In this document: one piece after another, positions 1 through 64,000 of the stretch
Position numbering within the stretch: the first letter of the stretch is position 1
How the letters are laid out: each line of letters begins with the position of its first letter
Origin: a virus
Direction: 5' to 3' (one strand)
DNA length: 64,000 nucleotides
Virus record (IMG/VR): IMGVR_UViG_3300037149_000105
Span: 83,411 to 147,410 of that record
Notes under the pieces: model-generated
Told to the model about the DNA's origin: nothing
Database searches by the model: none
The model's input: the letters and a program-made list of their open reading frames with translations, nothing else
Translations under genes and position numbers: made by a program

Positions 1-128
1 CTAAGGCAAGTCCTCGATCACAGTTGTCTGATACCTGTGCAGAGGTCACGAAGAAACAGACTAAGCGTGTGAATAAGGCACTTCAATAGATTTCTTGGAC
101 GGGGATTCGATTTCCCCCACCTCCTCCA
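1..128 (+). ncRNA. ssrA: tmRNA, 3' portion (5' part outside window)
   Basis: CTAAGCGTGTGAA segment followed by GGACGGGGATTCGATTTCCCCCACCTCC-TCCA, the T-arm/acceptor 3' end typical of tmRNA; no D or anticodon arm upstream. Confidence 0.75.
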
Positions 129-203
129 ATGAGTTCGATTCCTACTCTAACTAAGGAAATAGACTACCCAAATCTAAATTAAAGGTTTGACTCAGGAGTA
201 GAG

Positions 204-881
204 ATGATAGCTAATGTTTTATGGGGAATTACCCCTACAGAATTTAAAAAATTAGTTGCTAGTTCTTCTTCTTTTGCAGGTATTCTGCGTTATTTCAAAC
301 TTGCGGATAGCAAGGCTAATCGAAGAGCACTCTACATGCGAATGGGTGAATTGCAATGCAATATTTCCCATTTCACCCTTCGGAAAAGGGTAAAATCACC
401 ATCTTTACCAAACTTCGAAATTTTTTGTGAGCATTCGCCTCTTAGTCGAAAGAATGTAAAAATGAGAATACTTCGTGATAACTTGCTTCCTTATGTTTGT
501 AAATGTGGAAACTCAGGCAATTGGGAAGGAAAAAAGCTCGTGCTCCAACTAGAGCATAAAAATGGAATAGGGGACGATAATCGTCTTAATAATTTGGAAT
601 TCATATGTCCTAATTGCCATAGTCAAACTGCCACATTTGCAGGAAGACAAAATGCCCTAAATAACCCCCCCGTTCATAACCATCATGAGCGATGGAATCA
701 ACGAAAATTAAAATGGCCCACAAAAGAAGAACTAGAGTATCTTGTTTGGAGTAAGCCAACAACTGAGTTAGCCAAAGAGTTCGAAGTTAGTGACTCAGCA
801 ATCAGTAGGTGGTGCCGCTGCTACTCCATTAAAAAACCCGGACGAGGGTATTGGACAGCGAAAAAACCCATCTCTCCGTAG
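204..881 (+). CDS. HNH homing endonuclease with C-terminal HTH
   Basis: CKC...LQLEHKNG..DNRLNNLEFICPNCHSQT; C-terminal TTELAKEFEVSDSAISRWC HTH; low GC. Confidence 0.9.
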   Translation: MIANVLWGITPTEFKKLVASSSSFAGILRYFKLADSKANRRALYMRMGELQCNISHFTLRKRVKSPSLPNFEIFCEHSPLSRKNVKMRILRDNLLPYVCKCGNSGNWEGKKLVLQLEHKNGIGDDNRLNNLEFICPNCHSQTATFAGRQNALNNPPVHNHHERWNQRKLKWPTKEELEYLVWSKPTTELAKEFEVSDSAISRWCRCYSIKKPGRGYWTAKKPISP

Positions 882-948
882 ATTAACTGGACAAATCACT
901 GGTCTCCGAAACCAGAGAGTGCCAATTCGAGTTTGGTCGGAGAGACCA
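872..948 (+). tRNA. tRNA-Arg(CCG)
   Basis: acceptor CTCTCCG/CGGAGAG-A-CCA; anticodon arm CTGGT-CTCCGAA-ACCAG; T arm GCCAA-TTCGAGT-TTGGT. Confidence 0.9.
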
Positions 949-1012
949 TCTGACATTCATCTACCAAGTGTAGAAGGAAATCGGGAGGCGCTATGCGACT
1001 CCTCGTAAAATT

Positions 1013-1108
1013 TAGACATGTGCAGCAATCAAAAACCTCGTATGCAGACATGGCTTCGTGCCCCTGCAAAAAAGTTTCGGCGTTCTGTAAAAACGTCAAA
1101 CGTGTCTA
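1013..1108 (+). ncRNA. unassigned CAGCAA-stem RNA with tRNA-Tyr-like anticodon hairpin
   Basis: 9-bp terminal stem TAGACATGT/ACGTGTCTA, GCAGCAATC, hairpin GGCGTT-CTGTAAA-AACGTC; related copy at 11425-11474. Confidence 0.55.
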
Positions 1109-1150
1109 GCTTTTTAAAACTTCCGTTTCCTCTTTTGAATGGAGGGTAAC

Positions 1151-1495
1151 ATGCTTAGTGATGCTATTGATGATCATCAGAATATTCGAGACAGATTGGT
1201 CAAGTTCATAAGTAAAGAGCCCTTCAATGCTATGGACTTGTTCTCCGTTCGAAGAGACTATAACTGTGATCTGGGCTCCTGGCTTTGGAAGCATCGAAAT
1301 GCGGAAATAGCCGACAAAAAAGAGTATCAGGAACTCGTGGGGATTCATCATAATTTTCATGAGATTGCTTATAAAGCTCTAATGCTGGGATCTGATAATA
1401 AACCAGAAGAGGCTTTCGCGGTTTTGGTTGGCCCCTACGCAGTAATAGAGAAGCAACTGATCGAAGCTATCGTCAACCTTGGAGATGTCGAATGA
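1151..1495 (+). CDS. stand-alone CZB (chemoreceptor zinc-binding) domain protein
   Basis: DDH...DYNCDLGSWL...YQELVGIHHNFH gives the His/Cys/His/His CZB pattern; GGAGG RBS before ATG 1151. Confidence 0.75.
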   Translation: MLSDAIDDHQNIRDRLVKFISKEPFNAMDLFSVRRDYNCDLGSWLWKHRNAEIADKKEYQELVGIHHNFHEIAYKALMLGSDNKPEEAFAVLVGPYAVIEKQLIEAIVNLGDVE

Positions 1496-2076
1496 AGAAA
1501 CAAATGCATTATTCCCTTGGCCTCTACCCTCTGCGGAGTAGTGGCTATCGGGCTTTCGTCGGCTTCCGCCCCGTGTGGAGGTTCTGGGGCCATTGGATCA
1601 ACCCACAGACCTATTGGAGAGCCGTCAAATACTTCTGTCAGCGTGGCTACAGGGGATACGCAGATTGCGATCACTGGGACATGGATAGCTACCTCGAAAA
1701 CGTGATGTTGGGTCTGTTCCGCGATCTCAAGAAGCATACGCAAGGCTACCCAAGCGGTATGGGTGATCGGATCATTGACACGGAAGGAACTGATACTGGT
1801 TTCGAAAAATGGCAGGCTACCCTCACCGAGATCATTGAAGGTCTGGAAGCTTCCCAGGAACTCAAAGATGAGTTTACGGTTCCGGAGGGAACCTATAGCA
1901 AGGAGCCTATCTATTGGGAGCCGGTCGAGGGCCATGAGGATTGCTTTCGAATGAAGGAAACTGAGACTCCTCGTTTCAATAAGGAGCTTCACGATCAATG
2001 GTCTGCTCCGTTGAAAAGGAAGTGCCTGAGAGCTAAGACTTTAATGGCTCGTTATTGGGGTTGCTTCTGGGACTAA
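1492..2076 (+). CDS. hypothetical phage protein
   Basis: 194-aa ORF, ATGA overlap with upstream gene. Confidence 0.8.
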   Translation: MKKQMHYSLGLYPLRSSGYRAFVGFRPVWRFWGHWINPQTYWRAVKYFCQRGYRGYADCDHWDMDSYLENVMLGLFRDLKKHTQGYPSGMGDRIIDTEGTDTGFEKWQATLTEIIEGLEASQELKDEFTVPEGTYSKEPIYWEPVEGHEDCFRMKETETPRFNKELHDQWSAPLKRKCLRAKTLMARYWGCFWD

Positions 2077-2081
2077 AAACA

Positions 2082-2166
2082 CCCCGAATGGCGGAAGTGG
2101 CGAGACGCGCGAGACTTAAAATCTCGCATCCGTAAGGGTATGAGGGTTCGAATCCCTCTTCGGGGA
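2082..2166 (+). tRNA. tRNA-Leu(TAA), no encoded CCA
   Basis: CCCCGAA/TTCGGGG-A acceptor; CGAGA-CTTAAAA-TCTCG anticodon arm; long variable arm; GGTTCGAATCC T arm. Confidence 0.92.
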
Positions 2167-2790
2167 CAGGTGATGCCTAATAGCATTATCAGACACTCCT
2201 AATTCTCTGGCTAACACAGAAAAGTTGGAAGTAGCAAGACGCGCAAGTAGTTCTTCATGCGAAGGCCACTCTATTTTTGTCGGTTGTGGTTTTATAGACT
2301 TCTTTTCTTTAGGAGGGGAGGGTGACTTTGAGATATTTTTACCTCGATAGGTATCAGTTTGTGCATGGCAATTAGGGCAAATTACTCTAAGATTACTTAG
2401 GGTATTATCCATATGATTACCATTGATATGGTCCAATTCTAGGGGGATCGAGAGCTTGTTCCATTTAACTAACCCACATATACCACATTGTTTTATGAAT
2501 ACCCCCTCTGAAAAGAGCTTTTGTTTCAGTTTTGCTGATTGAATAGGGAAGCGGTTGTTTAAATAATCATCCAGGTCTCGTCTTGGCGGGAGTTTCACCC
2601 CTTTGCTCCAGCTTTTCCCCACAAAGTGCTTAGTGCTAACTGGCCATTTTTTGAGCGTTTGATAAAATTGCCGGTAGTTTCCTCCCTCAGCAACAATGTT
2701 GAGTTTGGTTAACACCTCCCGCACACAAGTGGAGCCTAACACTGCTTCTTTGAAAATTTCCTCAGTATAAGTTCGTTCAATCCGTTTCAT
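2116..2790 (-). CDS. HNH homing endonuclease (paralog of 204..881)
   Basis: CGIC...LELDHINGNHMDNTLSNLRVICPNCHAQT; C-terminal KIEWPS.EEL..HTH. Confidence 0.9.
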   Translation of the reverse strand: MKRIERTYTEEIFKEAVLGSTCVREVLTKLNIVAEGGNYRQFYQTLKKWPVSTKHFVGKSWSKGVKLPPRRDLDDYLNNRFPIQSAKLKQKLFSEGVFIKQCGICGLVKWNKLSIPLELDHINGNHMDNTLSNLRVICPNCHAQTDTYRGKNISKSPSPPKEKKSIKPQPTKIEWPSHEELLARLATSNFSVLARELGVSDNAIRHHLSPKRDSNPHTLTDARF

Positions 2791-2830
2791 TGGCAGCCTC
2801 TAAAGAAGGGCTGCATATTCCATTTCCTCC

Positions 2831-2918
2831 GGAAGATCGGTGTAGTTGGAGGGGCACACTAGTCTTGAAAACTAGGGTCCGAAAGGGCCAGCGGGTTCGA
2901 ATCCCACATCTTCCGCCA
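2831..2918 (+). tRNA. tRNA-Ser(TGA)
   Basis: GGAAGAT/ATCTTCC-G-CCA; CTAGT-CTTGAAA-ACTAG; long variable arm. Confidence 0.92.
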
Positions 2919-2919
2919 T

Positions 2920-2993
2920 GCCAATGTAGTTCAGTGGTAGAACCCGAGCCTTGTAAACTCGCCACGACAGTTCGATTCTGTCCCTTGGCTCCA
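2920..2993 (+). tRNA. tRNA-Thr(TGT)
   Basis: GCCAATG/CCTTGGC-T-CCA; D arm GTTCAGTGGTAGAAC; loop CTTGTAA. Confidence 0.88.
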
Positions 2994-3056
2994 ACACCCC
3001 CTTTCTCTGCTTTACCCTTACCTGATAGCAGAGCAGGTTCGCCTTAAGGAGGCAAT

Positions 3057-3968
3057 GTGATTATGCACAACAACAACACCGTAGTATCCCTTTACGCCCT
3101 GAATGGTAGCCGAAAGACCCCGCTCAGAGAATACGATCACAAGCGTGGGGTTCTTGAATCTGAAGTTAGGGTTCCATTGAAATTTGATTCTGAGTATGGA
3201 ATCGGTTTCAAGTTTCAGGACATCGGTCGTCGTCGCCTTGAACTCTGGATTGACGGAGCGATGGTGACGGACAATCTCATTCTCGATGGAGAGAGCTTCC
3301 TGGAGCGATTCATGGATTCTGACAAGAGATTCCGTTTCGTTGAAGCAAGCAATGCTGCCGTGGCTGATCCGACCAGTCCCTCCAATGGGGGAGTCATGGT
3401 GAAGCTATGGCGTGAACAGCCTGATCTCCAGATGTTCAAACTGGCCCCGGATTACGGCAAGCAGTGGCCGCAGCCCCCAGTAGCCCCTTGGCAGCCCTGG
3501 ACTCCTCCAGTAGTGTGGGGCCGCTCTGATTGCCCAGGAGATCCTTCGCGGTCCTTGGATGTCATGTGTGGGGGCGCTACGTCATCTTCCTCACCCTCCG
3601 GTCCTCAAGGTCCGGTTGGTCAGCAAGGAGCCGTTGGAGTGCGAGGAATTGGGTATGGTGACAACATCGGAGAGTGTAATCTCTTCTGTTCATCCGCTCA
3701 GTCTCCCAGCCTCGCTGATGGATTCTGTTCGACGGAGATGTCCAACCTATCCCTCTTCGATAAGCTGAAGGGAGCGACAGTTGAAGGATCCACCTCCAAG
3801 CAGACCTTCAATGATACGGTTTGGCTGGGTGACTTTGGTAGCCCCTTGGTTTTCAAGTTCCAGCTTCACGGAATCGAAGAAGCCACACCGGGCAATTTCT
3901 GCCCAGGTTGTGGGATTAAACGCAAGAATCCCACTAACTTCTGCCCCAATTGTGGAGCAAAGCAATAG
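3057..3968 (+). CDS. hypothetical protein with short Gly-X-Y stretch and C-terminal zinc ribbon
   Basis: AAGGAGG RBS; GPQGPVGQQGAVGVRG; CPGC...CPNC. Confidence 0.85.
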   Translation: MIMHNNNTVVSLYALNGSRKTPLREYDHKRGVLESEVRVPLKFDSEYGIGFKFQDIGRRRLELWIDGAMVTDNLILDGESFLERFMDSDKRFRFVEASNAAVADPTSPSNGGVMVKLWREQPDLQMFKLAPDYGKQWPQPPVAPWQPWTPPVVWGRSDCPGDPSRSLDVMCGGATSSSSPSGPQGPVGQQGAVGVRGIGYGDNIGECNLFCSSAQSPSLADGFCSTEMSNLSLFDKLKGATVEGSTSKQTFNDTVWLGDFGSPLVFKFQLHGIEEATPGNFCPGCGIKRKNPTNFCPNCGAKQ

Positions 3969-3978
3969 TGGACCGAAC

Positions 3979-4050
3979 CTTCAAAGTTACCCCACCCTAT
4001 GGTGGGTATCCCTACTGCTTCCATGGTTCAGCATAGGGCACTCTTTGAAG
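3979..4050 (+). ncRNA. putative three-way-junction RNA
   Basis: CTTCAAAG/CTTTGAAG closing stem enclosing CCACC-CTAT-GGTGG and CCCTA..TGCT/AGCA-TAGGG hairpins. Confidence 0.4.
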
Positions 4051-4052
4051 TA

Positions 4053-4122
4053 GCATGGGGACTATAATCCCGGTGGTAAAGCCTCCACAAGGGGCCTGGA
4101 CGGTTCGACTCCGCCCCATGCG
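4053..4122 (+). ncRNA. tRNA-like RNA with non-canonical D and anticodon arms
   Basis: GCATGG/CCATGC terminal stem plus GGTTCGACTCC T arm; GCCTC-CACAA-GGGGC hairpin with 5-nt loop. Confidence 0.5.
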
Positions 4123-4128
4123 ATTAAT

Positions 4129-4218
4129 GGAAGTGTAAGCAAAGCAGGCAAGCTAGACTGTCTCGAAAACAGTTGGCCGATTTTCGGCCTAGGCGTTCGA
4201 CCCGCCTCACTTCCGCCA
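4129..4218 (+). tRNA. tRNA-Ser(CGA)
   Basis: GGAAGTG/CACTTCC-G-CCA; ACTGT-CTCGAAA-ACAGT; variable arm GGCCGA-TTT-TCGGCC. Confidence 0.9.
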
Positions 4219-4226
4219 TCATATTT

Positions 4227-4256
4227 GTGTGAGTCTTTAAAATAGACTAATGTCAA
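4227..4256 (+). repeat. 30-nt bulged-hairpin motif, copy 1 (degenerate)
   Basis: GTGT-GA-GTCTT-TAAAA-TAGAC-TAATG-TCAA. Confidence 0.6.
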
Positions 4257-4259
4257 ACT

Positions 4260-4335
4260 TGGACTGTAACTTCAGAGGCAGAAGGCTGCTTTTACACGGC
4301 AGAGGTCGAGATTTCGAAATTCTCCAGTCCAACCA
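4260..4335 (+). tRNA. tRNA-Val(TAC)
   Basis: TGGACTG/CAGTCCA-A-CCA; CTGCT-TTTACAC-GGCAG. Confidence 0.88.
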
Positions 4336-4378
4336 ATCCTCATCTTTCCGAACTACCGAGTATTATCATTGTAGGACA

Positions 4379-4408
4379 GTGTGAGTCTGAAACCCAGACT
4401 GACGACAC
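4379..4408 (+). repeat. 30-nt bulged-hairpin motif, copy 2
   Basis: GTGT-GA-GTCTG-AAACC-CAGAC-TGACG-ACAC. Confidence 0.7.
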
Positions 4409-4425
4409 ACACACACACACACACA
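4405..4425. repeat. (AC)10 dinucleotide microsatellite
   Basis: ACACACACACACACACACACA. Confidence 0.95.
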
Positions 4426-4480
4426 GGAAGCAGTTCATTGAAAATGGTCTCAGCAGTCCGACACACGCTTAGGCCACCAA

Positions 4481-4580
4481 GGGGAGAACGAGATTAGCTC
4501 ATGGAGAGCATCGGTTCTTTAGGCGTAGGGGATACCCTCACCACCGTGTGAAACGTTCGATTCGACTTCTCAGACTCCCC
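4481..4580 (+). ncRNA. tRNA-like RNA with extended acceptor stem and expanded anticodon loop
   Basis: GGGGAG/CTCCCC outer stem; TAGCTCATGGAGAGCA D arm; CGGT/ACCG stem enclosing AGGG-GATA-CCCT; GTTCGATTC T loop. Confidence 0.5.
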
Positions 4581-4601
4581 GATTATATGCCACAGTAGTA
4601 A

Positions 4602-4631
4602 GTGTGGGCCTACAAAATAGGCTAATGACAC
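4602..4631 (+). repeat. 30-nt bulged-hairpin motif, copy 3
   Basis: GTGT-GG-GCCTA-CAAAA-TAGGC-TAATG-ACAC. Confidence 0.75.
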
Positions 4632-4639
4632 GGTTAAGA

Positions 4640-4982
4640 GGTCTGAGTCGGTCACTGCCTTAGCCGGGGAACCGGATCCAGGTTCCCCGGATTTATACAA
4701 ATCGTTGAAGCCCCTCAAGGTCCTTGGGGCTCCGATATGGCGGCAACCAGATGAATGGTTGACAAAAGCAAGAGGCCGCTCTTCAAGGCAGAGCGAGTTC
4801 AGTTACGGCAACAACGGAGTCGATTCTCCATAGCGGGCTACCGCAAATCGCTTTGAAAGACTGAGCCCCCCGGCTCTCCGAAGACAGGAATCGTGAAACG
4901 GAGAGTGGAAGAAGTCCGAACCACTGGGGAGGAAAAGTTGCCGATGTGGGTAAGGTACGAAAGTATTGAATCCCACCCACCA
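4640..4982 (+). ncRNA. large multibranched structured RNA, family unassigned
   Basis: no credible ORF; many nested helices (see findings); ends in CCACCA, followed by an 11-bp hairpin at 4988-5016. Confidence 0.6.
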
Positions 4983-5034
4983 TGCACACGCCCCTGAACC
5001 AAACCTTCAGGGGCGTTCCATTTCAGGAGAGAAA

Positions 5035-5757
5035 ATGTTTGAGCCAAAAAAACTGAGTCCAGCGGAATTGTGCTTATGCCAGAACACCATCAGCCCCAAT
5101 ACATTCTACATGTTGGTTGGGGATGCGCTGGTATCTGGTAAACCCCTCTCGGTAGTTCGAATGGGGGATGGGGAACGAGCCCTCTATGACTACTGTCTGG
5201 GGAAACAGCTACCCAATATCATGGATGCGGATTGGATGCAACGACTCGGAGCCGATGGTATCGCAACGGATGAACTCCGGTATCGCCTGATTCGTGCCGC
5301 CACCCACTGCACCCACTTCGCTCCTTCCATTTCAGGAATTCAATTGGACAGTTTCGAACTCTACTCCCTATTCCCAGCCCGAGCCCGTTACGTTGATAAC
5401 TTTTTTGTCAACGCCTGGACGGAGGAGATGAAGATTCAACTTTTCAAAACTGCTGGCCATGTTCTCTTTATCCATCGGAACACTTCCACCGCAGATGCGA
5501 TGCAGATCAGAGCCAAATGGGGTCTAGGAGTCAAGGTGACCTATCTGAAGCTAGCTAGTTGGCGGGATTCGGAGTCAGTGATTGAGAAGGCCAAGAGCAT
5601 AGATGCTCCGCTAGTGCTGTTCAGTGCTGGTCCCGCTAGCAAATACATCGGTCCTGAAATTTCAACGAGTGGTTTGATTCCTCGTGTCACTTTGGATATC
5701 GGCAATGTGGCAGACTATTGGACCCTCACGAGTCTGAAAGATGTTCAAAGAATTTAA
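5035..5757 (+). CDS. GT-D fold-like glycosyltransferase domain protein
   Basis: LSVVRMGDGE near N-terminus and LFSAGPASK...TLDIGN near C-terminus; AGGAG RBS before ATG 5035. Confidence 0.6.
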   Translation: MFEPKKLSPAELCLCQNTISPNTFYMLVGDALVSGKPLSVVRMGDGERALYDYCLGKQLPNIMDADWMQRLGADGIATDELRYRLIRAATHCTHFAPSISGIQLDSFELYSLFPARARYVDNFFVNAWTEEMKIQLFKTAGHVLFIHRNTSTADAMQIRAKWGLGVKVTYLKLASWRDSESVIEKAKSIDAPLVLFSAGPASKYIGPEISTSGLIPRVTLDIGNVADYWTLTSLKDVQRI

Positions 5758-5763
5758 AAAATT

Positions 5764-5794
5764 GTATACGGATTTGCCAAAACTATGGTATAAT
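5764..5794 (+). promoter_or_regulatory. early-type promoter (GTATAC-N19-TATAAT)
   Basis: TGG-TATAAT -10 box; same layout as the other copies. Confidence 0.65.
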
Positions 5795-5805
5795 ATAGGT
5801 GTAGG

Positions 5806-6045
5806 GCAGATCATTGACAAGAAGCTCCAACGACGAGAGAACACAGAGGTAAGCCTCGTCGCTGTAGGGTTTGCAATCTAGCTTGGGGCATCGAAAGATG
5901 CGAACTTGATTCTTCGGAATCAACGGCACAACACAGGATGTGTTTCACCAAGCTTTATGTCGAGATTAGGGAAGCGCACCCAGAACGCTTCTTAACCAAA
6001 GTCCCGATACCACCCCAGTTGCATCCTCCACCTTCTAATGACTGC
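5806..6045 (+). ncRNA. stand-alone ~240-nt multibranched RNA
   Basis: between promoter 5764-5794 and terminator 6051-6077; paired ends; GAAA and C(TTCG)G tetraloop hairpins; no ORF. Confidence 0.65.
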
Positions 6046-6050
6046 GACAA

Positions 6051-6077
6051 GAGCCCCGAAAGGGGCTCAAGTTTTTT
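6051..6077 (+). terminator. intrinsic terminator
   Basis: GAGCCCC-GAAA-GGGGCTC followed by T6, between convergent units. Confidence 0.75.
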
Positions 6078-6675
6078 AATTTTCCAGTAAATCCGGATGA
6101 GTTTTTGTTAATCTGAGGTAGGCAGCGTGTTGTACAGGCCCTCCGTTAAACGCCGACACAACACTGGATGGGTTTCGCGCCTCTAAAATCACACGCCAGC
6201 CATCCCAACTGGCTATTCGTTTACCCCCAGAATCCTCAACTTTGCTGCAATGAGACAGCACTAGGGGTATCATGCGAAGCATATCAACCCCGGAGGAGAG
6301 TGGGTTCTCCTCCCCTGGGAACGCCTCAGCGTAAAGTTGCCTCAGTCTATCCCTCTTAGTCACAGTGTGATGCAACCCCATTCGCTCATCCCCCTTAATG
6401 AAATCTATCCAATCAGGAATGCTACCTATGTAGGTGGCTCCAAGCACATCGAGTCCGGTCTCCAAGTACTTGCTCATCGCTTCTTGACCCATTGTTAACC
6501 GATCACCCACATGAGTCTCTATTAGCTTCGGAGGGGTTCCAGGACCAGCCTTAATCTCTATTAATTTCCCATTTTTTATTCTTCGCCAATGAGCCCGATG
6601 ACCCATCAGGACCACATCCCTAGCGGATGCTTCTTTTAGCAATCTGGCTGCAAACTTGAATTTGAACCTGAACAT
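6076..6675 (-). CDS. putative BECR-fold (PBECR-like) ribonuclease domain protein
   Basis: GDERMGLHHTVTKR...IPLVL...RVIL....VVSAF resembles polyvalent-protein BECR nuclease domains. Confidence 0.4.
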   Translation of the reverse strand: MFRFKFKFAARLLKEASARDVVLMGHRAHWRRIKNGKLIEIKAGPGTPPKLIETHVGDRLTMGQEAMSKYLETGLDVLGATYIGSIPDWIDFIKGDERMGLHHTVTKRDRLRQLYAEAFPGEENPLSSGVDMLRMIPLVLSHCSKVEDSGGKRIASWDGWRVILEARNPSSVVSAFNGGPVQHAAYLRLTKTHPDLLEN

Positions 6676-6714
6676 CGTCGCCTCAACAAAGAGTTGCAGA
6701 TTCTGAAAATTTTT

Positions 6715-6745
6715 CTATACAAACCCCTTCGAAACAGGGTATACT
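6715..6745 (+). promoter_or_regulatory. early-type promoter
   Basis: CTATACAAA...GGTATACT. Confidence 0.7.
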
Positions 6746-6785
6746 AGTTAGGTAGGGGACGAAGAGCCCTTCAAAGGAGAAACAC

Positions 6786-7154
6786 ATGGAAGGCAAGCGT
6801 TTCAGCATCAACGGAATCAAGGTCACGGCAACCCATCTGGGTGGGGGCCTCTATGTCGGCATCCCCGACAACCTGGGTGAAGCCCTCAAGGCCCTCAAGA
6901 CTCTCCTGAGTGGTGCACTGTTCGAGCCCCGTGACATCCAGCTTCTGCCCGATGAGCCCAAGGGCACCCCGCAGGGTCACTACACCGCCCCCAAGGCTCC
7001 CGCCGCCCCCAAGCCCGACTTCTCCAACGAGACGGTCCTGGAGCACTGCAAGCGCAAGGGCTACAGCCAGCGGGACTTCGCTGACCTGATCGGCAAGCAT
7101 CACAAGACCGTGTGGCGGTGGCAGCAGGAAGGCAAGAAGATGTCCGAGGTCTAA
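6786..7154 (+). CDS. protein with C-terminal Xre/Cro-type HTH
   Basis: GYSQRDFADLIGKHHKTVWRWQ; AAGGAG RBS. Confidence 0.8.
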   Translation: MEGKRFSINGIKVTATHLGGGLYVGIPDNLGEALKALKTLLSGALFEPRDIQLLPDEPKGTPQGHYTAPKAPAAPKPDFSNETVLEHCKRKGYSQRDFADLIGKHHKTVWRWQQEGKKMSEV

Positions 7155-7258
7155 CCGGCTGGAGTGCCGGGGAGCTTAGGAATGTCAGAGACCCCCGATA
7201 CGTAGATCCGGCAGAATGGGCTGAACGTAGTAGGTTGGCCCCTCCAGCGTCAACGCAT

Positions 7259-7276
7259 AGCCCCGAAAGGGGCTTT
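7259..7276 (+). terminator. hairpin, possible terminator
   Basis: AGCCCC-GAAA-GGGGCT-TT. Confidence 0.5.
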
Positions 7277-7294
7277 GGTGGTAGAGGGGGCTAT

Positions 7295-7537
7295 ATGAAG
7301 TTCACCACTGGTGGTCACTATGGCATAGAGGCTAAGGATCTGGAAGACAATACGGTGAGTGTCGTGGCCGAGGATGGCCGAGTGATGTTTGCAGTCATCT
7401 TGGGTGAGGATGGCCACTCCATCGAAGTCCGGAGTTCCGCAACCTGCAAGGTTGGGGGAGTCCTTTATGATTCGCGCCTCTTGGTTCAGCCCGAAGCATC
7501 CAATTCCATTTTCATCAAGGCTCGTTCCTATGAGTAA
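7295..7537 (+). CDS. hypothetical protein
   Basis: GAGGGGG RBS before ATG 7295; the longer ORF call from 7112 runs through structured intergenic DNA. Confidence 0.7.
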   Translation: MKFTTGGHYGIEAKDLEDNTVSVVAEDGRVMFAVILGEDGHSIEVRSSATCKVGGVLYDSRLLVQPEASNSIFIKARSYE

Positions 7538-7691
7538 ATGGAAATATTACAACTGCCCCCAATGCGGGGCCATCTTGGAGCGAAGATGCTGGGCTCCTCT
7601 GGGAGAGAAACGAGTTAGGTTTCTCTTCTGCCGTGAGTGCCGGGTCCGCTACACGACCAAGGACATGGTTCTTAATAAGGAGTTCAAATGA
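7530..7691 (+). CDS. small zinc-ribbon protein
   Basis: CPQC...CREC; overlapping start and stop with neighbours. Confidence 0.6.
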   Translation: MSKWKYYNCPQCGAILERRCWAPLGEKRVRFLFCRECRVRYTTKDMVLNKEFK

Positions 7692-7915
7692 GCAAACTGT
7701 GCGTTTTTTGTGAACATATGGAGTTCGATCACGAGGATGCTCATGGCGGAGGCTGTGAAACCTGCGGCTATGGGGCAGATGAGGGCCGAAACGATATGGT
7801 CTGTCAGAAGGGCCACTGGAAGACCGGAATTGAGTGGGGCCTGACCAGTTACCGTGAGAAAATCTGTGCCGCTGAAACCTGCACTGATTACGAACAGGCC
7901 GAGGACGAAGATTAG
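7688..7915 (+). CDS. small Cys-rich hypothetical protein
   Basis: AAGGAG RBS; CVFC, CETC. Confidence 0.75.
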   Translation: MSKLCVFCEHMEFDHEDAHGGGCETCGYGADEGRNDMVCQKGHWKTGIEWGLTSYREKICAAETCTDYEQAEDED

Positions 7916-7945
7916 CTATACAAACTCTCCGGTCTGAGGTATACT
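7916..7945 (+). promoter_or_regulatory. early-type promoter
   Basis: CTATACAAA...GGTATACT. Confidence 0.7.
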
Positions 7946-7983
7946 AATTGGGAAGGGGCCGAAACCCCACTGAGGAGAATCGC

Positions 7984-8253
7984 ATGGCTCTCGAACGTCA
8001 GGACATCCGTATCTCGAACCGGATATACCTTCTGCTCAACCCGGAGGATTCGGACACCCCGGCCCTGGTCCATACCAAGGACTGGAAGGCTTCGGCCACC
8101 TACACCTGTGTGATGGGTGAGGGAGTCCTCATGTCCAATCGAGATGAGGATGTGGAACTCACGCCCCAGGAACTGAAGACCCTTGACAAGTATGAGGATC
8201 TGGAATGCCAGTATAACGAGGAAGCTCGTAAGGACTGTCCTGAATACCAGTAG
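7984..8253 (+). CDS. hypothetical protein
   Basis: GAGGAG RBS, ATG 7984. Confidence 0.75.
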   Translation: MALERQDIRISNRIYLLLNPEDSDTPALVHTKDWKASATYTCVMGEGVLMSNRDEDVELTPQELKTLDKYEDLECQYNEEARKDCPEYQ

Positions 8254-8294
8254 CCCTCCATGAACGCAATTTCCATCCCACTGAGGAGAATCGC

Positions 8295-8618
8295 ATGGCC
8301 AAGAAAATCACTCTCGCAACGCTTAAGTCCTTTGTCAGAAAGAACCTCCCCGTTATGTTCATCTGCAAAAGAGCTAGTTTTGACGGGATGACGGACTGTG
8401 TGGAATACGACAGCAACGCGACTTTTCAACCGGCAAAAGAGGGCGCATCCTATCCTGAAAACACCTTAGGGATTGCGGGCGTCTGGCTGGTTGGAAGTTC
8501 ACGTGACCGTATTAGTCGCTATGAAGCCCCAGGCTGGGAAGGATTCGAAGTCTATAATTGCTGTGGGACGTTTGTGGTGGCGGTGAAGGTAGCCATCCCC
8601 ATGGAACCGAAACTGTAA
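8295..8618 (+). CDS. hypothetical phage protein
   Basis: GAGGAG RBS identical to that of the upstream gene. Confidence 0.8.
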   Translation: MAKKITLATLKSFVRKNLPVMFICKRASFDGMTDCVEYDSNATFQPAKEGASYPENTLGIAGVWLVGSSRDRISRYEAPGWEGFEVYNCCGTFVVAVKVAIPMEPKL

Positions 8619-8657
8619 TTCCCGCCCCTCTGAAGAGGGGCATTCTTTGGAGCCATC

Positions 8658-9050
8658 ATGTCCATAGCTAGCCAGTATCTCGCGTTCGAACTTTCAGGGG
8701 CTAGTCGTGTCTTTTTGTGGACGCAGTTCAAGCCGCACTTCAAGAAAGTGATGTGCCAGCACATTACCGTCCAGTTCAATCTGACCGAGGAGTCGGCTGT
8801 GCTGCTCCAGGAGCAACTGGCTAACGCTAACCTTCAGGTCGTAGGGTTCCAGATCGGAGACGGGGTGGAGTGTCTGGTGGTGGAGGTGAACGGTTCGTCT
8901 CGTCGTCCCGATGGGGGCTGCTACCACATCACCCTCAGTCTGGCCGATGGGCATAAGCCGGTCGAGTCCAACCAGCTTATCAAACAGCAGGGGTTCCAGA
9001 CTTGTGTCCCAGTCGGAATCGAGGCGGAGCTAAAACTCCTCAACAAATGA
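8658..9050 (+). CDS. 2H phosphoesterase (cyclic phosphodiesterase-like)
   Basis: two HxT motifs: QHITV and YHITL...KPVESN. Confidence 0.75.
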   Translation: MSIASQYLAFELSGASRVFLWTQFKPHFKKVMCQHITVQFNLTEESAVLLQEQLANANLQVVGFQIGDGVECLVVEVNGSSRRPDGGCYHITLSLADGHKPVESNQLIKQQGFQTCVPVGIEAELKLLNK

Positions 9051-9077
9051 GGCCATCACACAGTAATATGTATTATA

Positions 9078-9401
9078 ATGCCCAATCACTACGCCACTTC
9101 ATGGATGCCCCGAGAGGACTTGGTTATCTCCCTATCCGATGAGACTGCGGCGGAGCGGACTCAAGAGGAACGAGACCAAATGTTCCTAGAGCTTCGTGAG
9201 GTGGTGAAACAGCATGGCTTTGACCTCAACGCCTGGGGCTCTGATGCTTCGTTTAGAAAATATTATCAGGCACCATTGAAGAAAGAATGTGAAGGTTTCT
9301 TTGACGTATGGGACTCATACTGGCTGGCCAATACGTTGGGTGGCCCAACCTTCGACCAATTGAGCGAGGCAGCGGAGCGGATTCGCAAATTCATCATTTG
9401 A
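9078..9401 (+). CDS. hypothetical protein
   Basis: 107-aa ORF in gene run. Confidence 0.65.
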   Translation: MPNHYATSWMPREDLVISLSDETAAERTQEERDQMFLELREVVKQHGFDLNAWGSDASFRKYYQAPLKKECEGFFDVWDSYWLANTLGGPTFDQLSEAAERIRKFII

Positions 9402-9426
9402 CATCTTCCCTGAAATTTGATATGCT
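9398..9426 (+). promoter_or_regulatory. sigma70-type promoter
   Basis: TTGACA-N17-TATGCT. Confidence 0.7.
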
Positions 9427-9438
9427 GTAAGGGAGGAT

Positions 9439-9849
9439 GTGATGATAAAACTCACTGGCAAGCTTCATTACGACCACACTCCCGAGTACGGATATCGGCT
9501 CGTGCTGGAAATCTGCCCCGGTATTCCCATGTTCTACCGGTGGCTCATCCCCAAGTGGTATCAAGTGAATGGACTGAGGGCCAAGGCTCACATCACCGTG
9601 ATCCGGAGGGAGAAGCCTGCTAACCTTAAGGCATGGGGTAAGTATGAAGGGGAGGTTGTGGAGTATGAGTATGATCCTGAGTCTCTTCAGACTGATGGCA
9701 AGCTGTACTGGTGGTTAAACTGTTTCAGCCACCGGCTCGAAGCGGTTGCTGAGGAGTTGGGTATGCCCTTTGTCAACTACATCAAACCCGCCGAAGGTTA
9801 CCGGAAGGTTTGGCACACCACTGTAGCAAACATGAAACAAACGAATTAA
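9439..9849 (+). CDS. second 2H phosphoesterase
   Basis: AHITV and WHTTV HxT motifs; GGGAGG RBS. Confidence 0.7.
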   Translation: MMIKLTGKLHYDHTPEYGYRLVLEICPGIPMFYRWLIPKWYQVNGLRAKAHITVIRREKPANLKAWGKYEGEVVEYEYDPESLQTDGKLYWWLNCFSHRLEAVAEELGMPFVNYIKPAEGYRKVWHTTVANMKQTN

Positions 9850-9854
9850 TTTCT

Positions 9855-9885
9855 ATATACAAATCTGACCGAAAGTGGGTATACT
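9855..9885 (+). promoter_or_regulatory. early-type promoter
   Basis: ATATACAAA...GGTATACT. Confidence 0.7.
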
Positions 9886-9903
9886 AGTCTAAAGGAGTCA
9901 CAT

Positions 9904-10032
9904 ATGAACCGTCTCGTTCGTCTCGCCCTTCGCGCACAGCGGAATCTTCGCAATCCCCTGGTCTGGTATGTGGCCGGGATGGTTGACCTGACCCTCATCC
10001 TGCTGGTCTGCAACCACTTCAAGTGGATCTGA
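9904..10032 (+). CDS. 42-aa basic/membrane peptide (not in ORF track)
   Basis: AAGGAG RBS; MNRLVRLALRAQRNLRNPLVWYVAGMVDLTLILLVCNHFKWI; own promoter and terminator. Confidence 0.65.
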   Translation: MNRLVRLALRAQRNLRNPLVWYVAGMVDLTLILLVCNHFKWI

Positions 10033-10047
10033 TACACAGAAAAGAAA

Positions 10048-10075
10048 TGAAACGCCTCCGAACGGGGGCGTTTCA
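10048..10075 (+). terminator. intrinsic terminator
   Basis: TGAAACGCCTCC-GAAC-GGGGGCGTTTCA. Confidence 0.6.
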
Positions 10076-10103
10076 AGTATTAGCTAGTAAAGGAGTAGTT
10101 CAA

Positions 10104-10829
10104 ATGAAAGAAGGATACACTCACATCTCTGCCATTATCGACCGTTCAGGTTCGATGTTCGGCATCAAAACCGATACCGAGGGCGGGTATAACACCTTCC
10201 TGAAGGATCAGAAAGAACTGCCAGGGGAGGCTACGATCAGCCTCACTACATTTGACGACCGGATTGAACTCGAATACGGAATGATCGCCATCAAGGATGC
10301 CCCCGCCTTCACCCTCCAGCCCCATGGTATGACTGCCATGCTGGATGCCATTGGTGTGACCATCAAGAACCTGGGAGCCAAGCTGGCAGCCATGGATGAA
10401 GCCGACCGTCCCGAGAAGGTTCTGGTTGTGATTCTCACTGATGGCGAGGAGAACAGCAGCAAGGAATACACCTATCAGACCATCAAGGCCATGATCACCG
10501 AACAAACCGAAGTTTACTCCTGGGAGTTCCTGTTCCTAGGAGCCAACCAGGATGCGGTTCTGGCCGGGAGTCAGATTGGCATCTCCGCTGGCAAGAGCAT
10601 GAGCTATGCGGCCAACGGAGCCAGTGTGGGCAACACTTTCACAACCATATCCAAATCCAGTTCTGCTTATCGGATGTCGGCCCGAGGGGTCGCTGCCCCT
10701 GATTTCACCAATCAGGATCGCGCTGATTCCATGATTCTGGATCCGAGTGCAGCAACCAGTGTTTCGGCTGGGGTTCCTAACGTTCAGACGTTCAACCCAC
10801 CTCCGGTTCCCCCAGCAGATCCTAAGTAA
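10104..10829 (+). CDS. von Willebrand factor A (MIDAS) domain protein
   Basis: IIDRSGSM, TAMLDA, ILTDGEENSS; AAGGAG RBS before ATG 10104. Confidence 0.9.
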   Translation: MKEGYTHISAIIDRSGSMFGIKTDTEGGYNTFLKDQKELPGEATISLTTFDDRIELEYGMIAIKDAPAFTLQPHGMTAMLDAIGVTIKNLGAKLAAMDEADRPEKVLVVILTDGEENSSKEYTYQTIKAMITEQTEVYSWEFLFLGANQDAVLAGSQIGISAGKSMSYAANGASVGNTFTTISKSSSAYRMSARGVAAPDFTNQDRADSMILDPSAATSVSAGVPNVQTFNPPPVPPADPK

Positions 10830-10853
10830 GCTCAGCGACTAGCCGCTTCTAAT

Positions 10854-10883
10854 GTGTGAACCTACAAAATAGGCTAATGACAC
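10854..10883 (+). repeat. 30-nt bulged-hairpin motif, copy 4 (abuts RBS)
   Basis: GTGT-GA-ACCTA-CAAAA-TAGGC-TAATG-ACAC then GGGAGG. Confidence 0.75.
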
Positions 10884-10896
10884 GGGAGGAGCCATA

Positions 10897-11370
10897 ATGT
10901 CCATCTTAACCGAGTGGGTCTCTACCCTAGAAGCCACCACTTATCCCTGGACTGATCAGTATTTACATACGCCTAATGGGTTCGACCCATTAGGCGTTTT
11001 GTGTGAAATGTATCGTCTCACGTTCTCCGCTCAGCCGATTCAGGATCAACCAACTTGGGTTTTGGGCCCTACTGGCACCTTTTACATCTTCACCGATCCT
11101 GGGGCTACTGACGGCATCAGCAACAAGCTCCCTGAGTCGGTTCAGCGATGGGCTGATTTGTTGGAAGCGGATCCAATCATGGTTCTGACCGATAGCAATG
11201 TAGACATTGGCTATCCGGTCTACATCCCTCTGAATGAAGTGGTGGATGGATTGGTTCTGAAGGTGGATACCACCATCCCCCCGGTTTTCGGGGTGCAGCA
11301 GCGGCCTTATTCAAATACTGAAATTATAGCTCTTATCGCTGCATTCGTCGCTTCCTACAATCCTGATTAA
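10897..11370 (+). CDS. hypothetical protein
   Basis: GGAGG RBS; 157 aa. Confidence 0.8.
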   Translation: MSILTEWVSTLEATTYPWTDQYLHTPNGFDPLGVLCEMYRLTFSAQPIQDQPTWVLGPTGTFYIFTDPGATDGISNKLPESVQRWADLLEADPIMVLTDSNVDIGYPVYIPLNEVVDGLVLKVDTTIPPVFGVQQRPYSNTEIIALIAAFVASYNPD

Positions 11371-11424
11371 ACTTTTTTGAAAAAAGACTAACCAAAAATC
11401 AAAACTCGCGGTATTATCTCTAGG

Positions 11425-11474
11425 TAGACGCTAACAGCAATCTCATCCCCTGTAACGGAACGAAACTGCGTCTA
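11425..11474 (+). promoter_or_regulatory. CAGCAA-stem RNA element in 5' leader of the DUF2828-like gene
   Basis: TAGACGC-TAACAGCAATC...CTGTAAC...AAACT-GCGTCTA immediately after a GGTATTAT -10 box. Confidence 0.55.
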
Positions 11475-11529
11475 GTGTTTTTGTCTCATGGCCGTGCCAT
11501 GAGTGGATTGAAACAAATAGGAGATCGTC

Positions 11530-12966
11530 GTGTCCAACCTGCTTAACGCCATCACCCGCACTCAGAACTACACCCGTACCGAGAATGGTGCGCTGACGCA
11601 TCAGTCCACGCTGGACGGTGTGCTTGACTTCTATTACCACGCTCCCGCTCGTCGGGGTCAGGACAACACTGCCCTCTTCTTGAAGGCATTTGGCGAGGAC
11701 CGTCTGACGGCCATCCGCTGCCTTTTCTACATCCGTGACATCCGTGGGGGTCAGGGGGAGCGTGAGACCTTCCGTCAGGGTCTGCGCGAACTGTACAAGA
11801 ACTTCCGTGAGGTGTTCGACCACATCCTCTCCTATGTGCCGGTCTACGGTCGTTGGGACGACATCGTGGAGTACGTCTCCGATCAGAAGGTCGTGTCGGT
11901 CATCCATGAGCAGCTAAACCTGGATCTCGGATCCGAAGAGGGTGTGAGCCTCCTGGCGAAGTGGATGCCCTCCATCAACACCTCTTCCAAGGAGACGGTC
12001 GCCCTGGCGCACCGATGGGTGAAGGCTCTGGGTTGGACTCCCGTCCAGTACCGCAAGAATCTCTCTACCCTCCGTGGCCGCATCAAGCTGGTCGAGACCG
12101 CCATGTCCCAGAACCAGTGGGACTCCATCTCTTACGGCCAGATTCCATCCCGTGCGGGTCTGCTCTACAAGGATGCGTTCAAGCGTCATGATGGTGCTCG
12201 TTACGACGAGTTCCTGGCGGCGGTTGTGCGGGGTGAGGAGAAAATCAACTCCGGCACCCTCTACCCCTACGAACTGGTGGCCAAGTCCATCGGCCAGAAG
12301 GACCAGACCGCCGAGGCGATGTGGAAGTGCCTGCCGAACTATGCGGATACCGACGACAACGCTCTGGTTGTCGCAGATGTTTCGGGCTCGATGTGTGGGG
12401 CTCGTGGGCCAAGCAACATCGCCCCGATCACCGTGTGCATCAGCCTCGCCATCTATCTGGCTGAGCGGAACAAGGGGATCTTCCACAACAAGTTCATCAC
12501 CTTCAGTGAGACCCCGGCTGTCCAGTCTCTCAAGGGGGACACCCTCTACGAGAAGGTCAGCAACCTCTCCAGGGCAACCTGGGGCATGAACACCAATCTC
12601 CAGTCGGTGTTCAATGTCGTTCTGTCCACGGCGGTCAAGGCGAAGCTCCCGGCCAGCGAAATGCCGACCAAGATTTTCATCATCTCCGACATGGAGTTTG
12701 ACTCTTGCGTGACGAACAACACCAACCTGGAAGTGATCAAGGCGAAGTATGCGGCCTCCGGCTACACGCTCCCAACCATCATCTTCTGGAACGTGGATTC
12801 CCGCAACGATCAGACCCCGGTCACGATGGATGAGAAGGGCACGTATCTGGTCTCCGGATGCAGCCCCAGCATCTTCGAAAAGGCCATCAAGGCTCAGGCG
12901 TGTAGTCCCATCGAAATGTGTTTGGAGGTTTTGAACGGACCTCGCTACGAGCCGATCACTCTGTGA
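11530..12966 (+). CDS. DUF2828-type TROVE/Ro60-like protein with C-terminal vWA
   Basis: TENGA, RDIRGGQGER, GRWDD, LAKWMP, TLYPYE, VADVSGSM, WGMNTN, ISDMEFD, IIFWNV. Confidence 0.85.
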   Translation: MSNLLNAITRTQNYTRTENGALTHQSTLDGVLDFYYHAPARRGQDNTALFLKAFGEDRLTAIRCLFYIRDIRGGQGERETFRQGLRELYKNFREVFDHILSYVPVYGRWDDIVEYVSDQKVVSVIHEQLNLDLGSEEGVSLLAKWMPSINTSSKETVALAHRWVKALGWTPVQYRKNLSTLRGRIKLVETAMSQNQWDSISYGQIPSRAGLLYKDAFKRHDGARYDEFLAAVVRGEEKINSGTLYPYELVAKSIGQKDQTAEAMWKCLPNYADTDDNALVVADVSGSMCGARGPSNIAPITVCISLAIYLAERNKGIFHNKFITFSETPAVQSLKGDTLYEKVSNLSRATWGMNTNLQSVFNVVLSTAVKAKLPASEMPTKIFIISDMEFDSCVTNNTNLEVIKAKYAASGYTLPTIIFWNVDSRNDQTPVTMDEKGTYLVSGCSPSIFEKAIKAQACSPIEMCLEVLNGPRYEPITL

Positions 12967-12972
12967 TGTTTT

Positions 12973-13012
12973 ATGGTTCCCGCTTCTGTTCGAGGAGTGG
13001 GAACCATTTTTT
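12973..13012 (+). terminator. intrinsic terminator
   Basis: 15-bp stem followed by T tract. Confidence 0.8.
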
Positions 13013-13047
13013 AAAGCAATAACAAGTGTTTACGCCCAGGAGCTACA

Positions 13048-13290
13048 ATGGCTAAGTCACAGTTCAAACCGATGCCGATGCCGGTCTTTAATTGTGCTCC
13101 GAATTGGGGTACAGAGCAAGATATCGCTGCCTGGGGTCTGCACGGCTGGGATTTGGCAGAAAAGCTGGCAAGCAAACTTACGCCGGAGCAGTTAAGCGAG
13201 TTTGATTTTAAACCAAGGGATGACATCTCTAAGCGGGTAAGGCACCTCCTAGGTCTGGAGAATTTTACCATCCCCACTGGTTACAACTGA
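13048..13290 (+). CDS. hypothetical protein
   Basis: AGGAG RBS. Confidence 0.7.
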   Translation: MAKSQFKPMPMPVFNCAPNWGTEQDIAAWGLHGWDLAEKLASKLTPEQLSEFDFKPRDDISKRVRHLLGLENFTIPTGYN

Positions 13291-13332
13291 TGCTCAGTAT
13301 CACCTGGACCCCGTGAACCATCTGGAGGAACC

Positions 13333-13515
13333 ATGAGGAATTTCAAAACCGACCGAATCGAAACCGACTATCGGCACTATGTCGATCTGGTGAACGAGCG
13401 GGATGCGCTCAAGGATGCCATGGAGAAGATTGCCAGTGGAGTCCTCACCGCAGAGGGAGCCATTGACGTTGCCCAGGAAGCCCTCGCCGCTGGTCCCAAG
13501 AATCCCTACGAATAG
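13333..13515 (+). CDS. hypothetical protein
   Basis: GGAGG RBS. Confidence 0.7.
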   Translation: MRNFKTDRIETDYRHYVDLVNERDALKDAMEKIASGVLTAEGAIDVAQEALAAGPKNPYE

Positions 13516-13563
13516 CACCTGTCCAAGATGTCCAGGATCACCTGGACCCCCAAGGAGAACGAC

Positions 13564-14118
13564 ATGGAACTTTCAACGATCCTCATTCGCACTGGTGCAT
13601 GTCTTGATGCCCGGATCTGGGCCAAAACTCAGCCCGATCTAGAAACCGCATGGCGCGAGTGCAAACGCTCGGACTGGATGCTCTGGCTTCTGGCCTGGAC
13701 CACGCTGAGCCAGGACGATTCCAGGTTGCGCCTCATGGCCTGCGATTTTGCCGAGGCTGTGCTGATCTACGTCCCGGCAGGTGAGGACCGGCCACGGCGG
13801 GCCATCGAGTGCGCCCGGCGGTTTGCCGCTGGAGATGCCACCCGTGCGGAGATGGACGCCGCAGGGGACGCCGCATGCGCCGCACGGGACGCCACACGGG
13901 ACGCATGGGCCGCCGCATGCGCCGCACGGGACGCCGCAGGGGCCGCCGCAGGGGCCGCCGCACGGGACGCCGCACGGGACGCCGCAGGGGCCGCCGCACG
14001 GGCCGCCGCAGGGGCCGCCGCATGGGACGCCGCACGGGACGCCCAGTCAGACATCATTCGTCGCTATTTTCCGGAGTGCCCGGAAATCAAGCCCGAATTG
14101 CTGCATAAGGCCGTGTAG
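13564..14118 (+). CDS. Ala-rich repeat protein (Imm5-like N-terminal region)
   Basis: AAGGAG RBS; DWMLWLL...LMACDFAE...DRPRRAIECARRF followed by AAxD/AAxA repeats. Confidence 0.75.
   Translation: MELSTILIRTGACLDARIWAKTQPDLETAWRECKRSDWMLWLLAWTTLSQDDSRLRLMACDFAEAVLIYVPAGEDRPRRAIECARRFAAGDATRAEMDAAGDAACAARDATRDAWAAACAARDAAGAAAGAAARDAARDAAGAAARAAAGAAAWDAARDAQSDIIRRYFPECPEIKPELLHKAV
13858..14043 (+). repeat. 12-bp tandem repeat (GCCGCAnGGGmC) in coding sequence
   Basis: about 15 imperfect units. Confidence 0.9.
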
Positions 14119-14198
14119 CACCTATCCAGTTAATGGTGAGCAAGTGGGGCTTAAGTAGGGATTACTACATCCGCTCGCTTGACTTATAGGAATTCTAA

Positions 14199-14330
14199 AC
14201 CGCACCTGTCCAAACCCATAAGCAGGCCCGGCAGGATGGGCTCAACCGGGTCGCAGAACTGGAGGCGGAACTCGCCCGATACACCACTCCGGCAATCCTG
14301 CCGATCGATAACTCGCCCATCGCGGGCTGA
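14199..14330 (+). pseudogene. start-less gene remnant
   Basis: frame reads ...GLNRVAELEAELARYTT.. to TGA, but is preceded by in-frame TAA with no start. Confidence 0.3.
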
Positions 14331-14399
14331 TGTCCAGATGCATGGCGTAAAGTGTCTAGTGTGGGGCATCGACAAAGATCCAACCGTTCTGGAGAAGAC

Positions 14400-14555
14400 A
14401 TGGCTTTTCGAGTAGTTAGACTTGACTATTGGGATTACCACCACCCCACTGGGTTGGTTTTTGAAGATTCGGAGAAGGCTCAGGAAGAAGCTAACAATCT
14501 GAATCGGACTAATCCCGACCCCCTCAGTTGCTACATTATCATGCCGGAGCCTTAA
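14400..14555 (+). CDS. small hypothetical protein
   Basis: GGAG RBS before ATG 14400; TAATG coupling with next gene. Confidence 0.6.
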   Translation: MAFRVVRLDYWDYHHPTGLVFEDSEKAQEEANNLNRTNPDPLSCYIIMPEP

Positions 14556-14803
14556 TGTACCATGAACTAAAGACCCTCCCCCAATTCTATGATGAAATCA
14601 TCACTGAAATGAAGCGGTTTGAAATCCGCCAGAACGACCGTAACTTTCAGAAGGGGGATATGCTCCTGCTTCGTGAGTGGGATGGGGAGAACTACACCGG
14701 ACATGCCCAATATGCGCGTGTCACTTACATTACTGACTTTGAACAGAAGCCCGGTTTTGTGGTGATGAGCGTTGTTCTTTGGGACCCCGCTCCAAACTTT
14801 TAA
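14555..14803 (+). CDS. DUF3850 / ASCH-like (PUA-fold) protein
   Basis: HELKTLPQFY...KRFEIRQNDRNFQKGD.L.LREW. Confidence 0.85.
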   Translation: MYHELKTLPQFYDEIITEMKRFEIRQNDRNFQKGDMLLLREWDGENYTGHAQYARVTYITDFEQKPGFVVMSVVLWDPAPNF

Positions 14804-14809
14804 ATTTCT

Positions 14810-14840
14810 CTATACAAACTCCCCTATTGTGCGGTATACT
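14810..14840 (+). promoter_or_regulatory. early-type promoter
   Basis: CTATACAAA...GGTATACT. Confidence 0.7.
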
Positions 14841-14859
14841 AATTGTGGAGGAGTTACCC

Positions 14860-15756
14860 ATGAACGGTCTGTCCCCTGAACTGGTCGCCATCATCCGCAA
14901 CGAAAAAAAGGGTGCGTGGCTGAAGAAGTTCGATGAGTCCGTGGATATCATCAACGTCTCCGCCGCTCAGGACGCCTGGGTGCCTCGTGGCTCCATCAAA
15001 GCCAACGTTGGCTTCGGTCAAGGTGTCGGCATCCACACCCCTGAGACCAGCAGCTATACGAAGACCGGCAACATGGTCCTGGGCTACGGCGACCAGCTTT
15101 GGCCCGCAACGGTCGAGAACCCCGACCATGACGCCGAATTCGCCCTCCAGATGTGCCTCCGGTTCGGCTCCACCCCCCACTGTGGGGTTGACCACATCGC
15201 CAATCGGCTCGAAACCATGACCAACCAGGATGGCAAGCTCATCCGTGGCAAGCACTCCATGGCGTTCGTCAAGGCGTGGGTGGCGTTGTGCGAAGAGAAG
15301 GGCATCATCTGTGCGGCTCTGGACGAAGCCCGCCCCAAGCCCGTCATCACTGACATCGGTCTCTCCCCTCGTGTCACTACCACCCTGGAGGAGATGGATC
15401 TGCGGGTGGACCTCCCCTCCATTAAGATGGCGGAGATTAAATACAATCTGGTCCCTCGCCGTATCGCTGATCGCAAAAATCCCAATTTCGGCCAACTCAT
15501 GATGAGCCGGGATGGGAACGCTTCTCTGCTAGACAAGGCTTACTACGTAGCATGGACCCCTGGCACTCTGCATCGGGTTACCCGCTTCAGCGGCCTGAAC
15601 TGCAACTGTGAAGCCTGTGGCAAGCACATTCCCTCCGGTATGTTCGTGCCCATCGAAGCGGATGATCGCAAAATCGGGCACATCGGAATGTGGATCGGCT
15701 GTGACTGCGCCCGCAACATCTTCGGTGTCAAAGACATCGGTCTCGAAAGGAAGTAG
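14860..15756 (+). CDS. hypothetical protein with C-terminal Cys cluster
   Basis: GGAGGAG RBS; CEAC...GCDCA. Confidence 0.8.
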   Translation: MNGLSPELVAIIRNEKKGAWLKKFDESVDIINVSAAQDAWVPRGSIKANVGFGQGVGIHTPETSSYTKTGNMVLGYGDQLWPATVENPDHDAEFALQMCLRFGSTPHCGVDHIANRLETMTNQDGKLIRGKHSMAFVKAWVALCEEKGIICAALDEARPKPVITDIGLSPRVTTTLEEMDLRVDLPSIKMAEIKYNLVPRRIADRKNPNFGQLMMSRDGNASLLDKAYYVAWTPGTLHRVTRFSGLNCNCEACGKHIPSGMFVPIEADDRKIGHIGMWIGCDCARNIFGVKDIGLERK

Positions 15757-15757
15757 T

Positions 15758-15922
15758 ATGAACGACAGCAATCAACAAGCCATTTTTTGGGGTGGAGTCA
15801 TCATTAGCTTCGCCATCGGCCTCCTAACTCGTGCAGAGTTTGGATGGATCAGCTTTGGAGTGATGCTGGTGCTGAGTGGACTGATTAGCCACTTCTATGG
15901 GAACAAAGAGGAGGAGGAATAG
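15758..15922 (+). CDS. small two-TM membrane protein
   Basis: two hydrophobic segments after ATG 15758. Confidence 0.6.
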   Translation: MNDSNQQAIFWGGVIISFAIGLLTRAEFGWISFGVMLVLSGLISHFYGNKEEEE

Positions 15923-15923
15923 G

Positions 15924-16169
15924 ATGACAAGTGTTATCTCATGGGCCATTCTCACCTTTGCTGGAGTTCTGATTTGCTGGCTCTATTTCATGGCCATAGC
16001 GGATCGGATGAAGCAGCACAGACTCACTCGCTGTGGTCTCATGTCCTACACTCCAAAGGACCAACTCCAGACTGACGTTCAAGCTCGGGTGGATTATGAT
16101 CACTGCTGGCTGCGCTACAAAGCTCTCCTGAACACACAGTGGGCCAAAGCGCATCCACCAGAAAATTAA
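15924..16169 (+). CDS. small membrane protein
   Basis: GGAGG RBS; N-terminal TM. Confidence 0.6.
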   Translation: MTSVISWAILTFAGVLICWLYFMAIADRMKQHRLTRCGLMSYTPKDQLQTDVQARVDYDHCWLRYKALLNTQWAKAHPPEN

Positions 16170-16228
16170 TAAAATTTAATGCATACTTCCTCTACCCGTG
16201 GTATACTTAAGGTAGAGGAGATAACCCC

Positions 16229-17425
16229 ATGCCCTTCACCTTCCGCTCTGAATCCCGCATGAACGAACTGGTCGCCAAGGCCAACAAGCCCCTGGTGAAG
16301 ATGGGCTTGTCCACCCTGGTCGTCACCTCCGTCACCCCCCGCAAGGTCAACTGCACCACCGAGGGTGGCCAGAACATCACCTACGTGGTGTTCGATGCCG
16401 AGATCACCGTCCCCGAGGAACTGGTTCGCATCGCTGGCACCCAGGTCGTGGCTCGTATCGAAAACGTTGAAGGGCTCAACATGGTCACCCGCATCGGTGG
16501 CTACGAGGGCAACCTCGACGCCTACCGCACCGCTGCCATCGAATGCCAGCACTGCGGCTTCAGGCGCAACCGCAAGGGCTCCTGGATCGTCATCGACCCC
16601 ACTGGCACCCAGAAGCAGATTGGCGACACCTGCGTTGACCTCTACTTCGGCGTGGACGTTGCGAAGATCCTCAGCACCTCCTACCACGTTCACTCCATCC
16701 TGGACAGCGATGACTGGGGCATGGACGGTGGGAGCCGCAAGAGCTATGATGACACCGCTTCCTTCATCTCCACCATCGCTTGGATCGCCTCCACCAAGGG
16801 CTTCGTCACCAAGAAGCAGGCTGATGAGAACATGAGCCAGAGCAGTGCCGACTATGCGGATTACCTGACCAGCCCCCTCAGCAGCTTCGCTGATGCCAAG
16901 GAACGGGCCGCTTACTACGCTGCCAAGGAAGAGTGCTCCGTTTGGCTGAAGCATACCGGTATCGTGAGTGTTCAGGAGACGGTCGTGGACTTCTGGATGG
17001 AGAAGGACAACCTGTCCGAGTTCGAGCACAACTGCCGGGTTGCCATCCTCGCGCAGTCGCTCCGCTACAAAGGTTTGGTCGCTTATGCGACGAAGATGTG
17101 GGTCGATGCGGTCAAGAAGGCTCAGGCCGAACTGAAGGCTGCCCAGGCCCCCCAGGCTCGCACCGTCAGCAATTACGTGGCTGCCAAGGGTGAGCGGATT
17201 GTCCTGACCCTCACCGTCAAGAACATCTACTCCTACGACACGGCTTACGGCACCACGACCATGTTCATCTTCAACGACGAGCAGGGCAACTGCATCGTCT
17301 GGAAGGCCACCTCCAACCCCTCCATGGAGATCGGCCAGACCTACAGCGTCAAGGGCACCGTCAAAGACCACACCGACTACAAAGGCACCAAGCAGACCCT
17401 TCTGACTCGGTGCCAGATTGGGTAA
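16229..17425 (+). CDS. conserved phage protein with Zn-binding motifs and C-terminal OB-fold-like domain
   Basis: CQHC..RRNR...IGDTC; C-terminal YGTT..F.F.DEQGN..VWK...VKGTVKDH.DYKG.KQT.LTR; GGTATACT -10 upstream. Confidence 0.75.
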   Translation: MPFTFRSESRMNELVAKANKPLVKMGLSTLVVTSVTPRKVNCTTEGGQNITYVVFDAEITVPEELVRIAGTQVVARIENVEGLNMVTRIGGYEGNLDAYRTAAIECQHCGFRRNRKGSWIVIDPTGTQKQIGDTCVDLYFGVDVAKILSTSYHVHSILDSDDWGMDGGSRKSYDDTASFISTIAWIASTKGFVTKKQADENMSQSSADYADYLTSPLSSFADAKERAAYYAAKEECSVWLKHTGIVSVQETVVDFWMEKDNLSEFEHNCRVAILAQSLRYKGLVAYATKMWVDAVKKAQAELKAAQAPQARTVSNYVAAKGERIVLTLTVKNIYSYDTAYGTTTMFIFNDEQGNCIVWKATSNPSMEIGQTYSVKGTVKDHTDYKGTKQTLLTRCQIG

Positions 17426-17445
17426 TAAGTAGGGTAGGCAATATT

Positions 17446-17470
17446 GAAAGGGGCCTCATGGCCCCTTTTT
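17446..17470 (+). terminator. intrinsic terminator
   Basis: GAAAGGGGCC-TCAT-GGCCCCTTTTT. Confidence 0.75.
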
Positions 17471-17488
17471 CATTCCAACAGGAGCAGT

Positions 17489-17635
17489 ATGAGCATTTTC
17501 GAATGGATTTTTTGGCCCCTCTGGCTTGCCGCGATATGGTTCCTACGATATGGTCCTTCGATGCGATTTCAGGAGTGGTTCTGTGACTGGCAGGTTAGAG
17601 TCAATGAAAAAATGAGTATTAATAAGAAGGAGTAG
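17489..17635 (+). CDS. small membrane protein
   Basis: AGGAG RBS; Trp-rich TM. Confidence 0.55.
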   Translation: MSIFEWIFWPLWLAAIWFLRYGPSMRFQEWFCDWQVRVNEKMSINKKE

Positions 17636-17639
17636 ACAT

Positions 17640-17810
17640 ATGAAATTTCAAGACATTCCACTAAAAGGGTATTTCCGGCTCACTCCGGATGGTCGTAGTT
17701 TCCAGAAGACCAGTTACTTTGGATACTACGTTGACTCATGCATGGGAGAGATGCAGGTTCAGGGTGATCTGGAAGTCATTCCATTTGATACCCCGACTGA
17801 ACCTGAGTAA
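17640..17810 (+). CDS. 56-aa hypothetical protein (not in ORF track)
   Basis: AAGGAG RBS; MKFQDIPLKGYFRLTPDG...PTEPE. Confidence 0.65.
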   Translation: MKFQDIPLKGYFRLTPDGRSFQKTSYFGYYVDSCMGEMQVQGDLEVIPFDTPTEPE

Positions 17811-17812
17811 AA

Positions 17813-18397
17813 ATGGCTCGATTTCTTACCCCGGAACAAAAGGCTGAGTCTTACAAGAGGGCGAAAGAGGCTAAACTTTGTAGGTGGTGTGGGTTAGACG
17901 TTCACCGCTTGAGTGCAAAGCGGAGAACTTTTTGTTCGGATGAGTGTGTACACGAGTTCAACATTCGCTCTAGTGCTAGTTACATCCGAATCTATATTGC
18001 CAAACGTGATAAATACATCTGTCAGATTTGTGGATTGGACTGTAAGGGATTCGTAAGCAGACTTAGGCGGTATGTTCGAGAACACATTCAGGAACTTCAA
18101 CAGCAACCCATCTATGCAGGCTACCAGAATTACCGTCATGCTCAGAGGGCTCTGGAAATGGAGTTCTTCGACCTTCGCAATATGGAATGGGTGAATACCC
18201 ATGGGAGGTCCACCTTCTATGATATTGATCACATCATACCCGTTTCCGAGAACAAAAATCAATGTGGAGAAGAAAACCTCCGCACCCTCTGCCTGGGCTG
18301 CCATCGGAAAGAGACGGCGAAACTAAGGGCTCGATTGAAAAAGGCTAATCTTGCGGCTTCTGATTCCTCTCTTCAAGTTCCAGAATCACCATCTTAG
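17813..18397 (+). CDS. HNH endonuclease
   Basis: RDKYICQIC...DIDHIIP...NLRTLCLGCHRKET. Confidence 0.9.
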   Translation: MARFLTPEQKAESYKRAKEAKLCRWCGLDVHRLSAKRRTFCSDECVHEFNIRSSASYIRIYIAKRDKYICQICGLDCKGFVSRLRRYVREHIQELQQQPIYAGYQNYRHAQRALEMEFFDLRNMEWVNTHGRSTFYDIDHIIPVSENKNQCGEENLRTLCLGCHRKETAKLRARLKKANLAASDSSLQVPESPS

Positions 18398-18620
18398 GCT
18401 TTGGCTTTGGTGCTCGCTTCTTTCTGGCTGGTTTGGGGATCCCCACCATGCCATTGCGGAAGCTATCAACCCACTCCAGGGCTGAAATCAATTCAGCCGC
18501 ATCAAATTGAGACATCGCTATGTACTTAAGCTCCGCTTGCTTCTCTCCGACCAGCAGGATGCGGATCATGTCCTCATCGTCTTGAATCTCCATCACCCAT
18601 TTGCGAATTGTGTCTGACAT
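18345..18620 (-). CDS. hypothetical protein
   Basis: AGAGGA RBS; last gene of - strand block. Confidence 0.6.
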   Translation of the reverse strand: MSDTIRKWVMEIQDDEDMIRILLVGEKQAELKYIAMSQFDAAELISALEWVDSFRNGMVGIPKPARKKRAPKPKPKMVILELEERNQKPQD

Positions 18621-20304
18621 TGGCGTGTCCTCTTTGGATGTCCTCGCGGCTTAGTTCCTGTAAGACAAGTCGTCTGTTTTGAGAGTTAAGGTCGTTCGAT
18701 AACTTCTTCCAGACTTCAGACCCCTTCAAAAAAGAGTCAACAAGTCCGTTTTCCGATGGCCATTTTTGCCCTCGTTTGATATTTTCAAACTCCAATTTTA
18801 ACGCCATCGCGGCAGTCCGGATCTCCGGGGGGATTGGGTAATTAGAGGAAATGGTTGAGAGTTCGGGCTCCTCCGTTGGCTTAGCCAAAAATTTCATTCT
18901 AGCCCTTTTCTTGAGTAAGGAGCTAGCCTTTGGTTGTGAATCGAGATACCCACCCTCACGAAGAATTTTTTCTACATCCATATTGTCAGGATTTAGCATC
19001 CTCTCCACGTGATCAACCGCATCCGCTCTAAGTGCGTCCAAATCTTTCCGTTGTCCCATTAGTGCGTTTAAATAGGCGTAGACCCGCTCCGCATCCTCTT
19101 TTTTCAAGCCAGGAATGATTCTGTCAATATTGGCTTGAGTTGCGCGGGCTCCGCCTCGCGCGTTGTTTAACTGAGTATCAAATGTCCACTTCTCATCTGC
19201 TGTCTCTGGCTGTTTAATCTTTCTTGCTTTTTCTATAAGTTGGAAGTAATCACGCTCAGGAGATTCAGGGCTATTGATATAAAATTCTAGTTCCGCATCA
19301 ATTTTTTCATTTTGTGACATATCAGGATGATAGAGGCGTTCCACCTCTTGCCCTATTATATCTGAGTAGTTAGATACAAAGCAACTCCTGCTACAGAAGG
19401 GGCCGTCATCTGTGTAATATGCGTCAGGAGAATCCTCATCTATGTATTTTTCGCAATACGCACATTGGTCATACGGATGCGCGTCATCCCAATCGTTGAA
19501 TACAAAGCCCTCGTTTACCCAGTGAGCTAGGGTCTTGTCATAATTGACCAACACTTCTACGAGCCACCAGTAGTTACCATCGTTAAAATAGTAGAGATGC
19601 CCTTCCGCTTCTTTCTTTCCAAAGTCATTCCCATCTACATCCTGACATTCAAAGTGTTCAATGTCGTCCGCACTAGTTGGAATAGAAAATTGAGCGTAAC
19701 GATCTGAGCCGTAAGTCCCACCCACCTCTGCCTGCACGATTACATAAAGTGGGCCTCTAGCTAGGTAAGTTCTGGCGTAGTTCTCATTTTTTGTACACCA
19801 ATGGGAGCCTTTGCCCATTAGCATTGCAGCCTCTGGAGTAGTTACTTTAAAAAAAGCGTAGCCCCTCTGCTCTGTCAGAAGCTCACAGCCGTTATTCAGA
19901 TACTCTTGCCGTCTCCGCTCTACTTCCCTCTTTTGCTCTTTTTTAGATAGCTGTCCCCGGTCCATCTCAGCCATTTGGGCTGTAAATGTGTACCAATCAT
20001 ACGCCAAGATATCTGTGTGGGTGTCGGGCATAGCCTTGAACTTTTGGGAGTTCTTTAATCGGTTGAACTTGACCAGTGATTCATGCGCCTCTTCTAAAGC
20101 CATCTGATTAAGACCCAATCTACCCTTTGTAAACTCCCTAACCAGGAACTCTGTGTAGGTTCCATTGTTGGTGGGGTCAATATCTGCAAGCTGCTTAACA
20201 GCCTCTGGGGTAGCATGATACTTGCTCGCCAGTGCCTTTTGCCTAGCTTCCGAAGCGGCTGCGCTGAGGAGGAAAGCATGTTTGAAGAGTAGTTTGAATG
20301 GCAT
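18574..20304 (-). CDS. large hypothetical protein, probable internal virion protein
   Basis: DPT..YTEFL, HWCTK, GPLY domain shared with 22280..25027; CAYC/FCSRSC finger. Confidence 0.8.
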   Translation of the reverse strand: MPFKLLFKHAFLLSAAASEARQKALASKYHATPEAVKQLADIDPTNNGTYTEFLVREFTKGRLGLNQMALEEAHESLVKFNRLKNSQKFKAMPDTHTDILAYDWYTFTAQMAEMDRGQLSKKEQKREVERRRQEYLNNGCELLTEQRGYAFFKVTTPEAAMLMGKGSHWCTKNENYARTYLARGPLYVIVQAEVGGTYGSDRYAQFSIPTSADDIEHFECQDVDGNDFGKKEAEGHLYYFNDGNYWWLVEVLVNYDKTLAHWVNEGFVFNDWDDAHPYDQCAYCEKYIDEDSPDAYYTDDGPFCSRSCFVSNYSDIIGQEVERLYHPDMSQNEKIDAELEFYINSPESPERDYFQLIEKARKIKQPETADEKWTFDTQLNNARGGARATQANIDRIIPGLKKEDAERVYAYLNALMGQRKDLDALRADAVDHVERMLNPDNMDVEKILREGGYLDSQPKASSLLKKRARMKFLAKPTEEPELSTISSNYPIPPEIRTAAMALKLEFENIKRGQKWPSENGLVDSFLKGSEVWKKLSNDLNSQNRRLVLQELSREDIQRGHANVRHNSQMGDGDSRR

Positions 20305-20318
20305 CCCAGTTCCTTCAC

Positions 20319-21650
20319 TTAAGGCTTGAGTATTGCGGTTTCGCTCAGTTTTTGTGAATGCTTGATATGGAACTCAAAATTATAGCCAGCCTGTTTGACT
20401 GCTTGTGCTTTGGCGTGGTTCATAGCCAAAGTTTTTTGATAAGTGTACACTGATTTTACCTCAATGATTAGGTTCTTGGATTTAATAAAAATGTCAGGGT
20501 AATACCTACGTAATTTTCCTTTGAATTCATAGAAGAAACTAGGGCAGTCAATTCCGGTTAAAATATCAGCTTCTGAAGTGCCCGAATCTAACAACTCTTG
20601 AATAACTAAAGGCTCGTATCCTTGGACTTGGATAGTCTTTCCAGAAGGAAAAGTGAACGTCTTACGAGCATAACCTAACTTTAATCTGGAGTGAAAGAAT
20701 ATGGGAGACTGAAGCGGGTAAGGCACTCCATACTTGTTAATATTTGTTACCTCTCCTTTTGCACGAATCTCTGCCGATTGATAAGGGGCGGTAACTCCAT
20801 AACGAGCCACACAAGTCAAAGCTCGCTTAGCTTCGCATTCCGGATTTTGGCGGGGATGTTCATACCCCGTCTTTATTCTCTGACCTTCTTTCCATTTTTT
20901 ATTTTTTGCGTAGTGTCCCCCATAACGAGCATTTATTGTCTCCTGAATACGCCTACCCATCCCAGGAATTTGAAATACGTTGTCCACTCCAAACATTTTT
21001 TGGAGCACAGCTTTTCTTTTTTCATACCCAGATTTTAAGGATCCATGCCTGCTAATTTCAGTCTCCTGTTTTTTAGCTACAAACTCAGGAAGACTAATGG
21101 GATTAGCCACTCCATAGCGGTTAAGACAGGTTTGCTCTCTTTTCTCAATGAAAGAGTGATCCTGTGTATGGTGCTCCACGCCGTACCGTTCCAATGAAGT
21201 TTTTCTTCTCTCTTCTTCAGAATGAGCACACTTAGCCGGACACTTCTTGTAATGATCTGAACAACACCAATACCAATGAAGAACCTGCCCCGTATTTGTC
21301 TTGACCGATTTCATCAGATGAAACTTAGCCAGAGATCCACAGCCATTTTCGCATAGTTGGCCCTCAGAGGGCAACTCAGCACTCCTCCTTGCTTGCCGCT
21401 CCTTCTGCCCTTTGGCATGTCTTTCCTTTTGAATTTTCGCTCTGGTTTCCAAATCCATAATAGAGACTGCATGGGCTGTAGTATTTTTTGATTGCATAAG
21501 TCTGTAACCTAGACATTCCCTAGCCTTTTGATGACAACAGTACAACCTTTTAGCAGCATGGTAGTAATTTCCAGCACCGCCACACAGATAGCAGCTACCC
21601 ACTTGTTCAGCCGTGACCTCAACAAATTTAAAATAGTTTGAATTTGGTAT
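20319..21650 (-). CDS. homing-endonuclease-like protein (RYGV repeats plus PD-(D/E)xK domain)
   Basis: repeated T...RYGV; YYPDIFIKSKNLIIEVKS; frame open from ATA 21650 behind AAGGAG. Confidence 0.8.
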   Translation of the reverse strand: MPNSNYFKFVEVTAEQVGSCYLCGGAGNYYHAAKRLYCCHQKARECLGYRLMQSKNTTAHAVSIMDLETRAKIQKERHAKGQKERQARRSAELPSEGQLCENGCGSLAKFHLMKSVKTNTGQVLHWYWCCSDHYKKCPAKCAHSEEERRKTSLERYGVEHHTQDHSFIEKREQTCLNRYGVANPISLPEFVAKKQETEISRHGSLKSGYEKRKAVLQKMFGVDNVFQIPGMGRRIQETINARYGGHYAKNKKWKEGQRIKTGYEHPRQNPECEAKRALTCVARYGVTAPYQSAEIRAKGEVTNINKYGVPYPLQSPIFFHSRLKLGYARKTFTFPSGKTIQVQGYEPLVIQELLDSGTSEADILTGIDCPSFFYEFKGKLRRYYPDIFIKSKNLIIEVKSVYTYQKTLAMNHAKAQAVKQAGYNFEFHIKHSQKLSETAILKP

Positions 21651-21695
21651 AACGAACTCCTTTGTATATTAATACTCGGAAAGTTCGTTTTTTAG

Positions 21696-22283
21696 TCAGA
21701 ATTGCAGGACCCATGACATAATAAAATTAATACCCGCTGGTAAAACTAGGGGTGGGAGAGTCTTGTAATTGATCAGAATAGCGGTGTTCGTATCGTTGAT
21801 GCTGGCCTGAGTGGCGTTGTTGAAGAAGGGGGCGGCCCCGAGGGTGGTAGACGAGGCGGTGCTTCCCCCACCGATAAGCCCAAGCTCCCTGATCGGAGTG
21901 TTGATTGAATCGGTCGTAGCATTCAGAATTGTCTGAAAATCAACTATGTTGGAATAGCCCTCGTTTGGAATGACATTCAGATTCTCATCCACGAACTGAA
22001 TATAGCTGCACGGCTTGCGAAGAATTGGGGTGATGATGTTCTGCTGGGTAGGCAACGCATCAGGCTGGTTGTTCAGCGGCCAATCAGGCGCACCGGCTCC
22101 AATCGCCAGCCCCCACACACCCGCAACCGGATCACTGATGTTAGCCATCATTCTGGCGAACAAATATTGTGTATTCAAGCACACAGTGTTATGCTCCGCA
22201 AATATTGTGTTGCTTGGGTTAGCTTCTTCGAACACTCGAATATAGCCCTTTGCTGGGATGGTCATTCTGTCATTGTTTTTCAT
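21696..22283 (-). CDS. tail/baseplate structural protein
   Basis: LAIGAG...IRELGLIGG...INYKT...SWVLQF pattern of tail-fibre/baseplate N-terminal domains. Confidence 0.6.
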   Translation of the reverse strand: MKNNDRMTIPAKGYIRVFEEANPSNTIFAEHNTVCLNTQYLFARMMANISDPVAGVWGLAIGAGAPDWPLNNQPDALPTQQNIITPILRKPCSYIQFVDENLNVIPNEGYSNIVDFQTILNATTDSINTPIRELGLIGGGSTASSTTLGAAPFFNNATQASINDTNTAILINYKTLPPLVLPAGINFIMSWVLQF

Positions 22284-25027
22284 GCTTTCTCCTTATAATT
22301 CATTACTCTGGCAAAGAGGACTTGATGCAGTCTGGACTGCTTCTCGCCCCGTGGGAGTTGATCACTCTCTTCGTCCAAGAGTTTGCGGAGCCGTTTAGAC
22401 GCCTCATCCGCACCAAGCACTTGGAACAGATATTTGTAGCCCCAATTCTGGTTTTCAAACATCTTGTCTTCAATTTCTTTCCATCGACTTTTCTTTATCT
22501 CAGCGATGTATTGGAGTATTCCGCTGGCTATATCTACGGGTCCATCGTCATAATCGGTTCCCCATTTTCTTTCATTAAATGCTTTAGCTGTGGCTGCTTC
22601 AAGCTCGGGCCATGGCTTCCCATTCATCCGCTCCTTGATATACTCAATCGCATTAGTGAGCCCTCTTCTCCGTCCCGCCCTCTCTATGAGGGTCTCTTCC
22701 TGACGAGGGATTCGCTCATTCTTTTCGTACACTCGATCAATATATTCCTCGTTATCCAGGATGGCCGGATAGTCTCTCTCAAGCTCAGGCCACCGTTTAG
22801 GGTGGAACCTCATCATATACTGATTGAGATTATAGTTACTGAGGTAACGTGCCTTCTCAAGCACCCATGCCTCACCCACCGCAGAAATATTTTTCATTTC
22901 AGTCAATGTATCCATGATGTTACGGTCATCAAATGAGGGGGAGTTGATGACCCACTCCAAAACCTTATCAGTGGGATCGGGGAGATCCTTATCCCGATGG
23001 TTATCTTTCCAGAACTCATACTCCCGCTTTGGAGTTGTCCGAATTTTTGTTTCTCCTCGATCCACTTTTTGGAGCTTATCCTCCATCGCTCTTTCAGTCA
23101 GGAGTTCAATTTCAGTGATCTTCTTTTCGAAAGAGGGCTGCGCCCAGGTGGGGATTTTCCTAATTTTGAAGGGGCTACCGTTGAGGAAGTTCTCTCTCCC
23201 ATAGGCTGCCACTTCCTTCAGTTTAGTGAATCCCGCTAGGGCTGCGTCAAGCTTCTCTCTGGCTGGAGCTTGGATATCCTTCAGAGCCTGTCCGATAGCG
23301 GCAGAAGCTCGTTCCTCTGCACCCCCATCTCCGGAAACTCTACGTTTGTAGATGTCCCCTGCATCCTTCAATAGTCTGTATGCTACGCCGTATTCTGGTT
23401 CTGCTTTTGCCCGCTCAACCGCCTTCTCCCAGGCTTGGTTCACAAAGGGACGGAACATGTTCTTTATCATTTTGATATAGGGCTGAACCGCCGTATTTCT
23501 TGTGAAATCCCTAGTCTGCATCCCGTGAGCCCCATATCCACCCATAAGTTGCACGGTAAACCCACTCACATTTCCATCAGCGTTGTTATAACTATAGGTG
23601 GATGAGGGAAACTTGCTGTTCAACAAACCTACCAGAGCCTCGCCCTCACTTACCGCTTTCTCGCTTCCTTCTTTTACAGCCGCTCTAAACTGAGCAAACT
23701 TCTCATCCCAGTCATATTCCTTAGAGAAAAGGGCAAACACCTTCTTGAACAACGGTTCAATTCTGAAGGCTAACCCATATTCTGCCGATGTGAGGTGGTT
23801 GGGATCAGAATCGGGGGTGCTCATGGACTTAACGAAGTCAGTGTAGGATTCAGTTCTATCAATTTTCTTTGCAATTTCAACCACGTTCTTATTAGCCTCG
23901 TAGTAGGGGGCAACCGCCTCTCCGGTACGAGCGTAACGATTAGTCAACTCTCTGAGTTCATCTGGCTCTAAAAGTTCGTATCTGGGACGAATATACTTTT
24001 CCTCGACATCCAAGAACTTCTTGTCCTTCTTTACATTACCACCATTGACCATAACATACTCTTGCAGATAAGAGAACGTCTCAGCCGCATCCAGATTAGG
24101 GACCTGATAGCACCCCATCGTTTTAGTCAGATCTGCCCTGGCCCGGTCGTTCATTGTGCCCTTAGCTAGGGCTTTTTCAATCAATTCCGCACACTCCGGG
24201 TTCATCAGCTTGGTCCCGTACATATGGGAGTTGTTTCGACTCATGAACTGCGCCTTGCTTTCATTGTTATGTTCGTCCTTTGCGGGATCAAGTTGGAAGA
24301 AAGGGTCGCCGTTCTTGTACGCCACATAATTGGGGCCGGTGGATAGATACTTGGTGGCAGTGCCTACGTCTTTGGTACACCATGCGGGTTCATTGTTTGG
24401 GGGAAAGCGAGAGAGAGCAGATAGGTCTTCTGCACTAGTTACCTGCCATAAAATATACGTCTTGTCCTGATAGATAATTGTTGCCCCCTCTGGGCTTAGT
24501 TCAGGAAGGGTGTAGATATCTGAAGCGGAGTTGAACTTTGTCAAGGTGCTTCTCAGATTTGCCAAATCAGAGAACCGGTTTAGGTCGGTGGGGAGGTCTT
24601 GCTTCTTCCACTCAGGACTTTTACGGAGATCAGTAAAATCAGTCAGATTCTGTTTTATTGATTCTGTGTCTTCCTTCCATTGATTTTTCTGCCCATCATC
24701 CATGGCCAGCCATATCTTCAGCAGCCATTCGGTGAAATCATTCTTGTTGATGCCATCCGTAGGGTCAGCCGCAGCCACTCCGGTCAAAATCTGAGCATAT
24801 TTTGCATTAAGCATCTGCTCATTCTGCTTCTTAGCTTCTTTCTGGTCTTCCTCGTCTCCCAGTGTCTCATCCATCAGATTGACCATATTATGGGTCGTCA
24901 CATAGTGGTAGAGCTTAGGGCCGTATCGATTAGGACCGGCCAGAAACTCTATCTTCCTCTCGCTGATTGCCTCTTTATGGATCAACGGAGAAGCCAATGA
25001 GGCGAGAAGAGTGATGACTTCGGACAT
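22280..25027 (-). CDS. large probable internal virion protein
   Basis: DPT..FTEWL, AWCTK, GPNY domain; C-terminal (K/R)WPELE helical repeats. Confidence 0.8.
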   Translation of the reverse strand: MSEVITLLASLASPLIHKEAISERKIEFLAGPNRYGPKLYHYVTTHNMVNLMDETLGDEEDQKEAKKQNEQMLNAKYAQILTGVAAADPTDGINKNDFTEWLLKIWLAMDDGQKNQWKEDTESIKQNLTDFTDLRKSPEWKKQDLPTDLNRFSDLANLRSTLTKFNSASDIYTLPELSPEGATIIYQDKTYILWQVTSAEDLSALSRFPPNNEPAWCTKDVGTATKYLSTGPNYVAYKNGDPFFQLDPAKDEHNNESKAQFMSRNNSHMYGTKLMNPECAELIEKALAKGTMNDRARADLTKTMGCYQVPNLDAAETFSYLQEYVMVNGGNVKKDKKFLDVEEKYIRPRYELLEPDELRELTNRYARTGEAVAPYYEANKNVVEIAKKIDRTESYTDFVKSMSTPDSDPNHLTSAEYGLAFRIEPLFKKVFALFSKEYDWDEKFAQFRAAVKEGSEKAVSEGEALVGLLNSKFPSSTYSYNNADGNVSGFTVQLMGGYGAHGMQTRDFTRNTAVQPYIKMIKNMFRPFVNQAWEKAVERAKAEPEYGVAYRLLKDAGDIYKRRVSGDGGAEERASAAIGQALKDIQAPAREKLDAALAGFTKLKEVAAYGRENFLNGSPFKIRKIPTWAQPSFEKKITEIELLTERAMEDKLQKVDRGETKIRTTPKREYEFWKDNHRDKDLPDPTDKVLEWVINSPSFDDRNIMDTLTEMKNISAVGEAWVLEKARYLSNYNLNQYMMRFHPKRWPELERDYPAILDNEEYIDRVYEKNERIPRQEETLIERAGRRRGLTNAIEYIKERMNGKPWPELEAATAKAFNERKWGTDYDDGPVDIASGILQYIAEIKKSRWKEIEDKMFENQNWGYKYLFQVLGADEASKRLRKLLDEESDQLPRGEKQSRLHQVLFARVMNYKEKA

Positions 25028-25062
25028 GTGGGGCTCCAAACAGTTCAATAAAGGATTGCGAA

Positions 25063-28000
25063 TTACGTTGTTCTGATAAGACGTTTCTGCCTTACTGGAG
25101 TGGGATAGACGTTTAGCTCATCCTCTATTTCGTGAAGACGGTCGTCAATCTGGTTCCACCGTTCCACGAGTTTCTCGTACTCCTCTGACCATTTTATAGA
25201 GTCCCCCTCCTGAGCATTTTCTTCTAGGGCTTGGTCTACCACTTGCTGCTCTTTGGTTAGCTGTTCCTTTTCATCCATCAGAGGGGCAAACTCAGTCTCT
25301 TTTTCGTCAAACAACAGCCCCTGAGCCGCATCCATTTTCTCAACATGGAGGTCCATATCAGGATATAGCTTTTGGAGATACTTGAGCATCTCGTGACCCA
25401 CATACTCTCTTGGATCCACAGCTTTGCGTAACCGCTCGGACATCAGTTTCCTGGCCTCTAGAGTAGTCAGAGCTTGGTTTCCAATGTCGATGCTATCAAT
25501 CCACGGGTAGCCCTCATAGATGGAATAACGAATCTCTCCCACACAGAATCTTCCGTTGAGGGCGAACAGTGTGAAGTAATCCTGGGCAAACCGGCGGTGG
25601 TGGTGCTCATGTTTGAACGTCAACGCTCCAATCTTTATCAGCAAAGAGGAGTTTATTTTGCTCGCAGTTGTTCGGGAAGCTCCGCCTCCAATTCCGGTGG
25701 GAGTAATGCCCCCGGCTTGTGATCCGGGTATGCCATCCCCAGATACGCCTCTCTTGTAAGAGGAATCTTGTGAGTCTGCATGAAGCATAGGATCGGATCC
25801 GACCCAGCTTGGGGTTTCGAAGACGTTTTTTCCGCCCCTTCGTTCTTTGATAACAGCGGTGATTTTTTCCCTAGCTTGTTCGGCATTGAGCCCTCCATCT
25901 TCTGGATCGTGTGAGGCCCAGATCTCATTTGCAATACGGATGAACTTCTTGTCTCGCTTGTCCGCAGGGCTGAAAAGTGCCCTCACGGCCTCCCAGGTGA
26001 TTGACTGGAGTTCGCGGGGTAGGATGCCCACCGCAGGGTCTTTCGCGGCTCTACGGTATGCCTCAGCGTAAAGAGCATAGAGTCCGTTCAGACCTGTGAT
26101 TGAACTATTACTCGGACCTGGAATCTTCTCCATATCGGGGTCACCCTCGACATATTCGCCCTCATCATCATCCCATACCCACACCTTGCCATTTTTGTCT
26201 TTCTTAGGGTTGAAACCGGTGCCAAAGTTATGAGCGACTTCTACCGCCGCACCACTCAGCGGGCGAATCAGTGCCGCCGCAACCGCATGGGTATCAATCG
26301 TTACATCACCCTCATCAGCCATTGGGGCGATAAGATTGTTGTAGAATGACCGCACCTTATGATTCGTTCCAACCAATTTAGATACATCACTGACCGATTC
26401 TGATTCAAGGATTCGGACAGCCTTGGAGATGGCGGCGAAGCTGTTCCAGCGAACCTTAGCATTCTGTTTCCCAGTTTTGAACCAATCTCCAAAATTCCCT
26501 TCCGGAGTGACTTCACGAAGCTTGTTATCCGTATGTCCTTCGGCCCAAGCCCTGATCCATACGGAAGCCAAATACTCTCGACCTGATTCAGGGGTATTTT
26601 CTGTTAGCACTTCGTTGAGAGTTTTACCACGAAGCAGAGGAATGGCCAACGCTGTAGACCACTTCAGCTTGGGCTCCTTGGTTTTCTTGGGTTTCCTGGC
26701 ACTTTCCTTTTTCTTCTTGCCACCCTCCTCTGACTCTCCGGCCCTAACCGCTTCCTTCATGTCATCTTCCAGGTCATCCGGGGTCCAGTTGCGATGCAGG
26801 GCCACCCGATCCATCTTCCAATCCCAGCGGAAGTCTTTCAACTCTACCAACGCTTCAATGATACGTTCTGCGGTGGTGACGTTCTGGAACCAGTGAGCCT
26901 GGGGGGACATCGCCGCCACCACAGCCGCCACCTTGTGTGGCTCCAGATGGAACTTCTCCGCCCACCTGTGAATGATGCGATTGCCTCCCACGTACCATAA
27001 TTTAGCCCTATCCGCTAGGGATTTATCCCAAGTCTTATACAGCCAGATGAGGTTTGCAGCCATGTGGTTGATGATCTCTTCAGCCTTTTCATGAGCATCA
27101 AACTTCTGGAAACGGCCCTCTCGCATATATTTAAAGTTGGGGTAGTTATCTACCGCTAGGTTGACATTATACTCAAACTTCTCATTCTCCATCATCTTCT
27201 GAAGGTCCGGTTGGCTAGTAGCGTGACTGTGGGGGTCAACCTCACCGGGCTTCAGCACACTGCTTTGGGCGGCTGGACTGATGCGCCTATCCGCCAGTGA
27301 CTTGGCTAAGTCCTCTTCCTCTTGAGTCGGAGGAGTAACCTTTTCAGCGTTTGGTGTCTCCTCATTCACCATCCCCTCCACGGGGTCTACGTTTAACCCA
27401 CCACCTTCGGTTCGGGGCTTCACTGAAGCGGTAAGCAAAGGGCTGGAGGGGTTGAATGTCCCCTTGTTTCCTATGGCTGATTTTACTTGACGGGGATTCC
27501 ATACGATGTAATGGCGAGTGCCAGGGGCCATTCTCATGTTTAGAAATTGAGCACTCGCATCCATGATAATCCCATCGAACCCCATGTAGCGGTAGATAGC
27601 AGAGATAAGAGCGCCTGCACCTCCTTGAGCACCCGCACTTTCATCATTTCCTCTTACAGCTTTTTCAAATTCATAAGCAGAGCAGCCCTCTAACAACTTC
27701 TCCACCAATTCTTCCCATATGCGGTCTGCTCGTATGTCTGACTCTGAGCAAGCAGCCTGTACCGCCTCATAGAGTTTGGTAACTTCAGGGCCATCTACCC
27801 ACTCATCTTCATTCTCCGGGTCAGGGCCACCATCCCCACCCAAGTAGGTTCCGCCTTTTGGTGTTACGATGACTGGGTTTTCCATTTTCAAGTAAGTGAG
27901 GTAGACGGCCCCCTGATGAGTCCCACCTAACATTTCCCATGCTTTTTTCTTGGCAAGCTCTCGGATAGCTTTGGGGTTGTCTTCGTGCTCTTCCCCCATC

Positions 28001-31000
28001 TCTTCTTCCCAATCTCCCCCATCACTCATCAAGTCTTCTGCAACCTCATCAATTTTTCCAGCCAAATCTCGGCAATTGATATCTGCATACTGACTCGCAT
28101 CCACTTCACAATCGGTAAAATATATCCCCTTGCTATACCAGCCATCCGTGTATGCGTTACTCATAGAGAATTGGTCAAATTCATTGGTGGTTCCGTGCAT
28201 GACTCGTTTTGGGGTTCCGTCCTTATTGACAACTTTGGAATCACCGAACCACGCCTTAAATTGCGGAGTCTCATGCGGCTTGGGTCTTTTTGCAAGTTCT
28301 CTTCCAATTTGTTGAGCGGCTTCATTTACAGCCTGCTGGGCCGACATCGCTTTCTTGACCCTTCCGATTTTTGAGATAGCCCCAACCAGCCGCTCTGTAG
28401 CTTCATTGCGGCTCGTCACACCGGTCATATCGGTGTTCTTGATTGCCGCCGCACAACTCAGCAGGTAGGATTTGGACTCCTGGTTAGCCCCATAGAGCGC
28501 ACAGTCCAACAACTGGGAGAAGTCAAACGCCCCCCTGGACCCAGACTGAATGATGTTTACTACCGCATCTTTTGGCAAAGACTTGGCTTGCCGGATATTT
28601 TCCCGGTTCTTTTTAACAAACTGAGCCGCTTGTTTGATTTGGTTGGACAGGCCCAGCCGGTTGTTCAGACTATCCGGAACGGGAAGCAGAGACTCAATCC
28701 CCACCATCTGCATATCAAAATCCCAACCATTCTGATGACCATAATTGACTGATTTAGCTATACTGTCCCAATTCTGCTCGAATTCACTAAACCAGGGTTC
28801 TAGGCACCCACCCTCACGTAGCACTTCAAAGAACCGCATCGGAACCTTGCCGACAAGCGCACGTTTGGTCTCTTCTCGGATACGATCAGCCGGGAGGTAT
28901 TGTAGTTCTGGCTGCATCCGCCGCATCATTTCTACCAGTTGGGGGCTCACCTTCCACTCAGACCCAAATTGGGCACTGAAACGAGCCGCCCTATATACCC
29001 TTAATGCATCCTCAGCAAACTTCTCACTGACGTTCTGGAGGGTCTTATCCTTGATATTTTGCAGTGCTTCAGGAGGTCCGAACAGCTTGCCGTCCGCATC
29101 CACCGACATGGCGTTCACGTTTAGGTCCCGGCGAACCATGTCGTCTTCGAAGTTGCCGGTTGGAGTAACATCAAAATCTTTGTGACCCACCCCATTTTTT
29201 TCTTCGGAACGGGCCACCGCGATTTCAATTTGGCCATAGGTTGGATCTTGGTAAAGGTAGACAGGGAAAGCCTTCCCCACATTCTCCAGACCCATTTGCT
29301 GCAACGTTTCTGCCGTTGTGTTGGTAACCACATCAAAGTCCTTTGGCTTACGGTCAAGTAGCATGTCTCTGACGCAACCACCAACAAAACGGAAGTCAGC
29401 CCTGGGGTCAAACATGTAAGCCATCTGCTTGAGCTTCTTCAGCATATATAGGGGTAGCTTGACCTCCTGGTCATGAGGAAGCTGAACCATCGCAGCCTGC
29501 TTGGAGGCAACTGTCATCCCCTGGTACCGCCAGACTTCACCTGGGTTCTTCATGTTTAGAAGCTCCCCAATTGGAATCCCTGCGTATTTTCTGCCACCTT
29601 CGTATTGCTCAATGTAAACCTCATCCTTCATTTGGGTCAAGTCAGACTCCTCCAGTCCACTCTCATTAAATACCCAATCGATGATGGTGTCAAGATTTCT
29701 TGGAGTGAGTCGCCACACTTCAAAGTTTTTGTCTACAACCCGGATTTGGTTGTAAAATCGCATGAAGAACTCTCGGACTTCGTTCTTGAACATGTCATAC
29801 TCGCCATTAAAAATGGCATCACACTCTTCCAGAGACACATAACCCCAGATGAGGGTAAAGAACACATCTTCCACTGGAAAGTCAGGCTCCCCATACTTCA
29901 TCGCATGGAGCTTTCGCCACTCTTCCTCCACCTCTCCTGGGTTGTTGTCATCTTCTTCTTCGTGGGCCTCATGAAGATGACGCTGACAAGCACTAAGAAT
30001 TTGGTCCCACTTGTCATTGAGAATCTGTTCTCTGGCATAGGTTTCGTGGGTATAGTCCCCGTCTCCACTGCATTCTGCATAGTTGTTCGCTGAGTCGCCA
30101 TCTACCCAGTATTCACCATTGATGAAACTACCCCACCCTGCGGCAAGTTTGCTGCTGTAGTGTTGTCGGGCCACCTCTTCATCAAGTCCGTAGTCTACCA
30201 AGACCGGATACCGCTCACCCCTACGTTCGACCAGCCCCCACTGGCTCTCTCGATCAATGTCCCACCATTTAACACCAAGTGTCTGGCATAAGAACTGAAG
30301 AGATTTCACTGCCTGCCTATCTGTAAGAAATTCTGTTCCCCCACGCTCTACTTTTTTACAAAAGTTGTAGGCGTTGGTTGCTCCATATCGTTCGAAATCT
30401 GAATAGGTGGCCCCTCTTAGGACTCGCTCAACTACGAGCCAGTGAAACTCAGTATCATAGTAAAAAATGCGAGTGATAATAGTGCAATCCTCAACCTTCT
30501 CATACATTCTGAGTTCGGCTTTGTTCTGAGCCACACCGGGCTGATTGATCGCTAGCTTGATTGCAACATGTTCATTTACCCCGACGACCATACGGGAAGA
30601 CCCTTCCCCTAAAACTGGAAGCTCCATTCCGGTTCGCTCTCTCAGGAGCTTTAAGCGATCCCTGACGGTCTGAGAGTAGCCATTAGGCTCCTCCCAATTG
30701 TTATCCCCCTCCCCTTCATCCTGACCTTCTGGTGATATTTCGTGAATGCCGGGAAGTTTTTTGAGCAGATCCTTTGGGATATTTTTAGGCTTCTCTTCAG
30801 CCACTTTGACTTGATCGGCGTCCTGTTCCCCAAAGATGTCAATCAATGCAGTTAAAAGTTCCCTAGGTACTTCAGAGCCATCGGCCCATTTGGTCAGTCC
30901 CTTATTGGTTACACGACTAACGCCTCGTGGAAGCCCATTGCGGTCGTATAGGATGACGAACAAAGGGCCTGGGGTGCTCTTGTAGATGGTCTGCTTGTAG

Positions 31001-31629
31001 CGGTCGATTATCTTACGAGCGTCATTTAATTCCTGTTTATCTCGTTTCTGCACTGGTTTGCCCAGGTCCACCATCATACGCTTATTTGTGTCCGGTGCTC
31101 TCCAAACAGATTTGGAGATGCCCTCTTCCCGTCCTGCATGACGTTCTAAGAACTCTTCATCACTGACGTTATCATCATAAAGCCTGCTCCATGCACCAGA
31201 GTCTTCACTGGCCGTCTTCTGATTGACAATTCGCTCATGAACTATATCGTAGAATTGCTGGCTCAAAGGGAACAGGATTTCATAACCGTACATCAATTCA
31301 GTTCCGTAGAAGTCGATCTCGGTCTGCTTGATAGCCTGCATCATCGCCTTGATGACCCCCGCATCCTCTCCGAACTCAGTCTCGGATAAGAAAGCCTTGA
31401 TTTGTTCTAGGATAAGTGCAGTCCCTTCATGAAATACAATCTGGGTGTGTCCTGGGTTGTCCAAAGGGATAGGGAGTTCTAGCATGAATACTGAAAATCG
31501 AGGAATACCCAAGTCAATCAGCCACTGGATTCGGGGCCGCTCATCTCGGATGAAATAGATATTAATGACACCCTGCTCAGGTAGGACAAATGCTCTCTTC
31601 ATGCTCACACTCTCAATATTGATACCCAT
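25063..31629 (-). CDS. polyvalent protein: kinase-like + CCA-adding tRNA nucleotidyltransferase + ART-like + HhH-like + GNAT-like modules
   Basis: GEGSSR/VAIK/LVDYG; VGGCVRD..KDFD, RRDLNVNAM, EDALRVYRAARF; FKAWFGDSK..MHGT..GIYFT..GFDGII..QVKSA; WY..SPQ..KVRSFY..VTIDTH..LQSITW. Confidence 0.88.
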   Translation of the reverse strand: MGINIESVSMKRAFVLPEQGVINIYFIRDERPRIQWLIDLGIPRFSVFMLELPIPLDNPGHTQIVFHEGTALILEQIKAFLSETEFGEDAGVIKAMMQAIKQTEIDFYGTELMYGYEILFPLSQQFYDIVHERIVNQKTASEDSGAWSRLYDDNVSDEEFLERHAGREEGISKSVWRAPDTNKRMMVDLGKPVQKRDKQELNDARKIIDRYKQTIYKSTPGPLFVILYDRNGLPRGVSRVTNKGLTKWADGSEVPRELLTALIDIFGEQDADQVKVAEEKPKNIPKDLLKKLPGIHEISPEGQDEGEGDNNWEEPNGYSQTVRDRLKLLRERTGMELPVLGEGSSRMVVGVNEHVAIKLAINQPGVAQNKAELRMYEKVEDCTIITRIFYYDTEFHWLVVERVLRGATYSDFERYGATNAYNFCKKVERGGTEFLTDRQAVKSLQFLCQTLGVKWWDIDRESQWGLVERRGERYPVLVDYGLDEEVARQHYSSKLAAGWGSFINGEYWVDGDSANNYAECSGDGDYTHETYAREQILNDKWDQILSACQRHLHEAHEEEDDNNPGEVEEEWRKLHAMKYGEPDFPVEDVFFTLIWGYVSLEECDAIFNGEYDMFKNEVREFFMRFYNQIRVVDKNFEVWRLTPRNLDTIIDWVFNESGLEESDLTQMKDEVYIEQYEGGRKYAGIPIGELLNMKNPGEVWRYQGMTVASKQAAMVQLPHDQEVKLPLYMLKKLKQMAYMFDPRADFRFVGGCVRDMLLDRKPKDFDVVTNTTAETLQQMGLENVGKAFPVYLYQDPTYGQIEIAVARSEEKNGVGHKDFDVTPTGNFEDDMVRRDLNVNAMSVDADGKLFGPPEALQNIKDKTLQNVSEKFAEDALRVYRAARFSAQFGSEWKVSPQLVEMMRRMQPELQYLPADRIREETKRALVGKVPMRFFEVLREGGCLEPWFSEFEQNWDSIAKSVNYGHQNGWDFDMQMVGIESLLPVPDSLNNRLGLSNQIKQAAQFVKKNRENIRQAKSLPKDAVVNIIQSGSRGAFDFSQLLDCALYGANQESKSYLLSCAAAIKNTDMTGVTSRNEATERLVGAISKIGRVKKAMSAQQAVNEAAQQIGRELAKRPKPHETPQFKAWFGDSKVVNKDGTPKRVMHGTTNEFDQFSMSNAYTDGWYSKGIYFTDCEVDASQYADINCRDLAGKIDEVAEDLMSDGGDWEEEMGEEHEDNPKAIRELAKKKAWEMLGGTHQGAVYLTYLKMENPVIVTPKGGTYLGGDGGPDPENEDEWVDGPEVTKLYEAVQAACSESDIRADRIWEELVEKLLEGCSAYEFEKAVRGNDESAGAQGGAGALISAIYRYMGFDGIIMDASAQFLNMRMAPGTRHYIVWNPRQVKSAIGNKGTFNPSSPLLTASVKPRTEGGGLNVDPVEGMVNEETPNAEKVTPPTQEEEDLAKSLADRRISPAAQSSVLKPGEVDPHSHATSQPDLQKMMENEKFEYNVNLAVDNYPNFKYMREGRFQKFDAHEKAEEIINHMAANLIWLYKTWDKSLADRAKLWYVGGNRIIHRWAEKFHLEPHKVAAVVAAMSPQAHWFQNVTTAERIIEALVELKDFRWDWKMDRVALHRNWTPDDLEDDMKEAVRAGESEEGGKKKKESARKPKKTKEPKLKWSTALAIPLLRGKTLNEVLTENTPESGREYLASVWIRAWAEGHTDNKLREVTPEGNFGDWFKTGKQNAKVRWNSFAAISKAVRILESESVSDVSKLVGTNHKVRSFYNNLIAPMADEGDVTIDTHAVAAALIRPLSGAAVEVAHNFGTGFNPKKDKNGKVWVWDDDEGEYVEGDPDMEKIPGPSNSSITGLNGLYALYAEAYRRAAKDPAVGILPRELQSITWEAVRALFSPADKRDKKFIRIANEIWASHDPEDGGLNAEQAREKITAVIKERRGGKNVFETPSWVGSDPMLHADSQDSSYKRGVSGDGIPGSQAGGITPTGIGGGASRTTASKINSSLLIKIGALTFKHEHHHRRFAQDYFTLFALNGRFCVGEIRYSIYEGYPWIDSIDIGNQALTTLEARKLMSERLRKAVDPREYVGHEMLKYLQKLYPDMDLHVEKMDAAQGLLFDEKETEFAPLMDEKEQLTKEQQVVDQALEENAQEGDSIKWSEEYEKLVERWNQIDDRLHEIEDELNVYPTPVRQKRLIRTT

Positions 31630-31652
31630 AGTCGGGGAGTTTGAGCCTGAGC

Positions 31653-32375
31653 CTACTCTCCCTCTGGCAGAAAGCCCTCTTCAATCAGATATTCAGTGAG
31701 GTCTCCGGAGTAGCCATGTCTTCGAATATACTGCTGAGCCTTCTCTATTTCTTCCGTAGTTATATCTGGTTTGGCAGAGGTCATAGCATCTTCTACCTCT
31801 AAATCCACCTGATCCCATTCTAAACGCTCACTTGCCCTAATGGCACAGTCCTCTGAACAGTAGGTATCAAACCCCTCACTATCCGAATAACAATCTCTCC
31901 GGCTGGCTGGGAGGGGTTCTCCACATTCCGCACACTCTCCAAACTGTCGAATCATCCAGTCTCTTAGTTCATTGGTTGGGTTTTCCCAGCCCTCTTTACC
32001 TATATACTCATCAAAGTATTCTGCTGCAACTTCATCATTTTTTCCAGAAAACAGCATCTTCTCAGCTTCGGGCCAGCTATGTCCTAGGACATCACGAGCA
32101 TAATCGTAAATATGAGACACTCCGTCAATGATCGCATCTTCACCGGCTGGGAACCGCTGATTGTTTAAACAAAAAGCAGCATACTCATAGCTGTATCTTC
32201 CATTAGTCGCAATTGCAGCTTCCCCTTCTGGAAAAGGAATTTCATTCGTAATCGCATAACTGAAGGCAACTTTAGGGATGTGAGAGTAATTCTTAAGCAG
32301 CGAATCCGTAAATTTCTTGCTTAACCCATTTATATGCAGCTTATATAAAATTCGATAAAAGTGGTCGGCATCCAT
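31653..32375 (-). CDS. helical-repeat protein with Zn finger
   Basis: YA....FPEGE / YARDVLGHSWPEAE repeats; CAEC...YCSEDC. Confidence 0.75.
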   Translation of the reverse strand: MDADHFYRILYKLHINGLSKKFTDSLLKNYSHIPKVAFSYAITNEIPFPEGEAAIATNGRYSYEYAAFCLNNQRFPAGEDAIIDGVSHIYDYARDVLGHSWPEAEKMLFSGKNDEVAAEYFDEYIGKEGWENPTNELRDWMIRQFGECAECGEPLPASRRDCYSDSEGFDTYCSEDCAIRASERLEWDQVDLEVEDAMTSAKPDITTEEIEKAQQYIRRHGYSGDLTEYLIEEGFLPEGE

Positions 32376-33403
32376 TAGTCCATATCCATGATGTCAAGAT
32401 TGTCATCTGAGACTTCCCAAACGACCAAAGTAGGTCCGATCTCACCTGGGAATGGAGGCTGGTTACCAACTGGAACAATGTTTCCCTTAGCATAAGTGCT
32501 ATAGGTATTGAACTCAGCAAGCGTGTATGTTTCCTGGAGCGGAGGAGCCCCAGAGGATGCCTGTACGAAGGAGTTGTACTCGTTGCTATCCGTGTCAGTG
32601 CTAGCCAAACCGGTATCCGGGGAATCGGAGTCGAAAGAGGGGGCCTGATAGAGAGGGAGTGGGAATGGGAGGTCTTCAATCATGGATGCGGTAATCGTCA
32701 ACGAATCGTCAATGCCATAACGGCCATATATGTAGTCCCCAATGTGCTCGTCTTGCCCAAAGATGGCTGACAGGTTAAGGCCAACATGCGCCGGTTTAGC
32801 TAGATCAATTGCAGTATATAAGTCGTTTGTGATGGTTTGAAGGGTGCTGATCGTCCCGGAAATGGTGGCCTCACCGGCTGCAAAATTAATTAAAGAGCCA
32901 GAATCGCTCCCAGCCACTTGAACGGAAATTTGTAGCGTGTTGCGGTCTGTCGCGTCATAAACTCCGTTTCCAATTAGTTTGTATAGTTCCTGGACAACAA
33001 TACTCTGCCCCGTATAGGCTTGGATGATGTTTTCTAACGTTACTACCCGACACCCTGTCTGGAACGCCTTGACCAAGTTCACCACAAGACTCAGGTAATC
33101 CTGATCATACTGACCTGGGTAGGGTGAGTTTCGACTGATAAACAACACATCTCCCCACTGCCTCTTCGCATCCGGAGGAGTTAGATTTGCAGGGTTCTTT
33201 CCAATGATGTCGTAGGTGTGGGCGTATTCCAGACGAGCCAATTCGGTAGCTACATTACGCAGCAGGGAGCCCCAGATGGTCTGATCCGTCTGGCTGATGT
33301 AAAAGTTTGGAACGTTGCCAAGCAGATAGTTAAACTCTGAGTCCTCGTATTGAATCAAGGCATCTCGGGACTGGTTGTAGAGTTGGTCAGGGTTCGCCAT
33401 CAT
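32375..33403 (-). CDS. baseplate wedge-type protein
   Basis: position after baseplate J-like gene; DLAKPAHV motif typical of wedge/tail protein I-like proteins. Confidence 0.6.
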   Translation of the reverse strand: MMANPDQLYNQSRDALIQYEDSEFNYLLGNVPNFYISQTDQTIWGSLLRNVATELARLEYAHTYDIIGKNPANLTPPDAKRQWGDVLFISRNSPYPGQYDQDYLSLVVNLVKAFQTGCRVVTLENIIQAYTGQSIVVQELYKLIGNGVYDATDRNTLQISVQVAGSDSGSLINFAAGEATISGTISTLQTITNDLYTAIDLAKPAHVGLNLSAIFGQDEHIGDYIYGRYGIDDSLTITASMIEDLPFPLPLYQAPSFDSDSPDTGLASTDTDSNEYNSFVQASSGAPPLQETYTLAEFNTYSTYAKGNIVPVGNQPPFPGEIGPTLVVWEVSDDNLDIMDMD

Positions 33404-33432
33404 TACCTTCAAAGAAGCATTAAAAAGTTCTA

Positions 33433-33861
33433 CTACAGAATCTGTTCGCCTTCCACATTTTTATTTTCGTCTAAATGAAACACGAAAACTTCAGAGGGAT
33501 AACTATTTTTCCATCTCAGCCCATTTATAGAAGCCTCACCATGCTTTAACATGTTGGTCATACTGTACAAAGCTACCACTAAATATGGCTGCATGTAAGC
33601 CTGTTGAAGTGCATCCACTAAAAAGTAGCGACCTTTTCGTGTGGGAATAGTGATGCTTTTGACTCTCTCAATTCCTCCACCCCGCATGAACTTACTAGCC
33701 ATGACCAAATGTCCACTGAATAGGTGCTTTACTTTTTCCTCATCTGGATAGCCATCCTGCCACCCCCACTCATATGTAAAGCAAGAGTCTAGAAGGGCTT
33801 TTAGCCTCTCACTAAGAAGCCCCTTCTCAATTAGGGCTTTGAGACTCTCGTTGCGTTTCAT
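33433..33861 (-). CDS. hypothetical protein inserted in the baseplate module
   Basis: 142-aa ORF; composition unlike flanking structural genes. Confidence 0.65.
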   Translation of the reverse strand: MKRNESLKALIEKGLLSERLKALLDSCFTYEWGWQDGYPDEEKVKHLFSGHLVMASKFMRGGGIERVKSITIPTRKGRYFLVDALQQAYMQPYLVVALYSMTNMLKHGEASINGLRWKNSYPSEVFVFHLDENKNVEGEQIL

Positions 33862-36800
33862 GAGGTTGTGTAAGAAATCGTTACCGAACCAAGAGTCAGA
33901 TACTCGGTGGAGCTAAGGGTAATGTCTCGATATCCACCCTCACGCCATGCCTGATAAGTTACCTTAAAGCTGAAATCAGAGGGGGTCACATATTTGTTGG
34001 AGAGGTAGGATGGGAAAGTGGCAATGATACAGCCTTCGTATACGGAGGGAATGGGAGTGATGGAGTTAATCTGATCTTCTACTCCGATGATGTAGAACGC
34101 TCCATCCAGGGCCGTGGTGCTGGTAGGTGGGTTCTGAACCAAATCCATCACACTGCTTGCCCGTCTGAACTGGTCTCCTTCATACAGCATCCCAACGTAT
34201 GCGTCTGGGAGGCCCCCAGAGGGGATGGTCTGATCAGGTAGGACGTTGGCCGTGGTTGAGAGTATCCATGTGTTAGCGGCGAAGGGAAGGCTGCCAAAGG
34301 TGGTGTCCTGGGTGATAGGTAGCCATGTAGTGCCGGTTGGGATGATAATCCCAACATCGTATGACCCATCCGACTTAGCTAGTTTGGTCAGTGGGACGAT
34401 GACATTGGCAATCCCCGGAATAGATTTCACTTGCCTGATTACCTCTGACTGGGTTACAGTGCTGTTTGCGTTACTCAGCACCACACCTAGAACCGTTCTA
34501 ATCTGCCCATCTATGACCACTGAGGTCACATTTGGGTTAAGTTCCACTGATAATATGATATCCACCGCATTTGCCATCATCTGCTTAATCAGCACATCTC
34601 CTCCCGCATTTTTGGTTTGGGAGATAGCGTTGGCCACTTGTTCGATGTAGCCGGGGTAGCCGGTGGTGATTGAGAACATTTCGTTGTAGAAGTAAGAAAC
34701 CAGAACAGAAGACTTGTCTGGGATTCGACCTGTTAGGACTCTAGCCACATATGCTTGGTAAGTGTTCTGATCAATGGTCAGATTGTAATCCTGTCCTTCC
34801 ACCATTACAGTTGGTCCTGATCCATTATCATAAGTCACTTTAATATAACGATTTTGTTTAGGAATGAAAGCAGAGATCAAAGTGGAGTCCATCGAAAGCA
34901 TTGTGTAGCCATAGGACTCTGGAATCCATACATTTTGAATAAATCCTGGGTTAGCGAGGGGAACAAATGTGGACCCAGTGAGAGTTTGGGCTTCTCCGGT
35001 AACCAGAGTGCAATACTCATGCAGCGTGTATTTGTTGTAGCCAATCAACAGGGCCTGACCCAGGGGGATGATTCCCGTAGGGAGTCGCTGAATGCTGTAG
35101 GCGTTATAGTTGCAAATTGGAGCAACTTGAGGACTGATTACGGCTGGATTCCCAGAATACGCGCTAAGTCCAGTGGGGATGATGGTATAATCCACATTCA
35201 ACTTGTAAACAGTGCTCAGATCCGCAGACCGCACTGAGTTGATTCCATATACATGACCCTGGTTGTCCAGACTTACTTGTATATCCGTGTCAATGGGCAT
35301 GATGGAAGGGCCACCGGTTTGAAAGGCAAAGGGGACCAGAGAACCAGGAGCTACCCCAGGCATAGTGGAGAGGACGATTGGGGTGATATTTGAGTAGGTC
35401 GCATTTGCAGTGGTGTCAATTTGAACCAAATCATTGGCTTCATTTGAGAACCCGTTTAACAGGGGGTCTTGGCTATGAATTAGTCTTACCCCTAGCGGAG
35501 AAAGAGTCCCACTATTCCCGTTTCCTGTGACACTATAGACCGTTGAAACCGGCTGAGCCGTAGGGTACCGTTGAAGTGGAGTCTGCATTCTAAACCACCC
35601 CACAATTGAAATATTGGCAGCCTGGGGAGCCAGAAGGGCAATAATCATCTGGTTGGTTTGATTCACCCCATTAAGTTGGAATATTTGATACTGTTCATTC
35701 GCCCCACCGGCATTGATAAGCTGGTAGCAAAGTTCTGTTGGGTTTAAGTATACGGTGTTAGTGAGAGGGTCCACCTTGCAAGTTTGCACACCAAAGAAAA
35801 TCTGGTTTGCTCCCTGTGTGGCAACGATTTCTACGGGAGTGTAAATAGCATTTGAAAGTGCAGTAGTGGGCTTGATAGCGAGAAGAGCTTTGCTAGAAAT
35901 CTGTAATGGAACATAGCTGACAAAACTTCTATATGTTGAAGAGCTACTCCCCCAAGTGAATACCTGTCCATCAGTCTGTTGAGAATCGCTTGCTCCCCTT
36001 ACATAGATATCCACACAACCAAATATATGCTTTCCACCTCCGGCCATTGTAGGCTGGATGAGCCAGTCTCGAAGCATTTCCACATCACCGGCAGCTACTA
36101 CGTTTGCTCCGATGATCCCTGGAGTGGCCAACGCAGTGTTCAAATAACCTAGCCGACTACCACTATCCACTCCAACAACCATACGATTCTTGATCATAAC
36201 CGCATAAGATGAATTGGATTGTTGGTCTGTGCCATATGTGGCTGGCCCTTGGTTGATACAAAGCCAGCCGGAGGGTAACCCTGAAGCCTGTGTAATCGCA
36301 CCCGCACCCACGTTTCCAATGGACCCCACTACTGTGCATTCTGCTGGGACATTCACACTCCACCAATTATTGGCCGAATTATAGATTGAGCTAATGCTCT
36401 GTGGGGTAACAACCGCTGATCCCACCGCAGAGAAGGTCACCGCTGGTGCCTGACTGTTACCAATAGAGGAAAAAGTCATTGCTGATTGGGTGAACGACAC
36501 TTCCGTGGTGGGCTTGGTGTAGGTAAAGAGGGTCATCATGACCACTGATTGAGTGGCCCCACCTCTTGGAACCCCCGCTCTTTCTCCAAGAATATCGAAC
36601 TGTTTGTTAATCAAAAGCTGAGTATTAGACGCAGATAAGTTCCATGCGGTAGCGATTTGAGATTTGAATGGACTGGTGTTGAATGGGTCTGAAATGCCAT
36701 CCCCGTCATAGTCATCAATCGTTGCCATCGCACTGATTGATTGAGAGCAACGACCAAACCATTCCCTCACAGATTGCTGAGAAAGCTCCAAACTGATTGG

Positions 36801-37718
36801 GTCAATGTGAAGATCCCTAAGCTCGGATCTAGGAGTCAAATCCAATTGTGGGTAGTTTGCCATCGCAGAACTAATTAAGCGTGAGGCGATGTCTTCTTTC
36901 TGCTGAAGATACTGGTAATCATAAGGACTTACTTGCCGCAAGTCAACGAAACCTAATTGGAAGGGACCGTTGAAATTGGACTCGTAAACTGTGTTTGTTG
37001 TTGGATCCTGCACCACTGTAGAAAGAACAGCGTAGAAGTAACTAGCTCCTCCAGCAATCGACTGAGGAAATATGACCGAACTGAAGCTCACAGGAGTGGT
37101 AGTGGCAGTGGTGGTTGTGGTAGTCTGGTTATCCACCACTGCTGTGGAAGTGGTGGAGCTAGTAATGCTATTAATGGCTCTTGTTATTTGGGTTACCAAT
37201 GGGCCATACTGTTGGTAGGGGACGTTGATCCCCGTTGAATCAGTGCTATACTGCACTCGAACACCCATGAAACCAGGAGTGGTGGGGAGCACCCATTCCA
37301 ATTGCGCTTGATTCAACCCGTTATAGGTAGCTACCCCAGATGGGGGATTAAGAACTGGAAGAACCCCTGTGAGTCCTGTGTAGACTATTCCAAATGAGGC
37401 GGTGGGGGTTGCGAAGGCTTGACCTGGAAGCGGTGGGTTAGATATATCATAGTTCGTCCCAACAGCTAAAACCTGGATTACCGAAGATGAGGGAGTCAAA
37501 CCCGTTACGCTTATAGTAAATTGATTGAAGCCTCCGATCAGGGTGGGTGAGGTGGAAGGAAAGGTGCCCCCCTCAATCGATACAGTTACTGCAATTACAG
37601 CCGTGGGGGCATTGTATACTAAATCTATTCCGTTTGTGTCTATACCAAGCTCTTGACCGGTCACTATGGGGCTAATGAGGGTCAAGGGGCTTAGGGTAAC
37701 TTGGGGTATGACTGTCAT
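33858..37718 (-). CDS. baseplate wedge protein (baseplate J / gp6-like)
   Basis: LRDLHIDP, VPAECTVVGSIGNVGAGAI, GTDQQSN, GCVDIYV. Confidence 0.8.
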   Translation of the reverse strand: MTVIPQVTLSPLTLISPIVTGQELGIDTNGIDLVYNAPTAVIAVTVSIEGGTFPSTSPTLIGGFNQFTISVTGLTPSSSVIQVLAVGTNYDISNPPLPGQAFATPTASFGIVYTGLTGVLPVLNPPSGVATYNGLNQAQLEWVLPTTPGFMGVRVQYSTDSTGINVPYQQYGPLVTQITRAINSITSSTTSTAVVDNQTTTTTTATTTPVSFSSVIFPQSIAGGASYFYAVLSTVVQDPTTNTVYESNFNGPFQLGFVDLRQVSPYDYQYLQQKEDIASRLISSAMANYPQLDLTPRSELRDLHIDPISLELSQQSVREWFGRCSQSISAMATIDDYDGDGISDPFNTSPFKSQIATAWNLSASNTQLLINKQFDILGERAGVPRGGATQSVVMMTLFTYTKPTTEVSFTQSAMTFSSIGNSQAPAVTFSAVGSAVVTPQSISSIYNSANNWWSVNVPAECTVVGSIGNVGAGAITQASGLPSGWLCINQGPATYGTDQQSNSSYAVMIKNRMVVGVDSGSRLGYLNTALATPGIIGANVVAAGDVEMLRDWLIQPTMAGGGKHIFGCVDIYVRGASDSQQTDGQVFTWGSSSSTYRSFVSYVPLQISSKALLAIKPTTALSNAIYTPVEIVATQGANQIFFGVQTCKVDPLTNTVYLNPTELCYQLINAGGANEQYQIFQLNGVNQTNQMIIALLAPQAANISIVGWFRMQTPLQRYPTAQPVSTVYSVTGNGNSGTLSPLGVRLIHSQDPLLNGFSNEANDLVQIDTTANATYSNITPIVLSTMPGVAPGSLVPFAFQTGGPSIMPIDTDIQVSLDNQGHVYGINSVRSADLSTVYKLNVDYTIIPTGLSAYSGNPAVISPQVAPICNYNAYSIQRLPTGIIPLGQALLIGYNKYTLHEYCTLVTGEAQTLTGSTFVPLANPGFIQNVWIPESYGYTMLSMDSTLISAFIPKQNRYIKVTYDNGSGPTVMVEGQDYNLTIDQNTYQAYVARVLTGRIPDKSSVLVSYFYNEMFSITTGYPGYIEQVANAISQTKNAGGDVLIKQMMANAVDIILSVELNPNVTSVVIDGQIRTVLGVVLSNANSTVTQSEVIRQVKSIPGIANVIVPLTKLAKSDGSYDVGIIIPTGTTWLPITQDTTFGSLPFAANTWILSTTANVLPDQTIPSGGLPDAYVGMLYEGDQFRRASSVMDLVQNPPTSTTALDGAFYIIGVEDQINSITPIPSVYEGCIIATFPSYLSNKYVTPSDFSFKVTYQAWREGGYRDITLSSTEYLTLGSVTISYTTS

Positions 37719-37728
37719 TCTCGGCCTC

Positions 37729-38508
37729 TTAATTCTGAATGTTGTTGTTGGTGGTTTGAAGTGTGAAACTCAAGGGAAGGGGACGAGGGGTGCCGTAAGA
37801 GGAGACCATCATATTTGTTGTAATAATAGTGGGGTCCTCAGTATTCCTTACTGAACTAATACTCTCAATATCCTTCAACACTTCCTGTGGGGTCAATACC
37901 TGCACATTTTTTTGAGCTAGCTGTATCCTCTTCAGATTATCCAGTGCGTTTGAACACTCATTAGAGATATCATCCTCAGTTCCTAGAAACTTTTGTCCAA
38001 TGAAGTTTTTTAATTGAGAGGTAAAGGCAGGATAAAATATACAGTTGGAAGTTAAGAGAAACTTGTAAATGCGCTGAACAAGTTTGTAGAACTCCCATAC
38101 ATGTAGGAAGGATCCATTTTGGGCAATCGTGTAGTCATTTACTTTATTGAACCCGTTGCACTTCAAACAGTAGGCTGCAACTGTGATATATTGAATCTCT
38201 ATGACCGGGTTGGTCAACCGCATCGACTGTCGAAACATGATCTTAGAGAGTTGAGCGGAGGCGGGAAAAGAGGTATCAGGCCATACATCCCAACCGTATT
38301 GCGGATGATTTTGAGGAATCTCCACACCTGAAATGAACACCTTTACCGAGGCTTTGGCACTCACCGTTCCCCTGATATGAATAGCATCCTGGTAGGCATT
38401 GGGGCTGGCATAGAGAAGAGTTTTAAGATCCGTTAAATCAACCGTCATCCTCTCCTTCACTTGGAGGTGGTTGCAGGGGGATAGGCGCACATCAAAATCG
38501 TAGGACAT
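37729..38508 (-). CDS. baseplate gp25-like protein
   Basis: C-terminal KLVQRIYKFLLT...FYPAFTSQL...IG domain, adjacent to baseplate J-like gene. Confidence 0.6.
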   Translation of the reverse strand: MSYDFDVRLSPCNHLQVKERMTVDLTDLKTLLYASPNAYQDAIHIRGTVSAKASVKVFISGVEIPQNHPQYGWDVWPDTSFPASAQLSKIMFRQSMRLTNPVIEIQYITVAAYCLKCNGFNKVNDYTIAQNGSFLHVWEFYKLVQRIYKFLLTSNCIFYPAFTSQLKNFIGQKFLGTEDDISNECSNALDNLKRIQLAQKNVQVLTPQEVLKDIESISSVRNTEDPTIITTNMMVSSYGTPRPLPLSFTLQTTNNNIQN

Positions 38509-38547
38509 AGTTCTCTCAAAATAGCTCCGGATAGCCAGATAGTTGGA

Positions 38548-39240
38548 TTAGCTTCCGGCACCCGCCTGTTGAGGGGTACCCGGAATTGCAGCCCCACTGG
38601 ATAGGTGGCTGAATTGAGAGAGTTCCCATGCGGTCGGCTGATCTAACTGATTGACACGGAAGTAAGGCCCAGGAATTGAAATGTTGTTTACACCTACAAC
38701 TGGAGTTTTGATGTCATCAACAAGAACATTCTGATACTCATTCTTTCCAAACATAGTGGTTAACTCAGTCTGAAGCAATGGGACTTGAATTTCCGCATCA
38801 TTATGTAAATTGGCCATGTCTTCATGCCGCTCTATATGGTTCCGTAACCAATTCATCCAGAACATCCCCTCATCATCACGCTGTAACATATACTGATAAT
38901 AATTTTTTATCTTGCTCATGTTTACGGCACTGAGTTGGTCATTCCCGTTCACATAGGTAAAGTGGCCACTCGGTCCAGGCTGCCACTCTGCTTTTTGAAA
39001 ACTAGGAAGCATTGGCTGTGGGGCAGATATATCGGGATATTCAGTCGCATAATATTTTTCCAGCAAACCAGCCGACTTTCTCAACTGGTTCGCTCTGATT
39101 TGATACCATGCCATAGCCAGAGGTTGATTTGGGCTATTCCTGGTAATCCAGGTGTTCAGAGAATCATTTTGAGTTTGGGACATGTGTCCCAAGAAATTGA
39201 AGGGAGGACCGGGCAGGGCGTAAGTATACGGAGATGTCAT
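38548..39240 (-). CDS. virion structural protein (hypothetical)
   Basis: in structural operon. Confidence 0.7.
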   Translation of the reverse strand: MTSPYTYALPGPPFNFLGHMSQTQNDSLNTWITRNSPNQPLAMAWYQIRANQLRKSAGLLEKYYATEYPDISAPQPMLPSFQKAEWQPGPSGHFTYVNGNDQLSAVNMSKIKNYYQYMLQRDDEGMFWMNWLRNHIERHEDMANLHNDAEIQVPLLQTELTTMFGKNEYQNVLVDDIKTPVVGVNNISIPGPYFRVNQLDQPTAWELSQFSHLSSGAAIPGTPQQAGAGS

Positions 39241-39250
39241 TTAATCCTCA

Positions 39251-41329
39251 CTAATAACCCTGACCCTTATCATTATATGGAGGAGCGGGGGCAATCTCCA
39301 CAGCTTCCACGGCTAGTAATACGTTGAGAGGTGCATCAAACATGCCGGATTTGGCGTGAATGGTGATATTGTAGCCTGGGCTGGGTGGCGCACCATTGGC
39401 CGTAGCGGTCAGTGTGGTAGTCAATGCGGTCCCCCCTGGCAGTAAGCTGAGGGTGGTGGGTGCGAAAATGAAAGTTGTTCCAGAAGGCTGACCTGTGACA
39501 GTGAAATTCAAGGTGCCGACGAAGAGGAAGCTGGGGGTGTATTTGAGCACCCAAGCAACAGAAGAAGTCCCATCCTGGACAAACGTCTGGGTTGTTGCAG
39601 AGGTGGTGGAGACGGTGTAGTCTGGAATGGTACCACCGATAGCACTCTGATTCGTAGAGAAGGCGATAGAGCCAGTCTGCACCTGTGTTTGCGAGGCTCC
39701 GGGGTCCAAATCGGTTGTCAATTTCCATGCGATTGTATGATTTCCAGTCGGAACAGAGAACTGAGTCGTATCGATAGATGCAAGACCCATAGCAATGTCT
39801 CCGTTCACAGGGTTGGTATAAGTTGTAGTCAGATTAGCAGTAACAAAGGATCCGCTATCAATCTGATACTGAATCAAGGAGACAACTTCTGGAGCCGCAT
39901 TTACCACATTCTTTGGGTTCCAGTTGGGGGAGATATAGAACTCAACCGTGCCACTGAAATACAGATTGGTAGCTGGATTTCCCTTATCATCAAACCACAC
40001 GCCTGACGAATAGGAGTATTCATCCCCACCGACCAGAGCGTAAATAGTGTAGGCTGTAGTGCTCCCAGTTAGGTTTCCATTGATATAAAAAGATCCAAAC
40101 CAATTTGTATAAGGAACAGTTGGACCAGTTGCTGAATAGCCAATTGACCACTCTGGGTAAGCGTTCCCTGAGGGGTCTAGCAGCAGCGTGGATGTATCAA
40201 AATTTGCATAGTATTGCTGCTGATAAACATTGTCCTGTTGAGCATTAATTACTATGGTTGGGGCTCCAACTTTTTCCATAGCCATAACGATTGTCCGATT
40301 ATTGATACTCTGGAGTTTAGGACTAGAGTAAGAGGTTCCCGTAACAAAATTGGCAGGCATAGCTACAATATTTACCGGAGCGGTCAGATCTGACAGAGTT
40401 CCAGAAGTGAGGGTTATCTGAGCTGTCAATCCTCCAGCGATGACACTAGAGGTAGCGGTTACGATGCCGTGAATGACGTCAGTTCCGGAGCCCCCGACCA
40501 GTGTAGCAGCCGTTGTGGCAATGGGGATGGCTGAGGAAACTTCTGAGACAATACTGAAACTCCAACCACTAGATGGGTAGGTTAGAGCCTGGGTTACAAT
40601 TGTGTCTCCACTCAGGTAAGTGGCATTCTCAGTGAAAGCAAAAACGAGGCTCTGCATGGAGGAAGGTTGAGCAGCAATTGCCGTAGCGGTCATGCTCCAC
40701 CCCGTGATCTGCCCATTCGCATTGGTGATTGGGGTGGGGGCTCCTAGAGTGACACCGCTCCCAGTAATGGAGGGTGAGAAGGTGGGGGACTGTGAGCTGT
40801 GCAGCCTTCTAACTAGAGACACCGTGATAACATGAGTCGCCCCATCAGCTACGATGCTAGTCGGAGAAATGGAAGCAACTTGGGGCTGACAGAGAGCCCA
40901 CACATCAAAAGTAAATTGAGAACCACCGGACCCAGGTCCATTTGCTCCAGAAGCTGGGGGGATAAATGTATAGAGGTCATACTGATTAGAATTACTTATA
41001 AAGGCGATATCAGTCAATGCGATTGAGACTGGAAAATTATCTGCCATCGCTGGGTCCCAAGTGAATGGGGAGGTGGGACTCCCACCAATATATTGAAGCT
41101 GAGTGGTATCACTTACTGAATCATAAGCTATTTGTAATCTACCCTGCCCAGATCCCAGTGCCTTTGAAAACCCAATTACGTTATTTTGAAGGGCCAGTGG
41201 CTGTGTGGCGGATTGATTGGCTCCAGTTGCGTAAACTATCCCCGCCACTGTAGTGCTATTTGTCAAGTAAACATACCCCGAGTAACCTTCGAGGAGTGGA
41301 ATGTATGGAACTGGATTAGTGGAAGACAT
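39251..41329 (-). CDS. Ser/Thr-rich beta-strand structural protein
   Basis: 692 aa, Ig-like composition. Confidence 0.7.
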   Translation of the reverse strand: MSSTNPVPYIPLLEGYSGYVYLTNSTTVAGIVYATGANQSATQPLALQNNVIGFSKALGSGQGRLQIAYDSVSDTTQLQYIGGSPTSPFTWDPAMADNFPVSIALTDIAFISNSNQYDLYTFIPPASGANGPGSGGSQFTFDVWALCQPQVASISPTSIVADGATHVITVSLVRRLHSSQSPTFSPSITGSGVTLGAPTPITNANGQITGWSMTATAIAAQPSSMQSLVFAFTENATYLSGDTIVTQALTYPSSGWSFSIVSEVSSAIPIATTAATLVGGSGTDVIHGIVTATSSVIAGGLTAQITLTSGTLSDLTAPVNIVAMPANFVTGTSYSSPKLQSINNRTIVMAMEKVGAPTIVINAQQDNVYQQQYYANFDTSTLLLDPSGNAYPEWSIGYSATGPTVPYTNWFGSFYINGNLTGSTTAYTIYALVGGDEYSYSSGVWFDDKGNPATNLYFSGTVEFYISPNWNPKNVVNAAPEVVSLIQYQIDSGSFVTANLTTTYTNPVNGDIAMGLASIDTTQFSVPTGNHTIAWKLTTDLDPGASQTQVQTGSIAFSTNQSAIGGTIPDYTVSTTSATTQTFVQDGTSSVAWVLKYTPSFLFVGTLNFTVTGQPSGTTFIFAPTTLSLLPGGTALTTTLTATANGAPPSPGYNITIHAKSGMFDAPLNVLLAVEAVEIAPAPPYNDKGQGY

Positions 41330-41338
41330 TAATTCCTC

Positions 41339-44300
41339 TTAATAGGTTGGAAGAGCGACCAAGAAGCCCTGCAATATTGTTAATACTCCAGGATTAATGG
41401 TTTGGAATGAGAAGGTTCCACTGGCCTTGGCCCCATTGGCAGTATTAATTAGTGTAATATCCAAGGAATTGCTTTGGATTCCAAGAGGAGCATTGGTCAT
41501 ATAACCATTTTGAAGCCCCTCAAATACTAGTTTAATAACGACAATTCCAGTGCTGCTAATTGACTCGATAACCCCCACCATATTTGAGTAGGCTCCAGTG
41601 TTGCTATTGACAGTGGTAGTGACCTGAAGCTGAGAAGCTGTTACCCCGGCTGGGATGCCGCTTCCATAAATATAGAAGCTCTGGTTGGGTCGGGGATTGA
41701 TGGCTTGAATGTCGCCAGGAACTAAACCGATTGTACCCAAGAAGCCGGTTTGCGACCCACTGATAGAGTCAGGTCCAGTTTGTAGCGCACCCAAAGGAGT
41801 GATGGTTTGCACCTGGAGATTCAAGGTTGCGCTGACGGTAGCTCCATCCGAATCAGTAACGGTGAACTCAACTGGTTGATTGAAGAGCGCAGTTGTCCCT
41901 GTAGTGGCGAGAACCCCACCCTCTGAAAGACTAACTCCGGTGGGTAGCACAGAGGCTAGATTGCAACTGTTACTGAGTGACTGAGAACAAGAGACTGTTT
42001 TTGGCAGAGTATCGGTTGGGGAAAGCTGGAAGGGGATGTTGATCACGCCTCTGATGGTCTGGTTGGTAACCGTGTCGGTAACCTGGACGGTTCCAACGTA
42101 GTTGTAGAACAATGTCTTGGTCAAACCAGAAACGGCAGGAACGGTATTTGTCAGAGTTGACCAAGGGAACAGACCGGTTCCAGAGTAGAGACCACTACCT
42201 CCCGTGGCTGACACTGTGTAGGTTCCGGTTGCTCCAGTAGTAGTCAGGGTTCCTGTTGCCGCAACCGTAACGGTCCACCCATTTGCCAACAGCCCACCAC
42301 TTGCGGGGTCAGAACATTCCCAGACATAACCTGTTCCGCTCCCTCCGGTCGCAGCTAGCGTGTAACTAAAAGGCTGCCCGTTGGGGATAATGGGGAGTGA
42401 AGAGGTGGTGATGGCTAATGTAGTGTTAACAATAGTGATGCTAAAGGTTGCAGTGGTGGTATCACTGATCCCATCAGTCAGTTGGAAAGTGGTGTTGTAG
42501 GTTCCGGTCCCCGCCGTGATGTTACCAGCCGTGATGGTTCCGGCAGAGTTCATTGACATCCCAGACGGGAGGGGAGTAGTTGTGGCCCAGGTGAGAGGTA
42601 GGTTGTTACTAAATCCAGAAAGATTGAAGGAGTAGTTGGATCCCGTCTGGCCTTGTGGAAGATTTGGACCAGGGGTGAGGATATCCACGCTTTCGATAGA
42701 ATTGAGAATGATATACCCATTAACCAGTCCACCCGCACTATCAGCCAGCGTGACTTCAACTGACACGTTATTCAACACAGCCGTGGTGACCCCGCTGATA
42801 AAAGCGGTTCCCCCCTGATCCACGCCATTGGCGTTGATCTGTAAACCTGCTGGGGCTGAGGCTGGGTTGGAAAACAACCAAGTGTAGGGAAGGACTCCAG
42901 AGCCGGTGGCGGTCAGAGTGGCGGAATAGTTGCCACCTCTGGTGATTGGTCCCACCCCCGATACATTAATTCCCAAGGGTGGGGGCTTGGGGACAACCGA
43001 TAGATTAAACGGGGAGGAGGTTGTGTTGCTGCCTGAATCGGTAACAGAAATGGTGATACCATACAGGACTGAAGCAGGGATTGGAAGGGTTGCCCCCGCT
43101 ACGGTCCCGCTGATAATTCCGGTGCTGGTATTTAACGAAAGTCCGGTTGGTAAAGAAGGGGACACTCCCCAGACATAACCAGTTCCAGTGCCACCCTGTG
43201 CCAACAACTTGAGGCTGTAAGGGACATTCAATTCCACATTAGGTAGTGGGGAAGCATTGATTATAGTCAGAGCAGATTCCACCGTTACCTGAATGGCCTG
43301 ATTAAAGATGTTGTCATCTGAGTCAGTCACGGTAAACGTGATGGACTGAGCATAGCCTACATTTGAGGAGATACCACTTAGCAAACCGGTGGCACTTAAA
43401 GTAACCCCGCTTGGAAGAGTTCCCGAAGAGACGGTCCATGTGTAGCCACCCACCCCACCAACAGCGGTGAGTTGCTGGGAGTAGCTTTGAGTAGAGATGA
43501 CGGAGGGGATGACAGTAGAGGTGATGGCAAGGGGGGCGATAAACGTTACTTCCAATCGCTTATAAATGTAGCCCTTCTTTCCAGTGCTGCTGATTGAGTT
43601 AACCCAGAAGTCAAAATAACCAGCTTCGGTGGGAGTGCCGGTGATAAGCAGAGTGTTACCACTCGTTGTAATGGTGAGACCGGCTGGCATATTTCCGAAA
43701 ATCACGGAACCGCTAGTCAGAGCATCGGTTGAGGTGGAGGTGATGAACCCATTGTAGACTGATCCCAGCTTTCCGATTGGAAGGCTCTCGATCAGTGTGT
43801 AGTCACTTGCAAAGAAGTTGAAGTTGATAGTGAAGGTTCCAACAACAACGCCGCTCTGATTAACAAATTCGATGATTGCGGGAGAGGTGTTGGCACTTTC
43901 GACTGGTCCGTATATCAATCCGGTATGTTGATCCAGGCTCAATCCAGTGGGGAGAGAGGAGCCTGCTTGGACTCGAACATACCATGTCGCATCCCTGTCG
44001 TTATCTGGGGAGTTGAAGTAGGGCTTCTGGACGTTTAGAGTGAAGAAATCTCCTACGACCGCCGGAACGGTCATAACTGTGTTTGCTCCTAGATTTTCAA
44101 GGCTGCTCCCCGCATAGGGGATCGTGACATACGAGCGGTTGAGGGTGCCGATGACTTGGCTTGCTCTGATGAGAGGGATCTTTACATTGGCAATCGCGTT
44201 GATAGAAGTAGTTGGGGGTCCGGAAACTTCGATAAACTTGGATGGACCATCCACATATACCGTCAGGCCATTGGCTAGAGTGACCGCTGGAGAGGTCCCG

Positions 44301-46492
44301 ATTACCACACCGGACTGACTTCCAGATACCTGGAAATCGTATGGGGTAGTATCTGAGGTGGCCCAGTATTTGTTTATTGCATAAGGAATAGGAGCAATGA
44401 CAGAAGTTGTAGTGTTTAAAAGATAGTTGTAGGTTCTGGTTGTTATATTACTTGCACTATCTGAAATTCCTATATTGAACTGATGAGAGCCAGTTTTGAT
44501 TCCAGCTTCATCTACAAATAAGATTTCGATCTGCCCATCGACCAGCTTGTAACCTGTGTCGGAGGTGGCAATAACGGCGATAATTTTGGAAGTGGTATTT
44601 CCCAGTGAGTCTACCGCAACCAATCCAATGTGGTAGGTGCCAAATCCATTCACCGTATAGCCTACTGTACCCTCCTCAACCAGAGCGGAGGCTACAGTAG
44701 TCGAAGCGGGAAGCACATTCCAAACTACATTTCCAGAGCCCCCATACTGCTCTAGCTCTAAGTAACCTAGGTATGGAAAAACAGTGGGAACAACAGCAAT
44801 GGACTCGTTAAGAATGTTAAATGTCGTGTTGCTTAAGACATTGATAGGGACAATCTGGTCATTGGAATCCCCCGCCGTATCCACCACATGAACACGAATT
44901 GTGTATGTTCCGGCTGGAATGTAAGACCCACTCACCTGAAGGTAAGGCTGTCCACTGATGTTTACAATGCTTACATTGCTTGTTGGATTGGGGAGGGTGG
45001 TCTGGGGGTCATCGTAAACGATGGAGAAGCCGTATGGAGCCGTCCCCCCCACTGCCACAAGCTCAACTGTTGTGCTTGGGGTAGCGATTCCACTCCCCGA
45101 AATAGAAGCAGAACTCAATTGGTAATCAATCTGAGCCAGCACATCTAATCCGGTCCAATCCGACCCATTCTGCACATCAATTTCAAGGATGTTAGTTCCT
45201 TTTTCGAATCCAATTGAAGTCGCATATGTTGAAGGAGGTGCAACAGGATTGGGGTTTGGGGCGTTATTGGTTATGGCTGGCTGAGGAGCCCCTATTACAT
45301 TACTGTTCAAGGCCACTCTTGGGGAATAGTCTGAGCAGAGTAGGGCCAGATTAAGAGTTGCTGTAGAAAAGTTGCTAGGCAGAAGGAAGGTGGTATGGTA
45401 ACGATAGCGAGTGTTCAGCCCACCACTGGGTGTAGAGGAAGTGGAGGGAGTGGGGCCGTCTCCCGCATTGACCCAGGTAGTCCCAGCCAACGTCCCCCAG
45501 TTTGGGTTAGGCTGCATAGCCTTTGCTGGGATGTAAGTCCCAGTCACCACGTTACCGGTCATTGTGGCTACCTGCCAGTCAAGATCAGACTGTCCGTATG
45601 CTCCAGGCCCAGTGGTGATGGTTACTGCGTTGACTGGTCCAGAGATTCCAGTGGTGCCAGTGGCTGAGCTAGGGGGGACCGCCTTCACACCCGCCTCTGT
45701 TAAGCTAATATCGGCAAGCTGCCAACCCGTTCCCACATAATAGGGTGCTCCGTTTGCAGAGTAGGGGTAACCCACTGGAAGAACAAATCCGCCTGAAAGG
45801 GTGAAGCGAACCAAAATACTGGCCGCTTCAAGGGCTGTAATGCCGGGTATGGTGGTATCATATTGATTTCCTGATGTGATGCCCCACCAGGGTTGGACAG
45901 CCCCATTCTGAAGGCTTGTGCCGTGGGAAATAGCCGTGTTCGGCCCTAGAGTTTCCACCAGATAGCACCAAAAGAGTCCTCCACTCAACCCTGTGTTGTC
46001 AGAAGTGGTGGGCCAAGATAGACTGGTGATGGACACCCAGGTATTCCCACCATCAGTGGAGTAGTCTAAAGCCATAGTTGGAACGGTGTCATCTGTTTTT
46101 AGAGCAGCAATTGCGTTGTAGCCGCAGACTACTGAAAGAAGGCCGTCAGCCCAGCTATCGGTTAGAGTTGGGAACGCTCCATATACCACGGTTTTAGTGT
46201 TCATTCCCTGCGCTGAGGCAGGAGCCGCCAAGGCTTTAAACCCAGTATGGTATTGTTGAACCAGAATGTTCGAATTGGAGTTGGTGGCCCAAGGATTTAT
46301 GATTTGCCCATTAACCCCAAACGGTGAGACCTGTCCCGCTGGGAGAGATGAACTATACCACCACCCCCCACTGGTAAAAGGAAACTCATTCCCTCCCGAA
46401 GGGCTGACTACTACACTCGCTGGATGCAAGGTAGGATCAAAATAAAACCCATCGTTAGTGGTTTCAGTTACTGGGCGCAAAATCTGAGTCAT
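41339..46492 (-). CDS. giant Ig-like repeat fibre/spike protein
   Basis: repeated ITTSSLP...ATGG..GY.W....LP.GL.L....G.ISG units. Confidence 0.8.
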   Translation of the reverse strand: MTQILRPVTETTNDGFYFDPTLHPASVVVSPSGGNEFPFTSGGWWYSSSLPAGQVSPFGVNGQIINPWATNSNSNILVQQYHTGFKALAAPASAQGMNTKTVVYGAFPTLTDSWADGLLSVVCGYNAIAALKTDDTVPTMALDYSTDGGNTWVSITSLSWPTTSDNTGLSGGLFWCYLVETLGPNTAISHGTSLQNGAVQPWWGITSGNQYDTTIPGITALEAASILVRFTLSGGFVLPVGYPYSANGAPYYVGTGWQLADISLTEAGVKAVPPSSATGTTGISGPVNAVTITTGPGAYGQSDLDWQVATMTGNVVTGTYIPAKAMQPNPNWGTLAGTTWVNAGDGPTPSTSSTPSGGLNTRYRYHTTFLLPSNFSTATLNLALLCSDYSPRVALNSNVIGAPQPAITNNAPNPNPVAPPSTYATSIGFEKGTNILEIDVQNGSDWTGLDVLAQIDYQLSSASISGSGIATPSTTVELVAVGGTAPYGFSIVYDDPQTTLPNPTSNVSIVNISGQPYLQVSGSYIPAGTYTIRVHVVDTAGDSNDQIVPINVLSNTTFNILNESIAVVPTVFPYLGYLELEQYGGSGNVVWNVLPASTTVASALVEEGTVGYTVNGFGTYHIGLVAVDSLGNTTSKIIAVIATSDTGYKLVDGQIEILFVDEAGIKTGSHQFNIGISDSASNITTRTYNYLLNTTTSVIAPIPYAINKYWATSDTTPYDFQVSGSQSGVVIGTSPAVTLANGLTVYVDGPSKFIEVSGPPTTSINAIANVKIPLIRASQVIGTLNRSYVTIPYAGSSLENLGANTVMTVPAVVGDFFTLNVQKPYFNSPDNDRDATWYVRVQAGSSLPTGLSLDQHTGLIYGPVESANTSPAIIEFVNQSGVVVGTFTINFNFFASDYTLIESLPIGKLGSVYNGFITSTSTDALTSGSVIFGNMPAGLTITTSGNTLLITGTPTEAGYFDFWVNSISSTGKKGYIYKRLEVTFIAPLAITSTVIPSVISTQSYSQQLTAVGGVGGYTWTVSSGTLPSGVTLSATGLLSGISSNVGYAQSITFTVTDSDDNIFNQAIQVTVESALTIINASPLPNVELNVPYSLKLLAQGGTGTGYVWGVSPSLPTGLSLNTSTGIISGTVAGATLPIPASVLYGITISVTDSGSNTTSSPFNLSVVPKPPPLGINVSGVGPITRGGNYSATLTATGSGVLPYTWLFSNPASAPAGLQINANGVDQGGTAFISGVTTAVLNNVSVEVTLADSAGGLVNGYIILNSIESVDILTPGPNLPQGQTGSNYSFNLSGFSNNLPLTWATTTPLPSGMSMNSAGTITAGNITAGTGTYNTTFQLTDGISDTTTATFSITIVNTTLAITTSSLPIIPNGQPFSYTLAATGGSGTGYVWECSDPASGGLLANGWTVTVAATGTLTTTGATGTYTVSATGGSGLYSGTGLFPWSTLTNTVPAVSGLTKTLFYNYVGTVQVTDTVTNQTIRGVINIPFQLSPTDTLPKTVSCSQSLSNSCNLASVLPTGVSLSEGGVLATTGTTALFNQPVEFTVTDSDGATVSATLNLQVQTITPLGALQTGPDSISGSQTGFLGTIGLVPGDIQAINPRPNQSFYIYGSGIPAGVTASQLQVTTTVNSNTGAYSNMVGVIESISSTGIVVIKLVFEGLQNGYMTNAPLGIQSNSLDITLINTANGAKASGTFSFQTINPGVLTILQGFLVALPTY

Positions 46493-46530
46493 CGGGTGCC
46501 TTCTATTAAGGATGTCGAAAATCCGTTTGT

Positions 46531-49500
46531 TTAAGCCACAATCAGGGTGATGATGCTGGTCCCGCTGGTAGAAACCCCAGTTGAATCAGTAACAGTGATG
46601 CCAAGAGTGACGGTGTAAACCCCTGCGGTAGGAGCCCCTGCATATGCCGGGATGGTGAAACTCTGCCCAGTCTGACCGGATAGCTGTAACCCTCCGTTCC
46701 AAAGTCCAGTGATGTTGTCAGTTGGGGCATAATCCTGATAAGTCACAGGATAGGCAGAGTTATTTACCACAAGAAGTTCGTTGGATGGACTTGACTTGAT
46801 GAAGGCGCTAGCCCCAGAACTCATCGAAACAGAGGTTACGTTCCAAGTGAAAGGTGGGTGGCCAAGCTGAACATGAATGCACTCAGCCGTCGAATAGGAG
46901 ACAGATTGACCAGCGGTAAATGCGTGAGCGGTAGAGACAAACTGCACGGTATTCATTGTCTCGGCCTGCACATAAACTGAGATGGTTGCGACCACACTAG
47001 TCACCAACGGGGTTCCACTGCTATCCGCCACCTGATAGGTAATGTTAGTCGTGTAAGTATTCCCAGGAAGCCCCATAGCCACGTTGAAGAATGGCTGTCC
47101 GTTACTGTTTATACCGAAGTAGGTTGGGTTACTCACAACCGTGCAAACTGCTCCGTAAGGAGCGGTCCCACCACTGATGGATAGCGGGGGGGTGGAAATG
47201 ATGAAGTTTGCAGAAGTGTACTCGGATACGGTGAAGGAGACCGTATTTCCTTGTGCCGCAAGGGCTGGGGGTGAAACAACAAAGCTAGCAGAGCCAGTTA
47301 AACTCCCGGCATTCTGAATAGAGAAGGTTCCGGTTCCTCCAACCGAAGCAGTAGTGAAAGTGTAATACAAATCATAAGTCTGGGCATAGGAGGAGTTATA
47401 GTGGTTGGTCACGTTTACAACCACTGGATTACTCAGAGTGCCAAGATTGGTGATGAGCCCAGGAGCCGGAGAAGCAGCGGACAGGAACCCTTCAACATGC
47501 AGACTGACGAACGGGCTGCCTTGAGCAAGGCTGTAAGTTGTATTCGGCTGAACCTGACCTCCACTGGTCAGATTGATAGTAGCGGTTTGTGGGTTAATAG
47601 TCAGTGGGATGGCAACGGCGAAGGCTGAATACCCCGGTGCGGTTGCGGTCAGATTTACCGTCACATTAGCTGTATTGATTGGAGTCCCAATCAGTTGAAT
47701 AGTCTGGTTGTAGATGGCAGTGGCATTACCCCCACCAGAGATGGAAGTTCCATGCATCAAGACTGTTCCGCTTGGATCCGCAAGCAGCAATCCAGCCGGA
47801 AGCTGGCTATCCAGAGTCCAGGTAGCATTCGTGCTCAAAGTGATAGACTGTGCGAGTGGGGTGACGCTCACACCGGTCCAGAGAGGCCCGCCCGTTAGTG
47901 TGTTGGTCAGAGCCTGAAGGGCCGGGGCCAGCCCGGAACTTGAGGTTGTCATCGGGATAACCGTGAAGGGCACAGTTGCAACCGTAGACTGGTTACCATT
48001 CGCATCTGTCGCTTGAACTTGAACCATGTAATTCAGAGTTGAGTTCAAGGAGTTGGCAGACACAGTGGGGAGGCTGTTAACCAACAGGAAACACCCGGTA
48101 TACGGGGTCTGTGCGGAAGTCCCGGTAGGACTGAGGAACGTGGTGGTGGTCTGATTGTTATGGACCGTTACACCTGGGAAAGTAGTTCCATTCACCAGTG
48201 AGAAGGTATAGGGTGCAGTGCCACCAGTTGCATTCAGGATATAGAACCAATTTACGTAGGTTGTGTTAGCCTGATAACCTAGAGCCGCTGCATTTAATGT
48301 ATCTCCCTGCACGGTAGTTACGGTGACGACTGGAGTTGAGGTCCCGCCGCTGCCACCCCCCGCGACTGAGCAGTGAACGCTCATCTCCTTGGATAGATTA
48401 TTGTTCGTTACCACAGTTCCCAGCGTGTAATTTCCAAGACTGCTGATAGCGGAGTTTGAGGGTGAGGTTCCCGTATCATCCAAGATGATGAACGTATAAG
48501 GGTTAGACCCTAAAGCAGTTGTGGTGACACCTTGAGTTGGAGTGACGGCGGCGGTATCGGCTGCTCTCATCTGTGTATGGGCGAGGTTTGAGTAATCACC
48601 TTGGTAGTAAGCGACACCCATAGGGAAGTAAGGGGTGGTGATCCCACTCTGTTGGGAAGTCACGCTTTGAGCAACCGCACCTGAGCTAATCGCACCAGCC
48701 TCACTGGGGGTTAGTAAGGAGATTCCAGGGAACACCTCGTTAACCACAGTGGTTCCGCTGGCCTGGGTGCTGGTGATGGTGCCACCGGCAACTGAGTAAA
48801 AAGCAAAATTGGTGGAATAAGTGTTAGAGTTTGTATCAGTTGCAATAATCTCTAGCACGTATGGGTTAGAGGCAGCGAGTGCAGGGGTGGTGAACTTGCT
48901 GGTTAACAGGGTGGTGGGCACCAGAGTGACGGTTCCAGTTGAAGTGGTTACAACCGGGCCTACGACTGTTTCACCCGCAGAATTGATTCCGGTGAAAGTG
49001 GGGTAGGGAATCGTGGTGGCCCCACCGATGCTCCATGTATAGACTTGCTGGTCTGCTGGGAGATTGGGCTGATGGACAGTGATGATAGGATCATAGATAT
49101 CCTGCCACTGAGCGGGATAGGGCTTACCAGTGGTGGGGTCCACAAGATTGCTGTTTGAGGTAGAGAAAAGGGATTGCAGGATTCCAGAGAGCCCTGAACC
49201 AAGACCAGCGGTGGTTGCATCCACAATAAACTTGCTGTTATTAGACTGCCCCGCTCCGCCAACCGTGGAATAGAGATTAGTAAATTGGATTTGAGTCGCT
49301 TCGGTTCGCAGATCATATATTTGATTAGAAGTTGGGTTCCAGACAGCAATTCCAAAGAAAGACCCAGGAAGAGATGGTGGGAGGTAGGGAGACCCCTGCT
49401 GAGCGTCTGGTAGATTATTCAGAGGAGTGAAGGTCCAGTCAGTCGTGTAGGAACTACTGTTCTTGTTAATGATGACATATTCAAGAGCAGAAGGTCCGGT

Positions 49501-52500
49501 ACCACCAGATCCACCCTTAAGAGTGGAGGTGAGGTTAATGACCTTGGAGACAGAAGCTCCGGTCTGGTCCACTACATGAGCTACGATTGAGTAGGCTCCA
49601 TCCGCAAGGAAGGTTCCACCGGCCAGAGAGGCACTAACAATGGGGCTCAGTATCGTGTTGAGTGCAGGGACGGAGATGTCTAGACTCCAAACATATGGGG
49701 CAACCCCACCCGTAGCAGAGAGGGGGAAGGAGACGACATATGGGTAAGCGGTGGGGCTGAAAACCTGATCTCCGGTCATGATGGTAAGGGGGGGAGTTCC
49801 CAGACCAGAGACTACATCTACTGCCTCTGGGGAGATGATGGATAGTGCGTTTCCAATGGAACTATCGGAAGTGAAAGAGGAGATGGTGTAGGGGCTTCGG
49901 CCACCAAAGACTGGAATGGCCATTTTGAAATCCATTCCCTCAGAGATGATGGTTTGGTCCATGTTTCCTAGAGTCAGATTCATGGGAAGCAACCACATTT
50001 GGAAACTCACTGAAGAGTAAGAACCAATGGAGTCTACTACTTCGGTGACGAATACAAACTGATTAACAAAATCGGAGTCGGAGTTATAGGTGACCGGATA
50101 ACCACTGATCAGGCCAGAGCCAGCATCCAGGGAAAGTCCTAGTGGAAGCGCACCGTCCACGACACTCCAGGAGTAAGGAGGTAGCCCGCCCGTGGCGGTA
50201 AGCTGTGATTGGTAATATGCACCTACAGTGGCTGCGGGAGGCGTAACAGTCTGGACAGCAATATCTGACTCAATGGTGAGCATCACAGTGGCTTCAGCAA
50301 TGAAAGCTGGGCTTGTCGCATCCTGCACAGAGAAGTTGATGTTATATACCCCCACTGCTAGCGGTGTCCCGCTTAGGGTTCCATCTAGAGATAGGTTGAG
50401 CCCGAACGGGAGGGAGTCGGAATACCAATCGTAGGGGGTGGTCCCACCTGTAGCTGAAAGCTGAGTCTCCTGCATTGGCTGCCCCACAATGGCAGTTGGC
50501 AGAGCCGTGGTGGAGATTAACACTGGGGTGACCAATGCCAGATTTGAAGTGAAGTTCAATGCCGGAATAACCAGATCCTTCAAGTTAGGACGATAGACCA
50601 AGGGAAATACATCTGCCGACATGGTATTCAACAGAGAAGAGGCGTTGTTGGTTCGGCTGGTGGCCACTAAAATCTTCAACTCTTGAGTCATATTGTCCTG
50701 CACTAGGGCTTTTACAATGACCATGTAAGGTTGAGGTTGGTAGGTGGAACTACTGGAGGATGCGATTTCGAATCCGGCCTCGCCTCCCAGACCTACGTTA
50801 CCGGTTCCAATCACGCCTGCGGTAGTGGAATTATACACTTGATTCTGAACAAAGACACTGAAGGTCAATGAACGACGAAGGTAAACTGGGGGAGTCAGAG
50901 TGGAGTAATCGTATTCAAGCTCAACTAGAATAGCCTGACTGCCAGGGGTGCTGAAAGTCGTGGCCTGCGTCTTCTGACTGATTGGAAGCCAGCCAGTATT
51001 TGTGCCATTACTGTAGGTTATACGCCAGTAATCGGCTGCCGCATAGGACTGGCTCAGAGTGATGGTGAGAGATTGCCCGATGGAAAGGGTAGACTGACTG
51101 ACCCCCACCAAGGAGTTATCGATTGGACCAGGGAACGCTAAGAAATTGGACCAGGGGTTAGAGTCCAGAATAGCCCCACGGTTGGATGACAAGGCCGTCA
51201 TATTCATGGTATAACTATCGTTATTGGCCAGTTGGTAGGTGAAGAGCCTGGAATCATTTGAAGTGTTGCTTACTTCTAACCCAGTTGGAGGAAGACCAGC
51301 CAAATTAAATAGCTGAACTGGGGTTGCCCCATTGTCGGACAACTGGATGTTCCAACCTGAATAGAGGCTGTAAGTGTTGTTTACTGGCAGAGGATTCCAG
51401 ATAACCGTCAACAAGTCGGAGTCATCAATCTCTGCGATGGTGGGGGCTCCAGAAAGCTGGGTAGCATTCACAGAACTATTGGAGACCACAACAGAAGGGA
51501 TGGAATAGACACTGGTGCGATAATCTGTTCCGATGAGGGTGTATACACTGGTCCCCACGATAGTCTGAGTGCTCTGTACCGAATTGAGGACGCTAAGAGG
51601 GACATCAGCGTTTCTTTGGAGCATCAATGTTACGGGGGATCCCGTGACTCCCCAATTGACATTAAACTGGATGTTGTCAGGAGTCTGAGTAACGGCTGGA
51701 CCGAAACTGGTTATGGTGAGTGGAGAGGCCGAGCCGGTTACGACCAAAGACACGTTCGTGAAGGAATTGGAATAGTTGGGCTCCGTTCCCAGCACCTGGA
51801 AGTTAAAGCTCCCCACTTGGGGGACCGCTCCCACGATCTGATTGTTCACGATACTGAGTCCTGGAGGGGCATTTACCAAAGAGAACTTGACATCAGTAAT
51901 AGGTTGAAGAGTTCCGCTGTTGGTTGCGACTAGGGAAACGGGGGTGATGCTGCTTCCAGTGACTTGACTCAAGGTAATGATGGCGTTATTGTTTATGCTG
52001 AATGTTGGCAATCCGGTCGAGAGTAACACTGCACTCAATTGGCCAGTTCTAGTGGGGGAAGTTAAACTATTGTTTGCCGTCACCACCACTGTCCACTTGC
52101 CTTTGAATTGAGCGGTGGTAGGAATGACTAGATCAAAGGTGTTGGAAGGGGCTACAGAGGTCAGTGAGAAGGTTGTTGGAGGTGTGATGGAGGGCTCACC
52201 ATTCGCAGATACCAGTGCTACCGTTACGTTGATGGTCTCCCCAGCCTGGAACTCGGTTGTGGGAGTGGCAGGGACAGATACGGTAAAAGGAACGGAACTT
52301 CCAGCAGGGCCAGTCTTAAAGGGAGCGTCAATCTGAAGTTTTATTGCACTCGTAGAAGTCCAAGTTCCAGTGGCCTGCCCGACTTGGAAGGGACCAAAGT
52401 TGAGGTTTGAAATGGTATTTCCAGAATCTTGGATTGCCACCTGGAATTGCACCGTTCCAGCCGTTTCCGGAGTCCAGTTCATGGAGGAAGAAGTGGTAGT

Positions 52501-53334
52501 CCCCCCCTCAGTAATCACACCCGTAGCGGTACCGGAAACGTTCCAGATGAAGGCAAGCCCCCCACCCAGTCCATCCAGATAATCAGATTGAATATTAAGC
52601 ACCATGTAATCTTGGGTATTGTCGAAATAGCAAGACATTGCGGCATCTAGCATCCCCACCTTGGTTGCTAGAGTCCCTATCACAAGGCTCAGATCATACG
52701 GATAGGTCAGGGAGTCATACATGGTTCCAGGGCAGAAAGCCAAGAAATCATAGGTTGCGGGGGAAGAGGCTGCCATTCCTCCGGAGATTGAATTGATGTT
52801 TGGCTGTGCGACTTGAAGGGACGCAGAGTTTCCATCAGCCGTGATAAGCGAAAGACCGCCAGGAAGACCGACCGGGGTGATGTAGCTTACCTGTCCGTTG
52901 GAGATGGGGGTTCCGTTCAACCCCAGTGCCTGTAGGGTTACGGGAACTGCGGTGGAATCGTATGCTAGATAATTATTTGTCCTACCTGAAACTGAAATAG
53001 AAAGAGGTTCAAGAACCTCTATGGCCAACGGGTAGTAAACTTGTGTCACTCCATCATCAGCTTTAACATAACACTGGAAGAGTCGAGTATCTGCACTAGG
53101 GCTGATGAACTTCACCTGAGCCGTGTTGGTTGCAGAATTAGTCTCTAAGGTGAGCCAAGAGGGGTTTAGAAACAAGCCCCAGCTAACGGTACTGGCAGGA
53201 TTCACAGCCGTCAGGGTCACCAAATTAGCCGTTTGAAGGGCTGCGATACGTACGATTGCCCCCTCATCATCAGCGTTCAGAGTAAGAAGCACGTTTTGTT
53301 GGTCAATCGTTGCGGCAGAGAGTGTTAAGGCCAT
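46531..53334 (-). CDS. giant Ig-like repeat fibre protein
   Basis: 2267 aa; ATGG..PY.W...LP.GL.L..G.LSG.P repeats. Confidence 0.8.
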   Translation of the reverse strand: MALTLSAATIDQQNVLLTLNADDEGAIVRIAALQTANLVTLTAVNPASTVSWGLFLNPSWLTLETNSATNTAQVKFISPSADTRLFQCYVKADDGVTQVYYPLAIEVLEPLSISVSGRTNNYLAYDSTAVPVTLQALGLNGTPISNGQVSYITPVGLPGGLSLITADGNSASLQVAQPNINSISGGMAASSPATYDFLAFCPGTMYDSLTYPYDLSLVIGTLATKVGMLDAAMSCYFDNTQDYMVLNIQSDYLDGLGGGLAFIWNVSGTATGVITEGGTTTSSSMNWTPETAGTVQFQVAIQDSGNTISNLNFGPFQVGQATGTWTSTSAIKLQIDAPFKTGPAGSSVPFTVSVPATPTTEFQAGETINVTVALVSANGEPSITPPTTFSLTSVAPSNTFDLVIPTTAQFKGKWTVVVTANNSLTSPTRTGQLSAVLLSTGLPTFSINNNAIITLSQVTGSSITPVSLVATNSGTLQPITDVKFSLVNAPPGLSIVNNQIVGAVPQVGSFNFQVLGTEPNYSNSFTNVSLVVTGSASPLTITSFGPAVTQTPDNIQFNVNWGVTGSPVTLMLQRNADVPLSVLNSVQSTQTIVGTSVYTLIGTDYRTSVYSIPSVVVSNSSVNATQLSGAPTIAEIDDSDLLTVIWNPLPVNNTYSLYSGWNIQLSDNGATPVQLFNLAGLPPTGLEVSNTSNDSRLFTYQLANNDSYTMNMTALSSNRGAILDSNPWSNFLAFPGPIDNSLVGVSQSTLSIGQSLTITLSQSYAAADYWRITYSNGTNTGWLPISQKTQATTFSTPGSQAILVELEYDYSTLTPPVYLRRSLTFSVFVQNQVYNSTTAGVIGTGNVGLGGEAGFEIASSSSSTYQPQPYMVIVKALVQDNMTQELKILVATSRTNNASSLLNTMSADVFPLVYRPNLKDLVIPALNFTSNLALVTPVLISTTALPTAIVGQPMQETQLSATGGTTPYDWYSDSLPFGLNLSLDGTLSGTPLAVGVYNINFSVQDATSPAFIAEATVMLTIESDIAVQTVTPPAATVGAYYQSQLTATGGLPPYSWSVVDGALPLGLSLDAGSGLISGYPVTYNSDSDFVNQFVFVTEVVDSIGSYSSVSFQMWLLPMNLTLGNMDQTIISEGMDFKMAIPVFGGRSPYTISSFTSDSSIGNALSIISPEAVDVVSGLGTPPLTIMTGDQVFSPTAYPYVVSFPLSATGGVAPYVWSLDISVPALNTILSPIVSASLAGGTFLADGAYSIVAHVVDQTGASVSKVINLTSTLKGGSGGTGPSALEYVIINKNSSSYTTDWTFTPLNNLPDAQQGSPYLPPSLPGSFFGIAVWNPTSNQIYDLRTEATQIQFTNLYSTVGGAGQSNNSKFIVDATTAGLGSGLSGILQSLFSTSNSNLVDPTTGKPYPAQWQDIYDPIITVHQPNLPADQQVYTWSIGGATTIPYPTFTGINSAGETVVGPVVTTSTGTVTLVPTTLLTSKFTTPALAASNPYVLEIIATDTNSNTYSTNFAFYSVAGGTITSTQASGTTVVNEVFPGISLLTPSEAGAISSGAVAQSVTSQQSGITTPYFPMGVAYYQGDYSNLAHTQMRAADTAAVTPTQGVTTTALGSNPYTFIILDDTGTSPSNSAISSLGNYTLGTVVTNNNLSKEMSVHCSVAGGGSGGTSTPVVTVTTVQGDTLNAAALGYQANTTYVNWFYILNATGGTAPYTFSLVNGTTFPGVTVHNNQTTTTFLSPTGTSAQTPYTGCFLLVNSLPTVSANSLNSTLNYMVQVQATDANGNQSTVATVPFTVIPMTTSSSGLAPALQALTNTLTGGPLWTGVSVTPLAQSITLSTNATWTLDSQLPAGLLLADPSGTVLMHGTSISGGGNATAIYNQTIQLIGTPINTANVTVNLTATAPGYSAFAVAIPLTINPQTATINLTSGGQVQPNTTYSLAQGSPFVSLHVEGFLSAASPAPGLITNLGTLSNPVVVNVTNHYNSSYAQTYDLYYTFTTASVGGTGTFSIQNAGSLTGSASFVVSPPALAAQGNTVSFTVSEYTSANFIISTPPLSISGGTAPYGAVCTVVSNPTYFGINSNGQPFFNVAMGLPGNTYTTNITYQVADSSGTPLVTSVVATISVYVQAETMNTVQFVSTAHAFTAGQSVSYSTAECIHVQLGHPPFTWNVTSVSMSSGASAFIKSSPSNELLVVNNSAYPVTYQDYAPTDNITGLWNGGLQLSGQTGQSFTIPAYAGAPTAGVYTVTLGITVTDSTGVSTSGTSIITLIVA

Positions 53335-53365
53335 TGTTTCAAGTCCTCATAAGAGCGGTCGGTAT

Positions 53366-56300
53366 TCAGGAATTGGAGTTGTCTGTCAGTTGGGTAGAAC
53401 TGCTATCAATCAGAACTCCTCCTGCAAATGGGGTTGCGTTGGCCGATCTTACAAGAGTTGAATTGGTAGTAATTGTGGCAGATCCCTTTGAAGTCCATGA
53501 GGACTGGCCATTACAAACCACCGTGGAGTTTAAGGAAGCCAGAACAACTGGAGTCACATTGGTCACATTGGTCTCTTCACCAAACCCATGATTTTCAAGG
53601 GTCAGGTTTGAAGTAAGCTCGATGTCAAAGAAAACAGGGCTGTTTGGTGTGCCCGTGGCTACTAATTTCAACCCCGAAACTGTCATTGATGTATCGCTGA
53701 GGAAGAAGCCCACACCAGTTCCAATCGAAAGAGTGCCGTTACTTACATTGACGGAGCAGTCTAAGAATCCCCCGGCCTGCTGGTTATTTGTCCATTTGCA
53801 ATCCGAGAAATCGACCTGAGAATCAATTCCGTAGACTGCTGGGTTTCCCGCAGGGAAAGAGTCAAAAGTTACTCCGTTAAACAACACCCGAGAATTGTTA
53901 ACAATAAAAGCGGATAATGGGGCGTTACTTGGGGTGTAACCCACAGCCGTGATGGTCATATACCCGGAATCACCAGGGGCTCGTCCAATATAAAGACGAC
54001 CCTCATCTTGCACCGTGTAGGATAAACCGGCCACACAAGTATTTGCCACAGGGGAAATTGTTCCGTCTCCAAGGTAAACATCCCTAAGACTGGAGGTGTT
54101 AAACAAATTCTGGATGACGAAAGGGGTTCCCGTCTGGACCAAATAGATGGCACAGGGATGACGGAGAATTGGAGGAAGCGAAGACAGAGCACCATAGATT
54201 GTCAACTTAGGTGTCTGAGCGGTTAATCCATCGTTGCCATCGTTGCCACTAACATTATTGACATAAAGATTGATGGGGGCAACGGTCATGACCCCCCCAC
54301 TAGAGAGTGAGGACTCTGGGGTGGGGGAGGTAATAGCGAAGCCTACGTGGGGTGCAATTTTTGCAAACCCGCGACCCGAGGGGTAAGATAGCTGAATTAG
54401 CTTACGCTTCCATCCACCTACCGGTTCAATAAAATCGTTAGTATGCAGGGGGGTGAAGAAAGTGTGTTCAACGTTATTGAAACGCTTTGCCTCATAGTTG
54501 TTATCAAAGTAATTCCCCACGGCCTGATTGGTCATATCTGAGTCATTCCAGGTAGGTTGAGATGGGAGCGTAGTAATAATGGGAAGCTCTCTATTATAAG
54601 GATACACATCCTTTAGTCCGACAATTGGGGCAGCCCCGGTTCCATTGGTTGTCACCATGGCTGTATCTTCTGAATGAAGGAGTGTGTAAGTGTGGGTCGC
54701 ATCCCCTTCTCCCTGATAAGGCAGATACTCCATTGCTACGGCCAGAGCGGAGTCTACACTGAATGAGGGGTTGATGGACCCGGCCATGAAGTAAGGGTAT
54801 ATGGCAACATTTGCTTCGCTGGGGACGGTGACAGTGGTGATGCCATTGAAAAATTGTACATCCAGTAAAGGGTAAGCCTTGAACCGCTGGGGGTAGGAAG
54901 GGTCATCAGCGACAAAGATGAACTTATTTAGAGTGCTCCCACCCACACCAGTTAGGGTTCCATTAGTGGTCCCAAAGATAAGGGAGGTGGAGGCAGTAGA
55001 GCCAGAACCAATCAGCGTGGAGCTTAGGAGTTTAATTCTAGGGTCAAGTGGGAACAGGCTGCTTGCAGAGTTCTGATAGTTGCCAAACAAAACAGTCTCG
55101 CTGATAGAGGAAACCGCCTTGACGGCTGAATTATAACTAAGTTGGGCCGTCTGGTTCAATACCACTGTGAAGACGATGTTTACTGTAGCAGGGACTTGCT
55201 GGATCATCACGGTGAAGTTAATTGGATCGACTGCCGTGTAATAAATTGAATAACTGACCCCCGAAGCCAAGTCTGTGGCCCCTACGACAAAAATACCGTT
55301 GAAGTTGGCATACCCGTTGATACTAGTCCTTGGGATAGTGAATTGGAGAACACTTAAACTATCATATGTTGTAGGTGTTCCACTTGAAGCGGGCAAGGGG
55401 ATACTGACCCTGGTTCCGAATACTTTATTGGAATAGAGCGGGTTGTAAGCATTTAATGTGTTTTTTTGGTTGGTAACTGCTCGGAATGTTGAGTATTCAG
55501 ATATACCAAAGACCGGAAAGGTCTTGTTAATCTGCCCATCGTAGAGCGACCCACCCATGATATTGATTGGAATCTGCTGCAATGAGTAGTTGGATCCGGC
55601 TGGGTAGAGAACCCCAACCGTCACATACAAATCATTTACCCCCGGATCAAAAGCAGTTCCGGACAGATTGCTGTTAAAGGTGGCCGTAGCGGTGCGACCT
55701 CCAATCCCAGTAGCGGTTATCTGGCCACTTAAAAGAAGAACTGGATTGATGGAGCCGTTGGATTGTGTGACCTGGGCCTGAACCATCAGGTAGGAGATGG
55801 TGGCTCCAAGGCGTGTATTTGAACTATCAAGATTGATAGTGATGCTATCACCTTTGCTCCATCTTACTCCATTGGTTCCAGTGACTTTGTTGTTTATCGA
55901 GATTGCTTGAATCGAATAGAAAGTTCTGAGGTCTGCCCCAAAGCCATTCATATACCCATCAAATGCCCCCAGATAATCGGTGTTAGGAATAGCCTGGGGG
56001 CCGAGAGCGATTGTATAGGGAAGGATGGAACCCATGATGGAGGGGTCTGCACCGGGAATCTCTCCCCTTCCAATCTTCTGATTGATATTTCCATTCACTA
56101 AATCTACGAAACCACTCTGAAGTAGCTTGTCCCAGTCGTAGCCATTCAGGCTCACCGATAGCCGAGTGTCCACCACATCTTCTGGGTAAACTGCATCCGC
56201 ATACTTGTAGTCATAACGACCTGACACACCCGATGCCAGGAGACCGCTGTTGGCAATCTGAGAACTAGCGCAGCCATTGGGATTCACCGATGGGTCGAAC

Positions 56301-57172
56301 ACCCCTAGATTGCGCTGGAAGACCACTGCAAGAGGCATAGCGTAGCTGTAGCCATCAAGTGTGGGGATGGGAGGGGCGAAGGATCCGATGCCACTACCGG
56401 CCTGCCAGAGGCCAAAGTCACCATTAATTTGACCCATGTTCACGAATGGGTAGCCCGCATCCTGACCCACGACAATCTGAGACGGGGGGGTGGATAGCAT
56501 AGCTTGCCCAAAAACGGCATCTTCAATAGTTCCCAATGAATCCAGCCCAAACCTACGCTGGGTAAAATCATAACTGAGCGGAACTCGAACGACACGAATG
56601 TTCCATTGAATCTGAGCCCGAGAAGTGGTGTTTAATCTCTGAAAGGGATCCAACACATCATCAGCGATCAAATTGGAGGGGTCGCAATTGATGCATCCCA
56701 ATGCATAAATCCATCGGGCTCCCGTCACATCTACAAAATACCCTTGGCCATTACCAGGATCTAAAGCCTGATACCACAACTCTGCAAAGACTACATAGAT
56801 GGCCGCAGAGTCTGCACCCTCCCCATAGGACCAACTGCTGGGGGCCGGGAGGACTACCTTATTCATAGTCAGATCTGTGGAACGACAGCCTCCTAGGGTG
56901 ACGGTCTCACCGTTGAACATTACATCAAAAGCTGGGATGAGAAACACCTGTTCCTGGGCTTCGTTGAAAATATAGGGCTTTGCCTGAAGTGCTCCGGAAA
57001 AGACCATATTCTCCGTGAGCAGGTATCTTTTCATATCTTGTAAATCCTGGATCAGGTTGATATCCGCATCAGTGATGCGCTTATCATGTTTGCCGACTAC
57101 CGTTGTAAAACTTCGTCCGCTGGGGTCCAAGGTTCTGCTGGTAGATCCTAATGGGTAAATCTTTTGGGACAT
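53366..57172 (-). CDS. tail fibre/spike-like protein with C-terminal beta-helix-like region
   Basis: LYVNNVSGNDGNDGLTAQTPKLTI motif of the kind that precedes pectin-lyase-like helices; ATG 57172 behind AAGGTGG. Confidence 0.7.
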   Translation of the reverse strand: MSQKIYPLGSTSRTLDPSGRSFTTVVGKHDKRITDADINLIQDLQDMKRYLLTENMVFSGALQAKPYIFNEAQEQVFLIPAFDVMFNGETVTLGGCRSTDLTMNKVVLPAPSSWSYGEGADSAAIYVVFAELWYQALDPGNGQGYFVDVTGARWIYALGCINCDPSNLIADDVLDPFQRLNTTSRAQIQWNIRVVRVPLSYDFTQRRFGLDSLGTIEDAVFGQAMLSTPPSQIVVGQDAGYPFVNMGQINGDFGLWQAGSGIGSFAPPIPTLDGYSYAMPLAVVFQRNLGVFDPSVNPNGCASSQIANSGLLASGVSGRYDYKYADAVYPEDVVDTRLSVSLNGYDWDKLLQSGFVDLVNGNINQKIGRGEIPGADPSIMGSILPYTIALGPQAIPNTDYLGAFDGYMNGFGADLRTFYSIQAISINNKVTGTNGVRWSKGDSITINLDSSNTRLGATISYLMVQAQVTQSNGSINPVLLLSGQITATGIGGRTATATFNSNLSGTAFDPGVNDLYVTVGVLYPAGSNYSLQQIPINIMGGSLYDGQINKTFPVFGISEYSTFRAVTNQKNTLNAYNPLYSNKVFGTRVSIPLPASSGTPTTYDSLSVLQFTIPRTSINGYANFNGIFVVGATDLASGVSYSIYYTAVDPINFTVMIQQVPATVNIVFTVVLNQTAQLSYNSAVKAVSSISETVLFGNYQNSASSLFPLDPRIKLLSSTLIGSGSTASTSLIFGTTNGTLTGVGGSTLNKFIFVADDPSYPQRFKAYPLLDVQFFNGITTVTVPSEANVAIYPYFMAGSINPSFSVDSALAVAMEYLPYQGEGDATHTYTLLHSEDTAMVTTNGTGAAPIVGLKDVYPYNRELPIITTLPSQPTWNDSDMTNQAVGNYFDNNYEAKRFNNVEHTFFTPLHTNDFIEPVGGWKRKLIQLSYPSGRGFAKIAPHVGFAITSPTPESSLSSGGVMTVAPINLYVNNVSGNDGNDGLTAQTPKLTIYGALSSLPPILRHPCAIYLVQTGTPFVIQNLFNTSSLRDVYLGDGTISPVANTCVAGLSYTVQDEGRLYIGRAPGDSGYMTITAVGYTPSNAPLSAFIVNNSRVLFNGVTFDSFPAGNPAVYGIDSQVDFSDCKWTNNQQAGGFLDCSVNVSNGTLSIGTGVGFFLSDTSMTVSGLKLVATGTPNSPVFFDIELTSNLTLENHGFGEETNVTNVTPVVLASLNSTVVCNGQSSWTSKGSATITTNSTLVRSANATPFAGGVLIDSSSTQLTDNSNS

Positions 57173-57234
57173 GAACGCCACCTTAAAAATCAGCTTCAAG
57201 AAAGAACTCTGTATTCCTTTTATGTGGAGAGCAC

Positions 57235-58308
57235 ATGATTACCCAGCAACTCATCGTAAATCCAGGATTCGAGATTCAAAACAATCCTGATGGCTCATCT
57301 CCTTCGGCCTGGATGGTGGAATCCCCCTACATTTTAATGAATCGCACCGAAGCCTATTCTGGGCAGTGGTGTGCTTCTCTGTGTGGACATAGCTCAGATA
57401 ATCAAATTGACACAATTTACCAATCCTTCACTATCCCGGCGAACTCCACAGCTTCTTTGTCTTTTCTCCTGCAAATAGATGACAGCCTGACACAACCTGA
57501 CAGCCTGCTCACCCCTTCTTGCAGCCTTACCGTAGAGGTGGAGGATCAGTATAGTAGTTACACTACTGTGGCCACTTATAATGTGGGAAGTCCCTTGGTG
57601 GGAAAGGGGTGGGCTCAGCAGGGGGCTTACGATCTATCAGTTTTTGCGGGTCAAACCATCACACTAATCTTCACATCTACTCAGGCACGGTTTAACCAAG
57701 GGATGACCTTTAGTATTGATAACGTGTATGTTACCTCAATTTTGAATCTTCTCGTATCCTCCTATCCCCCCCTAATATCCAACCTCTCTCAAGATCTTCT
57801 GGGAGATATTCAGCTTTATGGGAGTAATGTATACTGCTCCTGTCTGGTTCCCGCACAAAGCACGGATTTATTCTATAATCCAACATTTGCTGGGGGCCTC
57901 ACCGGTTATGCGGCGGATGGGTTCAAGTATACATCTGGAGTCCAGAACCCAACCCTGATAGCCCCTTGGTTCTCTGAAGCTCAGGGTGGGGGTGACCAGA
58001 TGACCAGAGGTGACACGCAGGGGTTCCCAGCCGCTGCTTTAGTTCTGGTCACTGATGAGTCCATTGCCATTCTTGATCAAGTTGATAATATGAGCATGTG
58101 GATGATATTTAAAAAGGGTAGCAACAACGCCTATTCAGATACTTTTGGCATCGTAGGGGCTGCGTTTGTCCCCAGCAGTGCTAACTTCAGCTCTGGGGTC
58201 TTGTCGGTTACTTTCTCTCCCGCCCCTGGCACGGGCTCCACGGCCTTGGTGATCCTTAATATAGATTTCGTTAAGGACTACATCTTTATAGACACTGCAA
58301 CAACTTAA
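57235..58308 (+). CDS. structural protein with N-terminal carbohydrate-binding-like domain
   Basis: QLIVNPGFE...AYSG...IYQSFTIP...DLSVFAGQTITL.F...FSIDNV. Confidence 0.65.
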   Translation: MITQQLIVNPGFEIQNNPDGSSPSAWMVESPYILMNRTEAYSGQWCASLCGHSSDNQIDTIYQSFTIPANSTASLSFLLQIDDSLTQPDSLLTPSCSLTVEVEDQYSSYTTVATYNVGSPLVGKGWAQQGAYDLSVFAGQTITLIFTSTQARFNQGMTFSIDNVYVTSILNLLVSSYPPLISNLSQDLLGDIQLYGSNVYCSCLVPAQSTDLFYNPTFAGGLTGYAADGFKYTSGVQNPTLIAPWFSEAQGGGDQMTRGDTQGFPAAALVLVTDESIAILDQVDNMSMWMIFKKGSNNAYSDTFGIVGAAFVPSSANFSSGVLSVTFSPAPGTGSTALVILNIDFVKDYIFIDTATT

Positions 58309-58338
58309 ACTTTCTGTTTCCAGGGTGAGGAGTCTCAA

Positions 58339-58773
58339 ATGAATAAGTGGTTAAAAAGTTTGTTCAAAGACCTGTTTGCAGATAGTTCAAAAATAGATCC
58401 CCAGCGAAGAGCCCAAATTAATAAAATATTGATGTGGGGTGCGGGTGGACTTTTAGTATGCTTTATCGCGCTAGCTGCCTATGCCTCTCACACTCCGGTT
58501 AGTTCAGATAGCGCATGGTGGCAGGCTGTTGTTAGCGCCCGTCTCACTCTAGTCAGACTGTTGATGGCCCTTCCCGTTATCGCTCTAGGGTTTCTTTCTG
58601 CTGCAACCCTTTTTAACGTGGCAGAAAACTCGCGTTTGGGTAAAAAATATTTGGAGCCCCAAGATGGGGAGTCAGAAGAAATTAAGAGTAGAAAAATCTC
58701 AAATGGTGGAATTTTACTAGCGGCATTGGTGGGTAGCCTCCTCAACGCTTTAGTGCAAAGCCTGCTTAAATGA
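58339..58773 (+). CDS. holin-like membrane protein
   Basis: three hydrophobic segments; ATGA overlap with SLT gene. Confidence 0.55.
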   Translation: MNKWLKSLFKDLFADSSKIDPQRRAQINKILMWGAGGLLVCFIALAAYASHTPVSSDSAWWQAVVSARLTLVRLLMALPVIALGFLSAATLFNVAENSRLGKKYLEPQDGESEEIKSRKISNGGILLAALVGSLLNALVQSLLK

Positions 58774-59246
58774 AATGGCAAGGATTACTTCTGGGTTTGA
58801 TTCTCCCCCTCCCCTACCAGGGGCAGTTTCAGCAGATAGATGGTATCAGATGGGTTGACCGTATCAGCCAGTGTTATCAAGAGTCTGGGTTAAGTCCAAA
58901 GGCTGTCAGCAGTTGCGGAGCAAAAGGTATCGCTCAATTTATGCCAAAGACTGCGAAACAATACCATCTGACTGACCCTACCGATGTTCCAGCGTCTATC
59001 CGAGCCAATTCAAAATATATGCTCAGGCTGGAGGCGCAATGCCATCAAGATTGGGATGCGGCTCTGTGCTCGTACAATGCCGGATTCGGAAATTATCAGA
59101 AGGCAGAGTATTTGGCTGAACAGTTGGGCGGAAACATGACTTGGCAGCAGACCATGCCCCACGTGATTAAGGATGCCCAACAGCCAATTCAATACGTGGT
59201 TTTGATACATAAATGGAAGTCCCAGATTCAAAAACAACTTAATTAA
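58770..59246 (+). CDS. lytic transglycosylase (SLT), endolysin candidate
   Basis: QESG, GAKGIAQFMPKTA, ALCSYNAG; hydrophobic N-terminus. Confidence 0.9.
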   Translation: MKWQGLLLGLILPLPYQGQFQQIDGIRWVDRISQCYQESGLSPKAVSSCGAKGIAQFMPKTAKQYHLTDPTDVPASIRANSKYMLRLEAQCHQDWDAALCSYNAGFGNYQKAEYLAEQLGGNMTWQQTMPHVIKDAQQPIQYVVLIHKWKSQIQKQLN

Positions 59247-59503
59247 TTCCTTCCAACTTCACTGGCTGGTAAGGACATATCCCCCTCATGAACGATCTGG
59301 AGGGGTCCAGGAATCTGAATCACTTCTGGCTCTCCTTTCTCCTGTGGTGGAGGAGGTAGAATCTCCCTGGAGTTCTTTAGAAGACCCCACACCTGTCCCG
59401 CAATCGCCAACTCTTCCGGGTCCAGACCGCCCCCCACATGTTTATGGAAAACGAACATTAGGTATTCGTAATGTTCTTTATTCGGAAGAGTGACGATATG
59501 CAT
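59243..59503 (-). CDS. hypothetical protein
   Basis: AAGGAG RBS. Confidence 0.7.
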   Translation of the reverse strand: MHIVTLPNKEHYEYLMFVFHKHVGGGLDPEELAIAGQVWGLLKNSREILPPPPQEKGEPEVIQIPGPLQIVHEGDMSLPASEVGRN

Positions 59504-59532
59504 AGGTAAGACTCCTTCTACTTATTACTCGG

Positions 59533-60198
59533 TTACAGTCCCATCGCTTTATACAGCTTTGCTGCTTCGAGAACGTCTCTGGAGTATGCTGAGGGCTTTA
59601 CTATCCTAGGTCCCCCCTGATACATAGAAAGTGAGATTTCAAACTGACCCAGCTTCTCCAGGCCCAGGTCTACGGCCATATCATGATAGTCTGCCAAGGT
59701 GCCGATCCCAGCGATGATACTGTTAATTGGGTCCATAAGCGCCTTCCTCGTTGGATCAATTCGCTCAGTTCTCAAATAGGGCTTTGCGGTAGCGGGCATG
59801 ACTTGCATAATACCCACGGCCCCGGCTGAACTAGTCATATCGGTCTTCCAGGTTCCTCCTGTCTCAACATGAATTAAACCGCAGGCAAGGGATAACGGGA
59901 TTTGCTTGACTGTGGCCATGTTCTTCAAAGTTCTAGCGATGAGGACTTTGGTCTCCATTGGGAGAGAAAGTTTTTCATCAACAACTTTGAGCAGTATTGC
60001 TTCCTGATTATTTTGACTCAGTGCCGCGACCAGTTCCATATGGTCCTTTTGGGCATTCCGAATCATGGTGTAGACTCCAAACAATCCGGCAATGACGACC
60101 AACGCGCTTACCAGCGCAGAGATGATGCTGGCAGGAATGTGGGAAGTCTTGAGGATTGAGACGGGGACTACTTGGTGAATCGTTGGTTCTTCGCTCAT
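59533..60198 (-). CDS. membrane-anchored lytic transglycosylase (SLT)
   Basis: N-terminal TM; IHVETGG, SSAGAVGIMQVMPATA, SMYQGG. Confidence 0.85.
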   Translation of the reverse strand: MSEEPTIHQVVPVSILKTSHIPASIISALVSALVVIAGLFGVYTMIRNAQKDHMELVAALSQNNQEAILLKVVDEKLSLPMETKVLIARTLKNMATVKQIPLSLACGLIHVETGGTWKTDMTSSAGAVGIMQVMPATAKPYLRTERIDPTRKALMDPINSIIAGIGTLADYHDMAVDLGLEKLGQFEISLSMYQGGPRIVKPSAYSRDVLEAAKLYKAMGL

Positions 60199-60296
60199 GG
60201 TTCTCCTTAATTGGAAAAGAGCAAGGATGCGACCCCTGCTCTAGGATTATACTTTGATTTGCGCAGTTTTGGGTAGGATTATTTCACAAAACTATT

Positions 60297-60626
60297 TCAA
60301 ATCTCCGTAAAGTTGATGTCTGAAACGAGTTGCTTGATCACTTCAGACATTGCGCTGTTGCGGACTTCATTGTCCACTTTCTGGAGCAGATCGTTCTTTG
60401 CAACGTCCACTCGTTTGTCAATCTCCCCGTTTATTTGGTCTTTGATACGGGGGTCCACACCGTCATGGAATACGTTCCTCATGAAAAACTCGGATTTGGA
60501 CTCCGGGCTGAGGTTGTTCCATTCGATTTTATTCATATTTTTGAAGCTAAGTTGCCCTTCGACGTTGGTCTGGAGCATATTGAGCAAATCATTGTTGAGC
60601 AGATCTGATTTTTTGGTAATTTCCAT
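60297..60626 (-). CDS. hypothetical protein
   Basis: GAGG RBS; 109 aa. Confidence 0.7.
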   Translation of the reverse strand: MEITKKSDLLNNDLLNMLQTNVEGQLSFKNMNKIEWNNLSPESKSEFFMRNVFHDGVDPRIKDQINGEIDKRVDVAKNDLLQKVDNEVRNSAMSEVIKQLVSDINFTEI

Positions 60627-60658
60627 TGCGGCCTCTTAGAGATGTTACTGCGTTCTGG

Positions 60659-61387
60659 TCAGTCGCCAAGAACCTCATTGAAGTTCTCCTGCAACCACCG
60701 CTGAGCCTCATCCTGCTCAGAGGGGTCTTTAGCTTTTGAGGTTGGCATGACATTCTCATCGAATGCATAAATGTGCCCAGATGCCGATTTAACTAGAATA
60801 GATTTAGCGGTTACAATGGCAGAGAACTCTTTCAACTGGGGCATCTGAGGGGTCAGCTCCCCCTCTGTTATGAATCTACCAGGACCATCCTTTTTTGAAA
60901 CTACTGCCTCCTCAGCGACCTCAGTCTCCGAGTTACCCTCGTCCAACCGTTTGAACTCCACCAAATGAGCTTCAATCTTCCAGACCCACTTTTCAAGTTC
61001 TCGACCAAACTCAATCAACACATCCTTGGTGGTCTCATCGTCTCCTAGCTGAGGGATGGTGGTGTGGACGATGGTCGCTAACGCATTTCCTGCAACTGCA
61101 ATACTCTCCAGCAGGAACTTCTCATCTCCTAGGAGTGGGGGACCAGAGAAGCCCTCTAGCGCACAGGCGGCTCCACCTTGTTGAACGATTCGTTCGGCCA
61201 GCGTATCGGCCCAATCGTTCATAAAATCGTAGAAGTCCCCAAACAGTTCATGCAATGGGAGAAAGCTTGGTCCCTTGACATTCCAATGAGCCTCTCGGCA
61301 ACGTAGGGCAAGGGTTGTGGCCCCACTTACTAATGGATGGAGTAGGGTCAGGGCTGCTCCATCGAGATTAATTTTAGCTTGTTTCAT
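60659..61387 (-). CDS. dps: Dps/ferritin-like protein with C-terminal extension
   Basis: AHWNVKGPSFLPLHELF...ADTLAERI ferroxidase signature. Confidence 0.85.
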   Translation of the reverse strand: MKQAKINLDGAALTLLHPLVSGATTLALRCREAHWNVKGPSFLPLHELFGDFYDFMNDWADTLAERIVQQGGAACALEGFSGPPLLGDEKFLLESIAVAGNALATIVHTTIPQLGDDETTKDVLIEFGRELEKWVWKIEAHLVEFKRLDEGNSETEVAEEAVVSKKDGPGRFITEGELTPQMPQLKEFSAIVTAKSILVKSASGHIYAFDENVMPTSKAKDPSEQDEAQRWLQENFNEVLGD

Positions 61388-61423
61388 CGTAGCCTCCACT
61401 TCTAGAAGTGGAAAGTCGTTTGA

Positions 61424-61831
61424 TTAGACGACCCCAGGCTGATTGGGCTTCCGGTTAGCCTTTGATTTATCTGCTATCTCTTGAAACTGTTCAGGATGAA
61501 CTAGTAGTTGTGCCGCATCTTCCCTGACGGTTTCTGAGAAATGGTGAAAATCTGAGCCGTGCCCTATACTGAGGTGATGCTCTTCCGTGGTCCCCATACA
61601 CAAGGTTATTAGGTTACTGGGATCTAGCTCTTTTGACGGATCATCGTTAAATGGTAGACAGTGGTGGCATTGGAGTAGGGTAGTCCCTCCGCAGGCAGCA
61701 CATTTGGGGTTCTTTTCTAGAAAGTGTTTACGAACCGTAGGCCATCTATCACTTCGGGTTGCCGGTTTGGTAAGGGATTCCCTGATAACCGAATGGACGA
61801 TTCGGGCCAAGTGCAGTATGTGTTTAATCAT
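61424..61831 (-). CDS. HNH endonuclease
   Basis: CAACG..LQCHH..LDPSNLITLC..HH...GH. Confidence 0.85.
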   Translation of the reverse strand: MIKHILHLARIVHSVIRESLTKPATRSDRWPTVRKHFLEKNPKCAACGGTTLLQCHHCLPFNDDPSKELDPSNLITLCMGTTEEHHLSIGHGSDFHHFSETVREDAAQLLVHPEQFQEIADKSKANRKPNQPGVV

Positions 61832-62604
61832 TACTGTTGCTTACCGGCTTCTTCAACCGTGTAGAGAGCCCAAAGGTCATCAGCCAAGTTTGCGTTGAGC
61901 AGATAGTCATAGGGCATATAGAAATAACCCTTGTCACCCCAATCGGCCCCCCAACTGTTGCGAATGATGAACGTTCTTTTGGAACGCTCGTACCCGACAC
62001 AGAGAACTGCGTGACCCCCTAGACACTGTTCAGTGGGACTGGGCATTGCCATAATCCCAGTCTGAGCAACTGCCTCTGACTCAAAGGAAGAGTAGACGGT
62101 GAACCCAAAAATGACCGGATAACCCTTGAATAGACATTCCTCAATTCCAGCTTGTGACTGTTCAACCCGAGCATACTGCAACGCTAGGTCCTGAGCCGCT
62201 GCTTTGACATAGGCATCAGGAGGGGCGGTAGCAAACTTGGCTGGGACGTATGGCCACAAGGCTTCTGAAGCAGCACCATTGGTGGCCAAAACTTTCACCG
62301 CATCACGAATCTGTGCCCCGGAATCTGAGGGTACCGTCCCTTCGAGAAACCGTTCTCCATAATAGATGGCGAGTCGGCTGGGAGTCCAACTAGGCAGTCC
62401 TTGCCTAATCAAATCATATTCAAATGCTGCCGCACTGGATTGACTAGTGCAACTCCCTAACGTTGTCTGATCGTAAACAGCAGGCATCTTTGGTCTTAGG
62501 TCAACCGTGTCCGGAGCTGCAATTGGAGCGGTTGCTCTGGCTAAACGAAAATCACGAAAATCTGGCAAATCTGGGTGCCACCCACCCTTAAAAATTCTCA
62601 TCAT
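61831..62604 (-). CDS. papain-family (C1) cysteine peptidase
   Basis: DQTTLGSCT, GGHAVLCVGY, IIRNSWGADWGDKGYF. Confidence 0.92.
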   Translation of the reverse strand: MMRIFKGGWHPDLPDFRDFRLARATAPIAAPDTVDLRPKMPAVYDQTTLGSCTSQSSAAAFEYDLIRQGLPSWTPSRLAIYYGERFLEGTVPSDSGAQIRDAVKVLATNGAASEALWPYVPAKFATAPPDAYVKAAAQDLALQYARVEQSQAGIEECLFKGYPVIFGFTVYSSFESEAVAQTGIMAMPSPTEQCLGGHAVLCVGYERSKRTFIIRNSWGADWGDKGYFYMPYDYLLNANLADDLWALYTVEEAGKQQ

Positions 62605-62644
62605 CCCTCCCGAGATTCTACTAAAGGGATGGGGTATTATATTT

Positions 62645-63013
62645 TTAGGGTTCGTCAGGGTTCATTGAAACGAGGGATTTTAGACTTCTGATTTGTAAAC
62701 TAACTCTATTGATTGAATCGTTTAAAGTTGACAAGACATTTTCAAGATTATCTTTTATTCTCTCACAGCCCACCACTACTCGGGCTTGACTGACCTGGAT
62801 GAGGGCTTGGCTTATTTTGATATCAGCTTGACTGAGCTTAATGTCAGATTGGTTCTTTTTAATCGTATCGGTCGCAGTCTTCACCGCAATCAGTTGATCC
62901 GCAACCACATCGTTGACTTCCCTCAACTCCGCTAATTTTGCACTCAGTATGTCTCCGAGACTGACAATCTCAGCCTGAATCTTTTCAATGTTGAGTTTTC
63001 CTCCGTCATCCAT
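62645..63013 (-). CDS. coiled-coil hypothetical protein
   Basis: heptad SQADIKI repeats. Confidence 0.65.
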   Translation of the reverse strand: MDDGGKLNIEKIQAEIVSLGDILSAKLAELREVNDVVADQLIAVKTATDTIKKNQSDIKLSQADIKISQALIQVSQARVVVGCERIKDNLENVLSTLNDSINRVSLQIRSLKSLVSMNPDEP

Positions 63014-63187
63014 AAAACCCCCTTCAAATGAATTAAGAAGTCAGAAAGGCAAATCACTTCAATTGAGGCAGAACGCCACACTCAACTATGACTTCTATTT
63101 CTTAAGCACAGGTATTCCAATATTTCTATTCTGGCACGGAACCTGCTTATTCTTCAGTCTCAACTTCATTTCTTTTAAGGAGATAAT

Positions 63188-63427
63188 ATGAAGAGATTCT
63201 CGCTCGTCGTTCTCGCCCTCGCCTTCGGAGCCATCGGTTTCGCACAGGCTCCCGCTCCAGTGGCACCCGCAGCCCCCAAGGCCGCAGTGGTCAAGACCGT
63301 CCCAGCCCCCAAGGCAAAGAAGGCCGTCAAGAAGGCAAAGGTAGCCCTCAAGGCGACCAAGGCCCCCAAGACTGCCTCTCAGAAGAAGGAAGTCAAGCCC
63401 ATCGTCCCCAAGGTCGTGAAGCCCTAA
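63188..63427 (+). CDS. small secreted Ala/Lys/Pro-rich protein
   Basis: AAGGAG RBS; signal peptide ending GFA-Q; KAKKAVKK tail. Confidence 0.8.
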   Translation: MKRFSLVVLALAFGAIGFAQAPAPVAPAAPKAAVVKTVPAPKAKKAVKKAKVALKATKAPKTASQKKEVKPIVPKVVKP

Positions 63428-63445
63428 AGGCTTGCTAGACAAAGC

Positions 63446-63471
63446 AAAGGCCCCCTTCGGGGGCCTTTTTT
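63446..63471. terminator. bidirectional intrinsic terminator
   Basis: AAAGGCCCCC-TTCG-GGGGCCTTTTTT between convergent genes. Confidence 0.8.
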
Positions 63472-63483
63472 ACTAGTTTCAGA

Positions 63484-64000
63484 TTAATCTCTTCCCTTAC
63501 TCCATTTCCTCGCTTGCATTTCGTTTAGTTTCATCACATCCATAGCATACCAGTAGGCCCGCTCCGGATCAGTCCGAATCGTCGGCTCCGCCTCCGGCCA
63601 TCTTTGTTTCATCACACTCCGAGCATACCAGTAGGCCCACTTTGGATCAGTCCGAATCGTTGGCTCCGCCTCTGGCCATCTTTGTTTCAGCACATCCATA
63701 GCATACCGGTAGGCCCACCCAGGATCAGTCCGAATAATCGGCTCCGCCTCCGGCCATCTTTGTTTTATCACATCCCGAGCATACCAGTAGGCCCACTCCG
63801 GATCAGTCCGAATCATCGGCTCCGCCTCCGGCCATCTTTGTTTCATCACACTCCGAGCATACCGGTAGGCCCACTCCGGATCAGTCCGAATCGTTGGCTC
63901 CGCCTCTGGCCATCTTTGTTTCAGCACATCCATAGCATACCGGTAGGCCCACTCCGGATCAGTCCGAATCATCGGCTCCGCCTCCGGCCATCTTTGTTTC
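63484..64000 (-). CDS. 24-aa tandem-repeat protein (5' end outside window)
   Basis: (IRTDPEWAYxYAxxVxKQRWPEAEPx)n; frame open to window edge. Confidence 0.85.
   Translation of the reverse strand, partial: KQRWPEAEPMIRTDPEWAYRYAMDVLKQRWPEAEPTIRTDPEWAYRYARSVMKQRWPEAEPMIRTDPEWAYWYARDVIKQRWPEAEPIIRTDPGWAYRYAMDVLKQRWPEAEPTIRTDPKWAYWYARSVMKQRWPEAEPTIRTDPERAYWYAMDVMKLNEMQARKWSKGRD
63530..64000. repeat. 72-bp near-perfect tandem repeat, more than 6 units
   Basis: GGATCAGTCCGAAT...GGCCATCTTTGTTT recurs every 72 bp. Confidence 0.95.

What the first reader, a model, noticed from the sequence alone, without database searches (positions are those of the whole stretch)
1..31629. Candidate integrated tRNA takeover/repair system
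Seen in one window: tmRNA, six tRNAs (tRNA-Leu lacks an encoded CCA), tRNA mimics, two 2H phosphoesterases, a TROVE-like vWA protein, a PUA/ASCH-like protein, a putative BECR RNase and a CCA-adding module. Several tRNAs have atypical pairs (A-U closing the Arg T stem, U.U in the Val T stem, C.A in the Thr anticodon stem). Established: 2H enzymes can open 2',3'-cyclic phosphates, and CCA enzymes rebuild 3' ends after cleavage. Inference: these parts heal and replace tRNAs attacked by host defences. No RNA ligase is visible in this window.
Basis: inference. Interest (0 to 1): 0.7.

Follow-up and report, generated by a model that had tools for sequence, protein, structure and literature searches.

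The report
Phage tRNA supply and repair kit
A large uncultured phage carries, beside its own tRNA genes, RNA-mending enzymes and a Ro60-like protein with partner RNAs: a known kind of counter-defence kit, but here the enzyme that rebuilds tRNA ends sits inside a giant, probably virion-packed protein.

Summary
Most of the listed parts are real. I confirmed the tmRNA 3' end, six tRNAs (Leu lacks CCA), two small 2H-fold phosphoesterases, a DUF2828/DUF7788 (Ro60/TROVE-like) vWA protein, an ASCH-like protein and an intact CCA-adding module. The "tRNA mimics" are two copies of a "closing helix + CAGCAA" RNA family. No BECR RNase was found.

Stretch 1-31629 is not one integrated unit. It holds the end of a tRNA island, two accessory operons and an opposite-strand late module. 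There the CCA module sits in a 2188-aa polyvalent protein with kinase-like, ART-PolyVal and DUF7178 parts.

The repair reading gains support:
- Upstream of the window lie a DraRnl-type RNA ligase, an AAA_33 kinase and two metallophosphoesterases.
- In other phages both 2H families sit next to stand-alone CCA genes (7 lineages) or near Rnl1, PNK-HD or RlaP.
- The TROVE-like gene lies beside tRNA arrays and is preceded by CAGCAA-handle RNAs (P about 1e-31).

The concept is published for jumbo phages (Iyer 2021). The polyvalent CCA fusion, the 2H-CCA pairing and the handle RNAs look new. This scan had already noted the handle RNAs on other DNA. No function was tested.

The parts
1..128 (+). 3' third of a phage tmRNA. 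The gene starts 275 nt before the window, at genome 83135-83538.
   Evidence: Rfam RF00023 scores 41.8 bits on the cut piece and 95.9 bits on the full gene. ARAGORN gives a tag peptide. No SmpB gene in the contig.
872..948 (+). tRNA-Arg(CCG), CCA encoded, A-U closing the T stem
   Evidence: ARAGORN; Rfam 58.3 bits; sequence.
1012..1109 (+). Small RNA of the 'closing helix + CAGCAA' family (copy 3 of 4 in the genome). Its cargo includes a 6-bp stem with the 7-nt loop CUGUAAA, which resembles a Tyr anticodon loop.
   Evidence: The closing helix is UAGACAUGU / ACGUGUCUA, followed by a U run. In the relative L012 the U.G pair is a C-G pair.
2082..2167 (+). tRNA-Leu(UAA) without an encoded CCA
   Evidence: The discriminator A is followed by CAGG.
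2831..2993 (+). tRNA-Ser(UGA) 2831-2918 and tRNA-Thr(UGU) 2920-2993. Thr has C31.A39 and U6.C67 mismatches.
4129..4335 (+). tRNA-Ser(CGA) 4129-4218 and tRNA-Val(UAC) 4260-4335. Val has a U.U closing the T stem.
8658..9050 (+). 2Ha: 130-aa minimal 2H-fold phosphoesterase
   Evidence: H35-x-T37 and H90-x-T92 are invariant in 29 homologues. AF2 model has pLDDT 94.8. The top Foldseek PDB hits are almost all 2H enzymes: Trl1 kinase-CPD, CNPase, 2'-5' ligase, VP3; prob about 1.
9439..9849 (+). 2Hb: 136-aa minimal 2H-fold phosphoesterase, not detectably alike in sequence to 2Ha
   Evidence: H51 and H126 are invariant. AF2 model has pLDDT 93.7. The top 21 VIA-align hits are all 2H enzymes (Z 4.0-5.9), then Z drops to 3.1. 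One homologue carries PF22547 2H-SAK.
10023..10829 (+). 268-aa vWA-like protein with MIDAS-type DRSGS, first gene of the TROVE operon
   Evidence: Sequence; phrog_7371, E 4e-64. Kept with TROVE in the close relatives L009 and L012 only.
11425..11474 (+). Small RNA of the helix + CAGCAA family (copy 4), 56 nt before the TROVE-like gene
   Evidence: helix UAGACGC / GCGUCUA. Conserved in L009, L010 and L012. The same family precedes TROVE in 7 of 9 distant lineages.
11483..11514 (+). Hairpin ending in GGATTGAAAC, resembling a type I-C CRISPR repeat, 15 nt before the TROVE start codon
   Evidence: Sequence. The lead came from earlier scan notes; I did not test it further.
11530..12966 (+). 478-aa DUF2828 + DUF7788 protein: Ro60/TROVE-like with a vWA domain (MIDAS DVSGS)
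   Evidence: Pfam 113 and 173 bits. phrog_850 'RNA-binding protein', E 7e-144. Nearest other named atlas clusters are all TROVE + vWA_Ro60. No HMM match to solved Ro60.
12973..13007 (+). Strong intrinsic-terminator hairpin closing the vWA-TROVE operon
   Evidence: 15-bp stem plus a T run; fold z-score -4.5.
6716..14840 (+). Four copies of one promoter-like motif, TATACA-N17/18-TATACT, at 6716, 7917, 9856 and 14811. They head the operons that hold 2Ha/2Hb and vWA/TROVE.
   Evidence: (repeat family D2).
14528..14803 (+). 91-aa ASCH/PUA-like small RNA-binding protein. It is a variable accessory gene.
   Evidence: phrog_986, E 3.5e-32. Absent between TROVE and the 398-aa gene in relatives L010 and L012.
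25063..31629 (-). 2188-aa polyvalent protein: unknown N-terminus, kinase-like part, CCA module, ART-PolyVal, DUF7178, unknown C-terminus
   Evidence: Pfam. Homologues with the same domain set: P0059-P0065. It lies in a co-directional block with weak baseplate hits and Ig-like giant proteins.
28360..29457 (-). Class II CCA-adding module (residues 725-1090), complete and with intact motifs
   Evidence: GGCVRD...DFD, RRD and EDALR motifs. PDB CCA/PAP hits at E 2e-15. NCBIfam CCA models score 173 bits against 75 bits for PcnB. 53% identity over 366 aa to the 378-aa P0067. It is a stand-alone gene in relative L011.
27454..28227 (-). ART-PolyVal ADP-ribosyltransferase domain (residues about 1135-1392)
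   Evidence: Pfam PF18760, E 1.8e-16. Its C-terminal half is matched.
30160..30642 (-). Protein-kinase-like part (residues about 330-490; a GxGxxS...VAIK-type motif)
   Evidence: Sequence. Atlas neighbours include Phage_T7_kinase, YrbL-PhoP_reg and APH clusters (a lead only). No Pfam hit.

Best explanation
The stretch is the right-hand part of a phage region that protects translation, joined to a separate late-gene block.

WHAT THE PHAGE ENCODES (some of it just upstream of the window)
1. Replacements: 17 tRNAs and a tmRNA.
2. End-healing enzymes: an AAA_33 kinase, two metallophosphoesterases and two minimal 2H phosphoesterases.
3. A DraRnl-type RNA ligase.
4. A complete CCA-adding module.
5. 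A Ro60/TROVE-like vWA protein whose gene is preceded by small RNAs. These share a closing helix + CAGCAA handle and display anticodon-arm or tRNA-like inserts.

MOST LIKELY MECHANISM
- When host defence nucleases cut or trim tRNAs, the phage supplies fresh tRNAs.
- The 2H and metallophosphoesterase enzymes open and remove 2',3'-cyclic or terminal phosphates, and the kinase phosphorylates 5' ends.
- The ligase reseals breaks, and the CCA module rebuilds trimmed 3' ends. It also matures the phage tRNAs that lack an encoded CCA.
- The Ro60-like protein with its handle RNAs acts as an RNA-binding scaffold or a decoy.
- The CCA module is fused with kinase-like and ART domains in a polyvalent protein in the late-gene block. 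It is therefore probably packed in the virion and delivered at infection.

SHOWN AND INFERRED
- Shown: the genes, folds, motifs and conserved neighbourhoods.
- Inferred: every activity, the substrates, virion packaging and any protective effect.
For: - Folds and motifs of the two 2H proteins.
- CCA module: intact motifs A, B and D. It scores closer to CCA than to PcnB models. It is full length against a 378-aa homologue.
- RNA ligase: TIGR02306 equivalog at 247 bits, above the 151-bit cut-off.
- Kinase and two Metallophos genes lie about 1.8 kb before the tRNA island.
- tRNA island of 17 tRNAs plus tmRNA. Leu-UAA and Cys-GCA lack an encoded CCA.
- A CCA gene lies 41-205 bp from 2Ha in 4 lineages that share only 36-65% identity, and 252-285 bp from 2Hb in 3 lineages.
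- At least one of CCA, Rnl1, PNK-HD or RlaP lies within 5 kb in 15 of 48 2Ha lineages, 5 of 17 2Hb lineages and 2 of 9 TROVE lineages.
- A tRNA lies within 500 bp of TROVE in 4 of 9 lineages, against 3 of 65 for the 2H anchors (Fisher p 0.003).
- 23 handle RNAs lie just upstream of TROVE in 7 of 9 lineages, against 0.43 expected (P 7e-32).
- Relative L011 has Rnl1, three handle RNAs, TROVE and a stand-alone CCA gene within 13 kb on one strand.
- Literature: jumbo phages combine tRNAs, RNA ligases, 2H, TROVE and CCA enzymes as presumed repair kits (PMC7824862).
Against: - There are no biochemical or infection data.
- The parts lie in separate operons, on two strands and up to 60 kb apart. HNH endonucleases and unrelated genes sit between them.
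- The ASCH gene and its neighbours are dispensable in close relatives.
- Most 2Ha lineages (33 of 48) have no repair hallmark within 5 kb. They sit instead among nucleotide-metabolism genes: RNR, topoisomerase, deoxyribonucleotidase.
- 2Hb is as similar to the anti-CBASS nuclease Acb1 (Z 5.9) as to the CPDases.
- A DraRnl-type ligase seals nicks in duplexes (from my own knowledge of the family, not tested here) and lies in the replication module, so it may serve DNA/RNA-primer metabolism.
- No HAD-type 3'-phosphatase, KptA, RtcB or RlaP was found, though the contig is only about 51% complete.
- Virion packaging of the polyvalent protein rests on weak baseplate hits and on analogy.
Confidence: 0.6

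Rival explanations
1. The two minimal 2H enzymes are not RNA healers. They are anti-signalling nucleases that destroy cyclic oligonucleotides, 2'-5' oligoadenylates or ADPr>p made by host defence systems, as Acb1 does. Their nearness to the tRNA island is incidental.
For: - Their size (130-136 aa) is close to that of Acb1.
- 2Hb matches Acb1 7t27 at Z 5.9, tied for the top rank. It also matches a poxvirus cGAMP phosphodiesterase and a Burkholderia phage phosphodiesterase.
- Iyer 2017 proposed this role for solo phage 2H domains (PMC5512222).
- 2Ha neighbours in other phages include Macro (7 lineages) and NMNAT-Nudix (5 lineages) genes of NAD/ADPr metabolism.
Against: - Direct adjacency to CCA-adding genes in 7 lineages and to Rnl1 in 2 lineages.
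- 2Hb sits inside tRNA arrays in 3 lineages.
- Structural scores do not separate Acb1 from CPDases or 2'-5' ligases.
Confidence: 0.25
2. There is no system. The stretch is a mosaic early/accessory region where tRNAs, homing endonucleases and unrelated small genes pile up. The polyvalent protein is an independent injected effector. Its CCA-type transferase attacks or reprogrammes host RNA, for example by tailing that triggers decay, rather than repairing tRNA.
For: - At least three HNH genes and a DUF7487 endonuclease-like gene interrupt the region.
- Gene content differs between close relatives.
- Promoters and a terminator are separate, and the polyvalent gene is on the opposite strand.
- The best single PDB hit of the CCA module is E. 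coli poly(A) polymerase.
- Polyvalent proteins are described as bundles of offensive early effectors (PMC5512222).
Against: - NCBIfam CCA models outscore PcnB models, 173 against 75 bits.
- The templating EDxxR motif is intact.
- The same module is a stand-alone gene near TROVE and Rnl1 in relative L011.
- Conserved neighbourhoods across deep divergence argue against pure accident.
Confidence: 0.15

Closest known systems
RNA-repair and tRNA-provisioning gene sets of jumbo phages (Iyer, Anantharaman, Krishnan, Burroughs, Aravind 2021, Viruses; PMC7824862)
   Same: The same inventory: many tRNAs, an ATP-dependent RNA ligase, a kinase, phosphoesterases including 2H, a ROT/TROVE protein and a CCA-adding enzyme. 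The presumed role is also the same: countering host attacks on tRNA.
   Different: - The ligase here is DraRnl-type (TIGR02306), not Rnl1, Rnl2 or RtcB.
- The 2H proteins are two minimal families with no Pfam hit.
- The CCA enzyme is embedded in a polyvalent protein.
- The TROVE-like protein is DUF2828 and comes with handle RNAs.
Phage T4 Pnkp + Rnl1 repair of PrrC-cut tRNA-Lys
   Same: The heal-and-seal logic: 5' kinase, removal of the 2',3' phosphate, then an ATP-dependent ligase.
   Different: - No HAD-type phosphatase or Rnl1 was found in this contig.
- Kinase and phosphoesterases are separate small genes.
- No link to a known anticodon nuclease was tested.
E. coli multifunctional CCA-adding/repair enzyme, in which an HD domain provides 2',3'-cyclic phosphodiesterase and phosphatase activity
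   Same: It is the best NCBIfam match of the module (PRK10885, 173 bits, head and neck). The idea of clearing a blocked 3' end and then re-adding CCA matches the 2H-CCA gene pairs seen in 7 phage lineages.
   Different: The HD half is absent here: only profile positions 5-215 of 409 are matched. A separate 2H enzyme would have to do the phosphodiesterase step.
Polyvalent proteins of phages and conjugative elements (Iyer et al. 2017, J Bacteriol; PMC5512222)
   Same: A giant multidomain protein with ART-PolyVal and a truncated kinase-like domain, encoded among late genes.
   Different: - The paper's text holds no 'CCA' at all.
- No MPTase, PBECR or MuF domain was found here.
- Only about six 50%-identity clusters out of 26,234 homologues of the CCA module place it in proteins over 1300 aa.
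Ro60 (Rsr) with Y RNAs (YrlA/YrlB), encoded beside rtcBA RNA-repair genes in bacteria and found in some mycobacteriophages
   Same: A TROVE-like ring protein with a vWA/MIDAS domain. Its gene is flanked by small RNAs with a conserved stem ('handle') and tRNA-like parts, near RNA-repair genes.
   Different: - Pfam assigns DUF2828/DUF7788, not TROVE.
- There is no HMM match to solved Ro60.
- The RNAs do not match Rfam YrlA. They share a different motif, CAGCAA after the 5' strand of the helix.
Acb1 anti-CBASS nuclease (2H fold)
   Same: A small phage 2H-fold enzyme. 7t27 is tied for best structural match of 2Hb (Z 5.9).
   Different: Only 12% identity, with no sequence-level match. The gene neighbourhoods point to tRNA, CCA and ligase genes rather than to anti-signalling genes.

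Membership tests
2H phosphoesterase superfamily | Two H-x-T/S motifs, one in each lobe | tested here: met
   2Ha: H35-I-T37 and H90-I-T92 are invariant in 29 sequences. 2Hb: H51 and H126 are invariant and T128 is kept in at least 90%.
2H phosphoesterase superfamily | Bilobed 2H fold | tested here: met
   2Hb: the top 21 VIA-align hits are all 2H enzymes, Z 4.0-5.9, and the next hit is Z 3.1. 2Ha: the top Foldseek hits are 2H enzymes, prob 0.97-1.0, TMq up to 0.65. The Z values are modest, so the fold call rests on the exclusivity of the hits together with the motifs.
2H phosphoesterase superfamily | Cyclic phosphodiesterase or related activity | not testable with these tools
   Needs an enzyme assay.
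Class II CCA-adding enzyme | Motif A GGxVRD...DxD, motif B RRD, motif D EDxxR | tested here: met
   GGCVRD...DFD, RRD and EDALR are present at residues about 750-880.
Class II CCA-adding enzyme | Profiles favour CCA-adding over poly(A) polymerase | tested here: met
   PRK10885 173 bits, PRK13298 143 bits, against PcnB 75 and 56 bits. All are below the curated whole-protein cut-offs because only the head and neck align.
Class II CCA-adding enzyme | Body and tail domains that hold the tRNA; CCA-specific product | tested here: inconclusive
   The module is full length against a 378-aa homologue, and human TRNT1 aligns up to residue 1015. The C-terminal 75 aa match nothing known. Product specificity was not assayed.
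Polyvalent protein (Iyer 2017) | Several unrelated effector domains in one giant polypeptide, including hallmark PolyVal families | tested here: met
   PolyA_pol + RNAbd, ART-PolyVal and DUF7178 lie in one 2188-aa ORF. The same set is kept in P0059-P0063.
Polyvalent protein (Iyer 2017) | Encoded among virion or late genes and packaged | tested here: inconclusive
   It lies in a co-directional block with Baseplate_J (20.5 bits against a 21.1 cut-off), a weak baseplate PHROG, He_PIG Ig-domain giants and SLT lysozymes. No proteome data.
Ro60/TROVE ribonucleoprotein | TROVE domain recognised by sequence profile | tested here: not met
   Pfam gives DUF2828 + DUF7788, not PF05731. A profile of 11 homologues finds no Ro60 chain in the PDB. 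Kinship is suggested only by atlas features: all nearest named clusters are TROVE + vWA_Ro60, score 0.91-0.93.
Ro60/TROVE ribonucleoprotein | C-terminal vWA domain with a MIDAS motif | tested here: met
   D283-x-S285-x-S287 is invariant in the alignment. DUF7788 scores 173 bits.
Ro60/TROVE ribonucleoprotein | Adjacent partner RNA genes with a conserved stem | tested here: met
   Handle RNAs lie directly upstream in the window (11425-11474) and in 7 of 9 distant lineages, P 7e-32. Binding was not tested, and they are not Rfam YrlA.
Ro60/TROVE ribonucleoprotein | Ring-shaped HEAT-repeat fold | not tested
DraRnl-type (Rnl5) RNA ligase | N-terminal OB domain + C-terminal adenylyltransferase; equivalog model above cut-off | tested here: met
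   PHA02142 OB + RNA_ligase. TIGR02306 scores 247 bits against a 151-bit cut-off. It lies outside the window, at genome 53294-54517.
BECR-fold RNase | Match to a BECR/PBECR profile | tested here: inconclusive
   No such Pfam hit at E <= 0.01-0.05 in any scanned ORF of 1-37718, including the segments of the polyvalent protein. A few ORFs under 90 aa were not scanned.
tmRNA | Rfam RF00023 above the gathering score, with tRNA-like domain and tag ORF | tested here: met
   95.9 bits against 47 for the full gene. ARAGORN gives a tag peptide ending in VA.

The most novel reading that the evidence does not exclude
A virion-delivered tRNA 3'-end repair pathway.
- The phage packs a complete CCA-adding enzyme, fused to an ART and a kinase-like domain, into its particle. 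Rebuilding of tRNA acceptor ends can then start before any phage gene is expressed.
- The two minimal 2H enzymes, which in other phages sit beside stand-alone CCA genes, clear blocked (cyclic-phosphate) 3' ends.
- The neighbouring ART might act like Tpt1/KptA on the resulting 2'-phosphate.
- In parallel, the Ro60-like protein loaded with CAGCAA-handle RNAs that display anticodon arms would act as a decoy or sensor for anticodon nucleases.

Together these would form a pre-emptive, three-layer answer to tRNA-targeting immunity: decoy, replace, repair.
Probability: 0.2. Interest if true: 0.8.

Novelty: new variant of a known kind. Interest (0 to 1): 0.55.

Why it matters
tRNA cleavage and tRNA-end modification are widespread last-line bacterial defences. 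How large phages escape them is known in detail only for T4 and T5.

This locus gives three concrete, testable leads beyond the published inventories:
1. Two compact 2H families are repeatedly paired with CCA-adding genes. This suggests a dedicated tRNA 3'-end repair route, like the HD domain of the E. coli enzyme.
2. A CCA-adding enzyme is placed in a probably injected polyvalent protein, which would make repair available at time zero.
3. A Ro60-like protein has an apparently undescribed family of partner RNAs that display anticodon arms.

If any of these holds, it adds a new counter-defence mechanism and new RNA-end-processing enzymes.

Tried and rejected
- Two different 2188-aa ORFs in the contig suggested a concatemer. 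Offset comparison and BLAST show they are unrelated.
- Megablast of 20 kb against the phage collection found no match.
- Sequence searches of 2Ha, 2Hb and their profile against PDB sequences found nothing. Pfam 2_5_RNA_ligase2 and 2H-SAK gave no six-frame hit in the genome. Foldseek on the 2Hb model was not significant. Only the exhaustive structural alignment resolved it.
- TROVE by sequence: neither phmmer nor a profile against the PDB found Ro60.
- Y RNA: Rfam gave only a sub-threshold YrlA hit overlapping two tRNAs upstream, and none beside TROVE in four loci.
- Relaxed ARAGORN calls outside the island are at noise level: shuffled sequence gives about 11 per 19 kb. The candidates at 4030-4123 and 4488-4575 have unremarkable fold z-scores.
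- RtcB, T4 Rnl1, RlaP, SmpB, Pth and KptA are absent from the contig. Since the contig is about 51% complete, this is weak evidence of absence.
- PHROGs were uninformative for the late-gene block.
- A literature search on 'TROVE' was swamped by the ordinary English word. 'DUF2828' returned no functional paper.

Full report
WHERE THE WINDOW LIES
The window is the last 64 kb of a 147,410-bp IMG/VR virus contig that CheckV rates about 51% complete. No close relative exists in the GenBank phage collection. ARAGORN on the whole contig shows that the tRNAs in the finding are the tail of a larger island at genome 77315-87745. The island holds 17 tRNAs plus a tmRNA that straddles the window start. An 18th tRNA (Pro) lies at the far end of the contig.

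CHECKING THE OBSERVATION
- The window holds the last 128 nt of the tmRNA (Rfam). The full gene scores 95.9 bits.
- There are six tRNAs. Five are called by ARAGORN. Val-UAC at 4260-4335 is found by Rfam at 45.7 bits and by ARAGORN only at a relaxed threshold.
- Leu-UAA is followed by CAGG and so lacks an encoded CCA. Cys-GCA upstream also lacks one. All the other tRNAs and the tmRNA end in CCA.
- The C.A pair in the Thr anticodon stem is marked by Infernal. The A-U (Arg) and U.U (Val) pairs closing the T stems can be read from the sequences.

THE TWO 2H PROTEINS
- Neither 8658-9050 (2Ha, 130 aa) nor 9439-9849 (2Hb, 136 aa) hits Pfam. They fall in PHROGs of unknown function.
- Each carries two H-x-T motifs, and these are invariant across 29 homologues each.
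- AlphaFold models are confident, with pLDDT 93.7 and 94.8.
- For 2Hb, Foldseek was not significant. The exhaustive VIA-align search returned only 2H enzymes in its first 21 rows: CNPase, Acb1, CPDase, MHV ns2, 2'-5' ligases, Usb1, AKAP18 and VP3. Their Z scores are 4.0-5.9, and the next hit drops to 3.1.
- For 2Ha, the top Foldseek hits are almost all 2H enzymes, at probability about 1.
- One 2Hb homologue carries Pfam 2H-SAK.
- The two proteins are not detectably alike in sequence. They are two separate minimal 2H families.

THE TROVE-LIKE PROTEIN AND ITS OPERON
- 11530-12966 matches DUF2828 and DUF7788 and phrog_850 'RNA-binding protein'.
- It has an invariant MIDAS D-x-S-x-S motif.
- Sequence and profile searches do not reach solved Ro60 structures. 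With its own families left out, however, all nearest named clusters in the protein atlas are TROVE + vWA_Ro60. I treat that as a lead only.
- A second vWA-like protein (10023-10829) heads the same operon.
- The operon starts at one of four identical promoter-like motifs, TATACA-N17/18-TATACT. It ends at a strong terminator at 12973-13007.
- The ASCH-like protein (14528-14803, phrog_986) is real. It and its neighbours are absent from close relatives.

THE 'tRNA MIMICS'
- I could not place these until earlier notes of this scan pointed to a 'closing helix + CAGCAA' RNA family beside DUF2828 genes. I then tested that lead myself.
- The contig has four copies, all on the + strand and all in the tRNA island or TROVE region. 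Two are in the window, at 1012-1109 and 11425-11474.
- Each copy has a 5' strand (U/A)AGACnn followed by n2-3 CAGCAA, a variable insert, and a perfectly matching 3' strand. Three of the four are followed by a U run.
- The helix differs between copies, with compensating changes. In a relative, a U.G pair becomes C-G.
- In my own set of distant TROVE loci (34-59% protein identity), 23 such elements lie within 700 nt upstream of the gene, on its strand, in 7 of 9 lineages.
- The background rate measured in 0.8 Mb of other phage loci predicts 0.43 such elements (Poisson P 7e-32).
- Many inserts are 7-nt loops of the form C-U-N-N-N-A-A on 4-6-bp stems, or T arms and whole tRNA-like bodies. The window copy at 1012-1109 has the loop CUGUAAA.
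- They do not match Rfam YrlA.
- The scan has noted this RNA-protein pairing on other DNA in at least 38 genomes. It is therefore not special to this window.

THE CCA MODULE
- The 2188-aa ORF 25063-31629(-) contains PolyA_pol head and RNA-binding domains, ART-PolyVal and DUF7178.
- Motifs A (GGCVRD...DFD), B (RRD) and D (EDALR) are intact.
- NCBIfam CCA models (173, 143 and 114 bits) clearly outscore PcnB models (75 and 56 bits). Only the head and neck of the E. coli-type enzyme are matched, so there is no HD domain.
- Residues 725-1090 align end to end with a 378-aa homologue at 53% identity. The module is therefore a whole small CCA enzyme.
- Of 26,234 homologues in 1.8 billion representative proteins, only about six clusters place this module in proteins over 1300 aa.
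- In most of those clusters the module is N-terminal (CCA-ART-DUF7178). Here about 720 extra residues precede it. They include a kinase-like stretch (VAIK-type motif; atlas neighbours T7-kinase, YrbL and APH).
- In relative L011 the same module is a stand-alone 370-aa gene 7.4 kb downstream of TROVE, and an Rnl1 ligase lies 1.6 kb upstream of TROVE.
- The text of the polyvalent-protein survey holds no 'CCA' at all. My literature searches found no virion-borne or polyvalent CCA enzyme.
- The gene lies in a long co-directional block with weak baseplate matches, Ig-domain giant proteins and lysozymes. That fits the published rule that phage polyvalent proteins sit among virion genes. Packaging is inferred, not shown.
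- I found no BECR RNase.

- An RNA ligase exists outside the window at genome 53294-54517: an OB domain plus RNA_ligase, TIGR02306 (DraRnl type) at 247 bits. It lies in the replication module, next to an HNH gene and a TnpB-like gene.
- About 1.8 kb before the tRNA island lie an AAA_33 P-loop kinase (genome 75044-75481) and two calcineurin-type phosphoesterases. Further upstream is an NTase-HD_4 protein.
- RtcB, Rnl1, RlaP, KptA, SmpB and Pth were not found. Half the genome is missing, so this is weak evidence of absence.

CO-OCCURRENCE IN OTHER PHAGES
- I fetched 15 TROVE loci, 28 2Hb loci and 70 2Ha loci from IMG/VR. I collapsed them to 9, 17 and 48 lineages at under 90% identity. I then clustered the neighbouring ORFs and annotated the recurrent clusters.
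- A stand-alone CCA-adding gene lies 41-205 bp from 2Ha in four lineages whose 2Ha proteins share only 36-65% identity. One lies 252-285 bp from 2Hb in three lineages.
- Rnl1 abuts 2Ha in two lineages.
- At least one of CCA, Rnl1, PNK-HD or RlaP lies within 5 kb in 15 of 48 2Ha lineages, 5 of 17 2Hb lineages and 2 of 9 TROVE lineages.
- tRNAs lie within 500 bp of TROVE in 4 of 9 lineages and of 2Hb in 3 of 17, but of 2Ha in 0 of 48.
- The commonest 2Ha neighbours are nucleotide-metabolism genes: deoxyribonucleotidase, a metallophosphoesterase, RNR and topoisomerase.
- The block 2Ha-x-2Hb-vWA-x-TROVE itself is kept only in close relatives.

INTERPRETATION
- The evidence supports a phage kit that supplies tRNAs and mends RNA ends, as described for jumbo phages (PMC7824862; PMC9503650).
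- It does not support one integrated unit spanning 1-31629.
- The recurring 2H-CCA pairs suggest a specific job. The 2H enzyme would clear a 2',3'-cyclic phosphate at a trimmed acceptor end so that the CCA enzyme can rebuild it. This would be analogous to the HD domain of the E. coli enzyme; that analogy rests on my own knowledge of the literature and was not checked here.
- The main rival is that the minimal 2H enzymes destroy defence signalling nucleotides, as Acb1 does and as Iyer 2017 proposed for solo phage 2H domains. The structures cannot separate the two readings.
- All enzymatic activities, substrates, packaging and protection remain untested.

VERDICT
This is a new variant of a known kind of system. 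The framing of the finding is largely established biology. The polyvalent CCA fusion, the 2H-CCA pairing and the DUF2828 handle-RNA particle are the parts worth following up.

Noticed in passing
L007:7393-7468 (genome 77393-77468, upstream of the window): A tRNA-like gene directly after tRNA-Pro. ARAGORN reads it with an 8-nt anticodon loop and the four-base anticodon 'aaaa'; Rfam tRNA scores 52.7 bits. It could be a frameshift-suppressor-type or otherwise aberrant tRNA.
   Followed up: no
L007:180-1406 (genome 70180-71406): A 408-aa protein with an N-terminal DUF6036 nucleotidyltransferase and a RelA/SpoT-type HD_4 hydrolase domain, a few kb before the tRNA island. It might undo alarmone-type or tRNA-end pyrophosphate modifications; that is my inference only.
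   Followed up: no
window 4227-4258, 4602-4633, 10854-10885: Three copies of a 32-nt element (GTGTG..CCTACAAAATAGGCTAATGACAC..) with an inner hairpin, all in intergenic gaps. One lies between tRNA-Ser and tRNA-Val and one lies after the vWA gene. It could be a processing or regulatory site.
   Followed up: partly
window 13842-14063 (inside ORF 13528-14118): A 12-nt tandem repeat of about 11 overlapping copies. It encodes an Ala/Arg/Asp-rich four-residue repeat in a 196-aa protein of unknown function.
   Followed up: no
window 7966-7988 and 8277-8299: An identical 23-nt sequence (CCCACTGAGGAGAATCGCATGGC) occurs twice. In the second copy the ATG is the start codon of ORF 8295-8618, and in both copies it follows a Shine-Dalgarno-like GAGGAG. 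This looks like a duplicated translation-initiation region.
   Followed up: no
window 20319-21602 (-): A DUF7487 / homing-endonuclease-like gene sits inside the late-gene block. It is absent at the same place in relative L012, where the flanking genes are adjacent.
   Followed up: partly
window 11483-11514: A hairpin ending in GGATTGAAAC, resembling a type I-C CRISPR repeat, lies 15 nt before the TROVE start codon. In relatives L010 and L012 a second CAGCAA-handle RNA occupies this position instead.
   Followed up: partly
window 41339-57199 (-): Three giant ORFs of 1717, 2267 and 1277 aa. The first two carry He_PIG Ig-like domains and are probably fibres or adhesins. Two SLT lytic transglycosylase genes follow at 58770-59246(+) and 59533-60198(-).
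   Followed up: no
window 63224-63312 (-) and contig end (genome 146934-147410): A second tRNA-Pro(UGG) lies on the minus strand, far from the island. The contig ends in tandem repeats with a period of about 78 nt.
   Followed up: no
L007:12484-12584: A sub-threshold Rfam wcaG RNA match (30.9 bits against a gathering score of 42) between tRNA-Gln and the tmRNA.
   Followed up: no
genome 14486-21052 (-): A second 2188-aa ORF, unrelated to the polyvalent protein, with internal repeats. The equal length is a coincidence.
   Followed up: partly

What the first reader, a model, noticed from the sequence alone, without database searches (positions are those of the whole stretch)
4227..10883. Four copies of an unassigned 30-nt bulged hairpin with compensatory changes
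Seen at 4227, 4379, 4602 and 10854: GTGT-GR-[5 bp]-[5-nt A-rich loop]-[5 bp]-TRAYG-ACAC, same length each time. The inner stem covaries (GTCTG/CAGAC, GCCTA/TAGGC, GTCTT/TAGAC, ACCTA/TAGGC) while the asymmetric 2x5 internal loop is conserved. This points to an RNA (or ssDNA) structure rather than a dsDNA operator. Each copy lies just 5' of a downstream unit: tRNA-Val, a tRNA-like RNA, the large ncRNA, and the RBS of 10897. Inference: a processing site, a put/boxB-like antitermination element, or a protein-binding leader that coordinates the RNA island.
Basis: partly seen in the sequence, partly recalled or inferred. Interest (0 to 1): 0.75.

Follow-up and report, generated by a model that had tools for sequence, protein, structure and literature searches.

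The report
Conserved 30-base hairpin in phage tRNA islands
A clade of uncultured peat and lake giant phages places a sharply bounded 30-base hairpin motif, absent from any catalogue searched, after tRNA genes and just ahead of genes and small RNAs; it is most likely an RNA signal read by an unknown protein, but its function is not shown.

Summary
All four copies are at the stated coordinates, all on the + strand, and they are the only four in the 147-kb phage record. Shuffled sequence gives no exact match to the pattern.

Close strains and more distant peat and lake relatives (45-72% protein identity) carry the same 30-mer in non-syntenic intergenic places, giving 13 distinct sequences. The inner stem is 6 bp and covaries at three pairs. 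G-U pairs occur only on the + strand, and the loop varies. The outer GUGU/ACAC "stem" never covaries. A TAAAA-like run before the motif is also conserved.

Copies sit 8-46 bases after tRNA or tRNA-like ends, 13-16 bases before start codons, or 3 bases before tRNA-Val. Metatranscriptome contigs run across copies 3 and 4. Twice, homology between strains breaks exactly at the motif's last base.

There is no Rfam match. No CRISPR array with this repeat turned up in the species genome collection or the metagenomes. There is no sigma-70 consensus and no terminator tail.

Best reading (about 0.45): a cis-acting RNA punctuation or leader hairpin recognised by an unidentified protein. Rivals: a phage-specific promoter cassette (0.22), a CRISPR-repeat-like decoy (0.12), and a DNA-level recombination site (0.08).

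Other first-stage reads of this same stretch in this scan noted the same hairpin; it was not found on other DNA.

The parts
4227..4256 (+). Motif copy 1. Stem AGTCT/AGACT; the 3' end is degenerate (TGTCAA). It lies 8 nt after tRNA-Ser and 3 nt before tRNA-Val.
   Evidence: 41.5 bits
4379..4408 (+). Motif copy 2. Stem AGTCTG/CAGACT, loop AAACC. It lies 46 nt after tRNA-Val and runs into an (AC)n microsatellite.
   Evidence: (-11.8 kcal/mol, z -4.1)
4602..4631 (+). Motif copy 3. Stem GGCCTA/TAGGCT with G-U at the base. It lies about 26 nt after the tRNA-like 3' end. In strain L049 a 363-nt cassette is inserted exactly after its last base.
   Evidence: an RNA contig covering 4448-4694 crosses it
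10854..10883 (+). Motif copy 4. It lies 24 nt after the stop of ORF 10023-10829, is followed at once by GGAGG, and ends 13 nt before the ATG at 10897.
   Evidence: RNA contigs of three runs cross it
4129..4218 (+). tRNA-Ser(cga), upstream neighbour of copy 1
4260..4332 (+). tRNA-Val(tac), downstream neighbour of copy 1
   Evidence: Rfam RF00005 45.7 bits; ARAGORN at a relaxed threshold
4405..4425 (+). (AC)n microsatellite continuing the ACAC end of copy 2; shorter in strain L049
4488..4575 (+). Degenerate tRNA-like element between copies 2 and 3
   Evidence: found by ARAGORN only at an 80% threshold; no Rfam tRNA hit
4663..4694 (+). 10-bp GC-rich hairpin followed by ATTT, 31 nt after copy 3. 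The RNA contig that crosses copy 3 stops here.
4698..5018 (+). Very abundant non-coding RNA downstream of copy 3. It does not contain the motif.
   Evidence: depth 1236-2260 against 0-13 beside it
10023..10829 (+). Upstream gene of copy 4 (phrog_7371, function unknown)
10897..11370 (+). Downstream gene of copy 4 (157 aa, no family found here)

Best explanation
The motif is a cis-acting RNA element. It is a 6-bp hairpin with a free 5-nt loop, held between two conserved single-stranded flanks: (UAAAA)GUGUG on the 5' side and AAUGACAC on the 3' side. It is transcribed as part of polycistronic tRNA, ncRNA and mRNA precursors.

Proposed action (inferred): a sequence-specific protein, from the phage or the host and not yet identified, recognises the flanks and the base of the stem. 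It cuts at the hairpin or stays bound to it. This separates the upstream unit (a tRNA or a gene) from the downstream one (a tRNA, small RNA or mRNA) and leaves a protective hairpin at the new end.

Because the unit is short, portable and sharply bounded, it also ends up at the joints of shuffled cassettes.

Shown: the repeat, the hairpin covariation, strand specificity, the placement rules, presence in RNA contigs, and restriction to one clade.
Inferred: protein recognition, cleavage or stabilisation, and the link to cassette shuffling.
For: 1. Thirteen distinct sequences from the phage itself, two strains or close relatives, and lake/peat relatives keep 95.8% of stem cells paired. No shuffle in 500 reached the observed covariation score; slid controls gave 24-42% pairing.
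2. Pair 8/20 has three types and pair 11/17 two. Pair 6/22 is AU or GU, and GC in L040b.
3. The G-U pairs and the asymmetric flanks fit only the + strand, which is the transcribed strand.
4. The loop sequence is free (AAACA, AAAUA, CAAAA, AAACC, UGAGG, GAGAC), while G5, A24, G26 and ACAC are fixed. This suggests recognition of the flanks rather than the loop.
5. Identity stops abruptly at both ends of the 30-mer when the same variant sits in different contexts (L040 against L043).
6. Placement is between units. Copies lie 8-46 nt after tRNA or tRNA-like 3' ends (w4227, w4379, w4602, L047a, L047b). They end 13-16 nt before start codons in w10854, L041, L048 and L040b, and 3 nt before tRNA-Val.
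7. An A/U-rich run precedes the hairpin: 58 of 70 positions are A/T, and 0 of 20,000 random sets reach this. The author notes, from memory and untested, that this resembles RNase E-type sites downstream of tRNAs.
8. RNA-library contigs run through copy 3 (4448-4694) and copy 4 (three runs) without a break.
9. There is no sigma-70 consensus and no T-run terminator at the copies.
10. In L054 a separate TTGACA-N15-TATAAT lies 9 nt upstream, so there the motif would be at the start of the transcript rather than being the promoter.
Against: - No RNA 5' or 3' end was mapped. Only assembled contigs could be laid, they cannot show ends, and some may derive from contaminating DNA.
- No candidate binding or cutting protein was found. 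No Cas6, Csy4 or CasE family member is in the held half of the genome.
- The upstream TAAAA run, the diversity of downstream cargo and the homology breaks exactly at the 3' end fit a promoter cassette equally well.
- Covariation rests on three pairs. The metagenome search pattern fixed C9, T10, A18, G19, C21 and T22, so those columns could not vary.
- Several sequences are related by descent, so the shuffle control overstates significance.
Confidence: 0.45

Rival explanations
1. Phage-specific promoter or regulatory cassette acting on DNA. On this reading the TAAAA run plus GTGTG and CTAATGACAC are read by a phage-modified or phage-encoded RNA polymerase, and transcription starts at or just after the motif. 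The hairpin is either a separate overlapping RNA function, as in the PeSL cassettes of T4-type phages, or an extruded DNA hairpin, as in N4 early promoters (the N4 comparison is from memory).
For: - It is a discrete, portable unit in front of very different cargo: a tRNA, small RNAs and protein genes.
- A conserved T-A-A-A-A lies at -5..-1.
- Homology blocks begin exactly at the base after the motif in two independent comparisons: G001 3086|3087, and the L049 insertion at w4631|4632.
- PeSLs likewise lie between a stop codon and the Shine-Dalgarno sequence, contain a stem-loop with G-T pairs, and mark indel joints (PMC2839356; PMC4122927).
Against: - There is no sigma-70-like -35/-10 at the copies.
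- The TAWWWG register ends in G where a -10 hexamer needs T.
- TAWWWGTGTG does not recur without the hairpin elsewhere in the genome.
- No T7-type RNA polymerase and no sigma region 2 or 4 was found in the held 147 kb, although only about 51% of the genome is held.
- Stem covariation and strand-specific G-U pairs are not expected of a double-strand promoter.
- RNA contigs cross the copies.
- Only 4 copies occur in 147 kb, three of them within 405 nt.
Confidence: 0.22
2. CRISPR-repeat-like RNA decoy (solitary repeat unit, Racr type) or a substrate for a Cas6-type nuclease. The layout is 5 nt, a 6-bp stem with a 5-nt loop, then 8 nt. That is the layout of type I-E/I-F repeats as the author recalls it; this was not tested here. 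The same genome already carries solitary type I-C-like repeats in the same kind of position.
For: - The architecture is GUGUG + hairpin + AAUGACAC.
- Units are solitary or loosely clustered and intergenic. L040 has two copies 36 nt apart.
- A second family in this genome has the form GTCTC-hairpin-GAGTGGATTGAAAC. It sits 15-17 nt before starts, including at window 11483-11514, and gives weak Rfam CRISPR-DR hits.
- The Racr paper says solitary repeat units are often directly downstream of a promoter and lie in intergenic regions (PMC10651486).
Against: - No cognate repeat was found. The array pattern in one genome per 185,579 species gave 4 hits, judged chance on reading them.
- The single-repeat pattern in 241 million metagenome records gave only phage contigs and no array.
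- No Rfam CRISPR-DR family matches even at E = 10 on short stretches.
- The handle is absent from the Racr paper's supplements.
- The conserved TAAAA upstream of each copy is not expected of repeat mimicry.
Confidence: 0.12
3. DNA-level recombination or endonuclease site. On this reading the motif is the target or end of a mobile cassette, for example a homing-endonuclease site or a single-strand hairpin recombination site, and this drives the mosaic structure of the tRNA island.
For: - There are two exact homology breaks at the last base of the motif.
- The three clustered copies lie in a 574-nt segment (4123-4696) that the relative G001 lacks.
- HNH and homing-endonuclease genes are scattered in the island.
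Against: - No recombinase or transposase is linked to the copies.
- No target duplication or second end was seen at the L049 insertion.
- The same cargo occurs without the motif in G001.
- Conservation of the identical 30-mer across phages whose proteins have diverged to 45-72% identity, always in gene orientation and often at a fixed distance from start codons, points to an expression signal. The breaks can be explained by short-homology exchange at a dispersed repeat.
Confidence: 0.08

Closest known systems
Solitary CRISPR repeat units / RNA anti-CRISPRs (Racr; Camara-Wilpert et al. 2023, PMC10651486)
   Same: Both are short, solitary, intergenic hairpin units in phage genomes with conserved flanks and a variable hairpin. 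Here the layout is 5 nt + hairpin + 8 nt. A true I-C-like family sits in the same genome in equivalent leader positions.
   Different: No CRISPR repeat with these flanks was found in any collection searched. An extra conserved TAAAA precedes the unit.
PeSL promoter/stem-loop cassettes of T4-type phages (Arbiol et al. 2010, PMC2839356; Comeau et al. 2014, PMC4122927)
   Same: Both are dispersed repeats between a stop codon and the next Shine-Dalgarno sequence. Both contain a stem-loop with G-T pairs, are preceded by an AT-rich run, and sit at indel and replacement joints between close relatives.
   Different: PeSLs carry a consensus sigma-70 promoter and a GC-rich terminator stem-loop. Here there is no -35/-10 consensus and no T-run, and the conserved letters are GTGTG and CTAATGACAC.
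Lambda nut boxB / HK022 put antitermination RNAs
   Same: Both are small hairpins with an A-rich pentaloop in a leader. Lambdoid boxC is a GU-rich box resembling the GUGUG here (from memory, not tested).
   Different: The loop is not conserved (UGAGG, GAGAC and CAAAA also occur). No boxA was seen by eye next to the copies (not scanned). The order of elements differs, and there is no Rfam match.
Intercistronic RNase III/RNase E processing hairpins of phage early transcripts (T7 R sites, T4 tRNA cluster processing; from memory)
   Same: Both are bulged hairpins between cistrons and between tRNAs, preceded by an A/U-rich single strand, and would leave a protective hairpin on one product.
   Different: At 10 bp in all, the structure is much shorter than RNase III substrates. 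It has strong sequence conservation of its unpaired letters, which general RNases do not need.
N4 virion RNA polymerase hairpin promoters (from memory)
   Same: Both combine a small hairpin of varying stem sequence with conserved letters, with the start expected about 8 nt past the stem, which here is the base after the motif.
   Different: N4 hairpins have 3-nt loops. No such polymerase was detected in the held half of the genome (one search tested T7-type only). G-U pairs favour RNA.

Membership tests
Any Rfam 15 family | Covariance-model match at or near the gathering score | tested here: not met
   The whole window at gathering score gave tRNAs only. E-value scans of 1-5200, 10700-11600, 4215-4645 and L040 930-1080 gave nothing on the copies except chance-level hits at E > 2.
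CRISPR repeat mimic (SRU/Racr) | Sequence similarity to a known CRISPR repeat, or to arrays in host genomes | tested here: not met
   No array in the species genome collection or in metagenome contigs. No Rfam CRISPR-DR hit. Not in the Racr supplements. Repeats of other lengths or with diverged flanks would have been missed.
CRISPR repeat mimic (SRU/Racr) | Solitary, intergenic, not next to cas genes | tested here: met
   Copies are intergenic. No Cas6, Csy4 or CasE in the held 147 kb.
CRISPR repeat mimic (SRU/Racr) | Binds or is cut by Cas proteins and inhibits interference | not testable with these tools
   Needs a host, the Cas proteins and an assay.
PeSL cassette | Consensus sigma-70 early promoter inside the repeat | tested here: not met
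   No promoter-like site at any copy. The upstream TAWWWG run is in the wrong register.
PeSL cassette | Stem-loop acting as a terminator (GC-rich, T-run) | tested here: not met
   No T-run after the stem. RNA contigs read through copies 3 and 4.
PeSL cassette | Lies at indel or replacement joints between close relatives | tested here: met
   G001 3086|3087 and L049 at w4631|4632.
nut (boxA/boxB) or put antiterminator | Conserved GNRA-like pentaloop (boxB) with an adjacent boxA, or the two-hairpin put fold | tested here: not met
   The loop varies freely. The unit is a single 30-nt hairpin. There is no Rfam hit. boxA was looked for by eye only.
Intrinsic terminator | GC-rich stem followed by a T-run | tested here: not met
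   Searches list no site at the copies. The 3' flank is AATGACAC.
Symmetric double-strand operator | Two-fold symmetric half-sites with fixed sequence | tested here: not met
   The arms are asymmetric (1 nt against 4 nt). The half-sites change while keeping pairing, and G-U pairs occur on one strand only.

The most novel reading that the evidence does not exclude
The motif and the type I-C-like repeats in the same genome are two parallel sets of repeat-like RNA signals. This clade of giant phages would use them to punctuate and tag its own tRNA, small-RNA and mRNA cargo. The GUGUG...AAUGACAC family would then be read by an undescribed hairpin-specific endoribonuclease or binding protein: either a phage enzyme encoded in the missing half of the genome, or a host CRISPR-type processing enzyme whose arrays have not been sampled.
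Probability: 0.15. Interest if true: 0.75.

Novelty: new variant of a known kind. Interest (0 to 1): 0.45.

Why it matters
Giant phages with large tRNA and small-RNA islands are known almost only from metagenomes, and how they express and process these islands is unknown. This signal is sharply defined, conserved and structured. It marks unit boundaries and recombination joints, which gives a concrete handle for end mapping, pull-down of the reader protein and reporter assays. If it proves to be a second repeat-like decoy or a substrate of a new nuclease, it would extend what is known about RNA-based counter-defence and phage RNA processing. If it proves to be a promoter cassette, it would extend PeSL-type modular shuffling beyond T4-type phages.

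Tried and rejected
- **CRISPR arrays with this repeat.** The array pattern in the species genome collection gave 4 hits, none of them an array when read. The single-repeat pattern in the viral and metagenome collections gave only phage contigs, plus one chance hit inside a GC-rich ORF, L046.
- **Racr paper supplements.** The handle occurs only in unrelated oligos.
- **Rfam**, including the CRISPR-DR families: nothing. A ToxI hit on the minus strand at E = 3.2 is chance.
- **Sigma-70 promoter and terminator scans:** nothing at the copies.
- **Reader proteins in the held 147 kb.** No T7-type RNA polymerase (the control genomes gave no signal either, so this test is weak), no sigma region 2 or 4, and no Cas6, Csy4 or CasE. 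Only about half of the genome is held, so absence is not shown.
- **Guide-like partial copy for the phage's dead TnpB.** No match of 12 nt or longer elsewhere in the genome.
- **The 5' part (TAWWWGTGTG) as a stand-alone promoter box:** it does not recur.
- **More distant phages sharing the DUF2828 gene (G003-G011):** no copy.
- **GenBank phages:** only chance partial hits.
- **K-turn reading of the internal loop:** rejected by eye, because the strand opposite G26-A27 reads UG, not GA.
- **Leader-peptide reading of the conserved ATG:** rejected. There is no Shine-Dalgarno sequence, and the frames are 3-22 codons with no conservation (by eye).
- **Ro60 link of the DUF2828 protein:** no PDB sequence hit.
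- **Conservation of copy 4 in G001:** not informative, because the whole 150-nt neighbourhood is about 97% identical.
- **RNA depth around the copies:** too low and patchy to show a step. Stretches without cover prove nothing.

Full report
**Setting.** The window is the last 64 kb of a 147,410-bp IMG/VR virus record, which CheckV estimates to be about 51% complete. The record comes from peat; DNA runs from peat and freshwater hold it. A tRNA/tmRNA island spans genome 77315-87800, which is window -6095 to 4400. It holds about 20 tRNAs and a tmRNA, with HNH endonuclease genes scattered among them. Tail and baseplate genes lie further on.

**The observation.**
- Three match GTGTGR-N15-TRAYGACAC exactly. 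Shuffled sequence gives no exact match.
- A covariance model built from the copies finds exactly these four in the whole record.
- Copy 1 has a degenerate 3' end (TGTCAA).
- The stem is really 6 bp, because R6 pairs with T22. This leaves a 1 x 4 internal loop.
- Two of the four stems carry one mismatch each.

**Relatives.**
- Exact and degenerate pattern scans of IMG/VR found only a near-identical fragment (G002) and a relative at about 85% nucleotide identity (G001).
- G001 has the copy-4 orthologue. It also has a new copy at 3057, with stem AGCCTA/TAGGCT and loop TGAGG.
- The metagenome scan gave 15 contigs. Two are strains of this phage. One (L046) is a chance hit inside an ORF.
- The rest are lake and peat relatives whose proteins are 45-72% identical to this phage's. 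They carry the same 30-mer in different, non-syntenic intergenic places.
- A second model found one more, diverged copy 36 nt after the first in L040.
- More distant phages that share the DUF2828 gene have none, nor do GenBank phages.

**Structure.** Across 12 aligned distinct sequences, 95.8% of stem cells pair. With the partner slid by 1-3 columns, pairing drops to 24-42%.
- Pair 8/20 is UA, CG or AU.
- Pair 11/17 is GC or AU.
- Pair 6/22 is AU or GU. In L040b it is GC, alongside a U.G at 9/19.
- The G-U pairs would be C.A on the other strand, so the structure belongs to the + strand, which is the sense strand of all neighbouring genes.
- The loop is free.
- The outer GUGU/ACAC helix never covaries and is broken twice, so it is better read as two conserved single-stranded flanks.

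Caveats: the search pattern fixed six stem letters, and several sequences are related by descent.

**Extended motif and placement.** The five bases before the motif are T-A-A-A-A-like. 58 of 70 positions are A/T, and none of 20,000 random sets reached this. Identity stops abruptly at both ends of the unit when the same variant occurs in different contexts.

Copies lie in these positions:
- 8-46 nt after tRNA or tRNA-like 3' ends: w4227, w4379, w4602, L047a and L047b.
- 5-24 nt after stop codons.
- 13-16 nt before start codons: w10854, L041, L048 and L040b.
- 3 nt before tRNA-Val.

The association with tRNA islands holds in the relatives. Even so, most tRNAs of this phage's island have no copy.

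**Mosaic joints.** In G001, the base after the motif (3087) starts a 1768-nt block that is 100% identical to this genome. The left flank is only 85% identical, and this genome has a 734-nt segment with two tRNAs in place of the motif. In strain L049, a 363-nt cassette sits exactly between w4631 and w4632, directly after copy 3. The same cassette occurs in G001 without a motif. The three clustered copies lie in a 574-nt segment that G001 lacks.

**RNA evidence.** Only assembled contigs of four metatranscriptome runs could be laid.
- One contig (X19, depth 13) runs from about 4448 through copy 3 and stops at 4694, which is the ATTT after a 10-bp hairpin.
- Contigs of three runs cross copy 4.
- So the motif is present in RNA, but ends cannot be read from contigs, and some DNA carry-over cannot be excluded.
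- The very abundant RNA downstream starts at about 4698 and does not include the motif.

**What it is not.**
- It matches no Rfam family, including the CRISPR-DR families.
- It has no sigma-70 consensus and no terminator tail.
- It is not a symmetric operator.
- It does not meet boxB/put criteria.
The same genome carries solitary type I-C-like repeats 15-17 nt before starts; I confirmed their sequences and found weak CRISPR-DR hits for the one at 11483-11514. The present motif has the 5 + hairpin + 8 layout that I recall for type I-E/I-F repeats.
- However, no array with such a repeat exists in one genome per 185,579 species or in the metagenome contigs. The conserved TAAAA upstream is also not expected of mimicry. 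So membership is not met, although the reading is not excluded.

**Best reading.** I favour a cis-acting RNA punctuation or leader hairpin, recognised through its conserved flanks by an unidentified protein that cuts or protects at unit boundaries (0.45). The rivals are:
- A phage-specific promoter cassette of the PeSL kind (0.22). It explains the portability, the upstream A/T run and the joints, but not the covariation, the strand-specific wobble pairs or the read-through.
- A CRISPR-repeat-like decoy (0.12).
- A DNA recombination or endonuclease site (0.08).

The rest is left open. Single-nucleotide end mapping would decide between the first two.

Noticed in passing
window 4698-5018 and 5801-6070: In four peat and permafrost metatranscriptomes these two non-coding stretches are 100-1000 times deeper than their neighbours. 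They assemble as closed cycles: contig length equals the unit plus 30, with joints 5018>4698, 4983>4701 and 6070>5801, the last seen in three runs. They may be circular or head-to-tail RNAs, or a template-switching artefact of very abundant linear RNAs. The ends coincide with a TATAAT-type start (5801) and with terminator hairpins.
   Followed up: partly
window 11483-11514 (also genome 53163, 53208, 54539): A solitary type I-C-like CRISPR repeat (GTCTC-hairpin-GAGTGGATTGAAAC) lies 15 nt before the GTG start of the DUF2828 gene. It gives weak Rfam CRISPR-DR2 and DR54 hits (E about 5). This is a second leader-hairpin family in the same genome.
   Followed up: partly
G001 (L014) 3087-4854 = genome 77956-79723: A 1768-nt block is 100% identical between two phages that are otherwise 78-93% identical across the tRNA island. 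Other blocks are 99.0-99.6% identical. This indicates recent exchange of island segments.
   Followed up: partly
L049 (reverse strand) 1360-1722, inserted at window 4631|4632: A 363-nt non-coding cassette is present in one strain and, at 92% identity, in G001 (12509-12707), but absent here. It contains GCTAGCAAAA-type sequence like the other small RNAs of the island.
   Followed up: partly
window 4405-4425: An (AC)n microsatellite continues the ACAC end of copy 2. Its length differs between strains.
   Followed up: no
genome 77393-77468 (window -6017..-5942): ARAGORN calls a tRNA with a four-base anticodon (aaaa), and Rfam scores it as a tRNA at 52.7 bits. It could be a frameshift-suppressor-like or otherwise odd tRNA.
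   Followed up: no
genome 82484-82584 (L017 12484-12584): There is a sub-threshold match to the wcaG RNA motif (30.9 bits, gathering score 42).
   Followed up: no
window 63631-63943: Five tandem 78-nt repeats lie inside the open frame at the window's end (minus strand). This is probably a repetitive protein.
   Followed up: no
window 10969-10997: A perfect 13-bp hairpin followed by TTTGTGTG lies inside ORF 10897-11370. It looks like a terminator within a gene.
   Followed up: no

Follow-up and report, generated by a model that had tools for sequence, protein, structure and literature searches.

The plus-strand run of tRNA genes in a large phage genome from peat ends beside several hundred nucleotides that are rich in complementary segments. 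The question raised by this locus is whether those segments belong to one discrete RNA and, if so, what kind of RNA it is. A sequence-only reading had proposed a noncoding RNA of ~340 nt at positions 4640-4982, built of two branched domains and ending in CCACCA. We find that a real feature is present, which represents a new RNA family, and that the limits and the tRNA-like ending assigned to it were wrong. On the plus strand, positions 4698-5019 encode a new noncoding RNA (ncRNA), very abundant and highly structured, that occurs in a narrow clade of large peat phages.

The DNA analyzed here (the window) makes up the rightmost 64 kb of an IMG/VR virus record of 147 kb. This record has an estimated completeness of 51%, which means that the phage genome is large. 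ARAGORN places plus-strand tRNA genes at 872-4218 of the window, and Rfam adds one more at 4260-4332. The RNA locus lies at the end of this run, whose tRNAs span 872-4332, and tRNAs also adjoin the RNA in two homologous loci (L016 and L138).

Expression, limits, and distribution

RNA evidence came from four metatranscriptome runs on peat or permafrost, belonging to four studies (X1, X2, X8, and X12), whose contigs were placed on positions 4350-5250. Nineteen RNA runs are listed with parts of the window; placement was confirmed in four, and only these four were used. Contigs cannot reveal the true ends, strand, or topology of an RNA. Across the four runs, contigs of the abundant RNA have depths of 203-732x, compared with 3-26x for the flanks. 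High-depth contigs cover 4701-4984 in X1 (412x), 4698-5019 in X2 (341x), and 4700-5019 in X8 (203x), and two variant contigs span 4734-4887 in X12 (376x and 356x). The upstream stretch 4435-4694 reaches 2.6-26x and the gene downstream 0-3x. Contaminating DNA would give even coverage. Because the depth is instead uneven, the RNA must accumulate, to a level between 10-fold and >100-fold above its neighbors.

The abundant RNA measures 320-322 nt in these assemblies. Its 5' limit falls at 4698, 4700, or 4701 in three studies, and its 3' limit at 5019 in two runs and at 4984 in one, which holds the shorter form 4701-4984. The 5' end (C4698-A4701) lies 8-11 nt 3' of a 10-bp hairpin at 4664-4690 that is followed by AUUUAUA. 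This hairpin had been described as an arm of the first domain. It is present, but as the 3'-end hairpin of an upstream RNA (about 4435-4694), and it marks a boundary outside the abundant RNA. In X2, the contig of the upstream RNA stops at 4694 and then folds back on itself over 4665-4694. Such a fold-back after a hairpin is the pattern left by a hairpin-ended 3' terminus, and thus 4640-4697 is assigned to a separate and weaker upstream RNA. A hairpin is kept here in both L016 and L013, with compensatory changes; that of L016 is of the window type, and L013 carries a different one. Neither 4640 nor 4982 is therefore an end of the molecule: the first 58 nt are another RNA, and contigs run on to 4984 or 5019.

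Pattern scans recovered identical copies in two loci (L002 and L014) and two diverged variants, L013 (L138 and L015 derive from its record) and L016, that are 85%-86% identical to the window. L016 comes from a peat metagenome, and both variants are carried by closely related phage DNA. There are three sequence variants in all, two of them close to each other. The X12 variant contig is of the L013 type. Homology to both variants starts at 4697/4698 and ends at the terminator. On the 5' side of C4698, L013 has an unrelated segment of ~80 nt, and nothing is conserved there between it and the window. The limits given by conservation agree with those given by the RNA contigs.

Wider searches returned little else. 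Exact and gapped pattern scans of the viral collection matched only the same phage and L013, and a metagenome scan with one rather specific pattern found one identical and two variant loci. The 119 loci from a 14-mer scan were all chance matches as judged by nhmmer. Of two pattern scans of a prokaryote genome collection, one gave no match at all. The match from the other lies inside a protein-coding gene (K-K-S-E-G-P-K-P-G-E-E-K) of a Terriglobia metagenome-assembled genome; it was rejected as a chance match with no bearing on the host. No further copy came to light when 15 TROVE-gene loci, 13 whole related records, and the phage's own genome were searched with an nhmmer profile and with a covariance model (R1) built on domain 2. 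Among these 13 related phage records, most of which have a TROVE-like gene, the RNA is found only in the closest one. From these searches, the RNA family appears to be narrow.

Neither the gene context nor any other result points to a function. Directly after the terminator, the window carries a 1.7-kb insertion (5016-6709) that its relatives lack, and this insertion holds a GT-D-like gene, a second abundant RNA, and a gene at 6076-6675. Alignment and BLAST found no homologous RNA upstream of the GT-D-like gene at four other loci (63%-64% protein identity). Beyond the backbone common to the closest relatives, no gene accompanies the RNA consistently.

The three variants differ by indels of 1 nt and of 8-10 nt, and no open reading frame is conserved among them. 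The only frame preceded by a Shine-Dalgarno-like sequence (GGAGG, with AUG at 4944) would encode 17, 16, and 4 amino acids in the three variants, which removes the reading of the locus as a small gene. The indels and the unstable frame together indicate that the RNA is noncoding. A 68-amino-acid frame on the minus strand was considered as a possible spurious ORF, and a search for its homologs found none.

A predicted multibranch fold

The complementary segments on which the proposal of a structured RNA was based are all present, and the minimum free energy (MFE) fold of 4640-4982 alone reproduces them (z = -3.76; none of 100 shuffled sequences was as stable). For the abundant RNA, the z-score is -3.77 on the plus strand versus -2.20 on the minus strand. 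The plus strand is favored by these z-scores, by G.U pairs, and by the plus-strand terminators. The architecture described below agrees across single-sequence folds of the three variants and the RNAalifold consensus.

A 5' tail (CAAAUC) leads into hairpin P1 at 4704-4736, which consists of GUUG/CGAU and AGCCCC/GGGGCU with an 11-nt loop. P1 appears in every single-sequence MFE fold and in the consensus, and it varies at a single position, 4719, within the loop. Next comes AUGGCGG (4737-4743), the 5' strand of a long-range closing helix whose 3' strand is CCACCAU (4977-4983), read as CCGCCAU in L013 and L016. This helix is a perfect 7 bp in both relatives and has one C.A mismatch in the window. 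It encloses two hairpins, domain 2, and a variable arm. The stem of the first hairpin (CAACCA/UGGUUG, 4744-4761) is invariant, with a single change in the loop, at 4752. The second (CGCUCU/AGAGCG, 4777-4795) is predicted in single-sequence folds and consensus, and its 5' arm has an alternative pairing with an upstream GAGCG-like segment that is longer in the homologs. Substitutions and two 1-nt insertions at 4764-4785 sit in flanking or loop segments.

Domain 2 (4806-4943) is a multibranch structure closed by CGGCAAC at 4806-4812 and GUUGCCG at 4937-4943 in the MFE, in the homolog folds, and in the consensus. It includes hairpins at 4815-4830 (loop UCGAUU) and 4833-4844, a CCCCGG/CUGGGG helix, and a CUCUCCG/CGGAGAG hairpin with an 18-nt loop. 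A candidate loop-loop contact would join CGAUU (4821-4825) to AAUCG (4889-4893), both invariant in sequence. This part of the original proposal has held up well: domain 2 with its GGAG/CUCC, GCGG/CCGC, and CUCUCCG/CGGAGAG arms recurs in the folds of the two homologs and in the RNAalifold consensus, as do the AGCCCC/GGGGCU hairpin and the GUGGG/CCCAC arm. The latter is the variable terminal arm (4946-4976), with loops of 21, 11, and 13 nt in the three variants; the GGUAC-GAAA-GUAUU hairpin inserted in it is restricted to the lineage of the window. A 5-nt linker joins the closing helix to the terminator hairpin.

The closure proposed for domain 1, which would pair 4643-4661 with 4785-4802, fares less well. 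Its 5' strands lie outside the abundant RNA, where the sequence of L013 is unrelated. The duplex between leader and RNA is no better than that formed by shuffled leaders (fraction at least as good: 0.81, 0.46, and 0.64 for the three variants), and when a longer stretch is folded, the MFE gives 4640-4650 other partners.

The pattern of substitution supports the remaining fold. When pairs are taken from the MFE of the window alone, so that the alignment cannot bias the pairing, substitutions affect 12 of 182 paired columns versus 32 of 140 unpaired columns (Fisher p = 3e-5). Two changes alter both sides of a pair and keep it: U-A to C-G at 4995/5009 in the terminator, and G-C to A-U at 4950/4972 in the terminal arm, the latter read from the alignment for G4950-C4972 in L013, where MAFFT puts a gap. 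Two others create a pair from a C.A mismatch, giving G-C at 4815/4830 and C-G at 4741/4979, and changes from C-G to U.G at 4812/4937 and 4885/4895 are compatible with pairing. RNAalifold sees only one pair with changes on both sides and assigns a covariation term of +0.45 from the three sequences. Thus the fold is a prediction supported by the substitution pattern, and covariation from three variants is well short of proof. The central claim that a discrete, ornate, and expressed ncRNA occupies the phage tRNA island is supported by contig depth, by the multibranch fold, and by the adjoining tRNAs.

The two ends and the head-to-tail joint

The 3' end of the RNA coincides with an intrinsic terminator hairpin at 4989-5015 (+), which carries the compensatory change noted above and after which contigs end or join at 5019. 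In L013 and L016, this hairpin is scored as a terminator, with 10 bp of which 8 are G-C, and its tail reads AUUUUUU. The tail in the window is GUUCCAUUU; this U tract is weak, and no terminator is called there. Both relatives have a promoter-like site for the next gene on the 3' side of the terminator. A canonical terminator followed by a separate promoter-like site argues that the RNA is its own unit rather than a leader.

The 5' end looks different. No sigma-70-like site was found 5' of the RNA in the window, L013, or L016, and the sequence TATACA, considered as a promoter word of this phage, is not enriched (23 observed versus 18 expected). Since no promoter-like element is conserved 5' of 4698, and since one relative has an unrelated leader of 80 nt there, we infer that the 5' end arises when an endonuclease cuts operon transcripts that read through the locus. 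The RNA would then begin with a 5'-phosphate.

A further feature of the contigs brings the two ends together. In X2 the assembled sequence passes directly from 5019 to 4698, and in X8 from 5019 to 4700 (equally, from 5020 to 4701). The joint contigs are 352 and 350 nt long, which corresponds to 322 and 320 nt plus 30 (k-1, with k = 31), with no inserted letters and with 0-1 nt of microhomology. The two runs are from two studies, and the position of the joint differs by 2 nt between them. In the DNA records (the window, L002, L014, L013, and L016), the locus is single-copy and collinear.

The phage also encodes an enzyme that could seal such ends. About 34 kb from the RNA in the same genome, a gene (L152:832-2055) specifies a protein with an RNA_ligase domain (PF09414, E = 1.4e-25) and an OB fold (PF21189 / PHA02142). 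Judged from its sequence, this ligase is of the ATP-dependent type, and the joining of a 5'-phosphate to a 3'-hydroxyl that such enzymes carry out would suit an RNA with a 5' end left by processing and a 3' end left by termination. A primary transcript with a 5'-triphosphate is not a direct substrate for a ligase. RtcB (PF01139) was not found in the phage's own record, which is about half of the genome. There was also no match there to T4 Rnl1 (PF09511), a search whose control matched nowhere either.

These observations can be combined into a single account, in which the 5'-phosphate and the 3'-hydroxyl left by the terminator would be sealed, probably by the ATP-dependent RNA ligase of the phage, to give an exonuclease-resistant circle. 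Such a circle would account for the head-to-tail contigs and also for how extremely abundant the RNA is. Taken as a whole, a new structured ncRNA with a processed 5' end, its own terminator, and closure by a ligase is the explanation that we narrowly favor. For the specific claim that the abundant RNA is a closed circle, we hold a tentative view that falls a little short of an even chance. The joint signature fits a circle, but the assembly graph of a very abundant RNA could equally be closed by occasional cDNA chimeras joined head to tail.

The strongest competing explanation, which we regard as a serious possibility although not a probable one, is that the same abundant and structured RNA is linear, protected by its 5' hairpin and by the terminator hairpin at its 3' end, and that the joints are template switches of reverse transcriptase or closures made by the assembler. 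The variable position of the joint (4698, 4700, perhaps 4701) suggests as much, as does the linear contig from X1, and the 3' end of the RNA coincides with that of an ordinary terminator. Furthermore, unitig depth is one mean over the whole contig rather than a measure specific to the joint, and whenever a small RNA is very abundant, a de Bruijn cycle could be closed by template-switch chimeras of low frequency. Against linearity, clean closed cycles free of extra letters come from two libraries that differ in year and protocol, and the phage encodes a ligase of the right chemistry. X2 also has no contig through 4694-4698 or 5019-5020, which indicates that the joint k-mers outcompeted read-through there.

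The locus may have company. Another abundant RNA (5764-6077) lies 750 nt downstream, with an extended -10 promoter and a strong terminator; these elements suggest that it is a primary transcript made from a sigma-70-type promoter. Comparison of the abundant RNA with this neighbor and with a repeated hairpin family revealed no sequence similarity. The most far-reaching version of our proposal is that at least two ornate ncRNAs of a bacterial DNA phage are closed into covalent circles by its own ATP-dependent RNA ligase and would thereby become dominant, exonuclease-proof phage transcripts in peat, possibly acting with the Ro60-like protein and the tRNA island as an RNA-based module for takeover or counter-defense. 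We offer this system, which is not known from bacteriophages, as a speculation that is doubtful on present evidence. A literature search for circular ncRNAs of phages matched only reviews of eukaryotic and synthetic circRNAs.

Identity of the RNA and comparison with known systems

The possibility that the RNA belongs to a known family was evaluated by running cmscan with the complete set of 4227 Rfam families. The whole window was searched at the gathering score and 4200-5100 at E<=10, and the two homologous loci were searched as well. The only matches were to tRNAs. No covariance-model match at E<=10 was obtained for GOLLD, ROOL, raiA, OLE, or HEARO, nor, over 4200-5100, for RNase P RNA, group I or II introns, or self-cleaving ribozymes. 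By eye, a GAAGUCC segment resembling CR-I of the RNase P core and GUGAAACGG occur in the wrong order and have no P4 partner. A search for antisense targets of the RNA in the phage genome gave a best match of E = 0.14, which was rejected.

Among the other functions considered, an improbable one is that of a Y-RNA-like partner that tethers or gates a Ro60/TROVE-like RNA-binding protein of the phage. The protein in question (11530-12966) matches DUF2828, DUF7788, and phrog_850 ("RNA-binding protein"); in both lineages that have the RNA, the TROVE-like gene follows it at a distance of 5-7 kb downstream; and TROVE-like genes adjoin tRNA islands in several distant phages. This partnership is not sustained by the distribution of the RNA, however, which is confined to the closest of the 13 related records even though most of them carry the TROVE-like gene. 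Moreover, there is no match to the Y_RNA or Yrl-type models of Rfam, and the 5' and 3' ends do not form a long terminal stem like that of Y RNAs.

Less credible still is the model first suggested by the sequence, in which an RNA of ~340 nt (4640-4982) with a mature 3' CCACCA would resemble a tRNA or tmRNA and be acted on by enzymes of CCA addition or aminoacylation. The CCA is retained in the relatives as part of CCGCCA, the contig of one run stops at 4984, only 2 nt after the CCA, and a polyvalent protein of the phage has a nucleotidyltransferase domain of the PolyA_pol/CCA-adding type. However, both homologs read CCGCCA where the window has CCACCA, the CCA pairs with UGG at 4738-4740, and contigs continue past it. 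The A-to-G change converts the C.A mismatch into a C-G pair and so completes the long-range helix, which places the CCACCA inside the structure rather than at a tRNA-like end. In addition, 5'/3' pairing yields no acceptor stem, the RNA extends to 5019 in two runs, and the 58 nt at the proposed 5' end are absent from it. The resemblance of the terminal arm to an interrupted T arm is only partial: its stem is kept, with the G-C to A-U exchange, but its loop varies in length among the variants and contains no T-loop motif (UUCRANY). The tRNA and tmRNA models of Rfam and ARAGORN were negative, no tRNA-like domain or tag frame was found, and ARAGORN with relaxed thresholds and introns allowed reported nothing credible in the region or in a head-to-tail dimer of the RNA. 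We conclude that this model is largely refuted.

Equally implausible is a cis-acting leader resembling a riboswitch or an attenuator, whose terminator would control the downstream gene and whose terminated product would be the abundant RNA: a large structured element does precede the terminator, with a ribosome-binding site and ATG (5035) 15 nt further on in the window, and GCCCC and GGGGC segments at both ends could pair alternatively, but the downstream gene differs between the window and its relatives, the 1.7-kb insertion sits exactly after the terminator, the next gene in L013 and L016 has a promoter-like site of its own, GT-D homologs in other phages lack the RNA, and no riboswitch model in Rfam matches.

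Several known RNAs invite comparison. The tRNA cluster of phage T4 encodes two small stable RNAs, called species 1 and species 2, that are matured from operon transcripts and have no assigned function. Like the peat-phage RNA, they are small stable RNAs encoded among phage tRNA genes, and at about 120-140 nt they are shorter. We know of no circular form described for either of them. A tmRNA is similar in size, shares the phage and tRNA context, and has a CCA-containing 3' region; the peat-phage RNA differs in having no acceptor stem, T loop, or tag frame. Bacterial Y RNAs, such as the YrlA partner of Ro60 (Rsr), are likewise structured ncRNAs whose genes lie close to one for a Ro60/TROVE-type RNA-binding protein and in some cases to RNA ligase genes. 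The peat-phage RNA differs in that it matches no Rfam model, lacks a Y-type terminal stem, and does not co-occur with the TROVE-like gene beyond the closest relatives.

In genomic setting, the closest counterparts are GOLLD and ROOL of phages and prophages, which are described as RNAs found near tRNA islands that form RNA-only cages (PMC12286853). The likeness extends to being phage-encoded, noncoding, and composed of many helices, in or beside the tRNA islands. The peat-phage RNA is nevertheless only 320 nt long, compared with roughly 580 and >800 nt, matches neither Rfam model, has a very narrow distribution, and gives a head-to-tail signal. By analogy with these RNAs and with the circularized archaeal sRNAs mentioned below, our best guess is that it may serve during infection as a stable protein-binding scaffold or decoy, or as a self-assembling RNA like ROOL or GOLLD.

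The large structured RNAs of phage tRNA islands, including GOLLD, ROOL, and the stable RNAs of T4, have gone for years without an assigned function. The peat-phage RNA adds a new family that is open to direct study, with its ends mapped and with extreme abundance in public peat and permafrost metatranscriptomes. It shares its genome with genes for an RNA ligase, a Ro60-like protein, and a domain of the CCA-adding type, and another abundant RNA, to which it is unrelated, lies only 750 nt away. If the joint is that of a true circle, DNA phages would make circular ncRNAs closed by a ligase, and this would bear on surveys of viroid-like RNAs, which call circles by the same contig signature.

Precedents for closure of this kind are known from archaea, where an ATP-dependent RNA ligase circularizes ncRNAs such as C/D-box sRNAs (PMC9014305) and where circular isoforms of omega-RNA arise likewise (PMC12558985). 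The archaeal cases involve Rnl3-type enzymes and small RNAs, whereas the peat phage, a bacterial-type DNA phage, has a protein that combines an OB fold with an RNA_ligase domain, and its putative circle is deduced from contigs alone. What the two systems would share is a structured ncRNA whose own ends, a 5'-phosphate and a 3'-hydroxyl, are joined by a protein ligase.

Variants of the main RNA and the insertion behind it

In a related phage record, an extra segment of approximately 80 nt (L013:341-416) that carries its own G5/C5 hairpin separates the conserved upstream hairpin from the 5′ end of the main RNA, the abundant structured non-coding RNA of the window (4698-5019). The presence of this segment means that the leader of the main RNA is not conserved. 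In one permafrost metatranscriptome run (X12), the window-type and L013-type RNAs reach nearly equal depth across window positions 4734-4887 (356x and 376x). It follows that this single sample contains two active lineages.

Relative to both the related phage record (L138) and a peat-metagenome relative (L016), the window carries a 1.7-kb insertion (5016-6709) located exactly between the terminator of the main RNA and the next promoter-like site. This insertion includes a GT-D-like gene and a gene at 6076-6675. It also holds a second abundant RNA unit, with an extended -10 promoter near 5783-5791 and a terminator near 6050-6078.

The upstream RNA and its neighborhood

A second, weaker RNA (4435-4694) lies upstream of the main RNA and is covered by metatranscriptome contigs at a depth of 2.6-26x. 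Its 3′ end at 4694 falls just past the hairpin at 4664-4690. A candidate tRNA-like element (4481-4580) was also noted inside this RNA. Elsewhere in the RNA island, a (CA)n microsatellite (4405-4425) comprises roughly ten units; it was passed over as a repeat when metatranscriptome sequence was placed on the window.

The tRNA at 4260-4332 was detected by Rfam (45.7 bits, E = 2e-8). ARAGORN made no call for it at default settings and reported tRNA-Val(tac) with a relaxed threshold; the peat-metagenome relative carries a clean tRNA-Val(tac) at the equivalent position.

Some metatranscriptome contigs match the window only at a bulged 30-nt hairpin, GUGU...ACAC (4602-4633), and have other sequence on either side, which indicates that further copies of this hairpin are transcribed too. 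A 94%-identical copy is placed ahead of the TROVE-like gene in the related phage record (L138 9214-9245).

RNA-related proteins and the tRNA-island link

On the (-) strand, the phage encodes a polyvalent protein of 2188 aa (25063-31629) whose domains are a PolyA_pol head plus RNA-binding region (CCA-adding/poly(A) polymerase family), ART-PolyVal (ADP-ribosyltransferase), and DUF7178. Outside the window, an RNA ligase (L152:832-2055; G000:C1 about 53294-54517) combines an N-terminal PHA02142 OB fold with a C-terminal RNA_ligase domain, and its gene is directly followed by that of an HNH endonuclease.

In distant phages (L140, L142, L147, L148, and L149; 34-51% identity), the TROVE-like gene (DUF2828/DUF7788, phrog_850), whose window representative is at 11530-12966, is located at most a few kb from tRNA genes. 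Thus, the association of this protein with tRNA islands extends beyond the clade of the window phage.
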